A stretch of DNA of 56,657 nucleotides from a virus (Duplodnaviria; Caudoviricetes). Positions within the stretch are counted from its first letter, which is position 1. Each line of letters begins with the position of its first letter. Both the position numbers and the translations under genes were made by a program. Location: positions 1-56,657 of IMG/VR virus record IMGVR_UViG_3300006115_000011, one strand, 5' to 3'. The notes beneath the pieces are model-generated. The model was given only the letters and a program-made list of their open reading frames with translations. It did no database searches and was not told where the DNA came from. Shown in pieces: positions 1 through 56,657 of the stretch.

Positions 1-813
1 TTCCTTCAAGGGTTGGCTGAACTCGGGTATGGGTTCGCCTACAGAGTTCTTGACGCTCAGCATTTCGGAGTGCCACAAAGACGCAAGCGTGTGTTCGTTG
101 TCGGATGTCTTGGAGACTGGCGAGGTGCCGCCAAAGTATTATTTGAGTCAGAAAGCCTGTGCGGGGATATTACACAGAGCAGACAAAAGAGGGAAGAAAC
201 TTCCGAATATGTTGCGGACTGCGTTGGAACTCTCCTCGCAAGAGACCATAAAGGAATAGACAATTACGATCATACTAAAATGATTGCAAGAAGCGTGAGT
301 GCTATTGATCTTAAAGATGTATCAAAGACATTGACTGCATCATATGGTATGGGAGGTGCAGATTTAGATATTAAGCCATTAGTATTAGAGCCAAATAAAG
401 CTTATGGTTTTGAGCCTGGCATTACAAAACGAGAAGGCAATCCATCAAGATTTTCAGAAGAGATATCACCAACACTAAGAGCGCAAATGGGAGATAATCA
501 AGTAGCAGTTGCTTACAATATTACTTTTTGTGATGCGAATGGTAAAAGAAAAGATAGGCCTAATGGCGGTTTATATGTAAACGAAACTGATACATCAAAT
601 ACTTTAACTAAGGCTGGTATTGGCACTAACGCAATTCAAAATATGCGCGTTAGAAGATTAACACCAATGGAATGCGAAAGACTCCAGGGCTTTCCTGATA
701 ACTATACAAACACACCAACATCAAGCGACACCACTCGATATAAAGCATTAGGCAATTCAATGGCAGTGCCAGTCATGAAATGGATTGGTGAAAGAATTAA
801 TGATATTACTTAG
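1..813 (+). CDS. DNA (cytosine-5) methyltransferase, 5'-truncated by window edge
   Basis: Frame open from base 1. C5-MTase motifs: VIII (LDAQHFGVPQRRKRVF), IX (RRLTPMECERLQGFPD), X (RYKALGNSMAVPV). Confidence 0.93.
   Translation, partial: FLQGLAELGYGFAYRVLDAQHFGVPQRRKRVFVVGCLGDWRGAAKVLFESESLCGDITQSRQKREETSEYVADCVGTLLARDHKGIDNYDHTKMIARSVSAIDLKDVSKTLTASYGMGGADLDIKPLVLEPNKAYGFEPGITKREGNPSRFSEEISPTLRAQMGDNQVAVAYNITFCDANGKRKDRPNGGLYVNETDTSNTLTKAGIGTNAIQNMRVRRLTPMECERLQGFPDNYTNTPTSSDTTRYKALGNSMAVPVMKWIGERINDIT
2..259 (+). CDS. Overlapping +1-frame ORF resembling the M.EcoHK31I beta polypeptide (5'-truncated, or starting at ATG 29)
   Basis: Open from base 2. WLNSGMGSPTEFLTL...CSLSDVLETGEVPPKYYLSQKACAGILHRADKRGKKLP resembles, from memory, the alternative-frame beta subunit of split C5-MTases. 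Confidence 0.6.
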   Translation, partial: SFKGWLNSGMGSPTEFLTLSISECHKDASVCSLSDVLETGEVPPKYYLSQKACAGILHRADKRGKKLPNMLRTALELSSQETIKE

Positions 814-966
814 ATACTTTGTATAGCAAAAAGCGCAATATATTAAACACAAACTAACTTGTATTGAATAGATTACATACAAAGGCGTTTGTGTAACAAA
901 AATGGTTATTTTTTACATGCAAAGTGTATTAAATATTAGAACGATTAATCTATCAAGGAGAACATT

Positions 967-1038
967 ATGTGGACTAAGCCAGCTGCAACTGAAATGAGAT
1001 TTGGTTTCGAAGTTACTATGTACGTAATGAATAAGTAA
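967..1038 (+). CDS. pqqA: Pyrroloquinoline quinone precursor peptide PqqA (23 aa, MWTKPAATEMRFGFEVTMYVMNK)
   Basis: Hand-translated. Has the ExxxY core (EVTMY) and the MWxxP/RFGFE leader. SD AAGGAG at 955-960; followed by an intrinsic terminator. Confidence 0.96.
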   Translation: MWTKPAATEMRFGFEVTMYVMNK

Positions 1039-1056
1039 TACACACGATACACATTC

Positions 1057-1080
1057 AGGGGAGCTTCGGCTCCCTTTTTT
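1057..1080 (+). terminator. Rho-independent terminator after pqqA
   Basis: GGGAGC-TTCG-GCTCCC hairpin followed by T6. Confidence 0.92.
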
Positions 1081-1176
1081 GTTGCCTATTTTTTAATCAG
1101 ATATCCATACACCTATATTTTTACCATGTCAACGTATTTATTATTTTTTTTTTTACTATTTTCTATATATATTTAA

Positions 1177-1220
1177 TCCATTTTAACTTATAGTTACATC
1201 ACTGCAACGTTATGCAGCAT
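1177..1220 (+). promoter_or_regulatory. Putative early promoter/leader, copy 1
   Basis: TCCATTTTAAnTnAnnnTTACATC is shared with 2615-2638. Contains TATAGT (-10-like) and is followed by a CTGCA-N6-TGCAG hairpin. Confidence 0.55.
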
Positions 1221-1239
1221 TTAAATAAAAGGAAAATAT

Positions 1240-1518
1240 ATGAAAACATTAGTACAAAACACAGTAGTAGATACATTAGGTTTACTCTTAGCTCAACAAG
1301 CCGATATCACAGCAAAGATTGACGCTATCAAGTCTCAACTCAAAGAATCAGGCGCTGGCATATACGAAGGTGCAATGTATAAGGCCAACGTTATTGTTGC
1401 TAACTATTCAACAGTTGACTACAAACAAGTCTTTGCAGAATGCTCAGTTCCAGCTGAAGTTATTGCTCGCAATACCAAAACACAAGAACGTGTTTCGTTA
1501 AAAGTAACTTCAAGATAA
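1240..1518 (+). CDS. Hypothetical early protein (92 aa)
   Basis: ORF with AAGGA SD; first gene after an AT-rich intergenic region. Confidence 0.75.
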   Translation: MKTLVQNTVVDTLGLLLAQQADITAKIDAIKSQLKESGAGIYEGAMYKANVIVANYSTVDYKQVFAECSVPAEVIARNTKTQERVSLKVTSR

Positions 1519-1528
1519 GGGGCCAATA

Positions 1529-1798
1529 GTGAAAACATTTTCAAGATCACAATTAAAAAGAGCTATGGGTAAAAAATACCCTGGCATATGGCTCAAGGAC
1601 TCAGAGTATTTTAACGGCTCTAAAAGCGCGTTATGGACTGGCGAAGGTTCATATATGCCCGACGAAGATGAAGCGTTTAATCACTATCGCCGTGACTTTG
1701 AGATGGGTATTCATCCTGAGTTGTATGCATACCTTAACGCACGCGGCTGGCATTGTGAGTGGTATGACGGCGGCACAATTTTAATCTATAAAAACTAA
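1529..1798 (+). CDS. Hypothetical early protein (89 aa)
   Basis: GTG start with AAGGGG SD; tightly packed operon. Confidence 0.75.
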   Translation: MKTFSRSQLKRAMGKKYPGIWLKDSEYFNGSKSALWTGEGSYMPDEDEAFNHYRRDFEMGIHPELYAYLNARGWHCEWYDGGTILIYKN

Positions 1799-1808
1799 GG
1801 AGACTAAT

Positions 1809-2186
1809 ATGGGAACAAGAGCAGTTTATACATTCAAAGATGAGAGCGGTTCATACAGCGTTTACAAGCACTACGATGGTTATCCTGAAGGTGAGGGCGG
1901 CGGCTTTGGAGCTTACGGCTTTATCAAGGCCGCTAAAGCTTATGCCTGGGAACTTCCACGATTCGATGCATCAGAGTTCGCAGCAGCATTCATCGCAGCA
2001 AATAAGACTCAAGCAGGCGGTGACGTATATCTTACTTATGGCCACGAAGAACACGGCGACCTTGAGTATAGATATGAAATATCAGCAGATAAAGACAAGC
2101 TTATAGTTAAAGTATTTAAAGGAGAAGATTACGACGAAGATTCACGCAAGCAAATATATTCACCACACGGGGAGGTAATACTATGA
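1809..2186 (+). CDS. Conserved phage hypothetical protein (MGTRA...YxHxDGYP type)
   Basis: SD AAGGAG; MGTR...VYKHYDGYPEG motif typical of small phage early proteins. Confidence 0.8.
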   Translation: MGTRAVYTFKDESGSYSVYKHYDGYPEGEGGGFGAYGFIKAAKAYAWELPRFDASEFAAAFIAANKTQAGGDVYLTYGHEEHGDLEYRYEISADKDKLIVKVFKGEDYDEDSRKQIYSPHGEVIL

Positions 2187-2431
2187 TTTCAACTAAAGAT
2201 ATTAAGAAGGGCATGCCAATCAAACTTAAAAGTGGTTGGTGTGCTGTGATGATGGACAACAGACGCGGTAACATTCGCATGGCTGAAGTAGACGGCATAT
2301 TCAAAGAGATTGGCAGCATCTATGCATCCGAGATCATTGAAGCGTTCGTAGACGGTAAATGGCAGCACGTAACTCACTCAATGCGCAAGGGCCACGCTGA
2401 GATACCTAACTTCTTATATGGAGGGTTTTAA
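2183..2431 (+). CDS. Hypothetical early protein (82 aa)
   Basis: GGAGG SD; ATGA overlap with the upstream gene. Confidence 0.75.
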   Translation: MISTKDIKKGMPIKLKSGWCAVMMDNRRGNIRMAEVDGIFKEIGSIYASEIIEAFVDGKWQHVTHSMRKGHAEIPNFLYGGF

Positions 2432-2432
2432 T

Positions 2433-2516
2433 ATGGCCCAGCCAACGCTTCCAGAGCTTATAGAAGCCCTTAAAAAGATAGATAAGATAGTTATAGTCAA
2501 AGTAGGGGGAAAATAA
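2433..2516 (+). CDS. Small hypothetical peptide (27 aa, MAQPTLPELIEALKKIDKIVIVKVGGK)
   Basis: Hand-translated; GGAGG SD at 2420-2424; lies just before a terminator. Confidence 0.5.
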   Translation: MAQPTLPELIEALKKIDKIVIVKVGGK

Positions 2517-2521
2517 GAATT

Positions 2522-2546
2522 AGGGCCTTAAATGGCCCTTTTTTTT
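2522..2546 (+). terminator. Rho-independent terminator
   Basis: AGGGCC-TTAAAT-GGCCCT hairpin followed by a T-run. Confidence 0.85.
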
Positions 2547-2603
2547 GATAGCAATATCCGTGCCAGCTATATAAAAATAATTGAAAATATTTACATTAAA
2601 GTA

Positions 2604-2660
2604 TTGCAATTCAGTCCATTTTAATTCAATATTACATCTACGGACACATTGATCCGCATA
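2604..2660 (+). promoter_or_regulatory. Putative early promoter/leader, copy 2
   Basis: TTGCAA (-35) N17 CAATAT (-10). Carries the shared motif at 2615-2638, followed by a CGGA-N8-TCCG hairpin. Confidence 0.6.
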
Positions 2661-2679
2661 ACTCTAAGGAGACAGTAAA

Positions 2680-2862
2680 ATGGCAGCAAAAAGATATATA
2701 GTTAGATTGTTTGGTTTAGGTGGAGAATTAGCTATGACTACATCAGAAAACCCATGGCATCCAAATACATGGTCCACAGAACGTGGTGACCTTGTGCAAG
2801 TATATGACAGCTTGGAAGACGACTTTCTTCCTGACTACTACATTCAAAGAGATGGTGAATAA
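2680..2862 (+). CDS. Hypothetical early protein (60 aa)
   Basis: SD TAAGGAG. Confidence 0.7.
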   Translation: MAAKRYIVRLFGLGGELAMTTSENPWHPNTWSTERGDLVQVYDSLEDDFLPDYYIQRDGE

Positions 2863-3158
2863 TGTTTAACTCAGAAGAATTTATTAATCAAATATCAGCC
2901 GAGATACCGAAAGACTCGGCTGACGAGCTTCACATTCTAGTTGAAGACGTTATAGGATGGGTAGGCAAGACTTTAGAAGATTTAAACGGTTACAGCACTA
3001 AAGATTTATGCCGTTACTTCATTGAAGCAGCTCAGTACAGAATCGATGATGACCGTAACACGATGAAAGAACTTAGATGTTTCGAGCAGTTGCTTGCTTT
3101 TTTTAAAGAAGAGCTAGACAAAATTGATGACTTTATTTTATCAAACAGGAGAGACTAA
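2862..3158 (+). CDS. Hypothetical acidic protein (98 aa)
   Basis: TAATG stop/start overlap. Confidence 0.7.
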   Translation: MFNSEEFINQISAEIPKDSADELHILVEDVIGWVGKTLEDLNGYSTKDLCRYFIEAAQYRIDDDRNTMKELRCFEQLLAFFKEELDKIDDFILSNRRD

Positions 3159-3159
3159 C

Positions 3160-3324
3160 ATGGAACAAAACGACTTAGAATTCTTAAAACAATACATCGA
3201 GAGCCGTGCTAAGCACGGTTACTCTGATGAAGAGTTATTTGAGATGCAAGCATCATTCGGCCCAGACGAAGAAGTTGTTGACATCTTTACTGGCAAAACA
3301 ATCAACATCTGGGGATCAAAATGA
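3160..3324 (+). CDS. Small conserved phage hypothetical protein
   Basis: SD AGGAG before ATG 3160; EELFEMxAxFGxxxxVVDIxTG pattern. Confidence 0.7.
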   Translation: MEQNDLEFLKQYIESRAKHGYSDEELFEMQASFGPDEEVVDIFTGKTINIWGSK

Positions 3325-3497
3325 TTAAAGACATATTGCATTTTGGTAAGTGGAAGACGATGCATAGCATCTGGGATCGCATGAAGATGTATAAGTACAC
3401 GCATCCAAAGATGATTAAATTTGCTAAGATAGCTATTGTTGTGATTGGCGTGTTTATGTTGATCAATCACTTAGTAAACAAACATCACGGTAGATAA
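3321..3497 (+). CDS. Small membrane protein (58 aa)
   Basis: Hand-translated; ATGA overlap; C-terminal hydrophobic segment IAIVVIGVFMLI. Confidence 0.6.
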   Translation: MIKDILHFGKWKTMHSIWDRMKMYKYTHPKMIKFAKIAIVVIGVFMLINHLVNKHHGR

Positions 3498-3628
3498 CTT
3501 GCATTCAATCGTTAATCTGTTAATATCTCATATAGATCACTTAGACATGATCTTGTTGCTGGTGCCATTAGTTTTGTTGTTACTAATGGTGCTGGTAGCA
3601 ATCATTCAAGTTGAAATAGAATTATATA

Positions 3629-3672
3629 AAACCCACAAGAAACCCAAACGAAACCTACCAAAAACCTAGCAG
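3629..3672. repeat. Four AAACC-headed 11-bp repeats (iteron-like)
   Basis: AAACCCACAAG / AAACCCAAACG / AAACCTACCAA / AAACCTAGCAG at 3629, 3640, 3651 and 3662. Confidence 0.6.
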
Positions 3673-3789
3673 GTTATTTTCGCGCAATGAAATAAAATTT
3701 TCGCGGAAGAACTTCAAACAATAAACTCTAGTAACAAAATATCATTTACTTGTATACATTTAGCTAATTCACGATTACTATTGGCTGCT

Positions 3790-4278
3790 ATGAGTGAATC
3801 AGTAAAGAAGAACGGTAGGCCATCTAAATATACGAGAGAGCTTGCCATCGATATATGCGATAGAATCAGTAATGGTGAATCGCTAGCATCGATCACGAAA
3901 GAGGACGGATATCCGCACAAGTCGACGGTGTACGAGTGGCTGTTGGATCGCCCTGATTTTCGCGACCTTTACACGCGCGCACGCGAGGACCAAGCTGACA
4001 CGTTGGCAGACGAAATCCAGAAGATCGCGGACGAAGAGCCGATGTATCTGTTTGATGACAAAGGTAACAAACGCGTCGATAACGGTTACGTGTCATGGAT
4101 CAAGCATAAGACAGACACACGCAAGTGGATCGCGTCCAAGTTGAAGCCGCAGAAGTATGGTGACCGCATTGGTGTTGAAGGCGTGAAGGACGGCGAGCCA
4201 GTAAAGATGGAAGTCACTGCATTGTTTGATGCGATTGTAGACAACTTAGAACTTACCAGACAAAACGAAGATGAATAA
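3790..4278 (+). CDS. terS: Terminase small subunit
   Basis: GRPSKYT...ICDRISNGESL...TVYEWL HTH and RKWIASKLKPQKYGD; upstream of terL. Start is 3781 (TTG) or 3790 (ATG). Confidence 0.9.
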   Translation: MSESVKKNGRPSKYTRELAIDICDRISNGESLASITKEDGYPHKSTVYEWLLDRPDFRDLYTRAREDQADTLADEIQKIADEEPMYLFDDKGNKRVDNGYVSWIKHKTDTRKWIASKLKPQKYGDRIGVEGVKDGEPVKMEVTALFDAIVDNLELTRQNEDE

Positions 4279-4516
4279 CAACTGCGACGTAAAAGATTGT
4301 TTGTTATGCGCTCTTGGTCACGCACATAAGCATATGACGCTGAATGATCTCGTTAAGCACTTAACTGATTGCGTTAAAGATAATGACGAGCTACTCACAA
4401 GATTAGATAAAGCACCGTGTGTGGATGCAGACAAGATTTACACAGGCGCTAACTTTGATGCAGCTCACGAATACGAGTTGAATAAAAGCACTGGCGAAGT
4501 TCAGCGCAAGACATGA
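4271..4516 (+). CDS. Hypothetical protein between terS and terL
   Basis: Overlaps both neighbours in operon fashion. Confidence 0.6.
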   Translation: MNNNCDVKDCLLCALGHAHKHMTLNDLVKHLTDCVKDNDELLTRLDKAPCVDADKIYTGANFDAAHEYELNKSTGEVQRKT

Positions 4517-5952
4517 ACAACTTAGCATCCGTACTTAAAGACGCGGATACTAAACGACAGTTCGCATCAATGCCGCTAGATAAGCAAAAGGCTTACGTGT
4601 GGCGCATGAACTGGCTAATGAAAGCACATAAGCATCAAGTGCTGCCACCTGGTGACTGGGCGATCTGGTTACTGCTTGGTGGTCGAGGTGCAGGTAAGAC
4701 AAGAACGGCAGCCGAGCAGATAGCTTGGTGGGCCTACAGTCAACCGAAGACACGCTGGCTAGTGTCAGCACCAACTGCGATGGACGTGCGTGGAACGTGC
4801 TTTGAAGGTGACTCAGGCTTATTGACGATCATGCCAGCCGAGATGATCGCAGAGTATAACAAGTCGCTGCTTGAGATTAAGCTGACTAACGGATCATTGA
4901 TCAAGGGTATCTCAGCATCAGAACCTGATCGCTTCCGAGGTGGACAATATCACGGCGCGTGGTTAGACGAGTTAGCAGCATGGGATTACTTACAAGACGC
5001 CTGGGACATGATCATGTTATCAGTGCGGCTAGGACAGCAGACAAGGATCATAGCGTCAACAACGCCACGACCTAAAGACTTAGTAGTAGATTTAGTAGGA
5101 CGAGCGCAGGATGGCTCAGGTGAAGTTGTAATGACTACCGCGTCAACATACGCGAACATTGCTAACTTAGCACCAAGCTTCCAGCAACAGATCCTACAGT
5201 ACGAAGGAACGAAGCTAGGCCGACAAGAGATCTATGCTGAGCTGATCGATCCAGAAGAAGGCGGCATAGTTAAACGTAACATGTTTAAGCTCTGGCCACA
5301 TGGTAAAGCGTTTCCTAAGTTCGAGTACATCATACAAAGCTATGATTGTGCTTACACTGAGAAGACGATCAACGATCCGACAGCTTGCTTAGTGTTTGGA
5401 TTGTTTAAGCCAATGGACGGACCGATGTCAGTGATGTTGATAGACGCGTGGCAGGATCATATGCAATACCCTGACTTGCGCAAGAAGGTAAGAGAGGAAT
5501 ACGAGGTAAGCTATGGAGCTGACAGTGAGAATGACACAGGCGAATTTGTCAAGGGTAAGCGCGTTGATCTCATACTTGTCGAGGACAAGGCAGCTGGAAT
5601 CAGTCTTGTACAAGATATGCAACGGGCGCATCTACCAGTGCGAGCTTACAACCCAGGGAAAGCGGATAAGGTGCAAAGACTATCGATTGTTGCAAACATT
5701 ATTGCACATGGCCGCGTCTGGATCCCAGAGTCCAACAACAACAAGGGATACGTTAGGGATTGGGCAGAAGGCTTCGTGTCTCAGATATGTGCGTTCCCTG
5801 AAGCAACGCATGATGACTATGTGGATGCGTGTACGCAAGCACTAAGATACTTTAGAGACGCTGGCCTATTAAGTATAGATCCAGCACCGAGTGAAGACGA
5901 TTACTATGCTGACGAAGAACCACAAGCACGTGTGAATCCTTATGCGATATAG
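4513..5952 (+). CDS. terL: Terminase large subunit
   Basis: Walker A GGRGAGKT, Walker B WLDE, motif III TTP, RNase H-like C-domain (SYDCA...HDDYVDA). Confidence 0.96.
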   Translation: MNNLASVLKDADTKRQFASMPLDKQKAYVWRMNWLMKAHKHQVLPPGDWAIWLLLGGRGAGKTRTAAEQIAWWAYSQPKTRWLVSAPTAMDVRGTCFEGDSGLLTIMPAEMIAEYNKSLLEIKLTNGSLIKGISASEPDRFRGGQYHGAWLDELAAWDYLQDAWDMIMLSVRLGQQTRIIASTTPRPKDLVVDLVGRAQDGSGEVVMTTASTYANIANLAPSFQQQILQYEGTKLGRQEIYAELIDPEEGGIVKRNMFKLWPHGKAFPKFEYIIQSYDCAYTEKTINDPTACLVFGLFKPMDGPMSVMLIDAWQDHMQYPDLRKKVREEYEVSYGADSENDTGEFVKGKRVDLILVEDKAAGISLVQDMQRAHLPVRAYNPGKADKVQRLSIVANIIAHGRVWIPESNNNKGYVRDWAEGFVSQICAFPEATHDDYVDACTQALRYFRDAGLLSIDPAPSEDDYYADEEPQARVNPYAI

Positions 5953-6030
5953 AAGAAGAATACACGAACACACACGTAAGGTTAGAAGCTTAAGAAGTAG
6001 ACGTGGCACAGTTAGATACTGGTATAAGGA

Positions 6031-6213
6031 TTGTCAAGAGTGGCAAATATAAAGTCACCGTGCAAGAGCGTATGCCAACTTATACCTGGCACAGAAACAT
6101 GTAAGGCATGTAAGCGAACAGTAGAAGAGATAACAAACTGGTATGACTACACACCAGCACAACGCAAAGCTGTAGTAAAACGCATCAAGGATCTAAATGG
6201 GCGTAACAAATAA
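6031..6213 (+). CDS. DUF1289-like Cys4 protein
   Basis: SPCxxVC...CxACxRTxEEIxxW pattern. Confidence 0.8.
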   Translation: MSRVANIKSPCKSVCQLIPGTETCKACKRTVEEITNWYDYTPAQRKAVVKRIKDLNGRNK

Positions 6214-9200
6214 ACTATTGCAAGAGATTACAGAAGCAGCAGCTAAAGGGCTTGAGCGTAAAGCAGTTGAAGTTGCAGCGCGTGATCCTGTATTACCTCC
6301 TCCATTACCGCGTGCCAAACCATACACAGACGAACAGTTACGCTCGTTTGCTGAACGCATGGCACCACAAGTCAATGGTGAATTCGTGCGTCTTGATCCT
6401 ACTACATCAAAAAACCCTGCTGACTTATCTTACAAAGTGTGGAAGAGACAACAAGAATTGCAACACACTATCGTGCCAACACGCGAAGTACAATCTACCG
6501 TACCATACGATCCAGCTAAGTGGGAAGGCCACGTGCTTTCTTCTATCGTAGGCGATCCTACCATCGGCGATAAAGAGATCATCGACATTAATGGCAAGAA
6601 GCTTGTTGTTCCATCTAAACAAGAAGCAGGATCACTATACGGATTAGGCGAGCCAAAAGATGCTTGGGCATCAACAAAGAACGCCGCTAAAACTATCCAG
6701 GGCAGGATTATAGATACGAGCAACATATATAACGCTCCAGTGTTAGGCGTATACACTAAAGGCGGATCAGGATCTTATTCGTATGCGCATCACATTAACG
6801 ATGCATTGCTTAAAAACATATACAGCAACCTTGATCAGATGACGCCTAAACAAATTCAAGCATTCAATACACTCATACGTAATCACACACCAGAGTTTGC
6901 TGGCATTGAAAATCTTGAAGCATCGCTTAATCAATTCAAAACAAATCCTGAGTTGCGCAAAAAGTTTTACGCGGAAGCTATCAAGCCAACTAACTCAGCA
7001 ACAATGAACATACCTAACGGATCAGATGTAGTACACGCCGCACTTGAACCTGATTTACGTTACTTAGAGTCAGGCGCTACAGGCCACTCCATTATGCAGC
7101 TAGATCCAAGTCAAACTACATTGCAGCCAGCAACGCATACAACTTACACAAATAGAATACCAAGACTTGAAAATACGCCAGTGATGCAATCAAGCACACC
7201 AATACCATATCAACTTCAATATCCTGATCAAATGCAAGCGATCATGAATAACCCAAGACAAGCACCGCAACCATTCGGCACAATTTCAATGGGCGGCGCA
7301 TCACAAATCAATGACGCTCAACACGTAGATCAAATAAGCAAGTACTTGCAATTCATGAAAGAACTTACTGGACGCGCTAAGGGCGGATCAATACACATGG
7401 GTGCAGGCGGTTCATTAGCTGAAGCTATTGTTAAAGGCGTAGAAGAATCAGCAGGTAAAGCAGTTGCACCAAAAGTTAATCGTATAGACATGCACTTTAA
7501 AGATGTAACTAAACGCGTGCCTGAATTATCAAAAGGATTCCAGCAATTAACTACTGGAGAAATAACACCAGCAGGTTATGAAGCTCTTGTGAATCAATAC
7601 AAGCCAGTAACACCATTTAGCTTTGTACCAAAACCAGCAACACCAGAAGAAGCTATTGGTGCGCTAAAAGAAAATCAAAAAGGTTTATACGGCGTTCCTT
7701 CACAAATACTACAAGAAGGCCATCCAGTAGGATTACGTTTAGACATTCCTGCATACACTAACAAAGGCGTATGGGTTCCAACTATACACGAACAAATATC
7801 TGGTCACGGCGCTGGCCCACTCATCGGACATGAAAGCGTAGCTCACGTTACTGATCCAACATTCGGCATGTCACAAAAGGCAGCCGCATCAATCGCTGGT
7901 GGCAATCCTAAAGGCACGATAGCAACTATCAAAGGCAACTGGAAGCCAACCACGCCAGATGAAACTGTAGCAAAAGCCACAGAGATTATGAATGATCCTG
8001 AGTGGATACAAGTTGGTATGGATCCAGAGCGTCACTCTCATTTTTATGATAGAGCAACAATGGAACCAGTAGTCGCTGGCAAAGAAGCAATACAAGTTGG
8101 CCCAGCAGTATTCGTAAAGAATCCAACATACGGAAAAAAAGAAGACTTCTTATACAAAGATGGTGGCCGCGCTTATGCACAAGGCGGTGGCGTACATATG
8201 GCTGATGGCGGATCTAACATGCAACAAAATGCTGTTGATCCTATTACTGCTTACTTTATGCAAAACATTAATCCAACTAATTTGGATATGATGCCATCAC
8301 CTAGCTCATCATACATTCCACAAAAAATTACACCAAGCCCAAGCCAAGCAACGTTTAACAAAGTATCAGGCATTAGTCCAGTTACAAACATTATTAAAGA
8401 AGTTACAGGCGGTATACAAAATGGCGTGCAAAATCAGTTGCCAACAGATATACAGAATGCTTATAAAAACGGACCACAATCAATTAGTGACATAGGCATA
8501 CGTGCAGCTAATTCACTTGCTGGATTCCCAATGGATATTGCTAATAGCTTAGGTTATGGCAATCCATCATCACCATACAACAACAATGTAGTTCCAAGTC
8601 AATCACAACTTAACTACAATATGCCTGCAAAAAAACCAGCTCCATTAACTACAGAAGCGTTTAATGAAGCAACCATGCCGTTACAGTCAGGCAATAGCTA
8701 TCCTGCATTAGAAACTGCCGCAGCATCTATTGGACCTGGCATAGCAGAAGATGTTGGATCTATTGGTAAGACAGCAGTAAAAAAAGGCGCTAACTTCCTT
8801 GGCCAAGAACTTGTAAACGCTAAAGGCGCTAACCGTAACCTTATCGGTAAATACTTAAACGCTATCGATCCTGAGTTAAACATTATCAAGCCACAAGGCG
8901 GCATGTTAGTTAGCGGAGAGACAGAATTAGAAAGAGAACTTCGTCATATAAAGAAAGATGAAGGTGTGGTTGGAAGATATGTAGAGCCAGAAAATATGAT
9001 TAATGTTAATGACAGTTTAAAAGATAAGCGTGCAGTTGCATTAAACAATTGGATTGATACCAAAGTTAAAAAATATATTCGCAATCAAGCTGGCACAGAA
9101 AACGATCCAATATTTAAAGCTATTGAATCAGGCGTTCAATATAACTTTGATCCTGCTATGGGTGATACTAAGTACATGACACAAGTTAAAAGAGCTAAAG

Positions 9201-10543
9201 CTGGATTTCCTGAAGAAGGTTCAGCTACTACAGACTTAGGTAAAGAGTGGCAATACAAAGTTGATTCAATATTTAAACCACATACCGCTGAAGATATTAA
9301 AGAAATATACAGAAATCCAAATATTAATGAAAAACAAAAACAATCAAGACTTCGTATAGAGCATGACCTTCCAATATATGACGAAAAAGATTATGACGCT
9401 CTTAAACTTATTAATGAAATACCTGATAAAAATGTATACACAATTGGTGGAACTAATATTGCAAGAAAGCTAGGGCTTGATCATGTAGCCGATGTATTAC
9501 ATGAAGACTTAACTTCAGGAAGATTGCAACCTGAACAGCTAAATCAAATGTCTATCGAGAAAGCTGTACGCCGTGCTGCAGATTATGACGCACAAAAAGC
9601 TCGCGAGATGACTAAGGCTCACGCTACGTCAGTTGAAGGCATGCCAATACCTAAACAATACGATGATGGTTTCAAATGGGTAGAGCTTAAACATCCTACT
9701 GAATCAGAGAAAACAAAAGGCGCACTTAAATCAGAAGGGGAAATGATGGGACATTGCGTTGGCAGCTATTGTCCTCAAGTTGAAAGTGGCCACACAAAAA
9801 TATATTCATTGCGCGGCCCTGATAACAAATCACATGTAACTATTGAAGCAACTAAAAAGAATCATCTTAATGATTGGTTAGACGCAAATAAAGAAGAGAT
9901 TGAAAAAGATCCTTTATTAAAACAAATGTCTTACTACGATGCTGATGAAAAATATCCTGGTATGTATTCAGAGGAAGAAGTACAACAAGCATACATTGCA
10001 GAAATAACAAAAATGTTAAAAAGAAAAGGTGCTCCAGTACATGAAGCTCCAAACTCATGGATAGATATTGAGCAAGTTAAGGGTAAACAAAACAAACGCC
10101 CTGATGACAAATACCAAAAGTATGTAACTGACTTCATAAAAAATAATCCAACTGGACATGAGATTGCTGACATACATGAATTAAATAATACAAACCTTCA
10201 TGATGTTCAATCTATGATAGCTGAAGGCGTGATGCCTAAAAAACTTCATATGCATCCTATTGTAGATAAAGCAGTTGGTATAGATCAACCTCATCTTGCA
10301 GCAAGAATGAATGATCCTAGATTTAGTAATGAAATTACAGATGAAAAATTTAACCTATTTAAAAACATTGGCAGAGACTTGGCAAACAAAGGCCAATACT
10401 ATGTTGATGATGAAGACATATTAAATGCAATCAAAACAAAATATTTGCCAATTAAAAAAGCCAAAGGTGGGCCAATAGATTTAGAAAAAGAATACAGATT
10501 AGCAAATGTAATAGATTTTAACTCAAGGAGACGTTATGGCTGA
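6197..10543 (+). CDS. Large multi-module (polyvalent-like) protein with a C-terminal PcfJ-like domain
   Basis: 1448 aa. EGEMMGHCVGSY...IYSLR...VTIE...QVKGKQN is PcfJ-like. Modules are separated by AKGG/AGG and KDGG/AQGG/ADGG linkers. Confidence 0.75.
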   Translation: MGVTNKLLQEITEAAAKGLERKAVEVAARDPVLPPPLPRAKPYTDEQLRSFAERMAPQVNGEFVRLDPTTSKNPADLSYKVWKRQQELQHTIVPTREVQSTVPYDPAKWEGHVLSSIVGDPTIGDKEIIDINGKKLVVPSKQEAGSLYGLGEPKDAWASTKNAAKTIQGRIIDTSNIYNAPVLGVYTKGGSGSYSYAHHINDALLKNIYSNLDQMTPKQIQAFNTLIRNHTPEFAGIENLEASLNQFKTNPELRKKFYAEAIKPTNSATMNIPNGSDVVHAALEPDLRYLESGATGHSIMQLDPSQTTLQPATHTTYTNRIPRLENTPVMQSSTPIPYQLQYPDQMQAIMNNPRQAPQPFGTISMGGASQINDAQHVDQISKYLQFMKELTGRAKGGSIHMGAGGSLAEAIVKGVEESAGKAVAPKVNRIDMHFKDVTKRVPELSKGFQQLTTGEITPAGYEALVNQYKPVTPFSFVPKPATPEEAIGALKENQKGLYGVPSQILQEGHPVGLRLDIPAYTNKGVWVPTIHEQISGHGAGPLIGHESVAHVTDPTFGMSQKAAASIAGGNPKGTIATIKGNWKPTTPDETVAKATEIMNDPEWIQVGMDPERHSHFYDRATMEPVVAGKEAIQVGPAVFVKNPTYGKKEDFLYKDGGRAYAQGGGVHMADGGSNMQQNAVDPITAYFMQNINPTNLDMMPSPSSSYIPQKITPSPSQATFNKVSGISPVTNIIKEVTGGIQNGVQNQLPTDIQNAYKNGPQSISDIGIRAANSLAGFPMDIANSLGYGNPSSPYNNNVVPSQSQLNYNMPAKKPAPLTTEAFNEATMPLQSGNSYPALETAAASIGPGIAEDVGSIGKTAVKKGANFLGQELVNAKGANRNLIGKYLNAIDPELNIIKPQGGMLVSGETELERELRHIKKDEGVVGRYVEPENMINVNDSLKDKRAVALNNWIDTKVKKYIRNQAGTENDPIFKAIESGVQYNFDPAMGDTKYMTQVKRAKAGFPEEGSATTDLGKEWQYKVDSIFKPHTAEDIKEIYRNPNINEKQKQSRLRIEHDLPIYDEKDYDALKLINEIPDKNVYTIGGTNIARKLGLDHVADVLHEDLTSGRLQPEQLNQMSIEKAVRRAADYDAQKAREMTKAHATSVEGMPIPKQYDDGFKWVELKHPTESEKTKGALKSEGEMMGHCVGSYCPQVESGHTKIYSLRGPDNKSHVTIEATKKNHLNDWLDANKEEIEKDPLLKQMSYYDADEKYPGMYSEEEVQQAYIAEITKMLKRKGAPVHEAPNSWIDIEQVKGKQNKRPDDKYQKYVTDFIKNNPTGHEIADIHELNNTNLHDVQSMIAEGVMPKKLHMHPIVDKAVGIDQPHLAARMNDPRFSNEITDEKFNLFKNIGRDLANKGQYYVDDEDILNAIKTKYLPIKKAKGGPIDLEKEYRLANVIDFNSRRRYG

Positions 10544-13148
10544 GATGCCCATTGAACAGGAATATGACAGACATATTGCTGGTATAAAAACACAAGAGAA
10601 TGCAGACGGAAGTGCCGAAGTTGAAATACCTGAACAAGAAGAAGGTATTGTAGAGAACGAAGACGGCTCAGCTACTGTACACCTTGAAGAATTTAAAGGT
10701 CCAGCTGAAGATGAAGATTTCTATTCTAACTTAGCTGAATCAGTCAACTTATACGACTTAGATAAGATTGGTAACCGTTATTTAGATTTAATTAAGAAGG
10801 ATAAAGAAGCACGTGAAAAACGCGATAAACAATACGAAGAAGGTATTAGGCGAACTGGTTTGGGTGATGACGCTCCTGGTGGCGCGAATTTTATGGGAGC
10901 TTCTCGCGTGGTACACCCAGTTATGGCAGAAGCCTGCGTCGACTTCGCATCAAGTGCGATCAAAGAACTCTTTCCGCCTGATGGCCCAACGCGAATCCAA
11001 ATCTTAGGTGACGCTGACGAGATCAAGACAGAAGTAGCAGAACGTAAACGTGATTACATGAACTGGCAATTAACGGAGCAGATTGAAGAGTTCCGTGACG
11101 AGCAAGAACAGTTACTCACACAGTTACCGTTAGGTGGCTCACAGTTTATGAAGTTATGGTATGACGAAAAGAAACGTCGTCCATGCGCAGAGTTCGTGCC
11201 TATTGATAACATTCTTTTACCATTCGCATCAGTTAACTTCTACACATCACAACGTGTAACTGAAGTACAACAAATTACTGAGTGGGAATTTAATCAACGT
11301 GTTGATCGTGGTTTATATCGCGATGTTAATCTTATTCGTGCTACATCAGAACCTGAAGAAACTAAATCAGAACAAGCTTCTAATAAAGTTGAAGGTCGTC
11401 AATGGCAAGATAATGAAGATGGTTTACGCACTGTATATCACATCTATACATACCTTGAACTTGATGATGACAAACGTACTAAAGGCGAATCAGCACCATA
11501 CATTATGATGATTGATAGTCTTGAACACAAAATACTAGGTCTATATAGAAACTGGGAGGAAGGCGATGAAACGTTTAACAAGTTGGATTGGCTCATTGAA
11601 TTCAAGTTTATTCCTTGGAGGGGTGCTTACGCAATTGGTCTCCCTCATCTTATTGGCGGCCTTAGTGCTGCTCTTACTGGCGCTCTCCGCGCTCTATTGG
11701 ATACCGCTCATATTAATAACAGCGCTACTATGCTTAAACTCAAAGGCGCGAAGATTAGTGGTTCGTCACAACAGATCGAAGTAACACAAGTATCAGAAAT
11801 TGAAGGCGCACCAGGTGTAGATGATGTACGTAAGATTGCTATGCCTATGCCATTTAATCCACCATCACAAGTATTGTTTGAATTACTTGGTTGGTTAGAT
11901 ACTGCTGCTAAAGGTGTGGTATCAACATCTGAAGAGAAGATTGCAGACATTAATGCAAACTCCCCAGTAGGTACAGCACAAGCTTTAATTGAGCAAGGCG
12001 CAAAAGTATTCTCAGCTATTCACGCACGATTACATGATTCACAAAGACGTGTATTGCAAGTGCTTGGCCGTATCAATCGTTGGTATCTAGATGACATGAA
12101 GAAAGGCGACGTTGTTGCTGACCTTCCTGTTTCACGTGATGACTTCAAACGTAACTCAGACATCGTTCCTGTTTCTGATCCGCACATATTTTCAGAAACA
12201 CAACGTATGGCACAGAATCAAGCCGTATTGCAATTAATGACACAGTTCCCACAAGCGTTTGATCAAAATGCTGTGATTACACGTGTATTAAAACAAATGA
12301 AGGTGCCAGGTGTTAATGAGTTAATGCCAGCTAATGCACAACCAGCAGAGATGGATGCATCTAACGAAAATGCTGCAATGGCTTTAGGTAAATCAGCTTT
12401 TGCTTACCCTGATCAAGATCAACTATCGCATATTCAAGCTCACCTTGATTTTGCATTAGATCCTAATTTAGGTAGCAACAACTTGATTGCACCACAATTC
12501 ATACCACAAGTATTAGAGCATGTAAAACAACATATGGTTCTTTGGTATACACAACAAATGCAAACATATGCTGGTGGCCATCAAAAAGTTAACTTGCAAA
12601 AATATGAAGATAGCAAGCTTAAAACACAAATTGATAAAGTGGTGGCGATTGCTGGTCAACATGTTAAGTTGGATTCACAACAAACATTTTCTGGCGTAGC
12701 ACAAGCATTACAACAACTTGGTCAACTCATGCAGAAATTTGCTCCACAACCGCAAATGGATCCATCAGATCAAGCTGTATTACAAGCTTCTATGGCAGAA
12801 ACAAATCGTCGCGCACAACGCGATCAAGCCGATGTTCAATTGGCTCAACAAAAACTTCAAGCTGATACTCAGTTAAATAGCAACAAGGTTCAAACGGATC
12901 AAGCAATTAAGAACCAAGCTTTACAAACTGATATTCAATTGAAGCAACAAGAGTTAGCACAAGCAAGTGACGCAGATGCAGCTCGCCTTAAAACGGATAT
13001 TGCAATGAATTCACAAAACAATGCTACTGCTGAAAAGATCAAGGCTGCGCAATTAGCCCACGATCAACAGAAGATGCATACAGATTTGGCAACTCATATG
13101 CATGATTCTTTACATAAACACTTAGGAGATAGTAATGGCAATTATTAA
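10536..13148 (+). CDS. Portal protein
   Basis: 870 aa; between terL and the head genes; podovirus-type portal features with a C-terminal Gln-rich coiled barrel. Confidence 0.9.
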   Translation: MAEMPIEQEYDRHIAGIKTQENADGSAEVEIPEQEEGIVENEDGSATVHLEEFKGPAEDEDFYSNLAESVNLYDLDKIGNRYLDLIKKDKEAREKRDKQYEEGIRRTGLGDDAPGGANFMGASRVVHPVMAEACVDFASSAIKELFPPDGPTRIQILGDADEIKTEVAERKRDYMNWQLTEQIEEFRDEQEQLLTQLPLGGSQFMKLWYDEKKRRPCAEFVPIDNILLPFASVNFYTSQRVTEVQQITEWEFNQRVDRGLYRDVNLIRATSEPEETKSEQASNKVEGRQWQDNEDGLRTVYHIYTYLELDDDKRTKGESAPYIMMIDSLEHKILGLYRNWEEGDETFNKLDWLIEFKFIPWRGAYAIGLPHLIGGLSAALTGALRALLDTAHINNSATMLKLKGAKISGSSQQIEVTQVSEIEGAPGVDDVRKIAMPMPFNPPSQVLFELLGWLDTAAKGVVSTSEEKIADINANSPVGTAQALIEQGAKVFSAIHARLHDSQRRVLQVLGRINRWYLDDMKKGDVVADLPVSRDDFKRNSDIVPVSDPHIFSETQRMAQNQAVLQLMTQFPQAFDQNAVITRVLKQMKVPGVNELMPANAQPAEMDASNENAAMALGKSAFAYPDQDQLSHIQAHLDFALDPNLGSNNLIAPQFIPQVLEHVKQHMVLWYTQQMQTYAGGHQKVNLQKYEDSKLKTQIDKVVAIAGQHVKLDSQQTFSGVAQALQQLGQLMQKFAPQPQMDPSDQAVLQASMAETNRRAQRDQADVQLAQQKLQADTQLNSNKVQTDQAIKNQALQTDIQLKQQELAQASDADAARLKTDIAMNSQNNATAEKIKAAQLAHDQQKMHTDLATHMHDSLHKHLGDSNGNY
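11566..11784 (+). CDS. Putative nested membrane protein in the +1 frame of the portal
   Basis: GGAGG SD just upstream of ATG; ~40 aa hydrophobic core with a basic tail; local portal Leu codons avoid TTA. Confidence 0.4.
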   Translation: MKRLTSWIGSLNSSLFLGGVLTQLVSLILLAALVLLLLALSALYWIPLILITALLCLNSKARRLVVRHNRSK

Positions 13149-13413
13149 AAACATTCTCGACAAGATTAAGAGTGATATACAGGACGCTGAGCTTGTAGAA
13201 GATACATCTGCACCTGAAGTTACTTCTGCTCCTGTTGCAGAAACAAACACAGTAGCAACACCTGTTGATACTAAACCACATATGGAAGCAATCGTAACAC
13301 CAAACCATATTCATCCAATACCTAGCAACGTGATCTATCCAAAAGATCCTATCGTTACTGGCGAATGGGTGATTACTGCGGTACCAGCATCATCAACAAC
13401 TGAAGAGGAATAA
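13135..13413 (+). CDS. Hypothetical protein (92 aa)
   Basis: SD AGGAG; in the head operon. Confidence 0.7.
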   Translation: MAIIKNILDKIKSDIQDAELVEDTSAPEVTSAPVAETNTVATPVDTKPHMEAIVTPNHIHPIPSNVIYPKDPIVTGEWVITAVPASSTTEEE

Positions 13414-13414
13414 C

Positions 13415-13591
13415 ATGGATAAATTAGATAAAGAACAAATGAACGACACCGTTAGTATGCAAAAGCGCTTGAAAATGGGTGCTTGGTTAGACGGTGAAAG
13501 TCTTACAGAATCTGGAAGTGCAACTATGACTGAAGCTAATTCAGATCATGGCAACTTCGAGAAGTCATCTATAGCACACGATAATAAATGA
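13415..13591 (+). CDS. Hypothetical protein (58 aa, MDKLDKEQ...)
   Basis: Hand-translated; GAGG SD; ATGA overlap with the next gene. Confidence 0.7.
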   Translation: MDKLDKEQMNDTVSMQKRLKMGAWLDGESLTESGSATMTEANSDHGNFEKSSIAHDNK

Positions 13592-13776
13592 GGTACTCAT
13601 CCGACTATATTGGCGCTGTAAAAGCGCGTCAAGCCGAGATTGCTTACGCATTAGCTAGTGGCAACGCTACTAATTTTGAAAGCTATCAACGTTTGGTCGG
13701 AGAGTATGCAGGCTTATCTGCTGCATTAGATATTTTTAATAACTTACTCAAAGAAGAGGAAACAAAAGAACTATGA
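13588..13776 (+). CDS. Conserved small protein upstream of GroES
   Basis: LASG...FESYQRLVGEYAGL pattern; gene order portal - small ORF - GroES. Confidence 0.75.
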   Translation: MRYSSDYIGAVKARQAEIAYALASGNATNFESYQRLVGEYAGLSAALDIFNNLLKEEETKEL

Positions 13777-14195
13777 GTGAAACATCAGTAGCTGTTGATT
13801 CAGCTGATTTACTGGAAGCTTTTCCAGTTGTAGATCCTGGTGCTATACCATTAGGCGCAAGAATATTAGTACAAATGCGTTTACCAAAGAAAAAGATGAC
13901 GGCTTCAGGAATCATCTTAGCTGAGGAAACTAGGGATACAGAAAAAGCACAGAATCCAATTGGCAAAGTAATAGCGATTGGACCATTAGCGTTTAAAAAG
14001 CGCGACACAATGGAATCATGGCCAGAAGGTTCATGGTGTTCTGTAGGGGACTTTGTTCGCGTACCACGCTGGACAGGTGATCGTTGGGAAATAAAAATTG
14101 ACGCAGATACAACTGTTGAATTTATGCTCATGAACGACCACGAAGTCATTGCTAAATTAACCAGTAGTCCATTAGAAATGAAGGCATTTGTATGA
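13773..14195 (+). CDS. groES: GroES/Cpn10-like co-chaperonin
   Basis: PLGARILV...TASGIIL...GKVIAIGP...VGDFV...LMNDHEVIA. Confidence 0.88.
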   Translation: MSETSVAVDSADLLEAFPVVDPGAIPLGARILVQMRLPKKKMTASGIILAEETRDTEKAQNPIGKVIAIGPLAFKKRDTMESWPEGSWCSVGDFVRVPRWTGDRWEIKIDADTTVEFMLMNDHEVIAKLTSSPLEMKAFV

Positions 14196-15178
14196 TAGAC
14201 GACAATAAAGAAAATGAAGAATTAGATATTAAGGAAGATGCAGATGGCAGCGCTATTGTTGCAGTTCCTAAGGATCTAGAAACAGAAACTACAGAGGTTC
14301 AAGCATCACCAGAAGACTCAGATGAAGCCGATGAAGCAGCAAGACAGGCCGAATTAGCTGACGGTGGTTCTATTGATCCTGACGCAGAAGCAATTCGTGA
14401 AGCAAAAAGAGCTAAAAGACGTGCTAGAAAAGAGTATCACAAGCAAGTTTCAGCTGAAAAAGATCACAAATTGTCATATTTAGAGCGTCAAAATCAAGAA
14501 TTGCTAGAAAGATTAGCTGTTGTTGAGAGAAAAGCGCAAGGATCGGAGATAGCTACTTTAAATAAACAAAAAGAAGAGCTAGAAACTAAGATTTTGTTCG
14601 CAAAACAAAAGATTGAAGAAGCTACAGCTGCTGGCGATGGCAGAATGCTCACTTCAGCCCAAGAAATGTGGTTTGATGCTCGTAAAAATCACGAAGCATT
14701 AGAGAATTTGATCAAACAATCTGTTCAACCTCAACCACAACGAACAATTCAAGCTCCTGATCCAGCAGTACAAAGACATGCATCAGAATTTATGATGGAT
14801 AATCCTTGGTACGATCCTCAAGGTAGGGATACAGACTCTAGAATCACGTTACAGATTGATAGAGACCTATCCGCAGAGGGCTGGAACCCAAAAACACAAG
14901 AATATTGGGAAGAACTCGATAATCGCTTGCAAAAATACTTACCTCACCGTTATAATGAGGGAGAAAGAAATGACGTGGCACCATCTAGAAAACCTAGAAA
15001 CGTTGTTACTAGCTCAGGTAGAGAAAGTTTGGCAAGTAGTGGCGGTGGCAAAAACACCTTCACACTTTCCCCAGATCAAGTCAAGGCAATGAAAGACGCT
15101 GGTATGTGGGATGATCCAGACAAAAAAGCGAAGATGATTCGTCGTTATATAACCGAAGCTAATAACAAAAGAATATAG
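14192..15178 (+). CDS. Putative capsid scaffolding protein
   Basis: Acidic N-terminus, coiled coil, NPWY motif; upstream of the capsid genes. Confidence 0.7.
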   Translation: MIDDNKENEELDIKEDADGSAIVAVPKDLETETTEVQASPEDSDEADEAARQAELADGGSIDPDAEAIREAKRAKRRARKEYHKQVSAEKDHKLSYLERQNQELLERLAVVERKAQGSEIATLNKQKEELETKILFAKQKIEEATAAGDGRMLTSAQEMWFDARKNHEALENLIKQSVQPQPQRTIQAPDPAVQRHASEFMMDNPWYDPQGRDTDSRITLQIDRDLSAEGWNPKTQEYWEELDNRLQKYLPHRYNEGERNDVAPSRKPRNVVTSSGRESLASSGGGKNTFTLSPDQVKAMKDAGMWDDPDKKAKMIRRYITEANNKRI

Positions 15179-15189
15179 GAGAAACTAAA

Positions 15190-15735
15190 ATGGATTCACG
15201 TTTAAAAAAATCATTATCAGCTGGTGGACGCGAAAATCGCGCGAGTCACGACACCGTTCGTGAGGCACCTGAAGATAAGTTCGTATCAGCCGAAGAACGT
15301 CGCAAGATGTGGAAGGATGAGTGGACACAAAGCGCACTGCCAAACGTACCTGAAATGAAGGGTTGGCACCTTTGCTGGTTGTCAACTACTAACAGCTACG
15401 ACAGCATAGACAAACGCATTCGACTCGGCTACACACCTGTAAAATCAGAAGAAATACCTGGGTTCGAGAACTGGCGAGTCAAAGCTGGCGAACACACTGG
15501 CTATATCGCATGTAATGAAATGCTTTTATTTAAGATCCCTAATGACACTTATCAAGACATTATGGCTCACTTTCATCACGATATGCCGCTTGAAGAATCT
15601 AACAAGATTAAAGTTCAAGCAGAGAGTGTGCTAGAAGCTAACCGTGATTCAAACGGTAAGACTCTAGGCAAAATTGAGGGTGATGGTTTGGCTAACATTG
15701 ATAAACCAATGCCTGCTCCCATTTTTGAGGGGTAA
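15190..15735 (+). CDS. Conserved head-region hypothetical protein
   Basis: SD AGGAG; between scaffold and capsid genes. Confidence 0.7.
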   Translation: MDSRLKKSLSAGGRENRASHDTVREAPEDKFVSAEERRKMWKDEWTQSALPNVPEMKGWHLCWLSTTNSYDSIDKRIRLGYTPVKSEEIPGFENWRVKAGEHTGYIACNEMLLFKIPNDTYQDIMAHFHHDMPLEESNKIKVQAESVLEANRDSNGKTLGKIEGDGLANIDKPMPAPIFEG

Positions 15736-15766
15736 GGTACTTTATAATTTTTTATAGGAGTTAGCT

Positions 15767-16342
15767 ATGTCAGCATCATTAGCTGCTTTCGGTTTACGCC
15801 CTGCGTTTCATCCTTCAGGATTAGATCGCGCACAGGCGTTAGCTGGCGGCATCACATCAGGCTACAGCTCAAATATTCTTAAAGGTCAAGCCGTTAAGTA
15901 TATTGCAGGCTCTGGCGTAATTCAGCCTGTTACAAGTACAGAAGCTTTCTCTGGCGCTTTCGCTGGAGTTGAGTGGACAGACACAACAGGTCGCAGACGA
16001 GTAAGTAATTACTGGCCTGCAAACACAGCATACACAACTGGATCTTGTGTTGCATATTTTTACAACGATCCAAACATTGTTTATGAAATTCAATCAGACG
16101 GCTCCATCAGCCAATCAGCTGTTGGTGAGTGCGCAAACCTCTCTAACTTAGCAGCAGGTTCAAGCACAACTGGTCTTTCACAATCAACTGTTTCTGCAAC
16201 AATTCAAGCAACTGGCGTTCAAGGCCAAGTGCGTATTGTTGACTTGGCACCTATCCCAGGCAATGCTTGGGGGGATTCTTACACAATCGTTAGAGTTACG
16301 GTAGCGAATACACAATTCGTTTATCCTAACCCTGGCATTTAA
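15767..16342 (+). CDS. Putative capsid decoration/cement protein
   Basis: FGLRP N-terminal motif, DPNIVYEIQ; immediately upstream of the major capsid gene. Confidence 0.65.
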   Translation: MSASLAAFGLRPAFHPSGLDRAQALAGGITSGYSSNILKGQAVKYIAGSGVIQPVTSTEAFSGAFAGVEWTDTTGRRRVSNYWPANTAYTTGSCVAYFYNDPNIVYEIQSDGSISQSAVGECANLSNLAAGSSTTGLSQSTVSATIQATGVQGQVRIVDLAPIPGNAWGDSYTIVRVTVANTQFVYPNPGI

Positions 16343-16358
16343 TTAGGAGGTATAAAAC

Positions 16359-17273
16359 ATGGCAGCTCCAATGCGTAGTACGGACTTCCGAAGTATCGTT
16401 GAACCAATCCTTAATGAATGCTTCGATGGCGTATATGATCAACGTACCGATGAATGGTCACGCGTTTTCCGTGAACAAGACGGTATTCCAAGAAACTATC
16501 ACGAAGAACCAGTTCTTTACGGTTTCGGCACAGCACCACAGTTACCTGATGGCACACCAGTGTCTTATCAACAAGGTGGTGTTCTCTTCTTACAACGTTA
16601 TGTTTACCAAGTTTACGGACTTGCGTTTGCATTAACGAAAGTTCTTGTAGAAGATGGTGACCATATCCGTATCGGACAAGTTTATGCAAGACACTTAGCA
16701 CAATCTTTAATTGAAACTAAAGAAACACTTTGCGCTAACATTCTTAACAATGCATTTAACTCTTCATACACAGGTGGCGACGGCGTTCAATTGAACTCTA
16801 CAGCTCACCCAATCGTTAACGGCACTGTAAGTAACTTACTTTCAACTGCTGCTAACCTTTCACAAACATCACTTGAACAAATGTTAATTCAAATCCGTCA
16901 AGCTGTTGACAACAACGGTAAGAAGATTCGTTTAGTACCAAGACAACTTGTTGTTGCTCCTGGTAACATTTTCCAAGCTGAAGTATTGTTAAAATCTGTT
17001 TTAAGAACAGGTACTGCTAACAACGACGTAAACCCAATTAAATCAATTGGTTTATTAGATGAAGGCGCTGCTGTTCTTTCACGTTTAACATCTTCAACAG
17101 CATGGTGGGTTCAAACAGATGCTCCAGAAGGTATGAAGCTCTTAATGCGTCGTAAGTTAGAAAAAACTATGGAAGGTGACTTTGAAACAGATTCAATGCG
17201 TTACAAAGCTACTGAGCGTTATATTCCAGGTTGGACTGACTGGCGTGCAATGTTTGGTACTCCAGGCGTTTAA
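16359..17273 (+). CDS. Major capsid protein (HK97 fold)
   Basis: Strong SD AGGAGG; biased codon use; C-terminal DFETDSMRYKATERY...DWRAMFG; followed by a terminator. Confidence 0.9.
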   Translation: MAAPMRSTDFRSIVEPILNECFDGVYDQRTDEWSRVFREQDGIPRNYHEEPVLYGFGTAPQLPDGTPVSYQQGGVLFLQRYVYQVYGLAFALTKVLVEDGDHIRIGQVYARHLAQSLIETKETLCANILNNAFNSSYTGGDGVQLNSTAHPIVNGTVSNLLSTAANLSQTSLEQMLIQIRQAVDNNGKKIRLVPRQLVVAPGNIFQAEVLLKSVLRTGTANNDVNPIKSIGLLDEGAAVLSRLTSSTAWWVQTDAPEGMKLLMRRKLEKTMEGDFETDSMRYKATERYIPGWTDWRAMFGTPGV

Positions 17274-17285
17274 GTAACACAATCA

Positions 17286-17315
17286 GAGTGGGGAGGAAAC
17301 TCCCCTCTCATTTTT
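17286..17315 (+). terminator. Terminator after the major capsid gene
   Basis: GAGTGGGGAG-GAAA-CTCCCCTCTC hairpin followed by a T-run. Confidence 0.85.
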
Positions 17316-17352
17316 ATTAACATTATGTCAAGCTTTTCAAGGAGAAGACACA

Positions 17353-18333
17353 ATGCCACAATTTAGTGACGATCTGTTTTTAGGTTCAGCAAAAACCTTT
17401 ATGGGCATCGCTAAACAGGATTCAACTTCTGTTTTCACAGGCTCAATTGCAACAACAACATTAACTGTTACAGCTATGTTATCTGGCGATCCATTGGTCG
17501 TTGGTCAATATATTACTGGTGCTAACGTTTCAGCAGGTACTTACATTACTGCATTCGTTTCAGGCACAGGTGGTACTGGTACATACACTGTTAACACTTC
17601 ACAAACTGCTGCTAGCGCAACTGTTTACGCTAACGGTAATGCTTTATTAGGTGATCCAGCTCCAATGGACTTAGGTATTGGCCCATTAGGTCGTATCTAT
17701 ATATGGGACACAATCCCTGTTACTAAAGCTAATAACAACGTATCAGCTGCTGCTACATATTCAGCTGCAGGTTCTGCAACACTTGCTGCAGGTACAGGCA
17801 CTTCATCTGTAACACGTACAGACGGCACAACAGTAATTCAATTAGACGTACCACGTGGTCTTTCAATCACAATTGGTACAGGTACAATTACAAACCGTAA
17901 CGTAACTATTTCAGGTTATGACTATTATGGCCAAGCAATGACTGAAATCATCGCAACAGGCACTACACAATCTACAACTATCAACGGTAAAAAAGCTTTC
18001 TACCAAGTTTCTGGTGCAACAGTATCAGGCGCAGTAGGCGGTACAGTTGCTATTGGTACATCAGACGTTTTAGGTTGCCCTGTTCGTTTCATTGACAGAG
18101 GTTATCTTGATAGCGTGGGTTGGAATAACGTTCTTGCTGAAGATGTTGCTACTACAGTAGTTGCTGATTTAACAAACCCAGCTACATCATCAACTGGTGA
18201 CGTACGCGGCACAATCACTCCATCAAGCTCACCTGATGGCACTAAACGTTTAGTTGTTGGTATTTACTTACCAGCTATCGCTGTAGGCCCAAATGCAACA
18301 CGACTTGGCGCTCTTGGCGTAGACCAAGCTTAA
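17353..18333 (+). CDS. Virion structural protein with one intact 'FTGSI...TGTYTVN' beta domain
   Basis: Thr/Gly-rich, directly after the capsid gene; shares a domain with 25702-27117. Confidence 0.7.
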
Positions 18334-18345
18334 GGAGAAATATAA

Positions 18346-19482
18346 ATGGCTCAATTTAAACCAATGATTAAAATGGAAACTACTGAACCTTCAGTAGAAC
18401 TCAAGCTTAAAAAAGGTGGTCATGCTAAACATCACATGAAAAAAGGTGGTAAAGCTGAACACGGTCACAAACATATGAAACACATGATGGACGGTGGCGT
18501 TCTTGGCGCTTTAGCTGGACAACCAGCTTTAGTTAAAGCACGCAGACCTGCACTTGCAGCTATTGCTAGACCAGCTGCTCCTTCAATGGCTGCTCGTCGC
18601 GCTGCGATGATGGCTAAAAAAGGTGGCGCTGCTAAGCATAAAGCTAAAGGCGGTAAAATCGAGCATCTAGAAGAAGAACTTAAACACCATGAACACATGA
18701 AAGCTGGTAAAGCTCATCATGGCCTTAAAAAAGGTGGTAAGGCTTGCTACGCAGTTGGTGGCACAGTATCTGATTCAGTAGCTAGAAAATATGCAGAAAC
18801 ATTAATGCATACAGATGAGCATATGGATACAGTTAAAGGCCCTACTGGCGGTGTTAAAGAAGGTAATGGTGGTGGCTACAAAAAAGGCGGCAAAGTACAT
18901 CATAAGGCAACTGGTGGTGTTATGGAGTCTAATGCTGGTGGCTACAAAAAAGGCGGTAAGGTAAAACATCACGCTAAAGGTGGTTCTGCTTCAGGCGAAG
19001 AGATTGATCGTTTTGAAGCAAGAAGTGCTATTGAGCATGATGAAGGTCCGTATGAAGAAACTGAAATGCATACTGCCAAAAAAGATAAAGCTCATGGAAC
19101 TGGCGATGTAAAAGAAGGTAACGCTGGTGGTTACAAACATGGCGGTAAGGCTCACCACATGAAAAAAGGTGGTGCATCAAAAAAAGCCTACGCCACGGGG
19201 GGAAGTGTTAATAACGCTGGTCGCGCCGTGGCATTAGTACCAAGAGGTGTTGGAGCTAAAAAAGCACCTCCTGTTGCAATAACAGCGCTATCTGGAACCT
19301 ATAAAAAAGGTGGCAAGGTAGCTTCTGGTAACCGTAAGTTAGAATCAGTTTATGATAGCGAAAATGCTCCAGATGTTCGTGAATCTAAAGCTGATACGCG
19401 TTTGAAATATGACCAAGATACATATCAAGGTCAAAACATTCCAAAGGCACCAACTTACAAAAAACGTGGCGGTAAATGCTAA
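18346..19482 (+). CDS. Lys/His/Gly-rich protein with ~16 [K/A]xGG repeats, ending in GGKC
   Basis: SD TAAGGAG; repeats KKGG, AKGG, AVGG, ATGG, KHGG. Confidence 0.8.
   Translation: MAQFKPMIKMETTEPSVELKLKKGGHAKHHMKKGGKAEHGHKHMKHMMDGGVLGALAGQPALVKARRPALAAIARPAAPSMAARRAAMMAKKGGAAKHKAKGGKIEHLEEELKHHEHMKAGKAHHGLKKGGKACYAVGGTVSDSVARKYAETLMHTDEHMDTVKGPTGGVKEGNGGGYKKGGKVHHKATGGVMESNAGGYKKGGKVKHHAKGGSASGEEIDRFEARSAIEHDEGPYEETEMHTAKKDKAHGTGDVKEGNAGGYKHGGKAHHMKKGGASKKAYATGGSVNNAGRAVALVPRGVGAKKAPPVAITALSGTYKKGGKVASGNRKLESVYDSENAPDVRESKADTRLKYDQDTYQGQNIPKAPTYKKRGGKC
19179..19232 (+). promoter_or_regulatory. Putative programmed -1 ribosomal frameshift signal
   Basis: In-frame A AAA AAA heptamer, 6-nt spacer, GCCACGG/CCGTGGC stem enclosing AGTGTT/AACGCT. 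The -1 frame ends SLRHGGKC-stop at 19209-19211. Confidence 0.7.
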
Positions 19483-19490
19483 CAACAAAT

Positions 19491-19523
19491 TGGTAGGGGG
19501 AGAAATTCCCCCTCCATTTTTTT
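19491..19523 (+). terminator. Rho-independent terminator
   Basis: TGGTAGGGGGA-GAAA-TTCCCCTCCA hairpin followed by a T-run. Confidence 0.8.
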
Positions 19524-19534
19524 AAGGATTAAAT

Positions 19535-20314
19535 ATGAGTAACGCAATAGTTTCATCAATTACAAGACAGGGTGCTTACGAGCCATTTGACTTACAAGTT
19601 GCTCGCAATCAAATTCTTGGCCATACTACTGTAAGTATTTTTGGTTATCAACCATCATTAACTACTACTTCAATTCCAATTTGGGAAAATGCTTCTACAT
19701 ATACATATATTACATCGGCATCAACATTATCATTAGTAAGTACATCTGCATCAGATGATACATCTGCAAAAATTTTAATTAGCGGTTTAGATTCAAACTT
19801 TAACCCTATTTCTGAAACATTAGCAATGAATGGTACTGGTGCTGTAACTACAGTTAATAGTTATTTTAGAGTTAATAGTTTATTAATGACTTCACCTGGA
19901 ACTGGACAAAATACTAATGTAGGCACTATTACATTAAAACAATCATCAAACGTAGTTGCGCAAATTAACGTAGGGATTGGTAAATCACAAAGCACTATTT
20001 TTACAGTGCCAGCAGGTTATACATTTTATTTAGATTTGGCAGAAGTAAATACATCAAATAGCTATACAGGTTCAACAATCGTTACATATAAAGTTCAAGC
20101 AATTAATAATGTAACTGGCGTTAAATTAACTGTATTACAACAGCCATTTGTATCTATTTATACAGCAACTAGATCTCAAGATCCATTTGCTTATTCTGAA
20201 AAAACAGATATTCAATGGCAATTAGTAACTAATACTGGAACGATTGCAGCTGGTGTAATTGTGACTGGTAAGCTAATTCAAAATAACAATACAACAACTG
20301 GTTCAGGTAGTTAA
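19535..20314 (+). CDS. Virion structural protein (259 aa)
   Basis: Thr/Ser-rich; LQVARNQI...FGY, FTVPAGYT and EKTDI motifs seen in phage structural proteins. Confidence 0.7.
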   Translation: MSNAIVSSITRQGAYEPFDLQVARNQILGHTTVSIFGYQPSLTTTSIPIWENASTYTYITSASTLSLVSTSASDDTSAKILISGLDSNFNPISETLAMNGTGAVTTVNSYFRVNSLLMTSPGTGQNTNVGTITLKQSSNVVAQINVGIGKSQSTIFTVPAGYTFYLDLAEVNTSNSYTGSTIVTYKVQAINNVTGVKLTVLQQPFVSIYTATRSQDPFAYSEKTDIQWQLVTNTGTIAAGVIVTGKLIQNNNTTTGSGS

Positions 20315-20316
20315 TT

Positions 20317-20844
20317 ATGCCAAGCGTAAGCAAAAAACAACATAACTTAATGGAAGCTGTGGCTCATAGTTCTTCTTTTGCTAAAAAAGTAGGTATACCA
20401 CAACATGTTGGAAAAGATTTTGCTGAAGCAGACAAAGGTAAAAAGTTTGCTAAAGGTGGTTTATATGCAAATATTCATGCTAAACAAGAGCGTATAGCTC
20501 ATGGTAGTCACGAACATATGCGTAAGCCTGGATCAAAAGGCGCACCAACTGCTGAAGCATTTAAAAAGTCAGCATTAACTGCAAAACCAATGAAAGAAGG
20601 TGGCCCATCTCTAGCGGTAGGACGCGGTGAGAAGTTACCTACAAAACAAGGCGCAGGGCTAACAGCAAAAGGCCGTGCTAAATATAATCGAGAAACAGGT
20701 AGTCACTTAAAGGCACCACAACCTCAAGGAGGTTCACGTAAGAATAGCTTTTGTGCGCGTATGTCAGGTGTTGTAAAACACTCATCAGGCGACGCTCCTA
20801 GAGCAAAAGCTTCCTTAAGACGTTGGAAATGCCCAGGGTGGTAA
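20317..20844 (+). CDS. Basic three-module protein; C-terminal module DUF6321-like
   Basis: Modules MPSVSKKQHN..., GLYANIHAKQERI... and GAGLTAKGRAKYN...SFCARM...SLRRWKC, joined by FAKGG and MKEGG. Confidence 0.7.
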   Translation: MPSVSKKQHNLMEAVAHSSSFAKKVGIPQHVGKDFAEADKGKKFAKGGLYANIHAKQERIAHGSHEHMRKPGSKGAPTAEAFKKSALTAKPMKEGGPSLAVGRGEKLPTKQGAGLTAKGRAKYNRETGSHLKAPQPQGGSRKNSFCARMSGVVKHSSGDAPRAKASLRRWKCPGW

Positions 20845-20853
20845 AAGGACAAT

Positions 20854-21936
20854 ATGGCTTACTCTGGTACCGTTGGAACAACTGTAATAAGTGTTCAACA
20901 ATTAATAGATCATGGAGCAAGACGATGCGGTAAACTTGCTGAAGAACTTACTTCAGAGCAAGTATTATCTGCAAAAGAATCTCTTTACTTTTTTTTATCA
21001 AGTCTTATTAACATTGGCATTCAATATTGGGCCATTAATAAGACCGTAATAGGCTGTATAGCTGATAATTATATCTATCCCTTACCTTTGGGTTCAGTTG
21101 ATGTTTTAAATGCGTTATATCGCACTATAAACCGTCCTAGCGGTGGTTATACATCGTCTACTAGCTCATCTTTTGGAAACCTTGCTAACGTTTATGATGG
21201 AAATACATCAACTTATTACGTTCAAGCCAATCCAAACGGCAATATTCAAGTTAACTATGGCACTAATAACAATGTCTATATTGCTTCCATAGGTATTATG
21301 CCTTACGTTGCTGGCGGTGGTAGCGCATCATGGACTTATGTATTTGAATACTCTATAGATGGAACTAACTGGCTTACATTAAATGGCCCAACAACAGCCA
21401 CAGTAACAGATGGCCAATGGATTTGGACAGATATTAATCCTGGTCAAAACGTTCAATACTACAGAATTAGTGCTGAAAATGGCACAACGTTATCTTTAAG
21501 AGAACTATTCTTTGGTAACAATACATTAGAAGTTATGATGTCACGATTAAATCGCGATGACTATACAAACTTACCTAATAAAAACTTTGCAGCAAATCAG
21601 CCGTATCAATTTTGGGTAGACAGAAATGTTCCTCAACCTAATATTTATATTTGGCCTACACCGTCTAATTCTTTTGTTCAAGTTACTTGCTGGTATTCAC
21701 GTCAAATTATGGACGTAGGTGCATTAAATGGCCAGTTAGAAATTCCACAACGTTGGTATGAAGCAGTTGTCAATAACTTGGCACATAAAATGTCTATGGA
21801 ACTTCCACAAGTTGACATTAACCGAATACAATACTTAGAAACTCAAGCTGCTAAATCATTAAACGAAGCAGAACAAGAAGAAAGAGATAAATCACCAATT
21901 TATTGGGCGCCAAATATTAGCGTTTACACAAGATAA
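20854..21936 (+). CDS. Head-tail adaptor-like protein with an inserted discoidin/F5-8C-like domain
   Basis: MAYSGT...RxDYxxLPNK...IWPxP...EERD framework; insert NVYDGNTSTY...YSIDGTNW...YYRI...LREL. Confidence 0.65.
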   Translation: MAYSGTVGTTVISVQQLIDHGARRCGKLAEELTSEQVLSAKESLYFFLSSLINIGIQYWAINKTVIGCIADNYIYPLPLGSVDVLNALYRTINRPSGGYTSSTSSSFGNLANVYDGNTSTYYVQANPNGNIQVNYGTNNNVYIASIGIMPYVAGGGSASWTYVFEYSIDGTNWLTLNGPTTATVTDGQWIWTDINPGQNVQYYRISAENGTTLSLRELFFGNNTLEVMMSRLNRDDYTNLPNKNFAANQPYQFWVDRNVPQPNIYIWPTPSNSFVQVTCWYSRQIMDVGALNGQLEIPQRWYEAVVNNLAHKMSMELPQVDINRIQYLETQAAKSLNEAEQEERDKSPIYWAPNISVYTR

Positions 21937-22304
21937 TGCCAATATTTATAGATACACTAGGCTATTCAACGATTGCGATAGCTGTATGCGATAGATGCAA
22001 GATGAAAAGACCACTTGCAACATTATCATCTGATCCTAACTTTCCAGGCTTAAGAGTCTGCGATCAAGGATGTAAAGATCAGTATGATCCATATCGTTTA
22101 GCAGCAAGAAAAACTGAAAGAATTAACCTAAGATTTCCGCGTGTAGATACAAATATTGCTGTAGTACCTGACGCAATAATTACTGGCGGAATTACAAGTG
22201 TATTTGAGCTTTCACCAGAGCAAAATACACAAACACCTGAAAACAACGGAAACTTGGATACTTTGGCACCATCACCAAACCCAAGTCCAGATAATACGAA
22301 CTAA
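21936..22304 (+). CDS. Cys4 zinc-finger-like neck/tail-associated protein
   Basis: CDRC...GLRVCxxxCxD motif; coupled to the adaptor gene. Confidence 0.7.
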   Translation: MPIFIDTLGYSTIAIAVCDRCKMKRPLATLSSDPNFPGLRVCDQGCKDQYDPYRLAARKTERINLRFPRVDTNIAVVPDAIITGGITSVFELSPEQNTQTPENNGNLDTLAPSPNPSPDNTN

Positions 22305-22313
22305 GGACTATTA

Positions 22314-25300
22314 ATGGCTAATGTACAGATAACCCAATTACCACAGGCTGGAGCAATTACAGGAACTGAAGCCGTACCTATAGTGCAGAATGGCGTAACA
22401 GTTCAAACAACAACTGGCAACATAGCAGGATCACCTACACAAACTGCTTCATTCTTAGAAGTTAGTTTATCAGGCACTACACCTAATGCACGTTATCTAG
22501 CTCCAAACGGAACATTAACAGCTATAGACGGTGGCTCTGGATCATCTTATTCATTAGGTATTGCATCAAACGTAGCGTTACCTGGTACTGCTGGTGCAGT
22601 TCTTCCAACAGGAACTACAGCTCAACGTGGCGGTACAAACGGACAAATTCGTTATAACTCAGATGTAGGTATATTTGAAGGCCAAGCAAACGGCGGATGG
22701 ATTACATTAGGTAACCCAAATGCATCTTCTATTAATATTACAGCAAGCACTGGTATCACATTAACACCAAATCCAATTACACAATCTGGAACGGTTGCTA
22801 TTTCAAATACTGGAGTTACACCTGGATCATATGGATCAGGTACAGCTATTCCAACATTTACTGTTAACGCACAAGGTCAACTCACAGCAGCTGGATCAGT
22901 TTCTGTAAGCTTCTTAAACTACTTAGGTACATGGAACGCTTCAACTAATACACCAACGCTTACATCAGGCACAGGCGTTAAAAACTCATACTATGTAGTA
23001 TCAGTTGCTGGTACGACAACACTTGATGGCATTTCATTATGGTCAGTAGGTGATTGGGCCATCTTTAATGGCACTGTATGGGAAAAAGTAAACGGTTCAT
23101 CATCCGAAGCATTCAATACAATTACTTTAGTAGGTGCTATATCAGCATCATCTAACATAGGTGCATTATCTTACGGAACTTTAAGTTATTCAGATACAAA
23201 CATATTTGCATCTTTTGCTAACAGTGTTAATGCATACAATCAAATCGTATTACAAAACAAGAGTAACGGCGCATCAGCTTCTACAAACTTTAATATTTCT
23301 AACGATCAAGCATCAGCAACTACTAACTATGGTGAGTTTGGTATTAACTCATCAGGATTTAGTGGAACAGGCGCATTTAACACAGCAGGTAGCGTATATC
23401 TAGCTGCAGCTTCTACAGATTTAGCAATAGGTACTTATGGCTCTAACGCTATCCACTTTGTTGTAAATAGTGGTGCTACAGACGCTATGACCATTAATAC
23501 TTCTAATGCAGTAGCATTTAATGGATTATACGGAACATCTGGACAAGTATTAACATCAGGCGGATCAACAGGAACACCTACATGGGTATCTCAAAGCTCT
23601 CTTGGCGTAACAATTACAGTTGGCACTACACCTGTAGCAAGCGGAACTTCTGGTTACATACTTTATAATAATGCAGGAGTATTAGGTAACTTATCAACAA
23701 CAGGAACTGCTGGATCCGTAGTTTTATCTAACTCTCCAACAATTGCTACACCTACATTCTCAACATCTGCTACAACACCATTGCTTCTTGGTGGAACAAC
23801 TGCTACATCATCATTAACATTACAATCAACATCTGGCACTGGTACAACAGATTCAATTCTATTTAAAGTTGGCACGAATGGATCATTAACACCATTATCA
23901 ATCAATGATGCTTCTGGTTCACCTAACTTAACTATAGCATCAAGCACAAAAATAATTGGTGACTTTAGCAACACTACATTAACAAGCAGAACTGTATTTA
24001 CATCATCAGCTACTAATAGTAATCCTGGTATTTATGTTATTCCAAACGGAACTGCAACAGCTGCTTCATGGCAGGCCGCTAATAATTCAACAATAACCAA
24101 TGCATCTAAGATTCTTATTGCTACTAATGGAACTACCGATGTTCAATTAGTTTCAGGTGTTAATGGAACTGGTAGCTACTTACCATTATCTTTCTATAAT
24201 GGCGGCTCACAACTCATGCAGTTGGGTACTTCAGCAACATCAACTAACTTTGCAATTGGTTTAAGCACATCACCATCAACATCTATTAACTTACTTGTAG
24301 GTGGATCAGGATCTATTACAGGTGCTACAACGGCATGGGCAAGCTTATTTAATGGAACTATTGCATCAACCGTAACTGCTTTTGCAGGAGCCGTAGAATC
24401 ACAAGTTTCTGCATCAGCTGCATCATTTACATTATCACAATTAGCTCATTTCTATGCTAACCCTAACGCAGGTGGTTCTGGATCAACAGTTACTTCACAA
24501 TACGGATTCTTTGCTGAATCAACCATTGGTACACAAGGTGGCGCAACAGTAACCAATGCTTATGGCTTCTATAGCAATATAGCTTCAGGAACTAATAAAT
24601 ACGGATTCTATAATGCTGGTAATGCGGCCAATAACTTAGGCACTGGATCTACATCTATTGGAACATTAACATTATCAAATGCTTTAGGTGTAACTTATGG
24701 TGGCACTGGAACTTCAACTGCTCCTACTGTAGGTGCTATTCCTTATGGCGCAAGCACAACGGCCTTAGCTTATTTAGCAGGTAATACAACCACAACACCA
24801 CAGTTCTTAACATCAACTGGCACAGGTTCTGCTGCACAAGCACCAACATTAACAAGCTCTACTGGATCAGGTAACGTAGTATTAGCAACGTCACCAACAA
24901 TTACTGGTACACCTTCTATCGGTACAGCAGGTAGCACTACAACATTATTAGGTAATATTTCAGCAACTACTGCATCACAAACTGTAACTATTACACCATC
25001 TGGTTTAGTAACAATATCACCTACTGGTGGTTTAACAATTTCACCTACAACAGTTGCTGGTACTATTAACAATACTTCAATTGGTGTTACAACGGCAGCA
25101 GCTGGTAACTTTACAACAATAGGTGCTTCATCTACTGGCACTGGTGCATTTACTACATTAACAGCTTCTACATCAGTATCAACGCCAGCTATGGCTTCTG
25201 GTAGCGTATTGCAAATATCAGCTGGTAAAACAGCAGTTACTTCCCTTACATTATCAGGTACAGCTCAATCATTTGGTACATCACTTGCTGGTCAAACATT

Positions 25301-25700
25301 AACCACTGGCCAAGTTTATCGTGTAAGAGCATTTGGTACATTAGCAGCTATTTCTTCAGCTAACACACGTCAAGTTCAAATAACATGCTACTGGGGAGCT
25401 ACAGCATTAACTTCAATTACTTCTGGTAGCGTTTTAGCTTCAACAGCACAAACAACTAACTGGAACGTTGAATTTATTTTAACTGCTTCATCTTCAACTG
25501 CTATTTGGACAACTGGTCAATTATATGCAACATTCCAAACATCTGGCACAACTAACGCATTAGTGCCTTATGCTGCAACACCTGCATCTACAACAGGTTT
25601 AACATCTGCATCAACATTGATCATACAAGCTATATCTTCAGGTACAGCAACATCTGATGTACTTAACGTTCAATCAGTAACTATAGAAAGACTCGTATAA
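22314..25700 (+). CDS. Tail fibre protein (1128 aa)
   Basis: [11 protein letters not shown]-terminal anchor; PTGTTAQR...[14 protein letters not shown]...VNAQGQLT and [12 protein letters not shown] fibre motifs. Confidence 0.85.
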
Positions 25701-25701
25701 C

Positions 25702-27117
25702 ATGGCACAAACTGGATATACACCAATACTACTTTATTACAGCACATCAGCTGGAGTAACTCCTTCCGCTTCTAACTTGGCTAATGGTGAGTTAGCTCTT
25801 AATGTTACTGACGGAAAACTTTTCTTTAATCAAGGCGGAACAGTACAAACATTAGCAAGTACTGCAACTACCGATCCAACTAATGTAAATATTACTGGCG
25901 GTAAAATTAATGGCACAAGCATTGGCTATACAACACAATCTGGTGGCGTATTTAATGCGCTTGTAGATACTGCATTAACGCAAAACCAAGTTCTTTATAC
26001 TGGTTATGCTGGCCTATTATCTGGAAGCTCTGCATTTACATTTAATCCAACAACCAATATAACAACGCATACTGGATCTATTTCTGTAGGCGCTGACTCT
26101 CAATTTACATCCACTGGATCATTACAAATTCCAACTGGAACAACATCACAACGTCCAAGCCCAATATCTAATGCTGGTTTAATACGTTTTAATACTACTT
26201 TATTTACGTTTGAAGGTTTTGCATCAACCGCAACAAACGCAATTACAGCATCTATCAGTAACGGTTCAGGCCAAGCTGGTACAACACTTAACGTATCTTC
26301 AGTTACATCATCAACACTTGCCGTAGGCCAATACATTACAGGCACAGTAGGCGGTACTTCATTTACTGGCGCTATTTCAGGAACAACACTAACTGTAAGC
26401 GCAGTGGCTTCTGGATCATTGGCAGTAGGAACAATCGTGTCTGGATCATCTACTGCATCAGTTGCAGGTTATATTAGTAATGGCACATCAGGAACGGCTG
26501 GAACTGTATTAACAGTAACATCAGTTACTTCAGGTGCTTTAGCTGTAGGAACTTATATTACAGGCACAGGCGTAAGCGTAGGCACACAAATTACTGCATT
26601 AGGAACTGGTACAGGCGGCACAGGAACATACACTGTAAACGTATCTCAAGTAGTAGGCACATCAGGCACTCCTGTAACATTTACTGGAACATCTATTGTT
26701 GCCACTAATACAACAATTACAGCGCTTGGAACAGGAACTGGCCAAACAGGTACATATACTGTAAATACATCACAATATATTCCATCAACATCAAGTTTAT
26801 CTGGATCTATACAAATAGCATCTGGAACGCAAATTACAGCGCTAGGCACAGGTACAGGTGGCACAGGTACTTATACAGTTAATAACTCACAATTAGTTCC
26901 AAACGGTTCATTAACATCAGTGACTGGTATTTGGGGATCAATTGGTGGTGGTGCTACAGGCTCAGGCGGTGATACTGTGTTCTACATTAACAGTAATACG
27001 ATTACAACATCGTATACATTGCCAACTGGTAAAAATGCAATGTCTACTGGCCCAATTACATTGAACGCTTCACAAACAGTTACAATACCTTCTGGTCAAC
27101 GTTACGTAGTTCTATAG
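25702..27117 (+). CDS. Tail fibre protein with three nested beta-domain copies
   Basis: [17 protein letters not shown]-terminus; three [22 protein letters not shown] repeats; [10 protein letters not shown]-terminus. Confidence 0.85.
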
Positions 27118-27125
27118 GATAAAAC

Positions 27126-27755
27126 ATGGCAGCGATTATTAATGCAAACTCAACTGGACTTATATATACACCTGATAACTCTGGAACATTACAGTTACAA
27201 ACAGGCGGTACAACAGCATTAACTATTAACTCATCACAGTTAGTAACCTTTGCTAATCCTCCAGCAATTACAGGCGCTGTTACTTTAGGTACATCACTTA
27301 CAACTCCAATATTAACATCTACTGGATCGCTTACATTACAGTCTGGAAGCACTAACGCATTAGTATTAGATACATCACAAAACTTACAGTTTAATAGTGG
27401 CTTTGGCTCTGTTGCTACAGCTTACGGTTGCCGCGCATGGTGTAATCTTACATGGAACGGAACTACATTAACAATTCGTGGTAGTGGTGGCGTATCTTCT
27501 GTATCACGTATATCTACTGGCGTATATCAAATTAACTTTTCAACAACTATGCCAGATGCTAACTATTGCGTAGTTGGAACATCTGCTCAATATAACGCAT
27601 CAGCTGCTATACCCGCTAATGTTTTATGTGAATATTTATCGGCATCTAATACATTTGCTTATAAAACAACAACAGGTGTTCAAGTATATAACGGTGATAA
27701 TAATACTGATGCAGCCGAAGACTCATTTTCATGTAATGTAGCTATATTTAGGTAA
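27126..27755 (+). CDS. Tail fibre tip/receptor-binding protein, paralogue 1
   Basis: GCRAWCN...SGGVSSV...GVYQINF...MPDANY. Confidence 0.75.
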   Translation: MAAIINANSTGLIYTPDNSGTLQLQTGGTTALTINSSQLVTFANPPAITGAVTLGTSLTTPILTSTGSLTLQSGSTNALVLDTSQNLQFNSGFGSVATAYGCRAWCNLTWNGTTLTIRGSGGVSSVSRISTGVYQINFSTTMPDANYCVVGTSAQYNASAAIPANVLCEYLSASNTFAYKTTTGVQVYNGDNNTDAAEDSFSCNVAIFR

Positions 27756-27760
27756 ACATC

Positions 27761-28402
27761 ATGGCATCCATAATTAACGCCAGTAAAAATAGCGGAATTG
27801 TAAGTAGCTCTGATGGAACAAATGCTTTACAGTTGCAAACATATAATGTCCCAGCAATTTCTGTTAACTCATCACAAGTGGCCACAATTAGCGGACCAGT
27901 ATCAAGTACAACATTAGGCACTGGAATTACAAGTTTTCAAACGCCATTGGTTACAACATCTGGAACATTAACATTACAGTCAAACTCAACTGCTGGATTA
28001 ACATTAGATACATTTCAAACTTTAAGGTTTAATAGCGGTTTTGGATCTAACGCTATTGCTTTTGGATGTCGTGCTTGGGTAAATTTTGGATATAACGGAA
28101 CTAATATTGTTGTTAGAGGAAGTGGAAATATAGCTTCTGTAACAAGGATTTCTGGACAAGCAACAGGAGTATTTCAAATAGCTTTTATTAATCCAATGCC
28201 AGATGCTTTATATTCAATTGTGGGAAGCGCTTGTGTCTATAGTGCTGGTTTTGGAGTTTCTTCAGCTCTCATTGTTAGTGAATGGCAACCTGGATCTCAA
28301 GAAGTTATAAGAACAAACACATTTATTCAAATAGCCACAATTGATAATTCTAGCGACACTTTATTTGATCCATGGTCATGTAACATTGCAATTTTTAGAT
28401 AA
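27761..28402 (+). CDS. Tail fibre tip/receptor-binding protein, paralogue 2
   Basis: Collinear with 27126-27755 (FNSGFGS...GCRAWVN...MPDA...SCNIAIFR). Confidence 0.75.
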   Translation: MASIINASKNSGIVSSSDGTNALQLQTYNVPAISVNSSQVATISGPVSSTTLGTGITSFQTPLVTTSGTLTLQSNSTAGLTLDTFQTLRFNSGFGSNAIAFGCRAWVNFGYNGTNIVVRGSGNIASVTRISGQATGVFQIAFINPMPDALYSIVGSACVYSAGFGVSSALIVSEWQPGSQEVIRTNTFIQIATIDNSSDTLFDPWSCNIAIFR

Positions 28403-28411
28403 GGAAAAAAT

Positions 28412-28864
28412 ATGAGTAATTTTGTTTTAAATGGAGATTCAAGCGGTAGCTTAACATTACAAGCTCCATCGGTAGCAGGTTCTACTGTTGCTACATTTCA
28501 AGCAGTCACAGGTAACGTTCAAGTTGACGGTGGCCCAGTAAGTGATAATCAAGGTAACGTACGTTCAACACCAATTAACTCACAAACAACTGCTTACACA
28601 TTAGTTGCTACTGATAACGGTAAAACAATATCAATCACTACTGGCGGCGTAACAGTTCCAGCAGCAATATTTAGCGCTGGTAACATTATTAGCATTTATA
28701 ACAACTCAGCATCAGCGCAAACTATTACGCAAGGTACAAGTGCTACCATGACATTAGCTGGTACTGTAACAACTGGTAACAGAACATTGGCTGCTAACGG
28801 TATTGCAACAGTATTATGCGTAGCATCTAACACGTTTGTTATCTCTGGAGCAGGTCTAAGCTAA
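28412..28864 (+). CDS. Tail fibre-associated protein
   Basis: LxGDSSGSLTLQAP...YTLVATDNGK...ISGAGLS. Confidence 0.7.
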   Translation: MSNFVLNGDSSGSLTLQAPSVAGSTVATFQAVTGNVQVDGGPVSDNQGNVRSTPINSQTTAYTLVATDNGKTISITTGGVTVPAAIFSAGNIISIYNNSASAQTITQGTSATMTLAGTVTTGNRTLAANGIATVLCVASNTFVISGAGLS

Positions 28865-30792
28865 TGAGCTTGTTGTCTACAACATTAAGTAGTGCATCAT
28901 CGACGTCAACAGTAAATACGTTTTCACTTGTTACGTCTGTTCAAACTACTGGTAATTCAATTACATTTCCAACAGGAACTCAAGCTGGTGATATAGCTTT
29001 TATATTTAACTTAGGCTCAGGCACTTCATCAACCAACGTTACACCAACAGGTTGGACAAGCATTGTTTCTAACACTGGTGGAACTACAACAAACAGAAGA
29101 ACCCAAAATATTTCTTATAAAATATTAAACGGAACTGAATCTGGAACAATTACTTGTAATGCAGGAGTCTCAGGTAGCAGCTCAATATATCTTATAGTTT
29201 TTAGAGGAATAAGCCCTTTAGCTTCTATTACAGTAGGAAGCTTAAATACTGCCTGCCAAACCACAACGCCAACCAATCAAACTTTAGCTTTAAATTCTGG
29301 AACAGTTCCAATTCTTGCATTTGCTTATTTTGCAAGTAGTGTAACTATGTCAGCCCATAGCGTATCTCCAACAACATTTACTGACGTTTCTGTTAGTTCT
29401 GGAGGTTATCCAGTTTATGTTGACTATGCAATATTAAATTCTGGAACGCTTGTAAGTAATACAGTATCAATAACTGCTACTGGCACTCAAGCCATGTCTT
29501 CATTTTACATTCAGCCAACATTTGCATCTCTTGTAACTACTAACTTAAAACTTAGCTACGATCCACAATACCAACAAAACAATAACACAACTATTCAGGA
29601 TTTATCAGGTAACGGCAATACTGGCGTATTACAAAGCAGTCCTGCATATATATCGCCAACAGGAAATCCGCAGCGTAATTATTGGCAATGTTCAGGCGGT
29701 GGACAATATATATCCACAACCACATCACAGACATCACCTAATGCATTTACGATATCTGCATGGTTTAACAGTAATGTTACTGGCGGTGTTGGAAATATTA
29801 TAGGGTTTACAACATCTCAAACAGGTATTGGTGACACTATCTACGACAGAAGCTTGCAGCTAACATCAACTGGAGCTGTTAACTTTTATATGTTTAGCCC
29901 AACTGCAACACCTGCAAATAGCAACGTTACAAGCTCATTTAATCAATATAATGATGGTGCATGGCATCAAGCTACTGCTACATATGATGGCACTACAATG
30001 ACTTTATATGTTGACGGAGTATCTACAGGAACACCTGTAACTATAACTGCGCCCACTAACACTCAAACTTATACTGGCTATTGGAAAATAGCAGCTGGAG
30101 TTAGCAGTGGATCAACTGCTGGCTACATGAATACAGCCATAGGCCCAGTGCAAGTTTATAGCGTTGCCTTATCCGCATCTCAAGTATTAAACAATTACAA
30201 CGCTCAAGCATTTAGATACAAAGTTGCATTCAGCGCTTCTGGTGCAAGTACTTCATCATTTACAACTGTTTCTGGAGTATCTAGCGCTGCTGGATCTGGT
30301 CAACCTGCTGGACCTAACCAATTTAATGCTGCCACAAACCAATATGCTGTAAGTCCAATAAGTACAGCAAGTGGAAGCTTATTAAATACAACTATTCAAT
30401 TCTGGGTTTTTTCTCAATTTTTATCAAACAATGCAAACACAAGTGGAACTGTAACTGTGTTTTTAGGTGTTAACTCAAGCTATCAGGGTTTAGCTATAAG
30501 AATGCAAACAAGCAATCCACCTTATTTTGTATATTCTTATACCGCAACTAACAATGCATCAGGTTATATTTCATGGGGATTTTTATCAAATAACTTTCCA
30601 ACAAATACTTGGGTGCTTGTAAAAATACAAATAAACTCACAAGGCTATGCATCAGTTTATATAAATAACATTCTTCAAGGAAATAATATATATATAGCAA
30701 ATGCTATTCAAGGTAATTATGTTGGAATTTCAGGTGACTACCAAACTGGTGGAGCATTTCAAAACTTTACAGTAACTAACGGAATTATATAA
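28864..30792 (+). CDS. Tail-associated protein with a LamG/concanavalin A-like domain
   Basis: DLSGNGNTG, FTISAWF, DGAWHQATATYDG...LYVDG, YSVALSASQVLNNY. Confidence 0.8.
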   Translation: MSLLSTTLSSASSTSTVNTFSLVTSVQTTGNSITFPTGTQAGDIAFIFNLGSGTSSTNVTPTGWTSIVSNTGGTTTNRRTQNISYKILNGTESGTITCNAGVSGSSSIYLIVFRGISPLASITVGSLNTACQTTTPTNQTLALNSGTVPILAFAYFASSVTMSAHSVSPTTFTDVSVSSGGYPVYVDYAILNSGTLVSNTVSITATGTQAMSSFYIQPTFASLVTTNLKLSYDPQYQQNNNTTIQDLSGNGNTGVLQSSPAYISPTGNPQRNYWQCSGGGQYISTTTSQTSPNAFTISAWFNSNVTGGVGNIIGFTTSQTGIGDTIYDRSLQLTSTGAVNFYMFSPTATPANSNVTSSFNQYNDGAWHQATATYDGTTMTLYVDGVSTGTPVTITAPTNTQTYTGYWKIAAGVSSGSTAGYMNTAIGPVQVYSVALSASQVLNNYNAQAFRYKVAFSASGASTSSFTTVSGVSSAAGSGQPAGPNQFNAATNQYAVSPISTASGSLLNTTIQFWVFSQFLSNNANTSGTVTVFLGVNSSYQGLAIRMQTSNPPYFVYSYTATNNASGYISWGFLSNNFPTNTWVLVKIQINSQGYASVYINNILQGNNIYIANAIQGNYVGISGDYQTGGAFQNFTVTNGII

Positions 30793-30802
30793 AGGAATTA
30801 TT

Positions 30803-31252
30803 ATGGCTTTAACATTGGACGGATCTTTAGGCGTAAATGCACCAGGACTTGCATCCTCAGGTGTAACTACTTTAGGAGAAACAACAACAGTCAATACTGG
30901 CGGAGCAAGTGGAACAATAAACTTGTATGTTAATACTCAATCAGTTTTATATTACACAGGTAACGCATCAGCTAACTGGACGCTTAATATTGCAGCAAGT
31001 AATTCATCAACACTTAATAGCTTAATGGCTGTTGGTGAAACTAGAACTGTAACTTTAATGGTTACAAACGGATCTACTGCGTATTACCAAACAACATTTC
31101 AAATTGATGGAACAGGTGTAACTCCAAAATGGTTAAACGGATTAGCTCCTAGCTCTGGTGACGCATCATCAATTGATGTGTATACATTTGCTATTACTAA
31201 AATAGCAAGTGCTACTTACACAGTACTTGCTACACAAACTAAGTTTGCATAA
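30803..31252 (+). CDS. Tail fibre-associated protein (149 aa)
   Basis: TQSVLYYT...IDGTGVTPKW...SIDVYTF motif. Confidence 0.7.
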   Translation: MALTLDGSLGVNAPGLASSGVTTLGETTTVNTGGASGTINLYVNTQSVLYYTGNASANWTLNIAASNSSTLNSLMAVGETRTVTLMVTNGSTAYYQTTFQIDGTGVTPKWLNGLAPSSGDASSIDVYTFAITKIASATYTVLATQTKFA

Positions 31253-31893
31253 TGTCAACAACCATAACATCTGGATCAGGTTCGTTAAAGGCTGAAGGCT
31301 TTGGTGCCTTTAGGTCTAAAACTACATTAATCACAACATCTGGAACTTTTATTGTTCCAAAGGGAGCCAGACAACTATCTATTCAAGTTATAGGTGGGGG
31401 TGGTGGAGGTGGTGGTAGTGGCAATCCTGCTGGAGGTAATGGATCATCTGGCACAGCATCAACATTAGTGGTGTCTGGTGTTACATTAACAGCAGGTGGA
31501 GGTTCTGGAGGTATAGGTTCAAGCACTACGCTTTCATACGGAGGAACTGCATCTGGTGGAATTTTAAATGTATCTGGTGGCTATGGACCAGGAGGTTACG
31601 CTTATGGGTGTTCTACTGGACCAGGTTATCCAAATATAAATGGGTTTACTGGAAATTTATGTCAAATATATGGCTTTGGTGGAGGTAATCCTGGAACTAC
31701 AACGAATTGTGGCGTAACCACAGGAGCTGTAGGCGGAACAGGCGCTTATGTATCTTGGCAAGGAGCTGCTCCATCAGCTGGAACAAGCATATCAGTTACT
31801 GTAGGCATTGGCGGAGGTGGGGGATCAGCAGGTGGTGGAGGTACCATTGGAAATAAAGGTGGATGTGGCGTTGTAGCCATTCAAGTGCTTTGA
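31252..31893 (+). CDS. Glycine-rich tail fibre/adhesin protein
   Basis: TSGTFIVP...VIGGGGGG...ISVTVGIGG glycine-rich domain. Confidence 0.75.
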   Translation: MSTTITSGSGSLKAEGFGAFRSKTTLITTSGTFIVPKGARQLSIQVIGGGGGGGGSGNPAGGNGSSGTASTLVVSGVTLTAGGGSGGIGSSTTLSYGGTASGGILNVSGGYGPGGYAYGCSTGPGYPNINGFTGNLCQIYGFGGGNPGTTTNCGVTTGAVGGTGAYVSWQGAAPSAGTSISVTVGIGGGGGSAGGGGTIGNKGGCGVVAIQVL

Positions 31894-31899
31894 TATAAC

Positions 31900-32244
31900 A
31901 TGACTAAATCTTTGGTACAGGTTGAATACTTAAAGGCAATGTATAGTTGCTTTTGTAAGTTGCCACCTTTCGATAAGATGAAAATGCCATACCCAAGCGA
32001 TATAGAGTGGATTGTAATAGATGATGCAGATTTATACGGACAATATAGGCCGTCACCACATGAAATTACAATGTCTTCCGCAAGAAATGGGCATTTTGAC
32101 ACTGTAGCAAGAACCTTACTGCATGAAATGGTTCATATGTTGTTGTATTTAGAGGGCAAACAATATGAAAAACATAATAAAAATTTCCTTAAATATACAT
32201 ACAAGATAGCAGAAATTTATGGTTTCGATCCAAAAGAGCTTTAA
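31900..32244 (+). CDS. SprT-like zinc metallopeptidase-domain protein
   Basis: TLLHEMVH (HExxH) plus downstream HxxxF. Confidence 0.75.
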   Translation: MTKSLVQVEYLKAMYSCFCKLPPFDKMKMPYPSDIEWIVIDDADLYGQYRPSPHEITMSSARNGHFDTVARTLLHEMVHMLLYLEGKQYEKHNKNFLKYTYKIAEIYGFDPKEL

Positions 32245-32293
32245 TCAGTTATAATGCCTAAGCAGTATTTTATTAACTTTTTAAGGATTTTAT

Positions 32294-32488
32294 ATGATCG
32301 AATTGCAACTAACTATTGAAGAGGTGAACACAATTTTGGCATCTTTAGGCAGACAACCGTACGAAGCAGTATTTAAAGTAGTAGCAAATTTACAAAATCA
32401 AGCAGCACCACAAGTTGCAGCTCAACAAGCAGCTAACCCAGCTCCAGCTGACGAAGCTAAAGTTGTAGACGTAACTCCTGCTGCATAA
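32294..32488 (+). CDS. Small conserved protein (possible fibre chaperone)
   Basis: LTIEEVNTILASLGRQPYEAV pattern commonly found after fibre genes. Confidence 0.65.
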   Translation: MIELQLTIEEVNTILASLGRQPYEAVFKVVANLQNQAAPQVAAQQAANPAPADEAKVVDVTPAA

Positions 32489-32503
32489 CAACTAGGAGTA
32501 ATC

Positions 32504-32677
32504 ATGGCAGAGAAGTGGATTCAAAAAGCGATTAAACACCCAGGTGCGTTGCGTAAAGAGTTGCATGTACCAGCAGGTAAAAAAATACCAACTAGCAAGC
32601 TAAATACAGCTGCTAAAAAATCTGGAAAAATAGGTCAACGCGCACGCTTAGCGAAGACACTTCGTGGCTTTGATTAA
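32504..32677 (+). CDS. Small basic protein (57 aa, MAEKWIQKAIKHPGALR...RARLAKTL)
   Basis: Hand-translated; SD AGGAG. Confidence 0.8.
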   Translation: MAEKWIQKAIKHPGALRKELHVPAGKKIPTSKLNTAAKKSGKIGQRARLAKTLRGFD

Positions 32678-32679
32678 TC

Positions 32680-32856
32680 ATGGTAAAGCACGACGTAGAA
32701 GAAGTACAACATAACTTGCATACTCATGAAGAAGTATGTGCATTACGTTACGAAGCTATTAATGCAAGGCTTAAAAGATTAGAAAGTATTTTGATGGCAT
32801 CGGCTGGTGCCATCATTATCTTACTACTTAGCATTGTTTTAAAAGGTAGTCCATGA
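32680..32856 (+). CDS. Small coiled-coil plus transmembrane protein (XhlA/holin-like, 58 aa)
   Basis: Hand-translated; HEEVCALRYEAINARLKRLE followed by a C-terminal TM segment. Confidence 0.65.
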   Translation: MVKHDVEEVQHNLHTHEEVCALRYEAINARLKRLESILMASAGAIIILLLSIVLKGSP

Positions 32857-33296
32857 ACGAAATTTTAATTGGATTATTGTTTATGTCATCTGTAGGTCTT
32901 GCAGGTGAATTGCCTAATCCAAAAATAACACCAGGACTTGCAAGAGATGTATCAGTGCGTGAATTATGCACTACATCCACGTCATTGGTGCGTAATGTTC
33001 CAGAGTCATTAAAAAAATCTGTGTATAACAATTACGGCATGAATGGTAACGATAGATCATCATGCAAAGAAGGTTATGAGATTGATCACTTAATATCACT
33101 TGAGTTAGGCGGTGCAAATGATGGTCGTAATTTGTGGCCACAAAGTTATTGCGGTGAAAATAATGCACACGATAAAGACAAGTTAGAAAATGAATTGCAT
33201 AGAAGAATATGCAAAGGGCAAATGAGTATTATGGATGCTCAATCATGCATTAAAAATGATTGGGTAATGTGTTATTTAAAAACGTTTAATCAATAA
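32853..33296 (+). CDS. Signal-peptide-bearing HNH-like protein
   Basis: Hydrophobic N-terminus; YEIDHLISLELGGAN..NLWPQ; six Cys. Confidence 0.7.
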   Translation: MNEILIGLLFMSSVGLAGELPNPKITPGLARDVSVRELCTTSTSLVRNVPESLKKSVYNNYGMNGNDRSSCKEGYEIDHLISLELGGANDGRNLWPQSYCGENNAHDKDKLENELHRRICKGQMSIMDAQSCIKNDWVMCYLKTFNQ

Positions 33297-33304
33297 GGGA
33301 TAAT

Positions 33305-33505
33305 ATGAAACAAAAATTATTAGAATTAAAAGATTTTATTGTTGAAGCATTATTATTTAGCTTTAGAGTATTAGTACGTTGGGTTGAAGCTTTCTTAGAT
33401 GAAGCTCAAGTTTTAGCATTTAAGCTAGATACTTTAGTTAATAACGAAATTGTAAAAGAAGAAGCGCAAGCTAAAGCTGACGCTACAGACACAACTGCAA
33501 AGTAA
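33305..33505 (+). CDS. Hypothetical protein (66 aa)
   Basis: SD AAGGGA; in the lysis region. Confidence 0.6.
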   Translation: MKQKLLELKDFIVEALLFSFRVLVRWVEAFLDEAQVLAFKLDTLVNNEIVKEEAQAKADATDTTAK

Positions 33506-33522
33506 TTGCGGTTGCTATTATT

Positions 33523-34005
33523 ATGAGTTTAACTTGGACTGCTGTTAAATGGGCATACGATATAGCCACAACTGATTGGTCTACATTAGATGCTTTTTTA
33601 AAAGTTATTCCAACATGGTTACCTATAGGAATAATGTGTTTAGCAATATTTACATTATTTCTTGAAGTTGTTATGGAGTCTGTGCAAGATATTCCTTACA
33701 TGTATAGACTGCCATTGCGACTTATAACTATTATGGTATTTGCTTTTGGTGCGTATTTAAAAGGCCGACAAGATGTTGTCCTTAATTACGAACATAAATT
33801 AGAGAAGGTTACCGCTCAACAAGTAATAGTAACCAAAAATATAAAGAATAAATATGCAAAACAAATTACGACGATACAACAAAAAAACGATGAGCTTAAA
33901 AGACAAATTAACAGTAAAGATGATAGCGATTGCGAGCTTCCTGCTTCTTTTGTCAGGTTGCACAACGACTCAGTTGAAAGCGGAGTTTCCAGAACCGCCA
34001 AGTAA
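33523..34005 (+). CDS. Inner-membrane spanin (Rz-like)
   Basis: TM segments, coiled coil and C-terminal CELPASFVRLHN; overlapped by a lipoprotein gene. Confidence 0.7.
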   Translation: MSLTWTAVKWAYDIATTDWSTLDAFLKVIPTWLPIGIMCLAIFTLFLEVVMESVQDIPYMYRLPLRLITIMVFAFGAYLKGRQDVVLNYEHKLEKVTAQQVIVTKNIKNKYAKQITTIQQKNDELKRQINSKDDSDCELPASFVRLHNDSVESGVSRTAK

Positions 34006-34162
34006 TTGTATGATTCCTGCGCCATCTTTAAAATTATTAGAAGATGGAAAGCTATCAAATGCTGAAGGAATTATTGTTGATAACTATAGTGCTTATTACA
34101 CAGCTGTAGACAGATTAGATTGTTTACAAGACTGGGCTAATTCGCAAAAGAAGATTAAATGA
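33920..34162 (+). CDS. Outer-membrane spanin lipoprotein (Rz1-like)
   Basis: MIAIASFLLLLSGC lipobox, Pro-rich; overlaps the i-spanin gene in another frame. Confidence 0.8.
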   Translation: MIAIASFLLLLSGCTTTQLKAEFPEPPSNCMIPAPSLKLLEDGKLSNAEGIIVDNYSAYYTAVDRLDCLQDWANSQKKIK

Positions 34163-34383
34163 TACAGATACTAAAACATTTAGTTACTGGCAAAGACAAT
34201 CAAACGCATGATATTGCGCGTTGGTCATGGTTAGTTACTACATTAGTAGTAATTTGCGGTGCTGCATACAATGCATGGCATGGCAACATTTTTGGTATTA
34301 AAGATTTTGCACAAGCAATTGGTGTTATTGCAGGCGCACATGGCGCAGCAGTAATGATGAAAAAAGATACTGAACCACAATAA
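34159..34383 (+). CDS. Putative holin
   Basis: 74 aa, two hydrophobic segments, directly upstream of the endolysin. Confidence 0.6.
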   Translation: MIQILKHLVTGKDNQTHDIARWSWLVTTLVVICGAAYNAWHGNIFGIKDFAQAIGVIAGAHGAAVMMKKDTEPQ

Positions 34384-34829
34384 TGAAAGCGTCTAATGCT
34401 GCTATTGATATTATCAAACGATTTGAAGGATGCCGTTATAATCCTTATCGTGATGCTGGCGGTCTTTGGACTGTGGGTTACGGTCACCTTATTGGGGACG
34501 GTAAGTCTTTGCCTTCAATACTTGATAAACGCTTTACTCAAGCTGAAGTAGATGGTTTACTTCTTCAAGACATTGCTAGGATTGAGCGAGGAGTTGACAT
34601 GTGCATTACTGTGCCTGTTACCCAAAATCAGTTTGATGCTTGTGTTTGCTGGGCTTTCAATTTGGGCGTGGAATCATTTAAGAAATATGTAGCACCATGC
34701 ATTAATGGTGGCGACGATCCAGAAGAAGTAGTTGCGGAAATGGTTAAATTTCATTTCGTAGGTCATACAAGTCTAGATGGGTTAGTCGAAAGAAGAGAAG
34801 CAGAAAAAGAATTATTTTTAAAGGACTAG
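34383..34829 (+). CDS. Endolysin, GH24 lysozyme
   Basis: IKRFEG...YRDAGGLWTVGYGH catalytic E-D-T motif; GLVERREAEKELF. Confidence 0.93.
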   Translation: MKASNAAIDIIKRFEGCRYNPYRDAGGLWTVGYGHLIGDGKSLPSILDKRFTQAEVDGLLLQDIARIERGVDMCITVPVTQNQFDACVCWAFNLGVESFKKYVAPCINGGDDPEEVVAEMVKFHFVGHTSLDGLVERREAEKELFLKD

Positions 34830-34832
34830 AGT

Positions 34833-35471
34833 ATGACAACCGCAGTCGCAATGACCTACGACAGCTTGACTCAAAATATTATAGATTGGCTTGAAAGAAC
34901 CGATCCAGTAACTGTTAATAACATACCTACATTTATTATGTTGGCTGAACAACAATTGGCCACAGATATTAAATTTTTAGGTAACTTAACTGTTGCTGAA
35001 TTTACTTTTGTTGCTGGACAAAACATCGTACAAAAACCAGCTAGATGGCGTAAAACAGTGTCTATGAACGTTACTGACTCAAGCGGTAATGCTAATCCTG
35101 TATTGTTACGCAAGTATGAATACATTAAAGAATATACTCCTAATGGAACTTCAGAAGGGCTTCCACAGTATTTCGGTGATTACGACTACTTCCACTGGAT
35201 AGTAGGTCCAACACCTGATCAAGCTTATTCAGCTGAAGTTCTATACTATGAACGTGTACAACCATTAGATTCTACAAATCAAACTAATTGGTACACTATA
35301 AACGCGCCACAAGCTTTATTGTTTGGCGCTTTATTGCAATCAGCATCATTCCTCAAAAACGACGAAAGAATTCCAGTATGGCAACAACTATATACTGCAA
35401 TTGTTTCATCCCTCAAAACAGAAGACACACAAAGAATTGGAGACAGACAGGCAACTGTTCTTGATACTTAA
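34833..35471 (+). CDS. Tail adaptor/tail tubular A-like protein
   Basis: IPTFIMLAE...GPTPDQAY...LLFGAL motif; upstream of the nozzle gene. Confidence 0.7.
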   Translation: MTTAVAMTYDSLTQNIIDWLERTDPVTVNNIPTFIMLAEQQLATDIKFLGNLTVAEFTFVAGQNIVQKPARWRKTVSMNVTDSSGNANPVLLRKYEYIKEYTPNGTSEGLPQYFGDYDYFHWIVGPTPDQAYSAEVLYYERVQPLDSTNQTNWYTINAPQALLFGALLQSASFLKNDERIPVWQQLYTAIVSSLKTEDTQRIGDRQATVLDT

Positions 35472-35473
35472 AT

Positions 35474-36706
35474 ATGACTACATACACCTCACCCTTTGCT
35501 GGTAACGTAATAGAACCATCCCCAGTCAGTTACGCTGCCTATACGATAACTGCAAACACAACATTTAGCTGGCCTATCAATGGTAACACTAGCACTAATG
35601 TTGTTGCGTCTATTATGGAAATTAGCGCTGGATCTACAAGCGGATTATCTATTTATATGCCGCCAGCAAATCAAGTGTCTGTTGGCCAAGCTACTACAAT
35701 TAAAAATACAGGCTCGCAATATTTTATAGTATTAGATAATACTGGTGGAACTATATGTACAATAACTTCTAATCAAGCTGTTAACATATTTGTTACTGAC
35801 AATACCACGGTTGCAGGTACATGGGATATTGTAACTTTAGGTTCAGGCGGATCTTCAGCGGCTAATGCAGCTTCATTGGCAGGTAAAGGTTTAAATGCTA
35901 CAGGATCAACACTTAACGTAGATTATCCTCCATCTGGTCTTACTGATGGTTATACATTTTTACCAAGTGACTTAGCTCAAACAAAAATTTGGTCAGGTGG
36001 TTTTGGTGCTGCAACTCTTCCTACATCTTCAACAATCGGCGCTAACTGGTTTACAATTTTTAAAAATAACGGAAGTGGTGTTTATACTATTAGCACTTCT
36101 GGAACTGACTTAATTGATAATCAAGCTGCATTAACATTTCAGCCTAATGATTCATCAATGATTATATCTACTGGCAGTGGATATGTAACTGTTGGTTTTG
36201 GTACTTCTAATCCGTTCTTTTTTACTGCATTAACTTTACCATTAACGCAAGGCACAACTACTTTAACTGTTTCTCAAGCTTCATCTATTATTCAAGAGTA
36301 TACAGGATCATTAACAGGTAACTGCGTTGTTGTATTCCCACCAGTTGTTAACTTATACACTATTCAAAACCAAACAACTGCTAACGGACATTCAATTACA
36401 TTAACCACAGGTGTAAGTGGTGGCGCTCAAGTTACAGTTCCAGTTACACCTAATACCATTACAGTTATTTGTGACGGTAAAAACTTCTTTAATGCAAATA
36501 CAACACAATCAGGTACAGCAAGTACAGTTAGCTTAACTGCTGGATCAGCCGCATCACCTTCATTAAGTTTTGCAACAGATAGTGCTACTGGTATTTATCA
36601 ACCTGGTGTAGGATCTTTTGGTATATCAGCTGCTGGTGCTGAATCTGCAATATTTTCAGCAAGTGGATTAGTGGTTCCTAACGGTATCTCTGGAGGTACA
36701 TTCTAG
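35474..36706 (+). CDS. Tail structural protein (410 aa)
   Basis: Thr/Ser-rich; GSAASPSLSFATDSATGIY fibre-like C-terminus. Confidence 0.65.
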   Translation: MTTYTSPFAGNVIEPSPVSYAAYTITANTTFSWPINGNTSTNVVASIMEISAGSTSGLSIYMPPANQVSVGQATTIKNTGSQYFIVLDNTGGTICTITSNQAVNIFVTDNTTVAGTWDIVTLGSGGSSAANAASLAGKGLNATGSTLNVDYPPSGLTDGYTFLPSDLAQTKIWSGGFGAATLPTSSTIGANWFTIFKNNGSGVYTISTSGTDLIDNQAALTFQPNDSSMIISTGSGYVTVGFGTSNPFFFTALTLPLTQGTTTLTVSQASSIIQEYTGSLTGNCVVVFPPVVNLYTIQNQTTANGHSITLTTGVSGGAQVTVPVTPNTITVICDGKNFFNANTTQSGTASTVSLTAGSAASPSLSFATDSATGIYQPGVGSFGISAAGAESAIFSASGLVVPNGISGGTF

Positions 36707-39231
36707 TGACCAAAAAGGTCTTTGGATTAAATACCAAACCTGGTATACAGCGTGACGGAACGCTATTGGATAAAAACTTTTATGTTGATGGCCAATGGGT
36801 TCGCTTCCAACGCGGAAGACCTCGTAAAATTGGTGGTTTCCAAGAAATCACAGCAATATTAACTGGGCCATCTAGAGGTATTTATATTGAACCTCAAAAT
36901 GGTTTTAACTATATCTATAGTGGATATAACAATGGATTTCAATCAGTAGCTATTACTGAAATTGGATTATCAGGCACGCCAGTAGATTTTACTTTAAGTA
37001 ACTTTACTCCAAGCGATGCAAACTTATGGCAAATTGATGCCATGTATGATTCAAACGGAACAGGCAATTCATTGCTACTTGCTCATCCAGGTCAAAATTT
37101 AAATCAAATTGATAGCACAACCAATACACCAGTTTTACAAGGTAATATTGGATCTAAAACTTATACATTATCAGGTGTTGCAATTGGATCAAGCGGATCA
37201 TTTACATGCAGCGCAAGCCCAGTTACTTTAACTGTTGGAACATTGATAACAATAGCTGGAACTAATACTGGCACTGGATCTATTACTGGATACTCAAACC
37301 CAACTAGCTATTACATCATATCTACAAACGGATCTACATCATTTACTTTATCAACATCTTATGGTGGATCAGCTATATCTACAGTATCAGGAACTGCAGT
37401 TGGTTTATCATTTACCGTAACTCCTGCTAACTCAATACCTACATCATTATCAAAGATTGGTGTATTTACAGTTGCTGGATCTGTTAACTCAGCATCTCCA
37501 AATGTGTTTGTGTTACCTAGCGCAAATATTTTAGTTGGAGCAGGCCAAATAATTTCAGGTACATATATTCCAGCTGGAACAACTGTCGTATCTGTTACAG
37601 GCACGAATGTTACGATGTCTAACAATGCTACTGTAGGCAGTGGAACTACAAATATTACAGCTACATTCGATAATAATATATCCGTATCAGGTGGCGTTGT
37701 CGCTGTATATCCATATGTTTTTGTATATGGTAATAATGGCCTTATTCAAAACTGTGCAGCAGGCAATACATTAAATTGGGTATCAGCAGACTCTAATGCT
37801 AATAACGTATCATCTACAAAAATTGTAAAAGGATTGCCAGTTCGCGGCGGATCTAACTCACCATCAGCTTTATTCTGGGCGCTAGACTCATTAATTCGTG
37901 TTTCATACACACCAACAACTGTATCTACTGGCACTGGTTCTGCATTGTCATCATCTACATTCTATTGGCGATACGATATTATTTCATCCCAAACTTCTAT
38001 CATGTCATCACAGTGCGTTATTGAATATGACGGTATTTATTATTGGATTGGTGTTGACCGATTTATGTTATATAACGGTGTAGTTAAAGAAATTCCAAAC
38101 GACATGAATCAAAACTATTTCTTTGATAATCTTAACTATGTTCAACGCCAAAAAGTATGGGCATGTAAAGTTCCACGCTACGGTGAAATTTGGTGGTTCT
38201 ATCCACGCGGAAATTCAACAGAATGTAACGATGTTATTATTTATAACGTTCGTGATAATTTATGGTATGACGCTGGACAAGCTTATGGCGCACAAAGATC
38301 TGCTGGTTTTTATACACAGGTTTTTGATTATCCAATTATGGCTAATTGGAATATTAATGGAACAGGATTAGCTTCAGGTGCAATTACTGGAGCAGGATCA
38401 GGATATACCAACGGAAATTATGCATTCTTAGCATTGCAATATGCAAGCGGAAATGGACAAGGATCTGGCGCTACAATTAGCGCAGTTGTTTCAGGCAGTG
38501 GATTTACAAGCGTTACATTAACCAATAAGGGATCAGGTTATTCTGTAGGTGATATATTAACTGCATATCCTTATTTTAATGTATCAGGAACTATTAACTC
38601 ATCAACTCCAACAATATTTACTTTAGCTTCTCCTAATTCAAACATAGTTCCAGGACAAGTAATATCATGCGGTTATGCGCCTGCAAGTGAAGGTGTATAT
38701 GTTGTTTCTAATAGTGGAACAACGGTAACTTTATCAGCTGCAATTCCTGTGCCAACTGGAATAACAACTAACATTTTAAGTTTTTATGGTGGATCAGGAT
38801 TTACTTATACAGTTCAATCAACAAGTAACTATGTTTCTTTATATCAACATGAAGTTGGTGCAGATGCAATTTTAGCTGGGTTACCACAAACAATTCCAAG
38901 CTATTTTGAAACAAACAATTTAGGATGGGTAACAGGTGGGCCATCATTTGATACGCTTATGGGCGACAATAAATGGATTCGATTAGAACGTATTGAACCT
39001 GATTTTCTTTTAAATGGACCTATGGATCTTTATATTACTGGTAAGCCATATGCTCAAGAAGAAGACGAAACAACTGGGCCATACACGTTTGACTCATCAA
39101 CTGGTAAAATAGACATGAAAGAACAAAGACGTGAAATGCGCCTTCGTTTTGTAAGCAATACTTTGGGTGGTAACTACCAATTAGGTTACCTATTATTAAG
39201 CGGTGATGTTGGCGACGTAAGAGGTTACTAA
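36706..39231 (+). CDS. Tail nozzle/tail tubular B-like protein with inserted beta domains
   Basis: KPGIQRDGT...WVRFQRGRPRKIGG, GEIWWFYP, RIEPDF; Thr/Gly-rich inserts. Confidence 0.7.
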   Translation: MTKKVFGLNTKPGIQRDGTLLDKNFYVDGQWVRFQRGRPRKIGGFQEITAILTGPSRGIYIEPQNGFNYIYSGYNNGFQSVAITEIGLSGTPVDFTLSNFTPSDANLWQIDAMYDSNGTGNSLLLAHPGQNLNQIDSTTNTPVLQGNIGSKTYTLSGVAIGSSGSFTCSASPVTLTVGTLITIAGTNTGTGSITGYSNPTSYYIISTNGSTSFTLSTSYGGSAISTVSGTAVGLSFTVTPANSIPTSLSKIGVFTVAGSVNSASPNVFVLPSANILVGAGQIISGTYIPAGTTVVSVTGTNVTMSNNATVGSGTTNITATFDNNISVSGGVVAVYPYVFVYGNNGLIQNCAAGNTLNWVSADSNANNVSSTKIVKGLPVRGGSNSPSALFWALDSLIRVSYTPTTVSTGTGSALSSSTFYWRYDIISSQTSIMSSQCVIEYDGIYYWIGVDRFMLYNGVVKEIPNDMNQNYFFDNLNYVQRQKVWACKVPRYGEIWWFYPRGNSTECNDVIIYNVRDNLWYDAGQAYGAQRSAGFYTQVFDYPIMANWNINGTGLASGAITGAGSGYTNGNYAFLALQYASGNGQGSGATISAVVSGSGFTSVTLTNKGSGYSVGDILTAYPYFNVSGTINSSTPTIFTLASPNSNIVPGQVISCGYAPASEGVYVVSNSGTTVTLSAAIPVPTGITTNILSFYGGSGFTYTVQSTSNYVSLYQHEVGADAILAGLPQTIPSYFETNNLGWVTGGPSFDTLMGDNKWIRLERIEPDFLLNGPMDLYITGKPYAQEEDETTGPYTFDSSTGKIDMKEQRREMRLRFVSNTLGGNYQLGYLLLSGDVGDVRGY

Positions 39232-39521
39232 TGGCCCTAGCACTTGTTTACGATCCAAGATATCACACGTTCGATTCATGGGCTTCTTTAATGTGCGAAG
39301 CTTATGGTGGCCAGCAATTAGAAATTCCACAAGGCGAAGCCACTTGGAAAAATTGGGCGGTAGGATTAAAGGGTATAGATTTATTTGTAAATGAAGCTAT
39401 TCCAAGTCCTTATATATATAATGATTGGCAAGAGTGGGCAGAAGCTGTCTACGGTATAGTCAATCAAAACACTTTACAAACTAATGCGAATGCGAACTTG
39501 AATAATGTTAGTGGACTCTAA
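39231..39521 (+). CDS. Hypothetical tail-region protein (96 aa)
   Basis: Stop/start overlap; Trp-rich. Confidence 0.65.
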   Translation: MALALVYDPRYHTFDSWASLMCEAYGGQQLEIPQGEATWKNWAVGLKGIDLFVNEAIPSPYIYNDWQEWAEAVYGIVNQNTLQTNANANLNNVSGL

Positions 39522-39954
39522 AAAACATAAACTTAATCCATTGCAAATTATCATTGCAGCTCATCATCAAAATCCACGTAGAACTTTAAAACAGTTTGTT
39601 GGCATGGTTGAGATTGAAATGAAAATGCCACAAGTATTTAAATGCCAAGAAGGCAATACTATTTTCTTAATTCACAGAACTGCTGTACCTGGCGTTGGTT
39701 ACTTAAAAACAGTTAATGCAGATACGCCTAGAAATTTTATAAAGAGTTGTCAAAAAATCGCAGAACTTGTTTACCATGCTGGTTTTGACAAACTCATTGC
39801 TCAAACAGATCAAAAGTCAATTGTAAATATATTTAAAAGAATTGTAGATCATCCAGTTAGACCTCACATGAAACTTATTTTACAAAAAACAAATATTGGA
39901 AGCCATCAATGCGTATTGCAACTAGGTCATTCTAGAACGAAAGGAAAGCAATAA
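39505..39954 (+). CDS. Hypothetical protein preceding the ejection proteins
   Basis: Positionally equivalent to T7 gp13-like genes; function inferred from position only. Confidence 0.55.
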   Translation: MLVDSKKHKLNPLQIIIAAHHQNPRRTLKQFVGMVEIEMKMPQVFKCQEGNTIFLIHRTAVPGVGYLKTVNADTPRNFIKSCQKIAELVYHAGFDKLIAQTDQKSIVNIFKRIVDHPVRPHMKLILQKTNIGSHQCVLQLGHSRTKGKQ

Positions 39955-41369
39955 TGCCAGGTTGTGTATTTTGTGCGATTGGTTGCGCAATTTGTTCGGC
40001 AGTTTCTTTTGTTGGAGATGCCGTTTCATCTATAGTATCAAATCCATTCGCTATCGTAACAGCAGTTCTTGCACCTGAATTGCTTGGTGCTACAGCTTTT
40101 GCTGATGCTACAGCCGCAGTTACTGGTGACGCATTATCAGCTGGAAGTATTCTTGGTGGAGATATGACTGGTGCTGGTATGTTAACAGCAGGTGCAGATA
40201 CTGCAATTGGCGGAGGAACACTTACAGGTATTGGCGGTATTGCAGCAGATTCAGCTGGTATCTTAGGTGGTAATGCTATTACTTCTGGATTGCCAGAGCT
40301 AGGTGGATCAAATTTATTGTCTTTACCAAGCGCTGAGCAAGCTGTATCAAATGCACAAACTGCACTACAAACAATGAGTGCTAATGTTACAGATAATTCA
40401 GTGTTATCAAATACAGTTAATACTGTTGCTGATGCTACAAACGGAAGCACAAGTGCAATACAACAAGCTCAAGATATGATTCAAAATGGAGCTTCTTCAT
40501 CTGATGCAATTCAAGCAACTACTGGCGCAACAGAAAATCCAATATCACAAATTACTAACGCAGCTAAAGATTTATCTAACACAGCTCAATCAATATCAAG
40601 CACTGCTAACGGAATATTGAATAATGTAAGTAGCACAATATTTCCTAACGTTGATCCGAAGATTGCAAACTTTCTTACTAAGACTTTAATGAATACTGCT
40701 TTAAATGGTGGAGATGTTGGAGCAGCTTTAAAATCAACTGGTATTGGTTATGTAGGTTGCGCAGTAGGTAATGCTGTTGCTGCTAACGCTCCTACGGACG
40801 GAACATTCGCACCTAATACTTTAGGAAGTGCTGCTAAAGGATTTACAACAGGATTGTTAACAACTGGAAATCCTACAACTGCTTTAGAAAGTGGATTGAT
40901 TAGTGGCGGTGGCACTGCAATAGGAAATACATTCAATTCACCGACATTTGGCAAGATAGCCGCAACTGGAGCAAAAGTTGCTACAGGTGTAGAAACACCA
41001 ACTCAAGGATTAACAAGCGGAGTTAATAGTTTACTTGGCACTGGTAGCATTCCTGCACCTTTAAATCCTGTAAACTCTATTTTAAATTCTGTGTTTGGAT
41101 CAAGTAACCCAAATGCTACAAACAGAGGTGCTTCATCCCCATTATCAAGCACAAATGTTGCTTCCGTAAACAGAACGCAAAGCAATATAAATCCAGCACA
41201 AGAAATGATTGCCGCGAACTATAGTCCATTAAGTGTTATAGATCCTTCCTATCAAGGTGGATTAACTATAAATCCAGCATCAAGCGCAATAAATAACAAT
41301 AATCAACTATCTTTAAACAACAATAATCCTTATAATATAAAAGGATTATCATCTTTACTTCTAGGATAA
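39954..41369 (+). CDS. Putative internal virion/ejection protein
   Basis: Gly/Ala-rich, low complexity, hydrophobic stretches; Cys-rich N-terminus. Confidence 0.6.
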   Translation: MPGCVFCAIGCAICSAVSFVGDAVSSIVSNPFAIVTAVLAPELLGATAFADATAAVTGDALSAGSILGGDMTGAGMLTAGADTAIGGGTLTGIGGIAADSAGILGGNAITSGLPELGGSNLLSLPSAEQAVSNAQTALQTMSANVTDNSVLSNTVNTVADATNGSTSAIQQAQDMIQNGASSSDAIQATTGATENPISQITNAAKDLSNTAQSISSTANGILNNVSSTIFPNVDPKIANFLTKTLMNTALNGGDVGAALKSTGIGYVGCAVGNAVAANAPTDGTFAPNTLGSAAKGFTTGLLTTGNPTTALESGLISGGGTAIGNTFNSPTFGKIAATGAKVATGVETPTQGLTSGVNSLLGTGSIPAPLNPVNSILNSVFGSSNPNATNRGASSPLSSTNVASVNRTQSNINPAQEMIAANYSPLSVIDPSYQGGLTINPASSAINNNNQLSLNNNNPYNIKGLSSLLLG

Positions 41370-41372
41370 ATC

Positions 41373-43319
41373 ATGGCATGTAACTCATCACCACTTTTTT
41401 GCTTAAACGCTATATTAAGTAATAGCGGCGTTCAAGGATCACTCGTTGGAGGATTGCTTGGCAGCTTATTAAGCGGAACAAATAAAAGCCCTATAAATCA
41501 AGGCGTTAATATGAATGAGTCTGGATGGATTAATCCAGAAACAACTAACTTTGGTATTGGATCACCAAGAGTAGTTAGTTATAGCTGCTATGGAACATCA
41601 CCTAATCAAACAAACGCATACACTGAAGTAAATAAAGGTTTAGGTGTAATGCCTGGAACTTATCCTAACTTAGCATCATTAAACACAAGTGCATTGCCTA
41701 ATATTGCAAACACACCATGCAAGCCACAATATAACCTAACAAATGTTGGTTCTATGAATACAATGGCTAACCCTACCTTTGGAACTCAATGTTCGTCTAT
41801 AGGACCTGGAACAGGTGCTTTATTAGGTGGTTTAGCTGGTGCGCTTTATGGTAAATCAACTGGCAATAGTTTATTTAATACTGGTAGTTTATTCGGTAGT
41901 GGAACGCCAGTTATTAATCCTAATAATAATCCTCAACAAAATAGTGCTCCAGATTATGGCAATACTCCTATTTGCCAACCAGCTGAATATAAAGTTAATG
42001 AATCATTAGGTAGAAATGTAGGTGGCATGAATGGACAAAATACTGTTATTCAAACAAACGCAGCTGGCCAATATGTAGATACTCAAACTGGAGAACAAGT
42101 AACACCAATCGGTAACAATGAATACGTAACATCTAACGGCAATATTGTTAATGATAGTGGCGTGCAACAAATGCCTAACTACGGTTCTTATATTGCAGGT
42201 AACAATTCAGGTTGTGGCTGTGGTTGCGGAGGTTATTGCGGTGGATATAAACGTGGTGGATTGATATACGCAAAAAATGGAGGACATATGGGTTCAGCAC
42301 TCATGGCAAGAAAAGGTGGCTTAGCTCATTTAGCTATAGGAGGTCAGCCTGATAACGATGGTGATGAAGCAAATGAAACTAATGAATCATGGCAAAACAA
42401 TAATTCATCAGCACAATTTCCATGGCAACATCAAAACGCAAATGTGCCTAATCCATCTAATAACTTTACTTATGGCCAACCAGTAAATCCTATGCATATA
42501 TTACATGGCCATGGAAATCAATTTCATAACAATGGTGTATGGACAGCCCCCACACAAAGTGCAAATCCTAATTTAAATCAAACAAACAACATGGCCGAAT
42601 CAGTTCAAAATAGAATGGGATTAAATCATTTAGCTGTTGGTGGACAACCAACTGCATGGCTACATCAGAATCAAGGTAACGGTGTAAATGCAAGTTCAGG
42701 TGCAATGGGCTTGAGCGGACTACCATATCAAAATAACTTTGGTGGATTGCAAGGTGAACCAGCAGGACCAGCAGGTGGCCCAAATATCTATCATCCTTTA
42801 CAAGGACGTTTTGAAGGCTTTGGACATCATATGCCATCCGATAATACAGGCATGATGAATAACCAAACAGAAGGTATGTCTGCAACATGTCACGCACCAA
42901 TTCCATATACAGGATCATTTACACCAGCTGTAAATTCTTCTTTTGAACCTCAAGCAGCATACGCTGATGGTGGTCATACACATCATACACACGGATTACA
43001 TCCAGAAAATATAGTCGATCACGTTCCTATTATGAATGGTCGACATGATTATCGTGGTGGTGCCGAAGTAAGAGGTGCAGGCACAGGCCAATCAGATGAC
43101 ATTCCTGCAATGCTTGCAGATGGTGAATATGTTATTGACGCAGAAACAGTTTCACACTTAGGTGACGGCTCAAATAAAGCTGGCGCTAAAGTATTAGATG
43201 GTATGAGAAAAGCTATTCGTGAACACAAACGTTCAGCTCCATTAAACTCAATACCTCCAAAAGCAAAAACACCTATAGCTTATATTAAGCAAGGTGAAAA
43301 AATGAAAGGTAAAAAATAA
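41373..43319 (+). CDS. Putative internal virion protein with xAxGG motifs and a C-terminal GxGxGxSDxIPAxLxDGEYV domain
   Basis: RGAGTGQSDDIPAMLADGEYVIDA; multiple xxGG motifs; Asn/Gly-rich. Confidence 0.7.
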   Translation: MACNSSPLFCLNAILSNSGVQGSLVGGLLGSLLSGTNKSPINQGVNMNESGWINPETTNFGIGSPRVVSYSCYGTSPNQTNAYTEVNKGLGVMPGTYPNLASLNTSALPNIANTPCKPQYNLTNVGSMNTMANPTFGTQCSSIGPGTGALLGGLAGALYGKSTGNSLFNTGSLFGSGTPVINPNNNPQQNSAPDYGNTPICQPAEYKVNESLGRNVGGMNGQNTVIQTNAAGQYVDTQTGEQVTPIGNNEYVTSNGNIVNDSGVQQMPNYGSYIAGNNSGCGCGCGGYCGGYKRGGLIYAKNGGHMGSALMARKGGLAHLAIGGQPDNDGDEANETNESWQNNNSSAQFPWQHQNANVPNPSNNFTYGQPVNPMHILHGHGNQFHNNGVWTAPTQSANPNLNQTNNMAESVQNRMGLNHLAVGGQPTAWLHQNQGNGVNASSGAMGLSGLPYQNNFGGLQGEPAGPAGGPNIYHPLQGRFEGFGHHMPSDNTGMMNNQTEGMSATCHAPIPYTGSFTPAVNSSFEPQAAYADGGHTHHTHGLHPENIVDHVPIMNGRHDYRGGAEVRGAGTGQSDDIPAMLADGEYVIDAETVSHLGDGSNKAGAKVLDGMRKAIREHKRSAPLNSIPPKAKTPIAYIKQGEKMKGKK

Positions 43320-44257
43320 TGGCCGCTACCCAAACAACTGGTAATCAAACATCTACCAATCCTAATACAAACAATGCTAATAACTATACTACAGCATCTG
43401 AAGGAAATTTATTTCAGGGATCAGCGTTACCAGCAACCGTAACGACAACTGAACAGCAACAAACTGCGCCTGATTTTTATACCAACTATTTACAAGACAT
43501 TGCTAATTTAGGTCAGAACGCTGTAACACAAGGTGGAGTTGCTGGCTTTAGTCCATTGCAACAACAAGCATTTCAAATGGCACCACAAGCTGCTTTTGCA
43601 GGCGCTAATAGTTTGAATGCAGCACAAAATGCATTAGGAACTATTGATGCAAATACGGCTGCTAACCTTGTTGGCAATTACATGAATCCATTTACTAAAG
43701 ATGTATTAAATGCTAATGAGTTACAATCTCAACAAAACATTCAACGTAATATTTTACCTGCGCTTGCATCAGCTGGAGTTGGCACTGGATCATTCGGATC
43801 ATCACGTATGGCCAATGCAACTGGACAATCTTTAGCAGATATACAATCACAACTTGGCGCACAAAATGCTAACCTATTAAATACTGGTTATAACCAATCT
43901 ATGCAAAATGCACAAACAGGTATTGGTGAACAACTTACAGCTGGACAACAACTTAATGCATTAGGCACAGAACAAAATGCTTTAGCACAAGCTGGCCTTA
44001 ATCAACTAAGTAACTTAGGCGGCCAACAACAAGCTTTCGGTCAAAAAGTATTATGTAACCCAATGGCTATGGCACAAAACTTTAGTAAGCTTATGGGCGG
44101 TTACAACATTCCAATGGGACAAGTTAATCAAGTTACTGCACCAGGTCAACAAGGTAACTTCTCTAATAGTCCGTTATCACAAATTGCAGGTCTTGGCACT
44201 CTGATTGCTGCTCTTTATGGTCAGCCTACAAGTCCAACAACTACAGCAGGTAAATAA
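43319..44257 (+). CDS. Putative DNA ejection protein
   Basis: Gln/Ala/Gly-rich; YMNPF and GSFGSSR motifs typical of podovirus ejection proteins. Confidence 0.7.
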   Translation: MAATQTTGNQTSTNPNTNNANNYTTASEGNLFQGSALPATVTTTEQQQTAPDFYTNYLQDIANLGQNAVTQGGVAGFSPLQQQAFQMAPQAAFAGANSLNAAQNALGTIDANTAANLVGNYMNPFTKDVLNANELQSQQNIQRNILPALASAGVGTGSFGSSRMANATGQSLADIQSQLGAQNANLLNTGYNQSMQNAQTGIGEQLTAGQQLNALGTEQNALAQAGLNQLSNLGGQQQAFGQKVLCNPMAMAQNFSKLMGGYNIPMGQVNQVTAPGQQGNFSNSPLSQIAGLGTLIAALYGQPTSPTTTAGK

Positions 44258-44266
44258 GGAAAAATT

Positions 44267-45898
44267 ATGGGAGCATTAAGTATGTTAGCTGGCTTATTGC
44301 CAGATGCTATTACTGGAGGTAATCAAACACCACCACCACCTCCACAAGATCAAACAACTCCACAAGTAGCAAGCCCAACTCCGCCTGTTGCTAAAGAAAA
44401 TGCAGAGCCTGCTGATTCATATAATACTGCGCTAGAAAATGTTAGAACGCAAAGCTTAAATCTGAACAAACAATTTCAAGACTTACAATCTTCATTAGAT
44501 AAAAGAGTTCAGCCGCCATTTAATCCAATGCTTATGCGTTTGGCTGCTGGTCTTTTAAAGCCAACAAAAACTGGTGCTTTTGGTGAGTCTATAGGCAATG
44601 CCGCAGATGAAGCTGCTAACGAAGCAGAAAGACAACGCCAACAAACTTTAGATACATCTAAACTTAAATTAGAATTAGGTCAAAAAGGTTTAGAGATGGC
44701 ACAAAGCCAAGCTGAACTTGAAAGACAATTAAAACTTCGTGACTTCCAAAAAACATTATTAGTTCCAGTAAAAGTTGCTGGAGCCGATGGTAAAGAAGTT
44801 ACTAAATATCAACTCAATTCTGATGCGTTACAAGGTGCTTTAAATTACAGTAACGATCCTAAGTTTATGTCTGATGTTGCAGACACCGTACAAAAATTAC
44901 GTAAGTCTGGCATGATCTATCAAGGCCAAGCTGAAGGTGCCACGCCATTCGATGCTTACTTGGCTGTTTTACCTAAAGACAATCCTTTGTATATAACAGC
45001 AGAAAATTTACAAAAGAGCTATCGAGACGGCACAATGGATCCAGAAAAAGCAGATCAACATGCACAATCATTTGGTATCGCAGTTAATTCATTCCTAGAT
45101 AAACGCAAAGAAGAAGATAACAGAGACTCACAAGATGCTAACGGTATTTGGAACTCTATGTCTGAAGATCAAAAACGTCTTGATTCAGAGCAATATTTAT
45201 TAACTGGTAAGATTAATGACTATGGCATGAAAACAGGTTTAGTTACTTCTAAACTTAAAAATTATGCACTTCAAGTTTTTGCTAGACAAAATGGATGGAC
45301 ACCTGAAGAAGTTGCTCAGAAGGTTGCAGAAAACAAAGGCAATCAACTTGCATTACAAAAACTTCTTACAAACATGGATCAAGTATCTTCATTTGAAAAA
45401 ACAGCTAACCTTAATGCTGATCAAGCTTTACAACAATCAGATAAGATTACACGTGGTAGCGTTAAAATGTTTAACAGATGGAAACTTGCTGGTCAAAATG
45501 AATTGGCTTCTGATCCAGACTTAGCAGCATTTAATGTGGCTAATGAAACGTTTGTTAATGAATACGCTAAAGTTATGTCAGGCGGCATTGGCAATACTCC
45601 AACAAGTGATGCTAAAGTTGCTGCTGCATTAAAAATGCTTCATACATCTATGAATGAAGATGAATATAAATCAGCTATCATGCAGATGAAAAAAGATATG
45701 GCTAATCGTATGCAAGGTTATCATGATCAAATTGGTGAAAATAGAGCAAGAACAACTGGATCAACTAGCACTACACAACAAACAAGCAATGAAACTTCTA
45801 TAGCAGCTCGTCCAGCTGGAGTTCCTGCGAATGCGCAATATAGCCCAAGCCAAAAATCTTGGTGGTGGCAAGAAAATGGCGCTTGGAAACATAGTTAA
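44267..45898 (+). CDS. Putative DNA ejection protein (543 aa)
   Basis: Helical; LAAGLLKPTKTGAFGESIG; at the end of the late operon. Confidence 0.65.
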   Translation: MGALSMLAGLLPDAITGGNQTPPPPPQDQTTPQVASPTPPVAKENAEPADSYNTALENVRTQSLNLNKQFQDLQSSLDKRVQPPFNPMLMRLAAGLLKPTKTGAFGESIGNAADEAANEAERQRQQTLDTSKLKLELGQKGLEMAQSQAELERQLKLRDFQKTLLVPVKVAGADGKEVTKYQLNSDALQGALNYSNDPKFMSDVADTVQKLRKSGMIYQGQAEGATPFDAYLAVLPKDNPLYITAENLQKSYRDGTMDPEKADQHAQSFGIAVNSFLDKRKEEDNRDSQDANGIWNSMSEDQKRLDSEQYLLTGKINDYGMKTGLVTSKLKNYALQVFARQNGWTPEEVAQKVAENKGNQLALQKLLTNMDQVSSFEKTANLNADQALQQSDKITRGSVKMFNRWKLAGQNELASDPDLAAFNVANETFVNEYAKVMSGGIGNTPTSDAKVAAALKMLHTSMNEDEYKSAIMQMKKDMANRMQGYHDQIGENRARTTGSTSTTQQTSNETSIAARPAGVPANAQYSPSQKSWWWQENGAWKHS

Positions 45899-47115
45899 TG
45901 GCTTCAGCACCTACAGATTTAATGACACCTCCGTCTGATTTAGTTTCAGCTAATCAGCCGCCTGCTGACTTATTATCACCTTCAAGTGATTTAATATCTC
46001 ATCCAGAAGCTAATCATAATCCTTTATCAGATATTCCAACGCCTGCAACGCCTGAAAGTTTATCTGCTTCAAAAGCTTATTACAATTCTACAGGTCGCAA
46101 AGCAAAAGAATTTGGAGAAGAAGCTTTGCATATGTTAGAAGGTGTTCCTATTATGGGCGCTGAAGCTCAGGTAGGCGAAGCTGCACTTCCTTATTTAATG
46201 AGTAAAGCACCAGCAATTGAAAAGGGTTTAAATGCAACTGGCAACGCTATTGCATCTGGCGCATCTAAAGTAGGTAGCGCTATAAAAGGTTTGCCGCTAA
46301 CAACTCAAGCTTTTCTTTCTAGATTTCCAAAAGAAGAACTTGCTAAGATGTATGAATATGCAAAGAGTGAAGCTAATCCGCTTGAGCAAGAATTTAAAAA
46401 TTGGTATGAACAAAAATTTACACCAGTTAATAGAGGTGATTATAACAACGCTATTGCTGAAGGTTTACCTCATGAATTAGCTGTGCAAGCTACACACCGA
46501 AGATCAGATTTGCCACAAGGTGTTTGGTACATGAAAAACTTATTTAATAATAATTACGTGCCAAGCAAAATGGGAGGATTAACTCTTGATGAATTTAATA
46601 AAGCACGTGAAACATTATTGGGTGACATATTGCCTAAAGAATTAAGCGAAGCTCAACGACTAGGCACAAAATATGCAAGCTATTTTCCGCACACAAGAGA
46701 AGCTTGGGAAAAACTTGCAGCTCATGGTTTAGGTTGGGAAGGTGCTACAAATTGGTTACTACATACTGGACTTGGTTTAAAAAGCGCTGGGATACCAGTT
46801 GCTTTGCAATCGCCGAGAGTTAATGCTGAGATATTAAGAACAGCTGGTAAGGCTTCTAAGTATGCCAATAAAGCTATTAATACATTAGGCAATTATGGAA
46901 GTAAAGTTGAAAATGCACTTGAACCAGTTACTAAACCTATAAATAGCGCTTTAGATGCATTATTAAATGCGACTCCAGTATCGGTGGCTGCACAACAAGC
47001 TGATCCTAACAATCCATACAATGTAGCTAATCATGCTAAAGGTGGCCCTATTACACCAGCGATACCTTTAACGCTTAGTCATCCTTACTACAGAAAACTA
47101 AACAGATCTAATTGA
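45898..47115 (+). CDS. Putative internal virion protein (405 aa), last late gene
   Basis: N-terminal PxDL repeats; HAKGG near the C-terminus. Confidence 0.6.
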   Translation: MASAPTDLMTPPSDLVSANQPPADLLSPSSDLISHPEANHNPLSDIPTPATPESLSASKAYYNSTGRKAKEFGEEALHMLEGVPIMGAEAQVGEAALPYLMSKAPAIEKGLNATGNAIASGASKVGSAIKGLPLTTQAFLSRFPKEELAKMYEYAKSEANPLEQEFKNWYEQKFTPVNRGDYNNAIAEGLPHELAVQATHRRSDLPQGVWYMKNLFNNNYVPSKMGGLTLDEFNKARETLLGDILPKELSEAQRLGTKYASYFPHTREAWEKLAAHGLGWEGATNWLLHTGLGLKSAGIPVALQSPRVNAEILRTAGKASKYANKAINTLGNYGSKVENALEPVTKPINSALDALLNATPVSVAAQQADPNNPYNVANHAKGGPITPAIPLTLSHPYYRKLNRSN

Positions 47116-47310
47116 CCAGTTTTTATAACTTTTGGATCCAAGCTTTGCTTTTGGCGGAAGTTTAATTAAACCTAAAGATTCAAGTTCAATAAGTTTATAA
47201 AGGCTAGTTGCAACGCCTTCTACAATTCCATTACGAGTAGCATGCGGATATTTTTCCATATGCTTATTCACCAAAGAAGCTATCTCTTCGTTCGTTCTTA
47301 TTGCGGCCAT
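47098..47310 (-). CDS. Hypothetical protein (possible small winged HTH)
   Basis: Likely start MAAIRT at 47310; last gene of the leftward operon. Confidence 0.55.
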   Translation of the reverse strand: MAAIRTNEEIASLVNKHMEKYPHATRNGIVEGVATSLYKLIELESLGLIKLPPKAKLGSKSYKNWSIRSV

Positions 47311-47311
47311 G

Positions 47312-47563
47312 TTAGTGAAGTGTATGTATTTCAAACTCAATTGGCATTGATGCTTGGTCAAGTAAGTCGTAATAATCCCTATCAGTACCAAAAGTGTGAT
47401 TAAAGTGCTGCAAGCGTGACAACATAACTGCGCTCACAGTGAGTGGAGTTTCGTTATTTTCTTCCATTTGCTCCAAAAGAAAATTGTCAATTTTACTTGC
47501 TAGTGTTATTAGTTCTTGGTCTGTCATATCATTATTATAGCTTTGTTTAGAATCTTTGGGCAT
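47312..47563 (-). CDS. Hypothetical protein
   Basis: Start at 47563 (GAGG SD) or 47527. Confidence 0.6.
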   Translation of the reverse strand: MPKDSKQSYNNDMTDQELITLASKIDNFLLEQMEENNETPLTVSAVMLSRLQHFNHTFGTDRDYYDLLDQASMPIEFEIHTLH

Positions 47564-47951
47564 ACTTCGTTTCCTCTTGGCGATAGAAAATAAGATGAGA
47601 ATATTGTGCCACAAAAGCAACTTTCCATGTTACTGGTTTATGTATTGACGTATCGTGGAAATTAGTGGCGCCTTTTGAATAATCAGGCAGTTGAGATTTG
47701 ATGACTTGATTTGCTAGCAGATAATACGGTCTTAATTCAACCGACCACGGCGATGGAGGTTCAATCTTAGCATACCAGCTAAACTGGTAAGGCTTCTTCA
47801 TCTCTATACATACGTTACGTGGATTATGGTTAGCGCGTCGCCACAAAACTTGGATAACACTTACCTGCGCTAGAATATCTTCTGATCTTGATTCCATGTA
47901 TGCTGTTTGGGCCATACAGGTTAAAGCTGTTGCTAATATTTGGTCTATCAT
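47547..47951 (-). CDS. Cell wall hydrolase (SleB/Hydrolase_2 family)
   Basis: CMAQTAYMESRSE, VC...YQFSW, GATNFH, HLIFY. Confidence 0.85.
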   Translation of the reverse strand: MIDQILATALTCMAQTAYMESRSEDILAQVSVIQVLWRRANHNPRNVCIEMKKPYQFSWYAKIEPPSPWSVELRPYYLLANQVIKSQLPDYSKGATNFHDTSIHKPVTWKVAFVAQYSHLIFYRQEETKYAQRF

Positions 47952-47984
47952 AACTACCTCCTTACCAAATGGTTTAGTCCCTTG

Positions 47985-48218
47985 CTATGCAGACTTGTTG
48001 AACTCCAATACTTTTGCTACTTCTTTATTCATGGACTTAACAATTTTTACACAGCGTTCATGCTCTTTGAGACGAATACGGTCAAAAAGATAATCTTCAA
48101 TTTTCTGCGCAAATTCCAATACATCTAAAGGCTCAGTGTCATCACTATAATAAAGACCTTTTGGATTATTATTTTTGCAATGAAAAAGCAACTGCTTAAT
48201 AGTTTTTTCGTCTAACAT
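47985..48218 (-). CDS. Hypothetical protein (77 aa)
   Basis: SD AAGGA; in the leftward operon. Confidence 0.65.
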   Translation of the reverse strand: MLDEKTIKQLLFHCKNNNPKGLYYSDDTEPLDVLEFAQKIEDYLFDRIRLKEHERCVKIVKSMNKEVAKVLEFNKSA

Positions 48219-48227
48219 ATTTTTTCC

Positions 48228-49007
48228 TTATTTGTATTTGTTCTTATGTTGCCAGAACTGTAGGAGGGCATAAAACATTTCCCATCCACGTTTGAGATCT
48301 TCTTCAGACCAATCTATGATGTGACAAAGGCCAGGCGTAGTGCGCGAAACAAATATATTCGCACATCTCGCTTCGGGTATACCTAGCCCAACACGATATG
48401 CAGCTAACTGCATCATATGCTCATCATAACCCTTTACATCAGAAATGTCACTAAAGTCCTTAGTTTTTATATCCACAACGATCCCTTGATTTTCTGGATA
48501 ATGTAAGTCACATTTACCAGCGAAACCTAATTCATGGCCGAAAGAACGTTCAGCAATCCATCCAATCCTTCCATAATGAGCTTCTAACGCACGAACGCAA
48601 CCTTGTGTATGCTCTTGATACTCATTTGATACTCGGCCCTCATAAAACGATTCTATAGCGGTATGAATAGCAGTACCTCTATCGGCAGCATCTTTACCTT
48701 GTTTTTTAGAGTCGGCAATAATACGATCAATGTATTGAGCTTCAGTTTCGGCAGCAAGCTTAGTTGAAGTAAGTGCAGCCATAAGAACTTGTGTTTGCAT
48801 CCAAGCCACTAAAGCTGGTTTTGCAGCAGCTCCAATAATTGTAGTTACGGAAGGTACAAGGTTAAGTTCGCGAGCGTCACGTAGTGTTGCATTGCGTTCT
48901 TTTCCATTCTTACCCACAACTGTATACGTTGGTATACCATCGCGCGTATACCAGTGATTTGATTCTGAAGCTCTTACTTTAGGTGTTTCGGATGCATACA
49001 AGCTCAT
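48228..49007 (-). CDS. PD-(D/E)XK exonuclease (RecE/Cas4-like recombination nuclease)
   Basis: PSVTTI, RGTAIH, E...AGKCD...VVDIKT, QLAAY. Confidence 0.88.
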   Translation of the reverse strand: MSLYASETPKVRASESNHWYTRDGIPTYTVVGKNGKERNATLRDARELNLVPSVTTIIGAAAKPALVAWMQTQVLMAALTSTKLAAETEAQYIDRIIADSKKQGKDAADRGTAIHTAIESFYEGRVSNEYQEHTQGCVRALEAHYGRIGWIAERSFGHELGFAGKCDLHYPENQGIVVDIKTKDFSDISDVKGYDEHMMQLAAYRVGLGIPEARCANIFVSRTTPGLCHIIDWSEEDLKRGWEMFYALLQFWQHKNKYK

Positions 49008-49699
49008 TGTCTATCCTTAGTTTGTTTCATACGTTTATAAAAATCTAACAACTCGCGCTGAAACCAGCCAAGTTTACCCACATCCTTTTCAGGATCATCT
49101 TTGTAACCAATACGACTACCATACTTAAATATAGAACCTTTAAGATAACCTCGATACTCTTCTGGCGTTAGCTTAGCTTTAATAAAATCAATAGTCTCTA
49201 TCCCACCTACTTTATAGTGGCTAGGGTTATTGACCATATCTTGTTCAACTTTTTTTGCTTCTTTAATTTCAACATGTCTTTCTTTGTGACAAGGATCACA
49301 TAGCCACCAAACTTCTAATGGCTTGTCGTAATTTTCATGATGGGCCACTGATCTTTCTTCACCGCAGCGCTCACAAGGTTGCTTGATTAGCGTGCCATCT
49401 TTTAAAGCTCTATGAACTTTTTGATGAGCTGCTGGCCTGCGCTTATCTGCATGTAACCAGTCATGTATGTAAGCAATCCTTTTTTTTCTTTTTGTAGGAT
49501 CTTTCATAACTTCCTTTGCATAATCACTTTGATATTTTCTATAAGCTACTCTATCTTTATTATGCATACTAATAACATAAGCAGATTGACATGGTTTACA
49601 TGATGTATTCAATCTATCTTTTGTTGTTTTATGCGCAGAAAATTCGCTAATAGGTTTAGAAATATTGCATTTTTTGCAAATTTTAAAATGGGAGGTCAT
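49004..49699 (-). CDS. HNH endonuclease fused to DUF3310 (T7 gp1.7-like nucleotide kinase domain)
   Basis: CKKC...CKPC, CERCG...AHHENY...WLCDPCH; C-terminal VNNPSHY..GGIETIDFI...KY..R..K. Confidence 0.8.
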   Translation of the reverse strand: MTSHFKICKKCNISKPISEFSAHKTTKDRLNTSCKPCQSAYVISMHNKDRVAYRKYQSDYAKEVMKDPTKRKKRIAYIHDWLHADKRRPAAHQKVHRALKDGTLIKQPCERCGEERSVAHHENYDKPLEVWWLCDPCHKERHVEIKEAKKVEQDMVNNPSHYKVGGIETIDFIKAKLTPEEYRGYLKGSIFKYGSRIGYKDDPEKDVGKLGWFQRELLDFYKRMKQTKDRQ

Positions 49700-50327
49700 T
49701 TTCCATGTCCTCAAAGTCAGCAGAATTTGCGCCTGACGCAACTTTTCCATGTAACCTTTCCCACTCTGGAGACATTCTAATTTTTTCTTTTAACTTATCT
49801 GAGAATGACTCAAACAATTCCATGTCAGCTTCATTGATGTCAAAAATCTTTAATTCATTAACACCTTCTGGCAAGCCTGCTTTTTTAATAGTAGGAAGCA
49901 CTGGCATGATTGTTGCTATATTAGTATAGTTATTTCCGTTTTGACCTTGACTAATAACAACAGACAACATTCCCCAAACACCTAATACATTTTTAATTTC
50001 AAATGTTTTTACTTCATCTGGTGTAAAAGGTTTGCCACGCCACGATTCTAAGTCTTTACGCAATGAAGACATTTCAGCAGTAGATAAGGTGTAAGTTTTA
50101 GAAAGTGATAATGGTTTGCCTTCGTTTGTTTTTGTTGGGTTACCATTTTCATCTTCTGAGTGAATTTCAAATTGAAACATTGCTTTATGTAAATGCTTAA
50201 CAACACCTTTATACTCAGACTTTTGCGTTCCTAAATCAATCACTCTATACAATCTAGCAAGATGTATGCCAGGTGGTACTTGCACAAAATCTTTACTATT
50301 ACTATTTCCAGTAGCTACTAAACTCAT
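49683..50327 (-). CDS. Putative single-stranded DNA-binding protein
   Basis: IDLGTQ...LRKDLESWRG motif; acidic C-terminal tail DFEDMENDLPF. Confidence 0.7.
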   Translation of the reverse strand: MSLVATGNSNSKDFVQVPPGIHLARLYRVIDLGTQKSEYKGVVKHLHKAMFQFEIHSEDENGNPTKTNEGKPLSLSKTYTLSTAEMSSLRKDLESWRGKPFTPDEVKTFEIKNVLGVWGMLSVVISQGQNGNNYTNIATIMPVLPTIKKAGLPEGVNELKIFDINEADMELFESFSDKLKEKIRMSPEWERLHGKVASGANSADFEDMENDLPF

Positions 50328-50511
50328 GTTTATCTCCTAAATTATCGTTAAATTTCACTTCCCTGGCTTCAACGGTTTGTAATCCGCATTCAAAGCGTAT
50401 CGTGTTCCAATCATCAGGGTTTGCAATGCCAGCTTCAGCTTTTTTCAAAGCTTCCAATAGCATCTGTTCTCGCTCTAGGTGGGCTTGGTGCCACATTGCT
50501 TGGCTATCCAT
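50302..50511 (-). CDS. Hypothetical protein
   Basis: Leftward operon; likely start MDSQ. Confidence 0.6.
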   Translation of the reverse strand: MDSQAMWHQAHLEREQMLLEALKKAEAGIANPDDWNTIRFECGLQTVEAREVKFNDNLGDKHEFSSYWK

Positions 50512-50683
50512 GTATGTATCCCATCGCAATTAAAGCAATGATTATGATGGATGTCCAAAATACCAAACGATCACCTAGATGAAAATTTCTTTTCTTACCT
50601 CCAAAGTATCTTTCATCTAATAAAGACTTTTGAAGTTGCTGCATATCTCTACTCATTCTTGTTTCAAAAGGATGCTTCACCAT
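50504..50683 (-). CDS. Small membrane protein, first leftward gene
   Basis: GGAGG SD before ATG 50683; C-terminal TM segment. Confidence 0.65.
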   Translation of the reverse strand: MVKHPFETRMSRDMQQLQKSLLDERYFGGKKRNFHLGDRLVFWTSIIIIALIAMGYIHG

Positions 50684-50695
50684 ATATACCTCCAA

Positions 50696-50833
50696 AAAAT
50701 TATAGGAAACTGAAATTTAACACGGTTAATTAAATATTGCAAACTTTTTAATTGTGTGTAATAGTTCGTTTTAACAGTTGGATAGATTATGATAGCTGTT
50801 GATATTTATTGACAACAATTGAAAGGATTTGAA
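50696..50833. promoter_or_regulatory. Divergent promoter region
   Basis: AT-rich gap between divergent operons; TTGCAA (50737) ... TG-TAATAG (-10-like). Confidence 0.55.
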
Positions 50834-51037
50834 ATGACATTATCAGAATATTTTGATAATAAACCATTAGGCTCTAAGCAGGATTTCGCTAAAGAGTTAG
50901 GTATTACTAGAACTTGGCTAGCTCTAATTATCAATGGCCAAAAGACACCTAGCCCTACATTAGCAATACAAATTCACGCCTTGACTAAAGGTAAAGTAAA
51001 TAAAAAAGTTTTACGTCCAGATATTTTTGCTGTATAG
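50834..51037 (+). CDS. Cro/YdaS-like HTH regulator
   Basis: FAKELGITRTWL...GQKTPS...TKGKV...LRPDIF. Confidence 0.85.
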   Translation: MTLSEYFDNKPLGSKQDFAKELGITRTWLALIINGQKTPSPTLAIQIHALTKGKVNKKVLRPDIFAV

Positions 51038-51045
51038 GAGCAACT

Positions 51046-51702
51046 ATGCTTTGGTATAAGTTTGATGTTAAAGATTACTTGTTCGACACGCTTCATTTGC
51101 CTGATGCGCATGATCTAGCTTATAGACGTCTCATAGATTACTACTATATGAATGAAGGACCTATACCATTAGATGTAAATATGGTGTCCAGAAAGATTCG
51201 TATTGATTTAGATATCGTTGAAGACGTATTAAGAGAATTCTTTACTTATACAGATCAAGGTTATCGACATAAACGTTGCGATGATGAGTTATTTAAATAT
51301 TTAGGAAATGCTAATAACTCAAGAACGAATGGATCGAAGGGCGGAAGACCACCGAAAACAGCGGAAGAAAACCCAGCAGGTTCCCAGCAGGAACCCAGCA
51401 GTAACCTTAATAAGAATAAGAATAAGAATAAGAAAGAACATTCTGCAAAATTCGAAGAATTTTGGTCTACATGGCCATCTAGTAAAAGAAAAGTCGGTAA
51501 GGATGCTGTTTGGAAAAAATGGGATGATGGTGACCTAGATGAAATCTCGGACAAAATTATTAGTCATGTAAAGATTCTAAAGGTTTCTCAACAATGGCTT
51601 GAAGGATGGGAACCAGCGCCTTTGACGTACATTAATCAAAAACGTTGGTTGGATGGCGATACTGGATATGTTGATCCTACAGGCGGAAGAAGAACTATAT
51701 GA
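51046..51702 (+). CDS. Replication initiator (YdaU/DUF1376, lambda O-like)
   Basis: DYLFDTLHL...AYRRLIDYYY, NGSKGGRP, FEEFWSTWP...KVGK, PLTYINQKRW. Confidence 0.85.
   Translation: MLWYKFDVKDYLFDTLHLPDAHDLAYRRLIDYYYMNEGPIPLDVNMVSRKIRIDLDIVEDVLREFFTYTDQGYRHKRCDDELFKYLGNANNSRTNGSKGGRPPKTAEENPAGSQQEPSSNLNKNKNKNKKEHSAKFEEFWSTWPSSKRKVGKDAVWKKWDDGDLDEISDKIISHVKILKVSQQWLEGWEPAPLTYINQKRWLDGDTGYVDPTGGRRTI
51369..51432. repeat. Putative replication origin: three 11-bp CCCAGCAG iterons followed by (AATAAG)x4
   Basis: CCCAGCAG at 51372, 51383 and 51394 inside the initiator gene, then an A-rich repeat, as in lambdoid ori. Confidence 0.7.
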
Positions 51703-52052
51703 GAGGTGCAAAAGAACTTACTGCTTTACGTGTAGAAGGACTTAAACCTGATTGGCTTAGAGTGTTTGTTGGTGAAGGTGACTACATGTCAGGTGAATGG
51801 TATAAATGGCGCGAGACAATTAAAGATCCATGTGTAGATATTGAAGATGATGATGACATTGGATTGATAGATTTTAGATTTGTAGTTGGCCTAGAAGTGA
51901 TATTGACTGGCAGTAATCCAGATAGATTATTGGCCGTATATGAAAAGATGACTAAATATAATCCAAGACGATTAATTCTATTTCATTCAAACGAAGATCA
52001 ATCAGTTGAAATATTAGATAACAGGGGAATATTAAGTGGAATACTTGAATGA
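51699..52052 (+). CDS. Hypothetical protein between initiator and helicase
   Basis: ATGA overlap; DFRFVVGLEV motif. Confidence 0.7.
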   Translation: MRGAKELTALRVEGLKPDWLRVFVGEGDYMSGEWYKWRETIKDPCVDIEDDDDIGLIDFRFVVGLEVILTGSNPDRLLAVYEKMTKYNPRRLILFHSNEDQSVEILDNRGILSGILE

Positions 52053-52992
52053 AGATGAAGTAGATTTTAAAGCGTATCTTAAAGCTACTGAGACACAAGA
52101 AAAGGTACGTGAAGCCAAAGTATTTATTGGAAAACTTAAGGACGAATATCTTAACCCTAAAAGTATAGTTCGCATCGGTATGCCATGGCCTAAAACTTTA
52201 GGATCGTTTGAATTTAGGTTAGGTGAAGTTACTGTATATGCTGGCAGCAATGGCGGTGGTAAATCATTAGTGACTGGCCAAATAGCATTGGGTTTAGTTA
52301 AACAAGGCCAAAAAGTTTGTTTGATGTCTTTTGAGATGAAACCTGAAAGAACATTGCGACGTATGTTAAGACAATTTTATGGTGATAACTTAGATAATCC
52401 TTTTTTATCTGACAAGATTAAAGTTATTGGAAATCTTATGCCAAGATTTGAAAGTTTTACTGATAAGAAAATGTGGCTATATGATCAACAAGGCACTGTA
52501 AGTTCTAATCAAGTTATAGCAGTGGCTAGATATTGTGCGGTTGAGTTGAAGATAGAACATATATTTATTGACTCATTAATGAAATGTGTACGTAGCGAAG
52601 ATGATTACAACGAACAAAAATATTTTGTGGATGAGTTAACAGCTTTAGCAAGAGATCATAACGTGCATATACATTTAGTGCATCATATTCGTAAGTTAGT
52701 TAGTGAAGAAGTTATGCCAAACAAAAAAGATGTACGCGGTGCATCAGCAATTGCAGATATGGTGGATAACGTATTCTTGGTACATAGAAACAAAGCTAAA
52801 GAGATGCAAATTAAAAAGGGTGAAAATCCTGAAACATTAAAATCTAAGCCTGATACTTTTTTAATGTGTGAAAAGCAACGTAATGGAGAGAGTGAAGAGT
52901 GGTATGAGTTATGGTATCACAAAGATAGTCAACAGTTTTTAGATGGTGCAGACAGCGTGCCTATGGCATTCGATGTAGCTGGTAAGTTTTAA
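52036..52992 (+). CDS. DnaB-like (SF4) replicative helicase
   Basis: GSNGGGKS, SFEM, FIDSL, HHIRK, RGASAIADMVDN, KQRNG. Confidence 0.92.
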   Translation: MEYLNEDEVDFKAYLKATETQEKVREAKVFIGKLKDEYLNPKSIVRIGMPWPKTLGSFEFRLGEVTVYAGSNGGGKSLVTGQIALGLVKQGQKVCLMSFEMKPERTLRRMLRQFYGDNLDNPFLSDKIKVIGNLMPRFESFTDKKMWLYDQQGTVSSNQVIAVARYCAVELKIEHIFIDSLMKCVRSEDDYNEQKYFVDELTALARDHNVHIHLVHHIRKLVSEEVMPNKKDVRGASAIADMVDNVFLVHRNKAKEMQIKKGENPETLKSKPDTFLMCEKQRNGESEEWYELWYHKDSQQFLDGADSVPMAFDVAGKF

Positions 52993-53225
52993 TGGCTTTA
53001 AATTTTGTAACTATTCCTGGAGTTGATCCAGGCAATTGTAGTAAGGAATATCTCTATCAATGTTTAGTTCGAGATCTAATTAAGAAACGCATTGCGAATA
53101 GAGACGCAGCATTTGAGTTTTTAGCTAAGTGGGAAATGAGTCATAAACAATCAACCCTAAGGGAGGACGTAATGAAACAATGGAAGAAAGGTAACAGAGG
53201 AAAGGATGGTGAATGGTATGAGTGA
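52992..53225 (+). CDS. Hypothetical protein (77 aa)
   Basis: QCLVR...QWKKGNRG pattern; coupled to the helicase gene. Confidence 0.7.
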   Translation: MALNFVTIPGVDPGNCSKEYLYQCLVRDLIKKRIANRDAAFEFLAKWEMSHKQSTLREDVMKQWKKGNRGKDGEWYE

Positions 53226-53505
53226 TCCAATGGAATTAACTAAGCAATTGGCTAATGCATTGGAAGCTGTTATCGAAACCTACGATCCTAATGATGACAA
53301 TCTTGAGAATGCAGCTAATGTTGCATATGCTCAAAATATGTTAATGACGGTTCAAAAAGAAATTGAGAATTATAGAACTCAACCGTTGCCAGAAGATGTG
53401 CTTTGGCAATTAGCTGAGAAACATATAAATACTCATAATCAAATGTATCCGATACAGTTTGCAAGAGCAATTGAAGAACAACACGGAATAGGAGTTAAAA
53501 TATGA
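53218..53505 (+). CDS. Hypothetical protein
   Basis: FARAIE..HGI C-terminal motif. Confidence 0.65.
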   Translation: MSDPMELTKQLANALEAVIETYDPNDDNLENAANVAYAQNMLMTVQKEIENYRTQPLPEDVLWQLAEKHINTHNQMYPIQFARAIEEQHGIGVKI

Positions 53506-53771
53506 GTGACGCAGCAGATGCAAAGTTTGATAGCGATTTTGCAAAAATATTTATGGGTAAAACAATTCCACACAAGGATCCTGATACGGTGCCTTTGGAA
53601 TTCCATAATAACGAAATGAATGCAGTAATGACTATTGCGAAAGCAACTGTTGAAGCTGCAATTCTAGAAGAGCGTAATCAGTGTGCATTAATTGCTGAAG
53701 AGCTTAAAAGTGATGAGATAGCAAAAGCTATACGTAATCGTATCCCATCACAGTCAGTGCATTTAAACTGA
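53502..53771 (+). CDS. Hypothetical protein
   Basis: SD AGGAG; ERNQCA...IAKAIR motif. Confidence 0.7.
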   Translation: MSDAADAKFDSDFAKIFMGKTIPHKDPDTVPLEFHNNEMNAVMTIAKATVEAAILEERNQCALIAEELKSDEIAKAIRNRIPSQSVHLN

Positions 53772-54157
53772 TGATATCTATTACTTTACCTTTTCCGCCA
53801 TCGGTAAATACTTATTGGCGCAACTTTAATGGCCGTATGTTAATAAGTGCTAAAGGTAGAGAGTATAGAAAAGAAGTAGGTTATCGAGTGTTGATGCAAA
53901 AAGCTAACAAGCATTTTGATAGTAACTTAAAAGTTACCATTGAAGCATTTAGACCTGATAACAGAAGAAGGGATTTAGACAATCTACTTAAAGCTCCTCT
54001 CGATGCGTTAACGCACGCAGGTGTATTCAAAGACGATGAGCTTATCGTAGATTTAAGAATCTATTGGGCGCCAAAACAAACCAGTGGTTATTTACAAATC
54101 ACAATTGAGGAGATAGAAAATGATGTACAAAGGAAGAGATCCACACAAAGCAGTTGA
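53771..54157 (+). CDS. rusA: RusA-family Holliday junction resolvase
   Basis: PFPPSVNTYWR, RRDLDNLLKAPLDAL, DDELI. Confidence 0.92.
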   Translation: MISITLPFPPSVNTYWRNFNGRMLISAKGREYRKEVGYRVLMQKANKHFDSNLKVTIEAFRPDNRRRDLDNLLKAPLDALTHAGVFKDDELIVDLRIYWAPKQTSGYLQITIEEIENDVQRKRSTQSS

Positions 54158-54455
54158 TTGGATGATGGACAATGTTGAAAACATATCCAAATCAAAAGCA
54201 CAACTTACACAGCTTGAAGAGTATACAAAATCTTTACGAGCTATTCTTATGAAACAAAGCCTAGAAAATTCTATAGGCGCACAAGAGCGTGAAGCATTAG
54301 CGCATCCTGAATACATAGCGCATCAACAAGCTGTATCAGCAGCCGTAGAAGAATACGAAAAGCTTAGACACTATTACTCAATAGCACAAACTGTTATTGA
54401 TGTATGGCGTACAGAACAATCAAACTTAAGAGCTGAAGGAAGGGTGACAATATAA
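54120..54455 (+). CDS. Conserved helical phage protein
   Basis: GAGGAG SD; AQEREALAHPEY...IDVWRT motif. Confidence 0.7.
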   Translation: MMYKGRDPHKAVDWMMDNVENISKSKAQLTQLEEYTKSLRAILMKQSLENSIGAQEREALAHPEYIAHQQAVSAAVEEYEKLRHYYSIAQTVIDVWRTEQSNLRAEGRVTI

Positions 54456-54679
54456 TGGCTAAATATAAATTAAAGATGCAAGAATTAGATTTTAAAAATA
54501 CAGTAGAGTTTGAAGCTGAAGGATTAGAAGATGTAATTGCTAACATTGAAATTTTTTTAAAGGGCAATGGATTTTTCTTTGATGGTAAATTGGATATTCA
54601 TTCAGGAGAAATAGAAATGAACTCTATGCATCGTAAATACACAGCCAATTTTATTCGAGAGGAAAATGATAATGACTGA
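54455..54679 (+). CDS. Hypothetical protein
   Basis: EFEA..LEDVI..IEIFLKGNGF motif. Confidence 0.7.
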   Translation: MAKYKLKMQELDFKNTVEFEAEGLEDVIANIEIFLKGNGFFFDGKLDIHSGEIEMNSMHRKYTANFIREENDND

Positions 54680-54857
54680 ATTAAGATGGCTTGAAAAAAC
54701 TAACGGCGAATTGGTTTTGCAATTCTTACGTGACGGATCATGGATTAATGTTACAAAAGAAAAAGAAAAAACAGCAAAAGCAAAACGTGCTGCACTGGAT
54801 GAAATAGAAGATGAAATTATTACTAGAGCATGCCCACGCGGTGTGTGTGAGGATTAA
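54672..54857 (+). CDS. Hypothetical protein
   Basis: GAGG SD; ELRWL...VLQ. Confidence 0.6.
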   Translation: MTELRWLEKTNGELVLQFLRDGSWINVTKEKEKTAKAKRAALDEIEDEIITRACPRGVCED

Positions 54858-54858
54858 T

Positions 54859-55080
54859 ATGAGCTTCTATGAAAAGATTGTTAATAGCATTCATGAATAC
54901 AATCAAACAAAATCAAAACTCAATACTATTAAAGTTGAGATGGTTAAGCTTGCAGTTGAAGCTGGTTGCGATCAAGAGTATGCAATGAAAAGCAACATTG
55001 TGGATTGGCTTGATGGATTTTTAGTAGCGCATGGTTATATACCAGAACACAGGAGAAAGAAAAATGAAGAAACTATGTAG
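54859..55080 (+). CDS. Hypothetical protein
   Basis: GAGG SD before ATG 54859. Confidence 0.6.
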   Translation: MSFYEKIVNSIHEYNQTKSKLNTIKVEMVKLAVEAGCDQEYAMKSNIVDWLDGFLVAHGYIPEHRRKKNEETM

Positions 55081-55369
55081 TATTGCTTTACTTAGTATAA
55101 GCTGGGTATTTGTTTTATTTTTATTTTTATCTTCAATATCAGCTCATGCAGATGAATGGTATACAGTTGATAAAGATCAAAATGTAATTGTTGTCACTGA
55201 GTTAAGATGTCCAAATAAATCTTATTTGAATTATGCTTACAAGAGAACTTCAAACGGCAATCGTGTAGATGGATGCTGGGCTATTGTAGATCAATTGGCT
55301 CACGTTGTTTTTTACGGAAAGCCTGAAGCAACATTTCAACTAAATACTTTTAAAAAGATTAAGAGCTAA
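55064..55369 (+). CDS. Exported/periplasmic protein
   Basis: MKK + hydrophobic stretch + AHA signal peptide; C...GCW pair. Confidence 0.65.
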   Translation: MKKLCSIALLSISWVFVLFLFLSSISAHADEWYTVDKDQNVIVVTELRCPNKSYLNYAYKRTSNGNRVDGCWAIVDQLAHVVFYGKPEATFQLNTFKKIKS

Positions 55370-55371
55370 CT

Positions 55372-56028
55372 ATGACAACTGAAAACAAAAATTTTGACGA
55401 GATTGTATTGTTTAAAACATCTGTATTTGCAAGGCCATCTAAAGAATATCTGGATCTAGTTATCAAGGTATCTTCAAAGCCTGAATATCATTCTGAAGTG
55501 TACGATGGAAGCAAAGATCCAGTGGAACACAAGACTGAAATGTCTGGAAACTTTTTTCACGATGAAGAGCTTTCACCATTTTCTCAGTTTGTAGTGCAAT
55601 CAGCTTGGGATATTTTGCAATATCAGGGTTATGCAATGAAATACTACAATACATTCTTTGAGTCTATGTGGTTACAAAATCATGGCCACGATTCATTTAT
55701 GGCCCAGCACGTTCATAGCAATCCAGTGCAAATTGTTGGGTTTTATTTTACTGAGATAGATTCAAACTCATCAAAGCTATTGCTGCACGATCCAAGACCA
55801 GCTAAGGTTCAAACAGACTTACAAGAAGAAGATAATACTAAAGCAACCAGCGCAAGCAGAACAATTGTATTAACACCTAACGTAGGTGATCTAATATTAG
55901 CTCCAGCTTGGTTATCTCATTCTTTTAGTTATAACCAGTCAGACAAACAAATGAAGTTTGTGCATATCAATATTGGTGTTAAAGTAGCGGATCAACAACC
56001 TCAATGTAAAGCACCTGAAATTATATGA
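55372..56028 (+). CDS. 2OG-Fe(II) oxygenase (TIGR02466-like)
   Basis: HVH...GFYF...LHDPRP...GDLILAPAWLSH. Confidence 0.85.
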   Translation: MTTENKNFDEIVLFKTSVFARPSKEYLDLVIKVSSKPEYHSEVYDGSKDPVEHKTEMSGNFFHDEELSPFSQFVVQSAWDILQYQGYAMKYYNTFFESMWLQNHGHDSFMAQHVHSNPVQIVGFYFTEIDSNSSKLLLHDPRPAKVQTDLQEEDNTKATSASRTIVLTPNVGDLILAPAWLSHSFSYNQSDKQMKFVHINIGVKVADQQPQCKAPEII

Positions 56029-56252
56029 ACAAATATTTAATACGATTTAATAAGTCGCGCGGACAAGAAGGGCGCGGAACTCCAGAACATGCATGGCGCG
56101 TATTTGAAAATGGCAAAGAGTTTTTATGTAAAAATGTAAAGCTTTTTGTAAGCTCATACAGCCAGACAGACGGAGTTGACTGGAACATAGCATGCGAGGG
56201 AAGAATGGTTATTGATAAAGAAACATCAACAATAAGTATTCATCATGACTAA
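56025..56252 (+). CDS. Hypothetical protein
   Basis: YLIRFNKSRG...WRVFENG...WNIACEG; coupled to the oxygenase gene. Confidence 0.7.
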   Translation: MNKYLIRFNKSRGQEGRGTPEHAWRVFENGKEFLCKNVKLFVSSYSQTDGVDWNIACEGRMVIDKETSTISIHHD

Positions 56253-56532
56253 GGATGAGAAAAAGCATCTTTCTAAGCTTGCTGATCTTGGTTGTATTTT
56301 GTGCGCAGTACAAGGTAACTCAGGCACGCCAGCAGAGATACACCATCCTAGATCAGGTACAGGTATGGCCATGAAGGCAAGCCATTGGGATGCAATACCT
56401 TTATGCGTATATCATCATAGATCATCTGAAGGATTGCATGGCTTGGGTACGCGTGGCTTTAAACGCCAATACAATTTAGATGAAGCAGAGTTACTTATAT
56501 TAACTAAGAAAGCATTGGAGCTGAAACAATGA
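56245..56532 (+). CDS. Ref-like (recombination enhancement) HNH nuclease
   Basis: GCILC...AEIHH..G.GM...IPLC..HH...GLH. Confidence 0.8.
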   Translation: MTKDEKKHLSKLADLGCILCAVQGNSGTPAEIHHPRSGTGMAMKASHWDAIPLCVYHHRSSEGLHGLGTRGFKRQYNLDEAELLILTKKALELKQ

Positions 56533-56657
56533 AATTGACTAGAAAACAAAAAATGAATCTAATAGAAGGAAAGCTTGAATTAAGTATGTTGCAATTTCAT
56601 GCAAGTTTACCTTGGATTGTAAGAAAACTATTTAGTAAACAAGCTTTAGATTGGTAT
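56529..56657 (+). CDS. Hypothetical protein, 3'-truncated
   Basis: ATGA overlap; open to the window end. Confidence 0.5.
   Translation, partial: MKLTRKQKMNLIEGKLELSMLQFHASLPWIVRKLFSKQALDWY

Follow-up and report, generated by a model that had tools for sequence, protein, structure and literature searches.

Whether a phage can profit from a gene of only 72 bp, encoding the precursor peptide of a cofactor whose synthesis needs several further enzymes, is the question raised by positions 967-1038 of the DNA analysed here. The window, i.e. the whole stretch of DNA that was analysed, is an entire virus record from IMG/VR, 56,657 b long and classed as 'linear', with a CheckV completeness estimate of 100% and a G+C content of 38%. 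PqqA is the sole component of the PQQ pathway that is consumed, one peptide giving one PQQ while the enzymes turn over; PqqE cross-links the Glu/Tyr pair of PqqA, and PqqD serves as the peptide chaperone. Methylophilaceae, with LD28/Ca. Methylopumilus in lakes and OM43 in coastal waters, live by oxidising methanol and other C1 compounds, and energy enters their metabolism through a PQQ-dependent methanol dehydrogenase. If a phage gene fed the PQQ pathway, viral infection would be linked directly to C1 carbon flux.

The pqqA cassette and the phage genome around it

The features at the beginning of the window are the following.

1-813, + strand: C-5 cytosine DNA methyltransferase, C-terminal part (PF00145, 92.6 bits, profile positions 130-322; PHROG 116)
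814-954, + strand: upstream intergenic region or 5' leader, partly conserved with the relatives L015 and G005
955-960, + strand: Shine-Dalgarno motif AAGGAG, 6 nt ahead of the ATG, read from the sequence
967-1038, + strand: pqqA, an ORF of 23 codons plus stop from ATG to TAA (PF08042 and TIGR02107; peptide equal to host copies)
1057-1082, + strand: intrinsic terminator, a G+C-rich hairpin then a T run (hairpin call and fold; near-identical in the relative G005)
1240-1518, + strand: ORF of 92 aa with no family match, downstream of pqqA and syntenic with pqqA in G005

The preliminary description had read a 23-aa pqqA with its own Shine-Dalgarno motif and terminator at this place, and all three elements are present. 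The ORF on the + strand translates to MWTKPAATEMRFGFEVTMYVMNK, a peptide of 23 aa that fits the very short PqqA type (about 20-30 aa and a conserved leader at the N-terminus), and the ExxxY pair ascribed to it is found as Glu15 and Tyr19 within an EVTMY motif. A profile search against the PqqA families, which had been suggested as a check, gave 42.4 bits for Pfam PF08042 (E 6.4e-11, cut-off 21.1) and 40.4 bits for the NCBIfam equivalog TIGR02107 (E 1.8e-10, cut-off 20), both scores being about twice the curated cut-offs. Judged by these sequence features, the ORF at 967-1038 is a true and intact pqqA, with a match far beyond chance.

The terminator hairpin (1057-1076) has 8 pairs, 5 of them G-C, and a loop of 4, and is followed by TTTTGTT; folding of the 18-nt core of the terminator gave -11.5 kcal/mol. 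No Rfam family reached the gathering score over the whole window, and two sub-threshold sRNA matches (20.9 and 19.7 bits) cover the terminator hairpin only. No sigma-70-like promoter meeting the scan criteria was found on the + strand between 814 and 966, and a TTTACA-like box near 912-917, noticed by eye, was dropped as it has no acceptable -10.

Linkage to pqqBCDE, a trait of the PqqA family, is absent in the window, which contains no pqqB-E. The earlier statement that no other pqq genes accompany the precursor gene stands: no PqqB/C/D/E-type domain appeared in a Pfam scan of the window's 62 ORFs, and six-frame searches of the whole record for PqqD (PF05402) and PqqE (TIGR02109) returned 0 matches. 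In the same window, the Pfam/PHROG annotation contains no methanol dehydrogenase domain, and no radical-SAM or other modifying enzyme was found by the Pfam scan and the PqqE search. Linkage to pqqBCDE is not universal in the PqqA family, orphan copies being present in host genomes.

The remainder of the record reads as a tailed-phage genome, with the following main features assigned by PHROGs/Pfam.

3781-4278: small terminase (TerS)
4513-5952: large terminase (TerL)
10536-13148: portal
16359-17273: capsid
34383-34829: lysozyme
55372-56028: 2OG-Fe(II) oxygenase (PF13759), in the early arm

The PHROGs/Pfam annotation further includes tail-fibre-like proteins, two SU10-adaptor-like proteins, a PD-(D/E)XK nuclease, a DnaB-like helicase, RusA and a RecA-dependent nuclease. 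Viral genes thus lie on both sides of pqqA, and terminase, portal, capsid, tail and lysozyme genes are all present, as expected from the claim of a stand-alone gene in a phage; the pqqA carrier is a lytic-looking tailed phage with a bona fide phage genome. No tyrosine integrase was found in the record, no integrase domain in the 62 ORFs, and no tRNA in the window. The methyltransferase gene is truncated by the window start, profile positions 1-129 being missing. The 2OG-Fe(II) oxygenase class is among the metabolic genes listed for OM43 phages in the available text of a previous report (PMC10580990).

The nearest cultured phages are the Caulobacter phages GB2A, RLK, KcrB and RW, with 77.6% identity in the capsid and 40.5% in TerL, and an uncultured spring virus (MW202545) is closer than these, with 87.8% and 63.7%, respectively. 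As neither the Caulobacter relatives nor MW202545 are among the pqqA matches in 50,697 phage records, the present phage belongs to a lineage distinct from every cultured methylophage. Near-identical DNA in cultured phages is confined to a 147-bp methyltransferase match in Roseobacter phages.

Several other features of the genome were observed. A GroES/Cpn10-like co-chaperonin gene (13773-14195; PF00166, 33.3 bits) stands between the portal region and the genes for the head, and a 1448-aa ORF (6197-10543) with only a weak PcfJ-like match (29.2 bits) lies between terminase and portal. The ORF at 18346-19482, without a family match, is built of imperfect repeats of 25-66 nt rich in Lys, Gly and His codons (families D2, D5 and D6). 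Two adjacent tail-fibre-like genes (27126-27755 and 27761-28402) are paralogous, and a 70-nt repeat (17544-17613; 26589-26901) is common to the ORFs at 17353-18333 and 25702-27117, both assigned to PHROG 38233. The window end (56529-56657) holds an open frame of 43 aa, and the record may lack a few hundred bases.

Independent contigs, synteny and the putative host

A short host-like gene in a viral contig calls for a check of the assembly, and the preliminary description had named a host-DNA chimera as an outcome that would undo its proposal. The stretch 1-8000 was found in 24 listed freshwater or lake DNA runs; four runs were examined, none of them flagged as a possible source of the record, though X4 and X7 may share the source's campaign. 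A contig of 1,769 b from X4 spans positions 88-1856 with 0 differences, a contig of 1,487 b from X7 spans 30-1516, also with 0 differences, and a contig of 1,101 b from X16, a run of another year labelled lake water, spans 797-1722 with 25 differences and one gap. Each of the three bridges pqqA and both phage flanks. In all four runs, the mapping of other pqqA copies raised the read depth over 901-1050, and such repeats can mislead assemblers, which is what speaks for a chimeric assembly or for host DNA contaminating the viral contig. However, both junctions are bridged by contigs of three other runs, synteny is kept in a complete genome of a relative that has terminal repeats, the flanks do not resemble those of host copies and phage genes stand on both sides, so that a chimera is refuted and contamination is extremely improbable.

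The synteny comes from a comparison of 20 IMG/VR loci encoding a TerL relative, among which only G005 is at least 90% complete. G005 has 55,059 b, direct terminal repeats and a TerL 86% identical to that of the window, and carries pqqA; its cassette together with the downstream ORF (L274 1486-2099) is 69% identical to window positions 955-1522. The cassette alignment omits the row L089, which was in the wrong orientation. In G005 the upstream neighbour of pqqA is a homologue of window positions 56246-56528, and the methyltransferase is absent at the corresponding place. By this arrangement, the window is circularly permuted and the methyltransferase is an extra, inserted gene. In the other 19 records, which are fragments of 7-68% estimated completeness, pqqA was not seen; three of these fragments, with TerL identities of 65-69%, include 6.5 kb upstream of TerL without pqqA. 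The more distant TerL relatives (63-69% identity) are thus without pqqA in the available sequence, which makes the gene accessory in the wider lineage.

To place the peptide among bacteria, species-representative genomes were searched with a back-translated EMRFGFEVTMY pattern, which matched at least 125 loci. Among the 125 listed, 94 have Methylophilaceae-group names, 27 have higher-rank labels only and 4 are labelled as other families, all of the latter being MAGs (Acidovorax caeni twice, Rhodocyclaceae and Pseudomonadales). The Methylophilaceae-group titles comprise Methylotenera, Methylophilus, Methylobacillus, Methylovorus, Pseudomethylobacillus, Novimethylophilus, Ca. Methylopumilus, OM43, Methylophilaceae and Methylophilales. 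The phage peptide had been called nearly identical to Methylophilaceae PqqA, and it is in fact identical to chromosomal copies at 23 of 23 positions; the 133 host ORFs listed include the window peptide, without a single difference, 31 times, a count in which overlapping loci enter some copies twice.

At the DNA level the phage copy is clearly distinct. The best nucleotide match of the ORF among the listed loci is 90%, in a Ca. Methylopumilus sp. MAG, and the flanks of the window are 30-45% identical to those of the host copies, which is the random level. The longest exact run shared with any listed host locus is 23 nt and lies within the ORF, and identity passes into the flank by at most 1 base, one 22-nt run reaching a single base beyond the stop codon.

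Because of pqqA itself, the G+C content of 38% and the lake habitat, the host is likely a streamlined freshwater member of Methylophilaceae, possibly of the genus Ca. Methylopumilus or Methylotenera. This assignment depends on pqqA, as the window DNA of 47000-56657 had no match in the 201 Methylophilaceae genomes that were searched with it. All 81 Methylophilaceae genomes searched contain pqqA, in 1-12 places each (391 in total, median 5; these are matches, not copy numbers), and the small genomes of 1.2-1.4 Mb (n=11) have three places in 10 cases and two in 1. In Ca. Methylopumilus universalis (1.3 Mb), the pqqBCDE operon (G021:C1:575931-579599) has no pqqA before pqqB, and pqqA is found in three orphan cassettes at about 416, 457 and 1186 kb, with a layout like that of the phage cassette. 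Orphan chromosomal copies in Methylophilaceae resemble the phage gene in having an identical peptide, a Shine-Dalgarno motif, 23 codons and a terminator, unlinked from pqqBCDE, but host copies differ from the viral copies as a group in lacking the perfect TATAAT that many viral ones have, in more often having a clear terminator and in their unrelated flanks.

Distribution, selection and promoters of viral pqqA

The prevalence of the gene, for which a tblastn search had also been suggested, was assessed by querying 50,697 phage records with the peptide (E up to 10), and 12 records matched, ten of them true viral matches. The ten are Venkman, P19250A, MEP301, MEP401, MEP402, four Melnitz records and one uncultured podovirus, whose peptide is 100% identical to that of the window; Venkman, MEP301, MEP401, MEP402 and Melnitz are Methylophilales phages and P19250A is a Methylophilaceae phage. 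An intact ORF of 23-24 codons with a Shine-Dalgarno-like motif was present at 6/6 viral sites read among the ten. The remaining two matches, both to 'Acinetobacter phage MD-2021a', were rejected as phage evidence, the locus read being bacterial DNA. These records, CAKLQF020000010.1 (104210-112263) and CAKLQH020000055.1, look like bacterial chromosome, and the former carries ppk, 5'-nucleotidase and a full pqqABCDE operon in the interval given.

In IMG/VR, the same EMRFGFEVTMY pattern matched at least 120 loci, and all 120 among the matches listed have intact ORFs of 23-25 aa. The pattern scans fix the amino acids of codons 9-19 and the counts are lower bounds. A gamma-proteobacterial pattern, LRIGFEVTMY, gave 0 matches in IMG/VR, and this pattern does match the Acinetobacter locus. 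Contigs of at least 20 kb hold 30 of the 120 listed loci, and 21 of these 30 were searched for enzymes of the pathway, with no genuine PqqE (0/21) and no PqqC (0/21); the sole match in the PqqE search was a radical-SAM protein with 27.7 bits against a cut-off of 381, and both PqqE and PqqC were detected in two host genomes used as positive controls. Six of the 21 contigs are at least 90% complete, with 36-66 kb. The carriers are unrelated phage types with genomes from 35 to 141 kb.

Over the 11 codons outside the search pattern, dN/dS was 0.18 for viral copies (104 distinct sequences) and 0.16 for host copies (115), thus purifying selection acts on the viral copies as strongly as on the host copies. 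Synonymous differences come close to saturation (pS 0.51-0.63), which indicates that the viral copies are old. Among the 110 viral copies of 23 codons, M1, W2 and P5, all outside the search pattern, are invariant and T3 is present in 107; Glu15 and Tyr19 are likewise invariant in 110/110, but conservation at codons 9-19 arises by construction because the search pattern fixes them.

The signals around the gene differ in part between viral and host copies. Among the matches listed, a Shine-Dalgarno-like motif precedes 108/114 viral and 121/125 host cassettes, and a terminator-like hairpin is rarer after viral copies (62/113) than after host copies (112/122). A perfect TATAAT at a distance of 25-65 nt upstream was found for 39/113 viral copies, where 9.2 are expected from shuffled sequence, and for 0/120 host copies, where 4.4 are expected, again among the matches listed. 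Many phages seem to have moved pqqA behind a phage-type promoter of their own; the present window is not among the TATAAT-bearing viral copies.

Proposed role, alternative explanations and known systems

With its viral context, its host metabolic homologue and purifying selection, pqqA here can be classed as a putative viral auxiliary metabolic gene. We propose, with a probability of about 0.7, that the phage copy maintains the supply of precursor to the host enzymes and thereby sustains the methanol dehydrogenase that powers phage production. In this proposal pqqA, at the end of the replication or early arm and just ahead of a strong terminator, would be expressed from there; host PqqD and PqqE would cross-link Glu15 to Tyr19 of the phage peptide, and a host protease, PqqB and PqqC would finish PQQ. 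As the phage peptide is identical to host peptides at 23/23 positions, it should be convertible to PQQ. The phage would bring only the consumable part and rely on host enzymes for the rest, and precursor supply, PQQ-dependent methanol dehydrogenase and energy would continue as host transcription fails. Expression, processing by host enzymes and a benefit in terms of PQQ, methanol oxidation or burst size are steps that we infer.

Studies of bacteria bear on whether precursor supply matters. In a methylotroph with five pqqA copies, the operon-borne pqqA1 and the orphan pqqA3 are expressed far above the other three, according to the text available (PMC9851590). Over-expression of pqqA alone is cited in the accessible part of a further article as increasing PQQ in Gluconobacter (PMC7936290, citing Wang 2016); as a counterpoint, pqqA ranked below pqqB in the work cited there, which concerns another genus, outside Methylophilaceae. 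The genome counts and the cited papers point the same way, i.e. to hosts that handle pqqA as a dosage-sensitive gene. On the other side of the balance, PQQ is a stable and reusable cofactor, therefore additional PQQ made within a single latent period may be of little use.

Among the alternatives, the gene might be a neutral passenger, a tiny host cassette captured repeatedly and useless to the phage. Host copies dispersed over a median of 5 places per genome would make capture easy, and the gene is accessory in this lineage, with distant TerL relatives that do without it. However, a useless passenger is hard to reconcile with reading frames that are intact in 120/120 listed IMG/VR copies and at 6/6 viral sites, with a dN/dS of 0.18 at near-saturated synonymous sites, with the presence of the gene in unrelated phage types from 35 to 141 kb and with flanks that are phage-specific, at 30-45% identity to those of the host, and we consider this explanation unlikely. 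The peptide or its transcript might instead have another use, such as titrating PqqD/PqqE, acting as a regulator or undergoing a modification other than that leading to PQQ. The phage-type promoter suggested by a perfect TATAAT at 39/113 viral against 0/120 host copies among the matches listed fits such a use, since expression from it could far exceed host levels. Yet a peptide identical to the host substrate would be processed and not block the enzymes, the window has no radical-SAM or modifying enzyme, and no Rfam RNA family was detected at pqqA, which leaves another use with a small chance.

The host-like 72 bp might also serve as an attP-like core or anchor for integration into a host pqqA copy, given that small multi-copy host genes, e.g. 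tRNAs, are classic integration targets and that an exact run of 23 nt is common to the phage and some host copies. Such a role is very unlikely, as the record lacks a tyrosine integrase and its 62 ORFs lack an integrase domain, and as the longest exact run sits inside the most constrained coding part with at most 1 base in the flank. The full ORF, moreover, keeps its own Shine-Dalgarno motif and start codon everywhere, and synonymous changes accumulate as the peptide is held. A search of 201 Methylophilaceae genomes, run without a positive control, found 0 matches to the DNA of 47000-56657, i.e. no integrated copy of that part.

The proposal that a phage pqqA supplies precursor to its host is not new, and the preliminary description had left open whether such a gene had been reported. 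It has been, in 2020: Coutinho et al. (Microbiome 8:163, PMC7678222) described PqqA in the Lake Baikal viral population VP_266, assigned to Methylophilaceae, and, in the part of the article available, proposed viral PqqA as an auxiliary metabolic gene supporting methanol dehydrogenase, the same role as suggested here. The present finding is less new for this reason. Both VP_266 and the present phage are uncultured freshwater viruses that are assigned to Methylophilaceae as hosts and carry a stand-alone PQQ precursor gene, but VP_266 is, by the same text, T4-like with about 35% G+C and was reported together with a viral methanol dehydrogenase (PMC7678222), whereas the present phage has 56.7 kb, is Caulobacter-phage-like and has no methanol dehydrogenase. 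What is added is one more, unrelated carrier lineage, with evidence from synteny and from independent assemblies. A reservoir-sediment study (Appl Environ Microbiol 2026, PMC13188868) also places pqqA on viral contigs; in the portion of its text available, virus-encoded pqqA, pqqD and pqqE are treated as phosphate-solubilisation genes, i.e. in a phosphorus-cycling frame and with pqqD and pqqE too, unlike the pqqA alone found here.

The cultured methylophages Venkman, P19250A, MEP301, MEP401/402 and Melnitz likewise have intact pqqA genes of 23-24 codons with a Shine-Dalgarno motif, and their peptides are 77-96% identical to that of the window, but they belong to other phage lineages and carry the gene at other genome positions. 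Venkman has pqqA on the strand opposite to the neighbouring genes at either side, and in MEP301 the same holds for the immediate neighbours. No mention of a phage pqqA or PQQ gene was found in the available text of the Melnitz, MEP401/402, MEP301 and Venkman papers, and a literature search, with supplements outside its scope, found no paper describing pqqA as general to cultured methylophages. The broader pattern would be that of a near-universal, host-specific and mostly unannotated methylophage gene.

On a more tentative level, at a little under even odds, pqqA might be a signature gene of Methylophilaceae phages and essentially of these only, acquired and retained independently by unrelated lineages of 35-141 kb, including the present Caulobacter-phage-like one, and often placed behind a phage-type promoter. 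This idea agrees with the ten true phage matches in 50,697 records, all of them methylophages or the one uncultured virus, with at least 120 IMG/VR loci of the Methylophilaceae type versus 0 of the LRIGFEVTMY type, and with the TATAAT contrast between viral and host copies (39/113 versus 0/120 among the matches listed). If so, pqqA would be the 'psbA of methylotrophy', supply of a 23-aa precursor would be the point at which the energy metabolism of an obligate methylotroph breaks most easily during infection, and the 72-bp gene would be a reliable host marker for uncultured phages. For cyanophage psbA, expression and benefit have been demonstrated, and its product D1 is a turnover-prone protein subunit. 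By analogy, in both cases the phage would carry one rapidly consumed part of the host energy system and the host would supply the rest, but psbA encodes a protein subunit with demonstrated expression and benefit, whereas phage pqqA encodes a cofactor precursor with a putative role.

Finally, the suspicion that gene callers usually miss a 72-bp gene is borne out by the cultured methylophage records, which at the pqqA site have either no feature or a 'hypothetical protein', on the opposite strand in two records checked. Most gene callers have a size limit that pqqA does not reach, which is why annotations of cultured methylophages do not include it, and a plain profile search would supply many viral contigs with a host-specific marker and a metabolic gene. 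The antisense 'hypothetical protein' annotated over the pqqA ORF at the loci 2067-2195 of MW202481.1 and 76100-76195 of Melnitz is probably a gene-caller artefact.

Follow-up and report, generated by a model that had tools for sequence, protein, structure and literature searches.

In the lysine-rich late proteins of this phage lineage, modules that have been shuffled independently are joined by a short linear motif, [K/G]-Φ-[A/K]-x-G-G-x-[V/I], which spans seven to eight residues. Φ is K, Y, M, F or L, with R or H rare, and the motif is limited to this phage's Lys-rich late proteins in the window (the whole stretch of 56,657 nucleotides that was analysed). An earlier note had described a double-glycine motif shared by five unrelated late proteins of 1448, 378, 175, 648 and 405 aa, and every copy that it quoted was found in its place (Table 1). 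The best pairwise BLASTP match among the five has an E-value of 0.11, and they are without significant similarity. This list of carriers was correct for all five but omitted two further ORFs with one copy each. These encode a 328-aa protein with an acidic N-terminal stretch followed by a Lys/Arg/Glu-rich stretch, which appears scaffold-like from its composition and gene position, and a minus-strand, early DUF3310 protein of 248 aa, whose YKVGG does not match the extended motif. The late motif proteins (polyvalent, 378-aa, 175-aa, 648-aa and 405-aa) are probably packaged in the head and ejected.

Table 1. Motif-bearing late proteins and motif positions in the window.
Feature	Position	Strand	Remarks
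1448-aa pre-portal 'polyvalent' protein	6197..10543	+	PcfJ-like domain aa 1142-1222, Pfam PF14284
Double motif RAKGG-SIH-MGAGG (1448-aa protein)	7373..7411	+	Junction 1, aa 393-405; RAKGG 7373-7387, MGAGG 7397-7411
Triple motif YKDGG-RA-YAQGG-GVH-MADGG (1448-aa protein)	8153..8212	+	Junction 2, aa 653-672; YKDGG 8153-8167, YAQGG 8174-8188, MADGG 8198-8212
KAKGG (1448-aa protein)	10457..10471	+	aa 1421-1425; then conserved 23-aa C-terminal tail ending RRRYG
328-aa scaffold-like protein	14192..15178	+	LADGGSI at 14354-14374
378-aa polycation	18346..19482	+	K 15%, G 16%, net +34; predicted disordered; 14 strict motif copies
LKKGG 18406, MKKGG 18436 (378-aa protein)	18406..18450	+	
KAKGG 18640, LKKGG 18724, YAVGG 18748 (378-aa protein)	18640..18762	+	
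YKKGG 18877, KATGG 18904, YKKGG 18943, HAKGG 18970 (378-aa protein)	18877..18984	+	
YKHGG 19132, MKKGG 19159, YATGG 19189 (378-aa protein)	19132..19203	+	
YKKGG 19300, C-terminal KKRGG-KC 19459 (378-aa protein)	19300..19473	+	
175-aa three-module protein	20317..20844	+	A aa 1-43, B aa 49-87, C = DUF6321 aa 100-172
FAKGG (175-aa protein)	20446..20460	+	A|B junction; pLDDT dips to 60, aa 41-50
MKEGG (175-aa protein)	20590..20604	+	B|C junction; pLDDT <50, aa 87-95
648-aa ejection-type protein	41373..43319	+	C-terminal tape-measure-like element GTGQSDDIPAMLADGEYV
Cluster YKRGG 42246, YAKNGG 42267-42284, MARKGG 42303-42320, LAIGG 42330 (648-aa protein)	42246..42344	+	
LAVGG (648-aa protein)	42630..42644	+	
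YADGG (648-aa protein)	42960..42974	+	Upstream of tape-measure-like element
405-aa late protein	45898..47115	+	HAKGGPI 47032-47052 (HAKGG 47032-47046), then 22-aa tail

Enrichment above composition, which the earlier note had set as a test, survives shuffling. With 5,000 composition-preserving shuffles per ORF over 49 ORFs of the window, the five-residue form [YFMHLK][AK]xGG was observed 27 times versus 4.42 expected; with the 378-aa protein left out, 13 copies were observed versus 3.53 expected. Shuffle probabilities for the individual proteins were 0.0004 (1448 aa), <0.0002 (378 aa), 0.016 (175 aa), 0.0002 (648 aa) and 0.10 (405 aa). The seven-residue form [KYMFLRH][AK]xGGx[VIA] occurs 18 times versus 1.06 expected among 58 ORFs, always in late ORFs; this pattern was set post hoc, and two unselected positions are nonetheless constrained in homologues. 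The second residue after GG is V, I or A in 83% of 358 unique homologue contexts (V 45%, I 23%, A 15%), and of the 169 unique contexts of A-x-G-G-x-[VI], 159 have K, Y, M or F directly before the A. Of 52 glycine codons in the motif, 45 are GGT or GGC, and GGAGG is found at only one of 26 sites, an avoidance that identifies the motif as a protein-level signal. Five related complete genomes carry 94 copies in the structural arc (65,867 aa) versus 7 elsewhere (24,993 aa; Fisher p=2.8e-7), a density about 5-fold higher in that arc; the earlier note had proposed a comparison of this kind across related phages. The motif is also conserved in non-homologous contexts in MW202545.1.

The 1448-aa protein is a large multidomain effector mosaic of the phage late region, with a PcfJ domain and breakpoints shared with its homologues. 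Its homology breakpoints concentrate at aa 390-420 and 650-680, and its listed homologues carry other domains (ART-PolyVal PF18760, ParB PF02195 or SLT PF01464). Among 120 polyvalent homologues, 435 motifs were identified versus 55 expected, with at least one motif in 118. Of 333 internal sites, 266 coincide with a homology breakpoint (three or more BLAST segment ends no farther than 10 aa away), compared with 20% of random positions, which upholds the view that the motif lies between modules in this protein. In 91 of the 120 homologues the motif falls within the last 40 residues and is followed by a conserved tail (...EYKLENMRRRYG or ...DDLILEERPL).

A similar placement between modules had been proposed for the 175-aa protein (matches to PHROG 16759, PHROG 16028 and Pfam PF19846; >7,900 close relatives in metagenomes). 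Its AlphaFold2 model (mean pLDDT 76.5) agrees, as both motif sites fall in low-confidence coil between helical modules. Relatives encode fused architectures (A-B-C, A-C, B-C, A-D-B-C and A'-D-B-C) as well as split ones (A-B with a separate C, A-D-B with a separate C, B alone and C alone), so that modules B and C do occur alone or split off elsewhere, a point that the earlier note had proposed to check. Measured from the module anchor, Met1 of a stand-alone module gene lies where Φ lies in fusions. The module C offset is 6 in 159 and 7 in 27 fused forms; among 26 stand-alone forms it is 6 in 13 and 5-8 in 23. For module B, it is 5 in 147 and 6 in 28 fused forms and 4-7 in 11 of 12 stand-alone forms. 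Some split genes retain the motif at their own C-terminus (e.g., ...MKSGGKMSKSCW), and other lineages join modules B and C without it.

Most motif copies of the window sit in the repetitive 378-aa protein. The earlier note counted about 16 copies here; strict copies number 14 among 21 GG dipeptides. The ESM Atlas model of this protein has a mean pLDDT of 0.37. Homologues were identified in 53 of the 82 loci compared, each with 4-16 motif copies, and in an alignment of 34 sequences, with a mean column identity of 28%, the GG pairs do not vary. No Pfam family matches the protein at E<=0.01, including the KGG stress-protein repeat (PF10685). Cutting at all 14 sites would yield pieces of 6 to 68 residues, and in this respect the protein resembles a multivalent binding repeat more than a precursor.

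The 648-aa protein matches PHROG tape-measure families and the PDB tape-measure chains 8zdo and 8rk3, and tblastn matches it to annotated tape-measure proteins. The tape-measure element is defined as Φ-A-x-G-G-x-[VI] followed by GxGxGxSDxIPAxLSxGE[FYH]V or a GExGxE variant. [quoted passage not shown] That the tape-measure motif leads straight into the conserved GxGxGxSDxIPAxLSxGE[FY]V suggests that it is part of a structural unit.

According to a 2025 phage lambda paper, only the tape-measure proteins of T5 and lambda are known to be cut, and the cleavage site and mode of catalysis for lambda gpH are unknown. T5 pb2 is reported to be cut after R1127 (Linares et al., 2023; PMC10038345). In the T5 record the bond reads ...NSFVPR|AEGGMMYPGV, one of only three [AK]xGG sites in 1219 residues, which places the scissile bond before A/K rather than after GG. 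The motif thus sits exactly at the sole mapped tape-measure cleavage site, making it a testable candidate processing signal. However, pb2 also contains RALGG at aa 138-142, for which no cut is reported, and the motif alone is therefore insufficient. T5 is a single mapped case that was noticed post hoc, and its cut could merely reflect an exposed Arg in a flexible glycine linker. Lambda gpH is cut somewhere in the corresponding C-terminal region; for a hypothetical cut at F733|ATGG, the predicted fragments are 79.8 and 12.5 kDa, versus a reported fragment of ~14 kDa.

The earlier note had seen no recognisable prohead protease, and our searches concur. No S78, U35, S77, S49 or S80 prohead protease was found in the window by PHROGs, Pfam or NCBIfam, and no protease was found by PDB sequence search with the 1448-aa, 259-aa and 181-aa proteins. 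A model of the conserved 181-aa protein matched no protease-like fold (best Foldseek E-value 0.23). A SprT-like gene is present in only one of five related genomes.

We tentatively lean toward the reading that the motif may be a processing signal, cut at Φ|A by an unrecognised, possibly host, protease. An exposed motif would be cut between Φ and the following A/K, with T5 pb2 (R1127|AEGG) as the precedent, and the cut would free modules equivalent to separate genes of related phages. With no recognisable protease in the window, cutting would fall to a protease of the host or to an activity of the virion that has escaped recognition. The cleavage site proposed in the earlier note is plausible in light of the reported T5 cut, but with the bond before A/K and not after GG. 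Against any cut, it would be unusual for a single protease to accept both basic and aromatic residues at P1, as Φ would require. A broader version, which we consider unlikely, is that Φ-A/K-x-G-G-x-V/I is a pan-Caudoviricetes 'cut here' signal for tail-exiting proteins (tape-measure, podovirus ejection and polyvalent cargo), read by a conserved host or virion activity. It would account for the T5 pb2 cut and for the 50-year-old unmapped cleavage of lambda gpH to gpH*, predicted at F733|A734. The fused genes of this lineage would become true polyproteins, and the 378-aa polycation would be converted to small basic, His-rich peptides packed with DNA, a functional parallel to adenovirus pVII and pX processing.

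Next in our estimation, and quite possible, is an uncut hinge or docking motif, in which GG is a flexible joint and the hydrophobic anchors on either side (Φ and V/I) bind reversibly to some repeated partner, for which the portal or tail channel, DNA and the inner wall of the capsid are candidates. Cargo would be stowed as beads on a string and threaded out module by module, with the 378-aa protein as a multivalent polycationic glue. The 14 copies in this disordered polycation favour such a motif, as do their positional conservation in its homologues, the coil between modules in the 175-aa model, the continuity of the tape-measure motif with its downstream element, the split genes that keep a C-terminal motif and the failure of Pfam, PHROGs, NCBIfam and fold searches to find a protease. 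Yet a pure linker would have no need for Φ to be restricted to K, Y, M or F, and both the start of stand-alone genes at Φ and the T5 cut exactly at Φ|A would be left unexplained. A label that recruits cargo into the procapsid, modelled on the T4 capsid-targeting sequence and encapsulin cargo-loading peptides, seems improbable. [quoted passage not shown] The tails conserved beyond the last motif are better tag candidates, and tape-measure proteins carry the motif yet belong to the tail, not the head.

More improbable still is a cut after GG by a double-glycine, ubiquitin-like or adenain-type protease, although, at first sight, the GG pair and its upstream hydrophobic residue look like the LxGG and (M/L/I)xGG sites of viral cysteine proteases. 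In those consensus sites the hydrophobic residue is one position closer to GG; moreover, stand-alone genes start at Φ, and T5 pb2 is cut before A. The double-Gly-leader and ubiquitin-GG analogies of the earlier note also lack support. Motifs are internal or C-terminal between modules rather than at the end of an N-terminal leader of 15-30 aa. Only helices and coil precede the two sites in the 175-aa model, where the lack of predicted strands before either GG indicates that there is no beta-grasp fold, and the 378-aa protein is predicted to be disordered. Pfam scans of 49 window ORFs detected no C39 peptidase or ABC transporter partner and no E1, JAB/DUB or clan CE peptidase. Finally, that the motif has no function, as a by-product of Lys/Gly-rich composition, internal repeats or fused gene-start relics (Shine-Dalgarno, ATG), is barely credible and already largely refuted. 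Copies do concentrate in one repetitive protein, and Φ is M in 13-26% of sites, aligned with the start codons of split genes. However, Φ is mostly K, Y or F instead, the enrichment outlasts both shuffling and removal of the 378-aa protein, GGAGG is avoided, and the motif is kept in the MW202545.1 contexts and in nearly all polyvalent homologues.

If true, a shared signal would offer a concrete and cheap cleavage prediction for both model phages, T5 and lambda, and a rule by which to locate the boundaries of modules, and perhaps mature products, across polyvalent and ejection proteins, a very large class that lacks annotation; some phage structural genes would then be polyproteins. Even if uncut, the motif is useful in practice for flagging proteins of uncultured phages that are probably internal or ejected.

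Among known systems, the processing of T5 pb2 to pb2* and pb2C and of lambda gpH to gpH* and gpHC involves proteins with the same Φ-A-x-G-G in the C-terminal region, the mapped T5 cut being at the Φ|A bond. In contrast, the genome studied here is of podovirus type without a tape-measure protein, cleavage is inferred, and five or six proteins share the motif at many junctions, one of them with as many as 14 copies. Polyvalent proteins have been described from phages and conjugative elements (Iyer et al., 2017; PMC5512222). Like these, the 1448-aa family consists of large effector-domain mosaics, and it is encoded beside the portal gene. Proteolytic release of domains has been proposed in that paper via embedded zincin-like peptidase domains, none of which was found here; in its main text, 'linker' and 'glycine' each have 0 occurrences.

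Prohead-protease maturation (T4 gp21; SPN3US or phiKZ type) likewise reuses one short consensus site in many packaged proteins, but those systems encode a dedicated phage protease, none being recognisable here, and their consensus sites differ. In them, maturation of head and ejection proteins is directed by that site. In staphylococcal phage 80alpha, the host protease Prp cuts the capsid and scaffold at F|A, a precedent for structural phage proteins being processed by a site-specific host enzyme where a large hydrophobic residue meets Ala, although the motif differs and Prp is of Firmicutes. The adenovirus protease cuts at (M/L/I)xGG|x and ASFV polyprotein sites are GG|x. Both viruses encode a clan CE cysteine protease, and spacing and scissile bond differ from those considered here, with no homology; their basic core proteins, cut at glycine pairs with an upstream hydrophobic residue to give small DNA-associated peptides, nevertheless provide a functional analogy for the 378-aa polycation.

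The junction motif [YFMHLK][AK]xGG, whose first position we denote Φ, was found at every site for which the earlier note had quoted it, and it is more frequent than composition predicts. Shuffles that preserved the composition of each of 49 ORFs gave an expectation of 4.42 copies against 27 observed, and 13 were observed against 3.53 expected when the 378-aa protein was left out. That protein is rich in copies, as had been claimed, with a strict count of 14 rather than about 16. The five main carriers (1448, 378, 175, 648, and 405 aa) are indeed otherwise unrelated, as pairwise similarity among them was not significant (best E = 0.11). Additional single copies occur in a 328-aa scaffold-like protein and in an early DUF3310 protein. 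Because the motif expression was picked post hoc, constraint was examined at positions that had not been selected. The 1448-aa protein and its relatives were used first: 120 homologues supplied 358 unique contexts, in which the second residue after GG was V (45%), I (23%), or A (15%). Φ was K, Y, M, or F in 159 of 169 unique contexts picked solely as A-x-G-G-x-[VI]. The window has 18 copies of the extended form, [KYMFLRH][AK]xGGx[VIA], against 1.06 expected, each of them in a late ORF. Codons were examined because A-K-G-G and K-E-G-G can encode the Shine-Dalgarno-like AAGGAGG. The motif glycines are encoded by GGT or GGC in 45 of 52 cases and GGAGG is present at 1 of 26 sites; the signal therefore resides in the protein and not in the nucleotides. 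Codon usage and the residue spectrum at Φ led us to reject a Shine-Dalgarno or gene-start relic.

The 56,657-base record carries a long plus-strand late block, the last genes of which encode probable ejection proteins. A C-5 cytosine DNA methylase ORF at 1-813 is truncated by the start of the record, which is probably circularly permuted. The GroES homologue occupies a syntenic place in MW202545.1, Caulobacter RW, HTVC023P, CRP-901, and an Alcaligenes phage, and the first SU10-type adaptor paralogue also has an F5/8 type C domain.

Positions of the late-block features and motif carriers in the window
Feature	Position	Strand	Remark
Small and large terminase	3781-5952	+	late block
1448-aa protein	6197-10543	+	after terminase, before portal
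Portal	10536-13148	+	
GroES (Cpn10) homologue	13773-14195	+	between portal and scaffold genes
328-aa scaffold-like protein		+	late block
Mu gpT-like major capsid protein	16359-17273	+	
378-aa protein	18346-19482		
175-aa protein	20317-20844		
SU10-type adaptor (PF24175), first paralogue	20854-21936	+	
SprT-like HExxH protein, 114 aa	31900-32244		inside late region
SU10-type adaptor (PF24175), second paralogue	34833-35471	+	
648-aa protein	41373-43319		
405-aa protein	45898-47115		
Fibre-like proteins and endolysin		+	late block
Probable ejection proteins, final set	last ends 47115	+	

Within the window, only lysine-rich proteins (K 6-15%) carry the motif; no copy lies in the fibre-like or tail proteins, where lysine makes up 0.5-2%. 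These fibre-like and tail proteins (22314-31893 and 35474-44257) are nearly devoid of all charged residues (K 0.7, R 0.7, and D+E 2.0% at 22314-25700; K 0.6, R 0.6, and D+E 1.5% at 25702-27117; no arginine at 35474-36706), and the late proteins include strong polycations (378-aa protein, net +34; 175-aa protein, net +24; ORF 39505-39954, net +14). The same split between lysine-poor and lysine-rich late proteins is seen in relatives. A 213-aa protein (31252-31893), for which no family match was obtained, is 31% glycine with 26 GG dipeptides and no junction motif.

By capsid protein, the nearest named relatives are the uncultured record MW202545.1 (88% identity) and Caulobacter phages RW, GB2A, RLK, and KcrB (78%), followed at greater distance by Roseobacter CRP-901/902, Pelagibacter HTVC023P/027P, and an Alcaligenes phage. 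MW202545.1 bears the motif in syntenic genes (four copies in the pre-portal 890-aa protein, 10 in a 449-aa polycation, two in a 171-aa protein, and four in a 639-aa ejection-type protein), although several of these genes cannot be aligned with their window counterparts and the N-terminal module of the 171-aa protein differs from that in the window. This record is titled ‘Siphoviridae sp.’ although its adaptor and nozzle genes are of the podovirus type; a tail tube gene was not seen there, and several of its product names resemble spurious automatic labels. Cultured relatives are without the motif system: phage RW lacks these carrier genes and has one copy, CRP-901 has none in 11,993 aa, the Alcaligenes phage has one, and HTVC023P has 10 in 11,628 aa.

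Across 40 IMG/VR loci, gene order from capsid to adaptor was capsid, variable charge-poor gene, 378-aa-like polycation (missing in three), variable charge-poor gene, 175-aa family, and adaptor. Lysine-rich ORFs held nearly all of the motif copies in these loci, with six charge-poor ORFs holding one each. The enrichment in structural over other ORFs that the earlier note suggested looking for in related phages was seen in five complete genomes of the lineage, where the structural arc had 94 copies in 65,867 aa and the remainder seven in 24,993 aa (Fisher p = 2.8e-7; 45 versus two for the seven-residue form), counts that come from crudely drawn arcs and, as the genomes are related, are not independent. 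A search of plasmids with the PcfJ domain, bearing on whether non-virion polyvalent proteins lack the motif, returned two matches.

The 1448-aa protein had 211 relatives, and the 120 listed were mosaics with PcfJ, ART-PolyVal, ParB-like, or SLT domains; they are polyvalent proteins in the sense of Iyer et al. (2017; PMC5512222). These 120 contained 435 motifs against 55 expected, with at least one in 118 and at least three in 93. At least three BLAST segment ends fell within 10 residues of 266 of the 333 internal motif sites (80%), compared to 20% for random positions, in agreement with the proposal that the motif sits between modules in this protein. Conversely, 199 of 1,049 breakpoint clusters were within 15 residues of a motif (7% at random), and most breakpoints are therefore not at motifs. 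In the 1448-aa protein itself, breakpoints pile up at both motif clusters (aa 390-420 and 650-680) and also, with no motif, at aa 810-840 and near 1330. In 91 of the 120 listed homologues, the C-terminus consists of a motif and then a short conserved tail of one of two kinds, ...EYKLENMRRRYG or ...GDDLILEERPL (10457-10543 in the window); the tails may in their own right act as a terminal tag.

The same junction position was found in the 175-aa protein, again as had been proposed. PHROG and Pfam matches divide it into aa 1-43, 45-90, and 110-172 (DUF6321), and an AlphaFold2 model (45 sequences, mean pLDDT 76.5) comprises three small helical modules, and loses confidence at both motif sites, which lie in coil (pLDDT 60 over aa 41-50 and below 50 at aa 87-95). 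A fold search with this model gave no match at E <= 0.001, and weak hits to helix-turn-helix DNA-binding domains, with E above 1, carry no weight. The protein belongs to a very large family: of 8,000 candidates that were scored, 7,936 matched at E <= 0.001 (the best 120 were 78-96% identical), and cluster representatives gave 3,019 matches. The 80 IMG/VR loci examined and these representatives contain five or six types of module (A, A', B, C, D, and E) in many orders, both fused and as separate adjacent genes; flanked modules do occur on their own, a point that the earlier note had suggested checking. Every module fusion in this lineage is joined by Φ-[A/K]-x-G-G with x variable, whereas other lineages join B and C via acidic linkers lacking the motif; 595 phage records, mainly of cyanophages and pelagiphages, contain modules B and C. 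The anchor of module C lies six residues (159 cases) or seven (27) after Φ in fusions; counted from Met1 of stand-alone genes, the distance is six in 13 of 26 and five to eight in 23 of 26. The module B anchor lies five (147) or six (28) residues after Φ in fusions and four to seven after Met1 in 11 of 12 stand-alone genes. By these spacings, stand-alone module genes begin at the position equivalent to Φ. Split A-B genes end in GGKxSKSCW or GGQSCPCW and DUF6321 in RWKCPGW; a C-terminal cysteine signature after GG also recurs in the 378-aa family (KKRGGxxxC, 19459-19482 in the window). A literature search returned nothing on DUF6321 or DUF3008.

The 378-aa polycation is predicted to be disordered on the basis of its ESM Atlas model (mean pLDDT 0.37). 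Homologues (28-51% identical) with 4-16 motif copies each were found in 53 of 82 loci examined, and a tblastn search of cultured phages with the low-complexity filter on gave no match. In an alignment of 34 sequences (28% mean column identity), the invariant columns were mainly motif glycines, and the N-terminus and C-terminal KKRGGxxxC were also conserved.

Tape-measure PHROGs, annotated tape-measure proteins, and PDB tape-measure chains all match the 648-aa protein at its C-terminus, and tape-measure proteins have a conserved element immediately after the motif (e.g., EYATGGAIRGPGSGTSDD..., TFATGGYVSGAGTGTSDSIPAWLSNGEFV, and GFADGGLVRGPGTGRSDSIPAVLSDGEYV). The Ur-lambda paper (PMC12617516) names T5 and lambda as the sole phages whose tape-measure protein is known to undergo cleavage, and gives both the site in lambda gpH and the means of catalysis as unknown. 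The T5 pb2 cut is placed after R1127 by Linares et al. (2023; PMC10038345). The title of a 1973 paper indicates that the host takes part in cleaving a T5 tail protein. In the T5 record this bond follows ...NSFVPR and precedes AEGGMMYPGV..., which is the bond between Φ and A of a motif; the 1,219 residues contain three [AK]xGG sites, this one included. The resulting 92-residue C-terminal piece agrees with the Ur-lambda paper. In lambda gpH, FATGG (aa 733) and YATGG (aa 778) lie within the region of its unmapped cleavage, and a hypothetical cut between F733 and A734 would yield 79.8 and 12.5 kDa; the fragment reported there is ~14 kDa. JBD30 has FASGGHI and HATGGQI, and the cut that its authors themselves predicted, at residue 1066, does not coincide with a motif.

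Since the junction position, the equivalence of Φ to the first residue of separate modules, and the T5 cut agree, we tentatively propose the motif as a candidate processing signal cut between Φ and the following A or K. Cleavage there would turn the fused genes into polyproteins. However, the earlier note's remark that no prohead protease is recognizable stands, as Pfam, PHROGs, and NCBIfam scans of the window revealed no protease for the role. The SprT-like metalloprotease has a homologue in just one of five related genomes and is absent from the part of MW202545.1 examined, and the AlphaFold2 model of a conserved 181-aa protein considered as a hidden protease (mean pLDDT 67) had no significant or protease-like Foldseek match; its ESM Atlas matches were unnamed viral clusters only. 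A 259-aa gene between two lysine-rich genes, considered as a partner or protease, was rejected since unrelated charge-poor proteins fill its slot in relatives; its product had no PDB sequence match.

Also against cleavage, the 378-aa protein would end as pieces of 6-68 residues, a second R-A-x-G-G in T5 pb2 is not known to be cut, and the T5 cut itself may reflect no more than an exposed arginine within a flexible linker. The motif could instead be an uncut hinge or docking motif, an explanation that we take seriously without considering it probable. An address label, the other role that the earlier note had offered, is very improbable, and that note's analogies to double-glycine leaders and ubiquitin-like ends fail, since the features that define them were found neither in a Pfam scan of the window ORFs nor in the 175-aa AlphaFold2 model.

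Literature searches, which covered main texts and excluded most subscription journals, returned no description of the motif: motif strings gave PCR-primer noise, ‘tape measure’ with ‘Gly-Gly’ gave only work on M23 peptidases, and queries on polyproteins and ejection proteins gave nothing relevant to it. Polyvalent proteins are already known, and so is the processing of virion proteins at consensus sites. What would be new is a single junction motif that ties polyvalent proteins and consensus-site processing to the cleavage of tape-measure proteins.

What the first reader, a model, noticed from the sequence alone, without database searches (positions are those of the whole stretch)
19166..19232. 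Programmed -1 frameshift giving a short isoform with the same GGKC C-terminus as the full-length protein
Seen: in gene 18346-19482 an in-frame slippery heptamer A AAA AAA (19179-19185) is followed 6 nt later by a 7-bp stem (GCCACGG 19192-19198 / CCGTGGC 19226-19232) enclosing a second helix (AGTGTT/AACGCT). An SD-like AAGGTGGT lies just upstream, and the local codons are unusually GC-rich for this gene. A -1 shift reads K-K-S-L-R-H-G-G-K-C-stop (288 aa), while the 0-frame protein ends K-K-R-G-G-K-C-stop (378 aa). Established: heptamer + spacer + stem (+ internal SD) is the dnaX/IS-type -1 PRF architecture. Inference: both isoforms are selected to end in GGKC, so a terminal GG-x-Cys is functional and the phage makes two lengths of the protein at a fixed ratio.
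Basis: partly seen in the sequence, partly recalled or inferred. Interest (0 to 1): 0.88.

Follow-up and report, generated by a model that had tools for sequence, protein, structure and literature searches.

The report
Conserved frameshift site in phage gene
A gene of unknown function in an uncultured freshwater phage carries a textbook ribosome-slipping signal, conserved in hundreds of relatives, that should yield a short and a long protein, both usually ending in a cysteine.

Summary
Comparative data strongly support the -1 programmed frameshift (PRF) reading.

I collected 252 distinct homologous sites from IMG/VR using peptide-level (degenerate-codon) patterns:
- **Slippery site.** The base before the two Lys codons is A in 252/252, and the first Lys codon is AAA in 252/252. 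The site is A AAA AAA in 162 and A AAA AAG in 90.
- **Downstream stem.** It covaries with all four Watson-Crick pairs at one position (C:G 143, U:A 51, G:C 39, A:U 2, G:U 1, no mismatch). Most changes are synonymous on both arms.
- **-1 frame.** It stops within 12 codons in 252/252 (42% under synonymous resampling). It holds a Cys in 221/252 (16% expected).

That Cys is supplied by several different encodings: GGxC*, an internal Cys made by TAT or TTT, S[IV]C*, and VC*. One contig has the frames swapped, so the 0 frame ends KKC* and the -1 frame carries the long C-terminal domain.

In a sample anchored only on the N-terminus, 61 of 68 assessable genes have the cassette.

The protein family is large (at least 4,625 hits), has no Pfam or PHROG match, is predicted disordered, and is rich in Lys, Gly and His. 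The upstream SD-like motif is not specifically conserved. Nothing has been tested experimentally, and the role of the Cys is unknown.

The parts
18346..19482 (+). 0-frame gene. It encodes 378 aa, is rich in Lys, Gly, His and Ala, is predicted disordered, and ends KKRGGKC*.
   Evidence: ORF list. No Pfam or PHROG family. AF2 mean pLDDT 49. At least 4,625 homologues at E<=1e-5 among 8,000 scored candidates.
19166..19173 (+). SD-like AAGGTGGT. It is present, but it is probably only the coding of Lys-Gly-Gly and not a shown stimulator.
   Evidence: AAGGTGG occurs 7 times in the gene. In relatives an RGGNGG ends 6 nt before the heptamer in 161/252, 9 nt before in 22, 8 nt before in 1, and is absent within 20 nt in 68.
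19179..19185 (+). Slippery heptamer A AAA AAA (X XXY YYZ in the 0 frame).
   Evidence: Sequence. Among relatives X = A in 252/252, although the codon that holds it varies (GCA, TCA, ACA, CCA, TTA, GTA, ATA). The first Lys codon is AAA in 252/252, against 51% AAA elsewhere. The second is AAA in 162 and AAG in 90.
19186..19191 (+). Spacer GCCTAC, 6 nt. It is 5 nt in relatives where the stem gains an outer C-G pair.
   Evidence: In the KKAYATGG class the spacer codons are GCC in 144/150 and TAC in 144/150.
19192..19198 (+). 5' arm of the outer stem, GCCACGG.
   Evidence: MFE fold. Covariation of its third base with the 3' arm.
19204..19218 (+). Inner hairpin: AGTGTT, loop aat, AACGCT.
   Evidence: MFE fold. 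RNAalifold recovers the same inner helix in the 45-sequence class that has this loop length. In the mixed 146-row alignment only 54.7% of its cells pair, so it is class-specific.
19226..19232 (+). 3' arm of the outer stem, CCGTGGC. It encodes part of A-V-A.
   Evidence: In relatives the Val third base changes together with the 5' arm (GTG, GTC, GTA, GTT).
19185..19211 (+). -1-frame tail AGC CTA CGC CAC GGG GGG AAG TGT TAA, which reads SLRHGGKC*. The shifted product is 288 aa.
   Evidence: Across the family the -1 stop falls within 12 codons in 252/252, against 42% under synonymous resampling. Cys is the last residue in 197/252, against 3%.
19459..19482 (+). 0-frame C-terminus AAA AAA CGT GGC GGT AAA TGC TAA, which reads KKRGGKC*.
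   Evidence: 163/240 complete relatives end in Cys, and 150/240 match GG-x(1-3)-C at the end.

Best explanation
The gene holds a canonical bacterial -1 programmed ribosomal frameshift cassette of the dnaX kind.

**Proposed mechanism (inferred)**
1. Ribosomes decode the two Lys codons of A AAA AAA (A AAA AAG in many relatives).
2. A GC-rich hairpin that begins 5-6 nt downstream holds them up.
3. A fraction of the tRNA-Lys pairs re-pair one base back.
4. Shifted ribosomes read 2-8 more codons and terminate. In this phage that gives a 288-aa isoform ending ...KKSLRHGGKC.
5. Unshifted ribosomes make the 378-aa protein. It carries about 100 further residues and ends ...KKRGGKC.

One gene therefore gives two isoforms that share a disordered, polycationic N-terminal part. 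In most family members each isoform ends in a basic stretch followed by a Cys close to the carboxyl end.

**Shown by comparison**
- Selection on the heptamer.
- Selection on the stem (covariation).
- Selection on the -1 stop.
- Selection on a Cys in the -1 tail.

**Inferred, not shown**
- That shifting really happens, and at what rate.
- That the protein is a virion (head-associated) component.
- That the terminal Cys acts in a disulfide, metal or other covalent link.
For: **Heptamer.** Across 252 distinct sites found by peptide-level patterns (the scans left all codon third positions free, though the two largest pooled sets also include loci first fetched by exact nucleotide match):
- X = A in 252/252, against 23% A at comparable third positions elsewhere.
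- First Lys codon = AAA in 252/252, against 51% elsewhere.

**Stem.**
- With six flanking bases as anchor, the free base pair reads C:G 143, U:A 51, G:C 39, A:U 2, G:U 1, with 0 mismatches and 2 sites where no anchor was found, out of 238.
- ACG to ACA comes with CCC to CCT in 6 of 6 contexts.
- In the KKAYANGG class the stem is rebuilt as GCTAAYGGC / GCCRTTAGT, including Val-to-Ile changes.
- In another class the 3' arm lies about 60 nt further downstream on a different Pro-Val-Ala site.
- 9-nt arm complementarity: 9/9 in 124 and 8/9 in 72 of 252. With the arm shuffled it is 1 and 31.

**-1 frame.**
- Stop within 12 codons in 252/252, against 0.42 under synonymous resampling.
- Cys in the tail in 221/252, against 0.16.
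- Cys as last residue in 197/252, against 0.03.
- Terminal and internal Cys nearly exclude each other: 183 terminal only, 24 internal only, 2 both, 29 none.

**Other subfamilies.** They reach Cys-stop by other codons: S[IV]C* in 12 of 14, and VC* or SC*.

**Frame-swapped contig.** L357 has a 0 frame ending ...KKC*, while its -1 frame carries the usual C-terminal domain ending KKGGAC*. The stem is intact.

**Prevalence.** Among 77 loci found only by the N-terminal peptide, 54 have a strict cassette and 7 a variant one, out of 68 assessable.

**Negative controls.**
- 17 of 24 genome hits to the same nucleotide pattern are unrelated DNA. Their -1 frames run 8 to 209 codons and none ends in Cys.
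- 2 unrelated viral genes lack the X = A base.
Against: - No direct evidence exists: no protein data and no reporter assay.
- The single-sequence fold of the window is only z = -2.3.
- A AAA AAA is less shift-prone than A AAA AAG in E. coli (passage in PMC5009743). The host and its tRNA-Lys set are unknown.
- The 252 sites are related sequences, so the counts and Fisher tests are not independent observations.
- The pooled KKAYATGG set also holds loci first fetched by an exact 24-nt match. This inflates the canonical C:G class, though not the variant pairs.
- 29 of 238 tails have no Cys, and 77 of 240 full-length proteins do not end in Cys.
- TGT could in part be kept by the inner helix of the RNA rather than by selection on the peptide.
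- In the VC* subclass a convincing stem is seen in only 2 of 6 distinct sites folded.
Confidence: 0.88

Rival explanations
1. Transcriptional slippage. RNA polymerase adds one A in the A run, and the resulting mRNA encodes exactly the same truncated protein. No ribosomal shift is needed.
For: There is a run of seven A in the window. The product would be identical. [quoted passage not shown]
Against: - 90 of 252 sites have only six A followed by G (A AAA AAG). That is the heptamer reported as most shift-prone for ribosomes in E. coli.
- The run always starts at a third codon position, as tandem tRNA slippage requires (252/252).
- A covarying hairpin 5-6 nt downstream is the classical ribosomal stimulator.
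- Two contigs from RNA libraries bridge the run with A7 and no indel (X15 record 3, X16 record 6). This is weak evidence, because contigs drop rare variants.
- From recall: efficient slippage by bacterial polymerases generally needs runs of about nine or more.
Confidence: 0.05
2. The hairpin is a conserved RNA element with another role, such as mRNA stability or processing, protein binding, or pausing for co-translational events. The -1 reading frame would then be a by-product and never translated.
For: Stem covariation proves a structure, not its purpose. TGT and the G run lie within or next to paired regions.
Against: A structure alone does not explain the following:
- The invariant A before the Lys codons and the invariant AAA.
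- The -1 stop within 12 codons in 252/252.
- Cys being supplied from the unpaired spacer (TAT or TTT + GCN) almost only when the terminal Cys is missing (24 against 2).
- The Cys-stop tails of quite different sequence in other subfamilies.
- The frame-swapped L357, where the long domain can only be reached by a -1 shift.

The element has no Rfam match and no T run, so it is not a terminator.
Confidence: 0.04
3. Frameshifting is real, but its only purpose is to set how much of the C-terminal domain is made. The Cys in the tail would have no function of its own.
For: 29 of 238 tails have no Cys, and 32 of 252 tails stop right after GG, RG or GR. Many full-length relatives end in K or R rather than C. 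The terminal TGT overlaps the inner helix in some classes.
Against: - Cys occurs in 221/252 tails, against 16% under synonymous resampling.
- At least four different encodings supply it.
- Internal and terminal Cys nearly exclude each other.
- Short single-form family members also end in Cys (4 of 6 examined, with a fifth ending ...GCR).
- 56 of 67 N-terminus-anchored full-length proteins end in Cys.
Confidence: 0.15
4. Chance. The gene is repetitive and rich in AAA AAA GGN GGN, so a heptamer, a stem and a short -1 frame could arise without selection.
For: The gene has 12 A runs and 7 AAGGTGG motifs. 7 of 200 shuffles fold as well as the window's hairpin.
Against: All the comparative counts above argue against this. 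In addition, an identical 24-nt core is found in proteins only 39-53% identical. The longest run of identical codons between the window and L003 is 11, at aa 278-288, against a background codon identity of 0.44.
Confidence: 0.01

Closest known systems
E. coli dnaX tau/gamma -1 programmed frameshift
   Same: - The heptamer is A AAA AAG, used by 90 of 252 relatives; the window has A AAA AAA.
- A downstream hairpin follows a short spacer.
- The shifted product is the truncated one, with a very short trans-frame tail.
- The roles of the two frames can be swapped by a small change, as the review notes for dnaX and as seen here in L357.

Sources: abstract of PMC5389563 and passages of PMC5009743.
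   Different: - The protein is unrelated: no Pfam family, and the gene sits in a phage head-module neighbourhood.
- No Rfam frameshift element matches.
- The upstream SD of dnaX has no convincing counterpart.
- The tail here is 3-9 residues after the two Lys codons and carries a selected Cys that mirrors the 0-frame terminus.
Phage lambda gpG/gpGT-type tail assembly chaperone -1 frameshift
   Same: It is a conserved -1 shift in a structural-module gene of tailed phages that fixes the ratio of two proteins sharing an N-terminus (passages of PMC5009743). It is by far the commonest annotated phage PRF: 2,397 of 2,476 annotated PRF genes among 3,679 downloaded SEA-PHAGES genomes (passage of PMC10885494).
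   Different: - There the shift is near the gene's end and extends the protein. It is of low efficiency and seems not to need stimulators.
- Here the shift is internal and truncates the protein. It has a strong covarying hairpin.
- This gene lies between the capsid and adaptor genes, not before a tape-measure gene.
IS3-family (IS911-type) transposase OrfA/OrfAB -1 frameshift (recalled, not looked up)
   Same: An A AAA AAG heptamer with a downstream structure, in bacteria.
   Different: The shift fuses two ORFs into a longer enzyme, and the context is a mobile element. No transposase is present here.
Phage T7 gene 10A/10B capsid -1 frameshift (recalled, not looked up)
   Same: A -1 shift in a phage head-module gene that yields two isoforms.
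   Different: It uses a different heptamer, and the shift near the end lengthens the capsid protein. No terminal Cys logic is involved.

Membership tests
Canonical -1 PRF cassette (X XXY YYZ + spacer + 3' structure) | In-frame X XXY YYZ heptamer | tested here: met
   A AAA AAA at 19179-85, in phase. It is the only A run of 12 in the gene with this phase.
Canonical -1 PRF cassette (X XXY YYZ + spacer + 3' structure) | Heptamer conserved beyond what the amino acids require | tested here: met
   X = A in 252/252 (23% background). First Lys codon = AAA in 252/252 (51% background).
Canonical -1 PRF cassette (X XXY YYZ + spacer + 3' structure) | Stable structure starting 5-9 nt after the heptamer | tested here: met
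   The spacer is 6 nt in the window and 5 nt where an outer C-G pair is added. The range of 5-9 nt is recalled.
Canonical -1 PRF cassette (X XXY YYZ + spacer + 3' structure) | Structure supported by compensatory changes | tested here: met
   235 Watson-Crick pairs of four types, 1 G:U and 0 mismatches in 236 anchored sites; column 19/55 reads CG 76, UA 38, GC 30, AU 2. That alignment was pre-selected for an exact 7-nt complement, so its percentage paired is circular.
Canonical -1 PRF cassette (X XXY YYZ + spacer + 3' structure) | -1 frame with a conserved, selected end | tested here: met
   Stop within 12 codons in 252/252, against 0.42. Cys in the tail in 221/252, against 0.16.
Canonical -1 PRF cassette (X XXY YYZ + spacer + 3' structure) | Two products or a trans-frame peptide observed, with measured efficiency | not testable with these tools
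   No proteomic data. RNA-library contigs only show that the sequence is present.
dnaX-type three-signal cassette | Internal Shine-Dalgarno about 10 nt upstream of the heptamer | tested here: inconclusive
   In the window AAGGTGGT ends 5 nt before the heptamer. In relatives an RGGNGG lies 6 nt before in 161/252 and is absent in 68/252. The motif is explained by the Gly-Gly codons. The spacing of about 10 nt is recalled.
dnaX-type three-signal cassette | Homology to DnaX, or a match to the Rfam DnaX frameshift element | tested here: not met
   0 Pfam families. 0 Rfam matches at E<=1 in 18000-20000. It works like dnaX but is not a member.
Phage tail assembly chaperone G/GT frameshift | Shift near the 3' end that extends the protein, upstream of a tape-measure gene | tested here: not met
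   The shift is at codon 280 of 378 and truncates the protein. The neighbours are the capsid gene (16359-17273) and, in MW202545.1, a gene annotated as tail adaptor.
Transcriptional slippage site | Long homopolymer (about 9 or more; recalled threshold) | tested here: not met
   A7 in 162 sites and A6G in 90 sites.

The most novel reading that the evidence does not exclude
The family is a previously unrecognised class of disordered, polycationic, His-rich phage head-module proteins. Their working end would be a free Cys close to the carboxyl terminus, used for a disulfide, metal or other covalent link inside the particle or on the DNA.

Recoding would then make, at a fixed and probably high ratio, a short 'anchor-only' form and a long form carrying an extra C-terminal domain. 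Each form gets its own Cys end. The frame-swapped contig L357 hints at an efficiency near one half, by the logic the review gives for dnaX.

Selection would therefore act on the trans-frame peptide itself, which has been re-invented in at least four codings. A recalled and untested analogy is the adenovirus pVIc peptide, a basic C-terminal peptide whose Cys forms a functional disulfide.
Probability: 0.3. Interest if true: 0.8.

Novelty: new member of a known kind. Interest (0 to 1): 0.7.

Why it matters
**Annotation.** Annotated phage frameshifts are almost all tail-chaperone cases. This one sits in a very large, unannotated family: at least 4,625 proteins, all 'hypothetical' or unnamed apart from one stray label. 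The members come from uncultured phages. The runs that hold this window are freshwater or lake-water metagenomes. Gene callers and the one GenBank relative (MW202545.1) record only the long form, so a whole set of proteins is missing from annotations.

**RNA and recoding.**
- The cassette offers hundreds of natural variants: two heptamers, short-loop and long-loop stems, and a frame-swapped form. That makes it a ready-made comparative series for studying bacterial -1 PRF stimulators.
- It would make a clean new RNA family; no Rfam family matches it at present.

**Protein function.** A Cys is repeatedly selected at the end of both isoforms. This is a concrete and testable clue to the function of a protein that sequence and fold methods cannot place.

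Tried and rejected
- **Megablast and tblastn of the window gene against 50,697 GenBank phage records.** No match. The tblastn negative is unreliable. MW202545.1 does hold a homologue, found through the capsid gene, so BLAST's low-complexity filter probably masked the query. A search with that homologue found only itself.
- **Alignment-free 12-mer conservation profile along the gene.** Rejected. The repeated GGYKKGG coding gives peaks elsewhere, and the cassette differs between classes.
- **Pseudoknot between loop GGC(A) and the downstream (U)GCC.** 77.6% of cells pair, but no pair shows compensatory change except in one cell, and the bases encode conserved Gly and Met-Pro. Not supported, not excluded.
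- **Internal SD as a stimulator.** Not specifically conserved.
- **Function by similarity.** Pfam and PHROGs gave nothing. ESM Atlas has its own model at pLDDT 0.37, and its nearest clusters are unnamed viral proteins at scores below 0.9. AF2 with a 51-row alignment gave mean pLDDT 49, with only short helices at 81-89, 312-315, 330-348 and 351-354. I ran no fold search because the model is too poor.
- **Host.** No tRNA genes. The genome scan found 7 true family members, all on MAG contigs labelled Burkholderiaceae, Betaproteobacteria, Dechloromonas, Porticoccaceae and Hyphomicrobium. Binning of phage contigs is unreliable, so I name no host. Caulobacter phages RW, GB2A, RLK and KcrB share the capsid at 77.6%. 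In RW, the only one of the four examined downstream of the capsid gene, the gene is absent from that place.
- **RNA evidence.** Only assembled contigs of four lake metatranscriptome libraries were available. They cover parts of the gene, and two bridge the A run without an indel. Relatives' contigs match just the 34-nt cassette. Contigs show neither transcription level nor rare slippage products, and uncovered parts mean nothing.
- **VC* sites.** Sites of the form A AAA AAG T[TA]T GCT [GA]A occur as the main site in some genes and as extra sites in others. Only 2 of the 6 distinct main-site sequences folded have a clear hairpin, so their status is left open.
- **Literature.** Searches (listings and abstract starts only) showed no paper on this family or cassette. 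This is not proof of absence. Supplements were closed and not consulted.
Full report
**1. The observation**

The window is a complete IMG/VR virus record of 56,657 bp. ORF 18346-19482 (+) encodes 378 aa rich in Lys, Gly, Ala and His, with recurring KKGG motifs, and ends KKRGGKC*.

- **Slippery site.** At 19179-19185 the sequence tcA AAA AAA gcc puts a run of seven A in the X XXY YYZ phase. The gene holds 12 runs of six or more A. The other 11 are in-phase AAA AAA pairs without the extra 5' A.
- **Stem.** Six bases later GCCACGG (19192-98) can pair with CCGTGGC (19226-32) around an inner AGTGTT/AACGCT helix.
- **Fold.** The fold is -24.4 kcal/mol, z = -2.3, and 7 of 200 shuffles fold as well.
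- **-1 frame.** It reads KKSLRHGGKC and stops at 19209-11, giving 288 aa.
- **Composition.** The stretch 19186-19232 is 66% GC in a gene of 43%. The gene's single GGG among 59 Gly codons, and 2 of its 4 GCC among 51 Ala codons, lie here.

Taken alone it is suggestive, not conclusive.

**2. Relatives, and how they were sampled**

A protein-based scan of IMG/VR gave 16 loci. Four of them (L001, L002 and L004 at 53% identity, L003 at 39%) carry an identical 24-nt core, AAAAAAAGCCTACGCCACGGGGGG. Their -1 tails are KKSLRHGG[Q/K]C*. Twelve more distant homologues lack it.

Between the window and L003 only 44% of codons for identical residues are the same. The longest run of identical codons is 11, and it covers aa 278-288.

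The exact 24-mer occurs in 107 IMG/VR stretches. To avoid selecting on nucleotides, I then scanned for the peptide motifs with fully degenerate codons:
- KKAYANGG: 16 stretches.

Two hits (L235, L236) are unrelated genes and were dropped. That left 254 distinct 150-nt contexts, of which 252 were long enough to analyse. The pooled KKAYATGG set also includes loci first fetched by the exact 24-mer. The contexts are related sequences, so all counts below describe conservation, not independent events.

**3. The heptamer is under selection**

- The base before the Lys codons is A in 252/252. The codon that holds it varies: GCA 116, TCA 80, ACA 35, CCA 7, TTA 7, GTA 6, ATA 1. At comparable third positions elsewhere in the same contexts A makes up 23%.
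- The first Lys codon is AAA in 252/252, against 51% AAA elsewhere.
- The second Lys codon is AAA in 162 and AAG in 90.

This is exactly the pattern X XXY YYZ demands. A AAA AAG is the dnaX heptamer and is reported as the most shift-prone in E. coli (passage of PMC5009743).

**4. The stem covaries**

- **Fair test of one pair.** I located the 3' arm by its six other bases and left the tested base free. The third base of GCNACGG and its partner then read C:G 143, U:A 51, G:C 39, A:U 2 and G:U 1. There were no mismatches, and no anchor was found in 2 of 238 contexts. Both sides are synonymous (Ala GCN, Val GTN).
- **A second pair.** ACG to ACA is accompanied by CCC to CCT in 6 of 6 contexts.
- **KKAYANGG class.** The arms are rebuilt as GCTAAYGGC / GCCRTTAGT. 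AAC with GTT changes to AAT with ATT, which costs a Val-to-Ile replacement.
- **Long-loop class.** In 34 contexts the 3' arm is not at the first Pro/Ala-Val-Ala site but about 60 nt further on, at a second Pro-Val-Ala site. It encloses a GGCA/UGCC hairpin.
- **Arm complementarity.** A 9-nt arm finds 9/9 complementarity in 124 and 8/9 in 72 of 252 contexts. With shuffled arms the figures are 1 and 31.
- **Formal pair counts and RNAalifold.** On a 146-row alignment both recover the 7-bp core and its covarying pair (CG 76, UA 38, GC 30, AU 2). Those rows had been chosen for an exact 7-nt complement, so the 100% pairing of that core is circular and only the covariation counts.
- **Inner helix.** It is class-specific (54.7% of cells pair in the mixed alignment). 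RNAalifold recovers it in the 45-sequence class that shares the window's loop length.
- **Pseudoknot.** It has no covariation support.
- **Other readings of the hairpin.** No Rfam family matches. No T run follows, so it is not a terminator.

**5. The -1 frame is under selection, and a Cys is the conserved feature**

| Feature of the -1 frame | Observed | Under synonymous resampling |
|---|---|---|
| Stop within 12 codons | 252/252 | 0.42 |
| Cys in the tail | 221/252 | 0.16 |
| Cys as last residue | 197/252 | 0.03 |

The resampling redrew the 0-frame codons from the family's own usage.

- **Lengths.** Counting the two Lys, tails are 10 residues in 203, 8 in 32, 5 in 14 and 11 in 3.
- **Codon choices behind the GGxC* tail.** In the KKAYATGG class the variable residue's codon ends in T in 138 of the 145 codons listed for the 150 contexts. 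The next Val is GTT in 129/150, and Asp/Asn (GAY/AAY) follow in 128/150. Together they spell TGT TGA or TGT TAA in the -1 frame. Gly is GGG in 143/150, although GGT and GGC dominate upstream.
- **Compensating internal Cys.** Where the terminal Cys is missing, a synonymous TAC to TAT or TTC to TTT change in the unpaired spacer often creates an internal Cys (KKSLC..., KKAFC...). Among 238 contexts, 183 have a terminal Cys only, 24 an internal Cys only, 2 both and 29 none.
- **Other subfamilies reach Cys-stop differently.** Tails are S[IV]C* in 12 of 14 KKAYANGG contexts, VC* in the KKFAEGG and KKYA[RK]GG genes, and SC* in L355.
- **0-frame terminus.** The 0-frame protein ends in Cys in 163/240 complete ORFs (150 match GG-x(1-3)-C), and in 56/67 genes of the N-terminus-anchored sample.
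- **Co-occurrence.** A Cys in the tail and a Cys at the 0-frame end tend to occur together (151, 59, 12, 18; odds ratio 3.8; not corrected for phylogeny).

GG is common but not required.

**6. Prevalence without any selection on the site**

The 77 loci not seen in earlier scans break down as follows:

| Class | Loci |
|---|---|
| Strict cassette (heptamer, -1 stop within 12 codons, 7/7 stem) | 54 |
| Heptamer with a short Cys tail but a weaker stem | 7 |
| Other | 3 |
| No in-frame heptamer | 4 |
| ORF cut by the contig end | 9 |

So 61 of 68 assessable genes carry the cassette. Five of the six short single-form genes examined, which include the four without a heptamer, end in or next to a Cys and are followed by a terminator-like hairpin. 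Across the strict cases the median short form is about 229 aa and the long form about 366 aa.

**7. A frame-swapped natural variant**

In L357 the 0 frame reads ...GGAAKKC* directly after A AAA AAA. The -1 frame continues for 113 codons through the usual C-terminal domain and ends KKGGAC*. The hairpin is intact (-33.8 kcal/mol, z -5.2).

The difference from the canonical core is a 1-nt deletion plus several substitutions, not a simple homopolymer miscount. It is still a single assembled contig.

The review of Atkins et al. notes that where efficiency is near 50% a single change can reverse which product needs the shift, and it cites dnaX (passage). By that logic L357 hints at efficient shifting. 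This is inference.

**8. Controls**

- 17 of 24 hits of the degenerate cassette pattern in 185,579 species' genomes are unrelated DNA, 10 of them in Bdellovibrio. Their -1 frames run 8 to 209 codons and none ends in Cys.
- L235 and L236 have G or T before the Lys codons and no short Cys tail.

**9. What the protein is**

- No Pfam or PHROG family matches.
- At least 4,625 homologues at E<=1e-5 among 8,000 scored candidates. In the 120 listed none has Pfam domains, and all are 'hypothetical' or unnamed apart from one stray label.
- It is predicted disordered: Atlas model pLDDT 0.37, and AF2 with 51 sequences gives mean pLDDT 49 with only short helices.
- Gene order in the window: terminase (4513-5952), portal (10536-13148), capsid (16359-17273, Phage_capsid_4), a 326-aa protein, this gene, a 259-aa protein, and a DUF6321 protein. 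In the GenBank relative MW202545.1 a gene annotated as tail adaptor comes next.
- That relative's capsid is 87.8% identical. It has the gene with the cassette (tail KKSLCHGG*), annotated as one hypothetical protein with no frameshift.
- Caulobacter phages RW, GB2A, RLK and KcrB share the capsid at 77.6%. In RW, the one examined, the gene is absent downstream of the capsid gene.

A head-associated, DNA-contacting role is plausible from position, charge and disorder, but this is inference only.

**10. Mechanism and rivals**

- **Best reading (0.88).** A dnaX-like -1 PRF yields a truncated isoform with a selected Cys tail, alongside the full-length protein.
- **Transcriptional slippage (0.05).** It would give the same protein. 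But 90 sites have only six A, the phase of the run is invariant, and the stimulator is the classical ribosomal one. Two RNA-library contigs bridge the run unchanged, which is weak evidence.
- **A hairpin with another role and an untranslated -1 frame (0.04).** This cannot explain sections 3, 5 and 7.
- **Real PRF but a functionless Cys (0.15).** This is a rival only to the sub-claim about the Cys.
- **Chance (0.01).** Excluded.

**11. Comparison with known systems**

- **dnaX.** The cassette works like dnaX: the same heptamer in many members, a hairpin after a short spacer, and a truncated shifted product. It is not a member of that family, because the protein is unrelated, no Rfam element matches, and the upstream SD is not established.
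- **Tail-chaperone G/GT frameshifts.** These account for 2,397 of 2,476 annotated PRF genes among 3,679 downloaded SEA-PHAGES genomes. They differ in position, direction of effect and stimulator.
- **Literature.** I found no paper on this family in five searches (listings only).

**12. Verdict**

This is a real and strongly conserved recoding signal. It is a new member of a known kind, located in a very large uncharacterised phage protein family. It has an unusual and testable twist: the trans-frame tail has been repeatedly shaped to end in a Cys, as the full-length protein usually does. Interest 0.7.

Noticed in passing
window 19495-19523: A terminator-like hairpin AGGGGGAGAAATTCCCCCT, followed by CCATTTTTTT, sits right after the gene's stop. 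Similar GGGGGCTTCGGCCCCC hairpins follow the stop in short family members.
   Followed up: partly
L357 (IMG/VR contig), site about 231 codons after the N-terminal anchor: The frames are swapped. The 0 frame ends ...AAKKC* at the heptamer, and the -1 frame carries the 113-codon C-terminal domain ending KKGGAC*. Here the long form would need the shift. It is a single contig, so an assembly error is not excluded.
   Followed up: partly
L422 (MW202545.1) 8072; also L018, L021, L039, L170, L336, L392: Additional in-frame A AAA AAG T[TA]T GCT GA sites lie downstream of the main cassette and would give KKVC* in the -1 frame. They may be second shift sites, or a by-product of the recurring KK[FY]A[DE] motif.
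   Followed up: partly
window 20317-20844; L012-L015: The neighbouring DUF6321 protein starts MPSVSKKQHN. In four IMG/VR contigs the same N-terminus is fused to a KKGG / HHEHMKAGKAHHGLK module of the frameshift family. Three of them end ...KYC* or ...RFC*, and the fourth ORF is cut by the contig end. The two neighbouring families therefore exchange modules and share the terminal Cys habit.
   Followed up: no
family N-termini: The first ~24 residues, MGQFKPMVKMxTTEP[ST]VxLKLKKG, are far better conserved than the rest of this disordered protein. This could be a targeting, cleavage or interaction signal.
   Followed up: no
L425, L431, L432, L434-L436, L441, L445, L446 (Bdellovibrio genomes and MAGs): A conserved stretch ...GCAAAAAAAGAYTTCGCGACRGGGGGCAG... 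recurs in Bdellovibrio chromosomes inside short or absent ORFs. It is unrelated to the phage gene and may be a non-coding element.
   Followed up: no
window 16359-17273 and relatives: The capsid protein is 87.8% identical to that of MAG phage MW202545.1 and 77.6% to Caulobacter phages RW, GB2A, RLK and KcrB. More distant matches (about 40%) are Pelagibacter phage HTVC023P-type and Roseobacter CRP-901/902 capsids. RW and MW202545.1 annotate a GroES-like co-chaperonin upstream of the capsid module.
   Followed up: partly
tblastn of this low-complexity protein missed a clear homologue in the phage collection. 'No match' from BLAST with its complexity filter on is unreliable for this family.
   Followed up: yes
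window 19178-19211 in RNA-library contigs: In four lake metatranscriptome libraries, contigs of 401-1,021 nt from relatives match the window only across the 34-nt cassette (3 differences), and their flanks are unlike it. The cassette is the most conserved nucleotide stretch shared between these phages.
   Followed up: partly

What the first reader, a model, noticed from the sequence alone, without database searches (positions are those of the whole stretch)
26221..26931. Russian-doll tail fibre: three copies of one domain nested inside each other
Seen: protein 17353 has an intact domain A+B ([27 protein letters not shown] / ANVSAG / [22 protein letters not shown]). In the 471-aa fibre the three A halves come first (ITASISNG...[22 protein letters not shown]...[18 protein letters not shown]...[10 protein letters not shown]), then the three B halves ([57 protein letters not shown]). 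This suggests the order A1-A2-A3-B3-B2-B1. The whole block is itself inserted between FEGF and WGSIGG of a fibre motif that is uninterrupted in gene 22314 ([13 protein letters not shown]). Inference: repeated insertion into the same loop builds a telescoping, double-tethered stalk rather than a tandem chain.
Basis: seen in the sequence. Interest (0 to 1): 0.7.

Follow-up and report, generated by a model that had tools for sequence, protein, structure and literature searches.

The report
Triple self-nested barrel domain in phage fibre
A phage tail-fibre protein carries three copies of one small beta-barrel domain inserted inside one another like Russian dolls, a rare but previously known type of protein architecture seen here in an unnamed, widespread virion-surface domain.

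Summary
In the 471-aa fibre protein (window 25702-27117), residues 174-410 lie between FEGF and WGSIGG. A profile of the ~58-aa domain ("D") matches them as three N-halves, then three C-halves, the innermost pair contiguous.

Nesting is supported by comparison, not by a 3D model.
- Two homologues (P0003/P0004) have a two-level nest in the same loop. They differ from this protein by about 83 aa, equal to one whole D plus linkers.
- In the listed homologues, 160 of 163 have that loop at 3-6 aa.
- Two unrelated proteins have three-level nests split at different loops. Their halves close in last-in-first-out order with complementary boundaries.
- The copies are old and under purifying selection.

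An intact D folds as a six-stranded barrel (pLDDT 90.4). Its three loops coincide with the three observed insertion sites. The nearest solved structure is the capsid decoration protein of phage Bridgette.

AlphaFold2 on the whole protein failed (pLDDT 43). A split-half complex test gave only weak support.

Homotypic nested insertion is already known from the Si3 insertion of cyanobacterial RNA polymerase. I therefore rate this a new variant of a known kind, of moderate interest.

The parts
25702..27117 (+). Tail-fibre / receptor-binding-type gene, 471 aa (P0002)
   Evidence: ORF. PHROG tail-fibre hits. It lies in a run of fibre-like genes downstream of terminase, portal and capsid genes.
25702..25857 (+). 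Conserved N-terminal anchor, aa 1-52
   Evidence: This is the only part shared (64-71% identity) with fibre genes of related viral and metagenome contigs. Their distal parts differ.
26182..26220 (+). [13 protein letters not shown]: first half of the C-terminal tip module, up to loop 1
   Evidence: The motif is followed by 3-6 aa and then WG in 160 of 163 homologues.
26242..26346 (+). A1: strands 1-3 of the outer barrel (aa 181-215, long type)
   Evidence: HMM 5-30. Aligns with the outer N-half of P0003/P0004.
26362..26448 (+). A2: strands 1-3 of the middle barrel (aa 221-249, short type)
   Evidence: HMM 1-~30. Aligns with the N-half of the inner copy of P0003/P0004.
26461..26688 (+). D3: innermost, contiguous barrel (aa 254-329: A3, loop, B3 and sixth strand)
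   Evidence: HMM 2-60, E 5.2e-21. E 7.2e-12 in the own-genome search. Absent from P0003/P0004.
26689..26805 (+). B2: rest of the strand 3-4 loop and strands 4-6 of the middle barrel (aa 330-368)
   Evidence: HMM 27-58. Its tail aligns with the tail of the inner copy of P0003/P0004.
26806..26931 (+). B1: rest of the strand 3-4 loop and strands 4-6 of the outer barrel (aa 369-410)
   Evidence: HMM 27-59. The tail SQLVPNG..VTGI before WG aligns with the outer C-half of P0003/P0004.
26932..27114 (+). [10 protein letters not shown]...GQRYVVL: second half of the conserved C-terminal tip module (aa 411-471)
   Evidence: 26 invariant columns, all in aa 411-469, in alignment A2. Matches tail-fibre genes of Methylophilales and cyanophages.
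17434..17607 (+). Intact reference copy of the domain in P0001 (aa 28-85)
   Evidence: AlphaFold2 model of aa 18-95 has pLDDT 90.4.
22647..22712 (+). Uninterrupted RYN...FEG..GGW motif in the 1128-aa fibre gene

Best explanation
The fibre protein ends in a conserved tip module (RFNT..FEG[FY] - short loop - WG..GGGATG ... G.RWVVL). Its first loop, normally 3-6 residues, holds a 237-residue insert.

The insert is three copies of one ~65-residue six-stranded beta-barrel domain (D), each placed inside the strand 3-4 loop of the copy before it. Along the chain this reads: strands 1-3 of barrel 1, strands 1-3 of barrel 2, the whole of barrel 3, strands 4-6 of barrel 2, strands 4-6 of barrel 1.

Shown here:
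- the sequence order of the pieces;
- the complementary profile boundaries;
- the two-level and zero-level homologues;
- purifying selection on all pieces;
- the barrel fold of an intact copy.

Inferred:
- Each split copy refolds from its two halves.
- The barrel has an even number of strands joined by short loops. Its two ends should therefore lie on one face and the strand 3-4 loop on the opposite face. On that argument the three barrels stack head to tail into a side branch, each joined to the next by two chain crossings.
- If the fibre is a trimer, its tip would display nine barrels.
- Relatives of D sit on capsid decoration, cement, capsid and fibre proteins. The branch most likely gives reach and multivalent, low-affinity binding to host surface glycans. 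Alternatively it acts as a rigid spacer.

The nest most likely grew by in-frame insertion of a whole D-coding segment into a two-level ancestor like P0003/P0004.
For: - Profile hits give three N-halves and then three C-halves, with the innermost pair contiguous. Four of the five pieces were recovered independently.
- P0003/P0004 (451/453 aa) carry outer-half / whole D / outer-half in the same loop. The global alignment to P0004 places essentially one large gap (~83 aa in all) between A2 and B2.
- Loop 1 is 3-6 aa in 160 of 163 motif-bearing proteins.
- P0220 reads a(2-17) a(1-38) D b(43-64) b(16-60). P0141, read from a merged alignment piece (348-411 = consensus 2-59, which I split by eye) plus the clean pieces, reads a(2-17) a(1-~30) D b(30-65) b(16-63). 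That is 2 of 2 proteins with distinguishable levels closing last-in-first-out with complementary boundaries.
- I counted 13 of 145 D-bearing proteins as having a split D around other copies (counts; read by eye). In a set found with a contiguous D as query, 6 of 120 had partial pieces, of which I read 4 as clear.
- The 19-codon cores of B1 and B3 differ at 13 codons, all synonymous. DNA identity between copies is 63-68%.
- The AlphaFold2 model of an intact copy has pLDDT 90.4 and pTM 0.78, with strands at 8-27, 36-39, 47-51 and 59-77. Its three loops (28-35, 40-46, 52-58) coincide with the three insertion points seen in natural proteins, at about consensus 17, 30 and 42.
- Split-half test, A1 (aa 174-215) with B1 (aa 370-410): verdict weak support. 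Score 0.34, best of 3 controls 0.00. The mark was reached by 116 of 157 solved complexes and 2 of 215 mismatched pairs. At 0.60 or under it was reached by only 18 of those 157 and by both mismatches that passed. The runs agree in at least 97% of contacts and the partner pLDDT is at least 72. My own alignments were used, so the counts hold only roughly.
- The ESM Atlas holds its own model of this protein with mean pLDDT 0.74 and pTM 0.45. I could not inspect it.
Against: - There is no 3D model of the nested region. AlphaFold2 with a 13-row alignment gave mean pLDDT 43, with residues 165-427 all under 50.
- The tools return no coordinates. The adjacency of the barrel's two ends and the stacking geometry are argued from strand parity, not seen.
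- My coupling analysis on 192 sequences (effective number 113) was dominated by gap columns and is inconclusive.
- The three C-half cores are nearly identical, so sequence alone cannot say which C-half joins which N-half in this protein. The assignment rests on alignment to P0003/P0004 and on analogy with P0141 and P0220. The alignment to P0003 places the inner C-half on B3, not B2.
- No one-level form with D in this loop was found.
- Function (glycan binding or spacer) and trimer state are untested.
- The complex test gave only weak support.
Confidence: 0.8

Rival explanations
1. The halves pair between the chains of the fibre trimer. An N-half of one chain completes a barrel with a C-half of a neighbouring chain, locking the trimer.
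For: Fibres of this kind are usually trimers (general knowledge, not tested here). No tool result shows that pairing is within one chain. The complex test used separate chains and cannot tell the two cases apart.
Against: The junctions are short: 4-5 residues on the N side and none beyond the native loop on the C side. This fits a compact insertion within one chain. The same nests occur in proteins without the fibre tip module, such as P0141 and P0220.
Confidence: 0.08
2. The extra halves are orphans left by partial tandem duplications (A to AAA, B to BBB). They do not refold into barrels and form a loose or extended beta region.
For: AlphaFold2 gave no fold for the region. AABB can in principle arise from two separate duplications.
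Against: - The numbers of N- and C-halves are equal and their boundaries are complementary.
- All 13 differing codons between the B1 and B3 cores are synonymous.
- The difference from P0003/P0004 equals one whole domain.
- Relatives close last-in-first-out at different split points.
- The pLDDT of each half rose from 36-40 and 37 with unrelated partners to 71 and 73 together, within a test whose verdict is weak support (score 0.34, best control 0.00; counts as given under the best explanation).
Confidence: 0.07
3. The barrels form within one chain but in a crossing order, for example A1 with B2 and A2 with B1.
For: The C-half cores are almost identical, so chemistry alone would allow it.
Against: B1's tail and A1 align with the single outer copy of P0003/P0004, where pairing is unambiguous. 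Successive insertions can only give nested orders. Both proteins with distinguishable levels are nested, 2 of 2.
Confidence: 0.03
4. The arrangement is an assembly or frame artefact within a repetitive gene.
For: Repeats can be mis-assembled in metagenomes.
Against: - The copies are only 63-68% identical in DNA.
- The reading frame is open for 471 codons.
- The protein is on 13 contigs.
- An independent contig is identical over aa 179-471.
- An 83%-identical homologue keeps the same order.
Confidence: 0.01

Closest known systems
Si3 insertion of cyanobacterial RNA polymerase beta-prime (nested sandwich-barrel hybrid motifs, SBHM)
   Same: Copies of one small beta domain are inserted into each other inside a loop of a host module, forming a long arm. 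Passages of PMC10895346 state that there are eight SBHMs and that SBHM-2 to -5 are built from distant parts of the chain. The arm is 150 A long. The abstract and passages of PMC13114784 report a six-level nested architecture.
   Different: The fold is different (I did not test SBHM directly). The host is a cellular enzyme rather than a virion fibre. Here all three levels use one loop, while relatives use two other loops as well. No structure exists here.
Capsid decoration protein Gp7 of Arthrobacter phage Bridgette (PDB 8ECI)
   Same: It is the best solved match to the intact domain. Foldseek gives E 1.2e-2, TM 0.68 and 27% identity over 81 columns. VIA-align gives Z 7.1, rmsd 4.6 A, 71 aligned and 31% identity. 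It is a virion-surface accessory protein; passages of bioRxiv 10.1101/2022.09.09.507160 describe it as dimers around the pentamer.
   Different: It is a single, uninterrupted copy on a capsid. The scores are moderate and no sequence search links the two.
Six-stranded barrels of translation factors (EF-Tu domain II, IF2), the P22 coat I-domain and the E1 FCCH domain
   Same: Same general barrel, aligned end to end: Z 5-6 for IF2 and EF-Tu-type chains, Z 4.6 for the P22 I-domain, and weak Foldseek rows for Uba1. From memory, the P22 I-domain and FCCH are themselves inserted domains, which would fit ends that lie together.
   Different: Z under 8 may reflect only a common arrangement. Pfam E1_FCCH matched 1 of 62 family members, at E 0.064 and below the cutoff.
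Tandem arrays of the same domain
   Same: The same domain with the same conserved motifs. Of 261 collected proteins, 71 have one copy and 60 have 2-8 contiguous copies.
   Different: In a tandem array the chain runs on from copy to copy. In the nest the chain returns to its starting point, so the whole block can sit in a loop of a folded module.

Membership tests
Nested homotypic domain insertion (architecture class, as in RNA polymerase Si3) | The host domain's sequence is interrupted by a complete copy of the same domain | tested here: met
   Profile coordinates; alignment to the two-level homologues.
Nested homotypic domain insertion (architecture class, as in RNA polymerase Si3) | Halves close in last-in-first-out order with complementary boundaries | tested here: met
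   In this protein all levels split at the same point, so the order follows from alignment to P0003/P0004. It is seen directly in P0220 and, with one merged piece split by eye, in P0141.
Nested homotypic domain insertion (architecture class, as in RNA polymerase Si3) | Split halves reassemble into the domain fold in 3D | tested here: inconclusive
   The AlphaFold2 model of the whole protein is unusable (pLDDT 43). The split-half complex test gave weak support only: 0.34 against 0.00 for the best control.
Unnamed virion-surface beta-barrel domain D (part of phrog_38233 and phrog_21413) | Significant profile match over the whole domain | tested here: met
   phrog_38233 at 2.1e-18 and phrog_21413 at 6.1e-18, with 3 stretches each. 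My own HMM.
Unnamed virion-surface beta-barrel domain D (part of phrog_38233 and phrog_21413) | Six-stranded barrel fold | tested here: met
   Met for the intact copy in P0001 only (pLDDT 90.4). 16 BFVD models match at E<=1e-3; the closest (ranks 1-10) have TM 0.84-0.89.
Pfam E1_FCCH (PF16190) | Score above the Pfam gathering cutoff | tested here: not met
   No hit for P0001 or P0002 at E<=0.1. 1 of 62 relatives hit, at E 0.064.
EF-Tu domain II-like translation-protein barrels | Clear structural match standing above background | tested here: inconclusive
   Z 5-6 with rmsd 2.4-5 A. The tool notes that Z under 8 may be only a common arrangement.
Phage tail fibre / receptor-binding protein | Position in the virion structural module, a conserved N-terminal anchor with exchangeable distal part, and a tail-fibre C-terminal module | tested here: met
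   Gene neighbourhood. Only aa 1-52 is shared with related contigs. The C-terminal 45-48 aa match annotated tail-fibre genes.
Phage tail fibre / receptor-binding protein | Trimeric assembly and host binding | not testable with these tools
   No host is known.

The most novel reading that the evidence does not exclude
D may be a recursively self-inserting module. On this reading, phage surface proteins build branched, double-tethered projections by inserting whole copies of one barrel into any of its three loops, up to at least three levels deep. This could happen wherever a tandem chain cannot be used, namely inside loops of folded modules.

Insertion after the strand 3 end may be helped by the shared I-T-G-T-like endings of strand 3 and strand 6, which could guide in-frame patch insertion from tandem arrays.

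If true, nesting depth would be an evolvable dial for the reach and valency of receptor-binding tips. The domain would also be a natural scaffold for designed nested proteins.
Probability: 0.3. Interest if true: 0.65.

Novelty: new variant of a known kind. Interest (0 to 1): 0.5.

Why it matters
The domain family is large. The whole fibre query matched 5560 cluster representatives at E<=1e-3; some of these match only its end modules. The family has no Pfam or NCBIfam model and no solved structure detectable by sequence.

The family provides a natural series with nesting depths of 0, 2 and 3, and with three different insertion loops. That makes it a clean system for three questions:
- how discontinuous domains fold;
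- how domain insertion arises in evolution;
- how phages vary their fibre tips.

It also shows that standard alignment-based structure prediction fails on such nests unless the alignment is threaded level by level.

It does not reveal a new principle. Nested insertion of one fold into itself is already known from the Si3 insertion of RNA polymerase.

Tried and rejected
- AlphaFold2 on the whole protein with a 13-row MAFFT alignment gave mean pLDDT 43 and an unfolded insert. It cannot be used as a test.
- I did not fold the insert with a deep alignment of contiguous copies. MAFFT joins A2 to B3 in such rows, as seen. That would feed the predictor a false pairing.
- Sequence searches of the PDB found nothing, either with the protein or with a 62-row profile.
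- Mean-field coupling analysis of 192 domain sequences was run to find which strands touch. The top pairs were driven by gap columns, so it is inconclusive.
- I looked for close orthologues with other nesting depths. The viral contig scan gave 9 loci and the metagenome scan 11. All but one identical contig share only aa 1-52 or a short stretch. Two that I read have unrelated distal parts.
- tblastn against deposited phage genomes gave 11 records, none covering more than 16% of the query. BLAST's low-complexity filter may hide the domain.
- No one-level D insertion in loop 1 was found. P0150 has an ~83-aa insert of another kind in that loop.
- The earlier-findings index returned nothing.
- Three literature searches for nested or Russian-doll insertions found no description of this domain or of nests in phage fibres.
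- P0001 against a Phage_cement-family protein shares only the D domain.

Full report
**What is at the coordinates**

The window is a complete 56,657-bp virus record. It carries a terminase gene (4513), a portal gene (10536) and a capsid-like gene (16359). A long run of fibre-like genes follows.

The ORF 25702..27117(+) encodes a 471-aa protein, P0002. FEGF is aa 170-173 and WGSIGG is aa 411-416, so the flagged nt 26221-26931 is exactly aa 174-410. That includes the intact copy in the product of ORF 17353 (P0001) and the uninterrupted FEGQANGGW motif in ORF 22314 (aa 112-133).

**The repeat pattern is real**

I built a 58-position profile of the domain, here called D, from 219 instances in the first homologue list. 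It matches P0002 as follows:

| Residues | Profile positions | E-value |
|---|---|---|
| 191-215 | 5-30 | 1.4e-6 |
| 221-268 | 1-48 | 2.7e-9 |
| 262-319 | 2-60 | 5.2e-21 |
| 327-359 | 27-58 | 3.2e-10 |
| 366-399 | 27-59 | 6.8e-12 |

This is three N-halves followed by three C-halves, with the innermost pair contiguous.

A translated search of the record with the P0001 copy recovered four of these five pieces and missed the first N-half.

The DNA of the copies is only 63-68% identical. The 19-residue cores of B1 and B3 are identical in protein. They differ at 13 of 19 codons, all synonymous. The copies are therefore old and held by selection on the protein.

The arrangement recurs elsewhere:
- The protein is on 13 contigs.
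- An independent contig is identical over aa 179-471.
- An 83%-identical fragment, P0122, keeps the same order.

**Evidence that the order is a nest**

*Zero-level forms.* The tip module RFNT..FEG[FY]-loop-WG..GGGATG is widespread. In the 121 proteins of the first list, 84 carry the module. Of these, 81 have a loop of at most 10 aa. With a looser pattern over 261 proteins, 160 of 163 have 3-6 aa. P0011 is a zero-level form with the same N-terminus as P0002.

*Two-level forms.* P0003 and P0004 have 154 aa in this loop, arranged as N-half, whole D, C-half. In global alignment their outer halves match A1 and B1, including the distinctive tail before WG. Their inner copy matches A2. Its tail matches the tail after B2. 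With P0004, P0002 carries essentially one extra block of about 83 aa between A2 and B2. That block is one whole D plus linkers. With P0003 the aligner splits the gap and puts the inner C-half on B3 at a similar score, which reflects how alike the C-halves are.

*Nests elsewhere in the family.* I read 13 of 145 D-bearing proteins as having a split D wrapped around other copies (counts; pieces read by eye). In a set retrieved with a contiguous D as query, 114 of 120 proteins have only contiguous copies and 6 have partial pieces. I read 4 of those 6 as clear nests.

*Distinguishable levels.* Two proteins, P0220 and P0141, have three levels that are split at different loops. In one search:
- P0220 reads consensus 2-17, 1-38, whole D, 43-64, 16-60.
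- P0141 reads 2-17, 1 to about 30, whole D, 30-65, 16-63. Its first two pieces came out as one merged alignment (348-411), which I split by eye.

In both the halves close in last-in-first-out order with complementary boundaries. A crossing order would give the reverse. Other proteins hold two tandem copies inside a split copy (P0050, P0009). Others are split at the strand 2-3 loop (P0054) or the strand 4-5 loop (P0089).

**The fold of the domain**

AlphaFold2 on the whole P0002 with 13 aligned rows failed. Mean pLDDT was 43 and residues 165-427 were all under 50.

The intact copy of P0001 (aa 18-95) was folded with 61 whole-protein relatives, after I checked the alignment column by column. It gave pLDDT 90.4 and pTM 0.78. 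Strands lie at 8-27, 36-39, 47-51 and 59-77, which I read as six strands. The three non-strand stretches (28-35, 40-46, 52-58) coincide with the three insertion points seen in natural proteins. This is an independent consistency check.

The model also shows a sixth strand after the conserved TYTV..SQ. The 20-23-residue 'linkers' after each C-half in P0002 therefore contain that strand, and the true junctions are short.

With six strands joined by short loops, both chain ends should lie on one face of the barrel and the strand 3-4 loop on the other. That would stack child on parent. This is inference, because no coordinates are returned.

**Relatives of the fold**

- Foldseek against the PDB gave no match at E<=1e-3. 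The best row is the 124-aa chain of 8ECI at E 1.2e-2, TM 0.68 and 27% identity.
- VIA-align ranks the same entry first, with Z 7.1, rmsd 4.6 A and 71 aligned. Next come a Pyrococcus protein (Z 6.8) and IF2 or EF-Tu-type barrels (Z 5-6). The P22 I-domain is at Z 4.6. All are under the Z 8 that the tool treats as clearly meaningful.
- Passages of bioRxiv 10.1101/2022.09.09.507160 identify the 8ECI chain as the decoration protein Gp7 of phage Bridgette.
- Against predicted viral structures, 16 models match at E<=1e-3; the ten closest have TM 0.84-0.89. They include proteins named as capsid, tail-fibre, P22 gp10-like and giant-virus collagen-like.
- No Pfam or NCBIfam model matches D.
- No PDB chain is found by sequence.

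**Split-half test**

I gave A1 (aa 174-215) and B1 (aa 370-410) to the complex predictor as two chains, each with a 62-row alignment. The verdict was weak support:
- Score 0.34; best of 3 controls 0.00.
- The mark was reached by 116 of 157 solved complexes and 2 of 215 mismatched pairs.
- At 0.60 or under it was reached by only 18 of the 157 and by both passing mismatches.
- The runs agree in at least 97% of contacts and the partner pLDDT is at least 72.
- The counts hold only roughly, because my own alignments were used.

With unrelated partners the pLDDT of the halves was 36-40 and 37. Together it was 71 and 73. The test cannot tell B1 from B2 or B3.

**What it most likely does**

P0002 looks like a receptor-binding fibre built as a cassette. 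Only its first 52 residues are shared with fibre genes of related contigs, whose distal parts are unrelated. Its last 45-48 residues match annotated tail-fibre genes of Methylophilales phages and cyanophages.

The nest sits in a loop of the tip module. A tandem chain could fit there only by folding back on itself. P0005-like proteins do hold two tandem copies, in the second loop of the module. A nest returns the chain to its starting point at every level and can project outward.

I infer a three-barrel side branch on each chain of the tip, used for reach and multivalent weak binding to the host surface, or as a spacer. Trimer state, binding and host are untested.

**Comparison with what is known**

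Nested insertions are catalogued in PMC13114784, whose abstract and passages report six-level nests in cyanobacterial RNA polymerase. The crystal structure of that Si3 insertion shows eight SBHM domains. Four of them are built from distant chain segments, and together they form a 150-A arm (passages of PMC10895346). The principle is therefore known.

What is new here:
- the fold and family, which are unnamed and abundant on virions;
- the setting in a phage fibre tip;
- the natural series of depths 0, 2 and 3;
- the use of three insertion loops.

Three full-text searches found no description of it. Subscription journals are not covered by those searches.

**Verdict**

The nested reading is supported with confidence of about 0.8. 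The geometry and the function are inferred. I rate it a new variant of a known kind, with interest 0.5.

Noticed in passing
window 17353-18333 (+): P0001 (326 aa) carries the intact D domain at aa 28-85. It lies directly after the capsid-like gene. Orthologues of 324 aa (74-76% identity over the aa 18-95 stretch used as query) are common. The rest of the protein has no family hit. It may be a head decoration protein, by analogy with Bridgette Gp7.
   Followed up: partly
window 16359-17273 (+): This 304-aa product matches only the C-terminal (capsid) part of the NCBIfam models for protease/major-capsid fusion proteins (E 3.4e-12, far below the cutoff) and PHROG major head families. It is probably the major capsid protein.
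   Followed up: partly
P0150 (403 aa), loop 1 of its tip module: The same FEGY...WG loop holds an insert of about 83 aa that does not match D. The loop therefore accepts different inserts.
   Followed up: no
P0303 (315 aa), aa 146-212: In a protein with the Pfam Phage_cement family, D sits in the middle of the chain. It is the only part similar to P0001. D is thus also inserted into other host domains.
   Followed up: partly
window 27126-27755 and 27761-28402 (+): Two adjacent paralogous genes (209 and 213 aa) with similar N-termini. Both match the C-terminal part of a PHROG tail-fibre family, phrog_11355.
   Followed up: no
window 28864-30792 (+): A 642-aa protein with a concanavalin A-like lectin/glucanase domain (Laminin_G_3, E 1.5e-18) in the fibre gene run.
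   Followed up: no
L016 2501-3265 and L021 2501-3928: Fibre genes of related contigs share only the first ~52 residues with P0002. Their distal parts are unrelated (254 and 475 aa). This suggests cassette exchange behind a fixed anchor.
   Followed up: partly
window 26332-26346, 26677-26691, 26797-26808: The end of strand 3 (ITGT) and the ends of the sixth strands (FTGT, LSGS) look alike. Every insert begins just after the first motif and ends with the second. This may be a pseudo-repeat inside the barrel or a guide for in-frame insertion. Untested.
   Followed up: no
window 49004-49750 (-): This 248-aa product combines an endonuclease-type N-terminal part (phrog_2340, E 4e-30) with a nucleotide-kinase-type C-terminal part (phrog_236, E 2.6e-21).
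   Followed up: no
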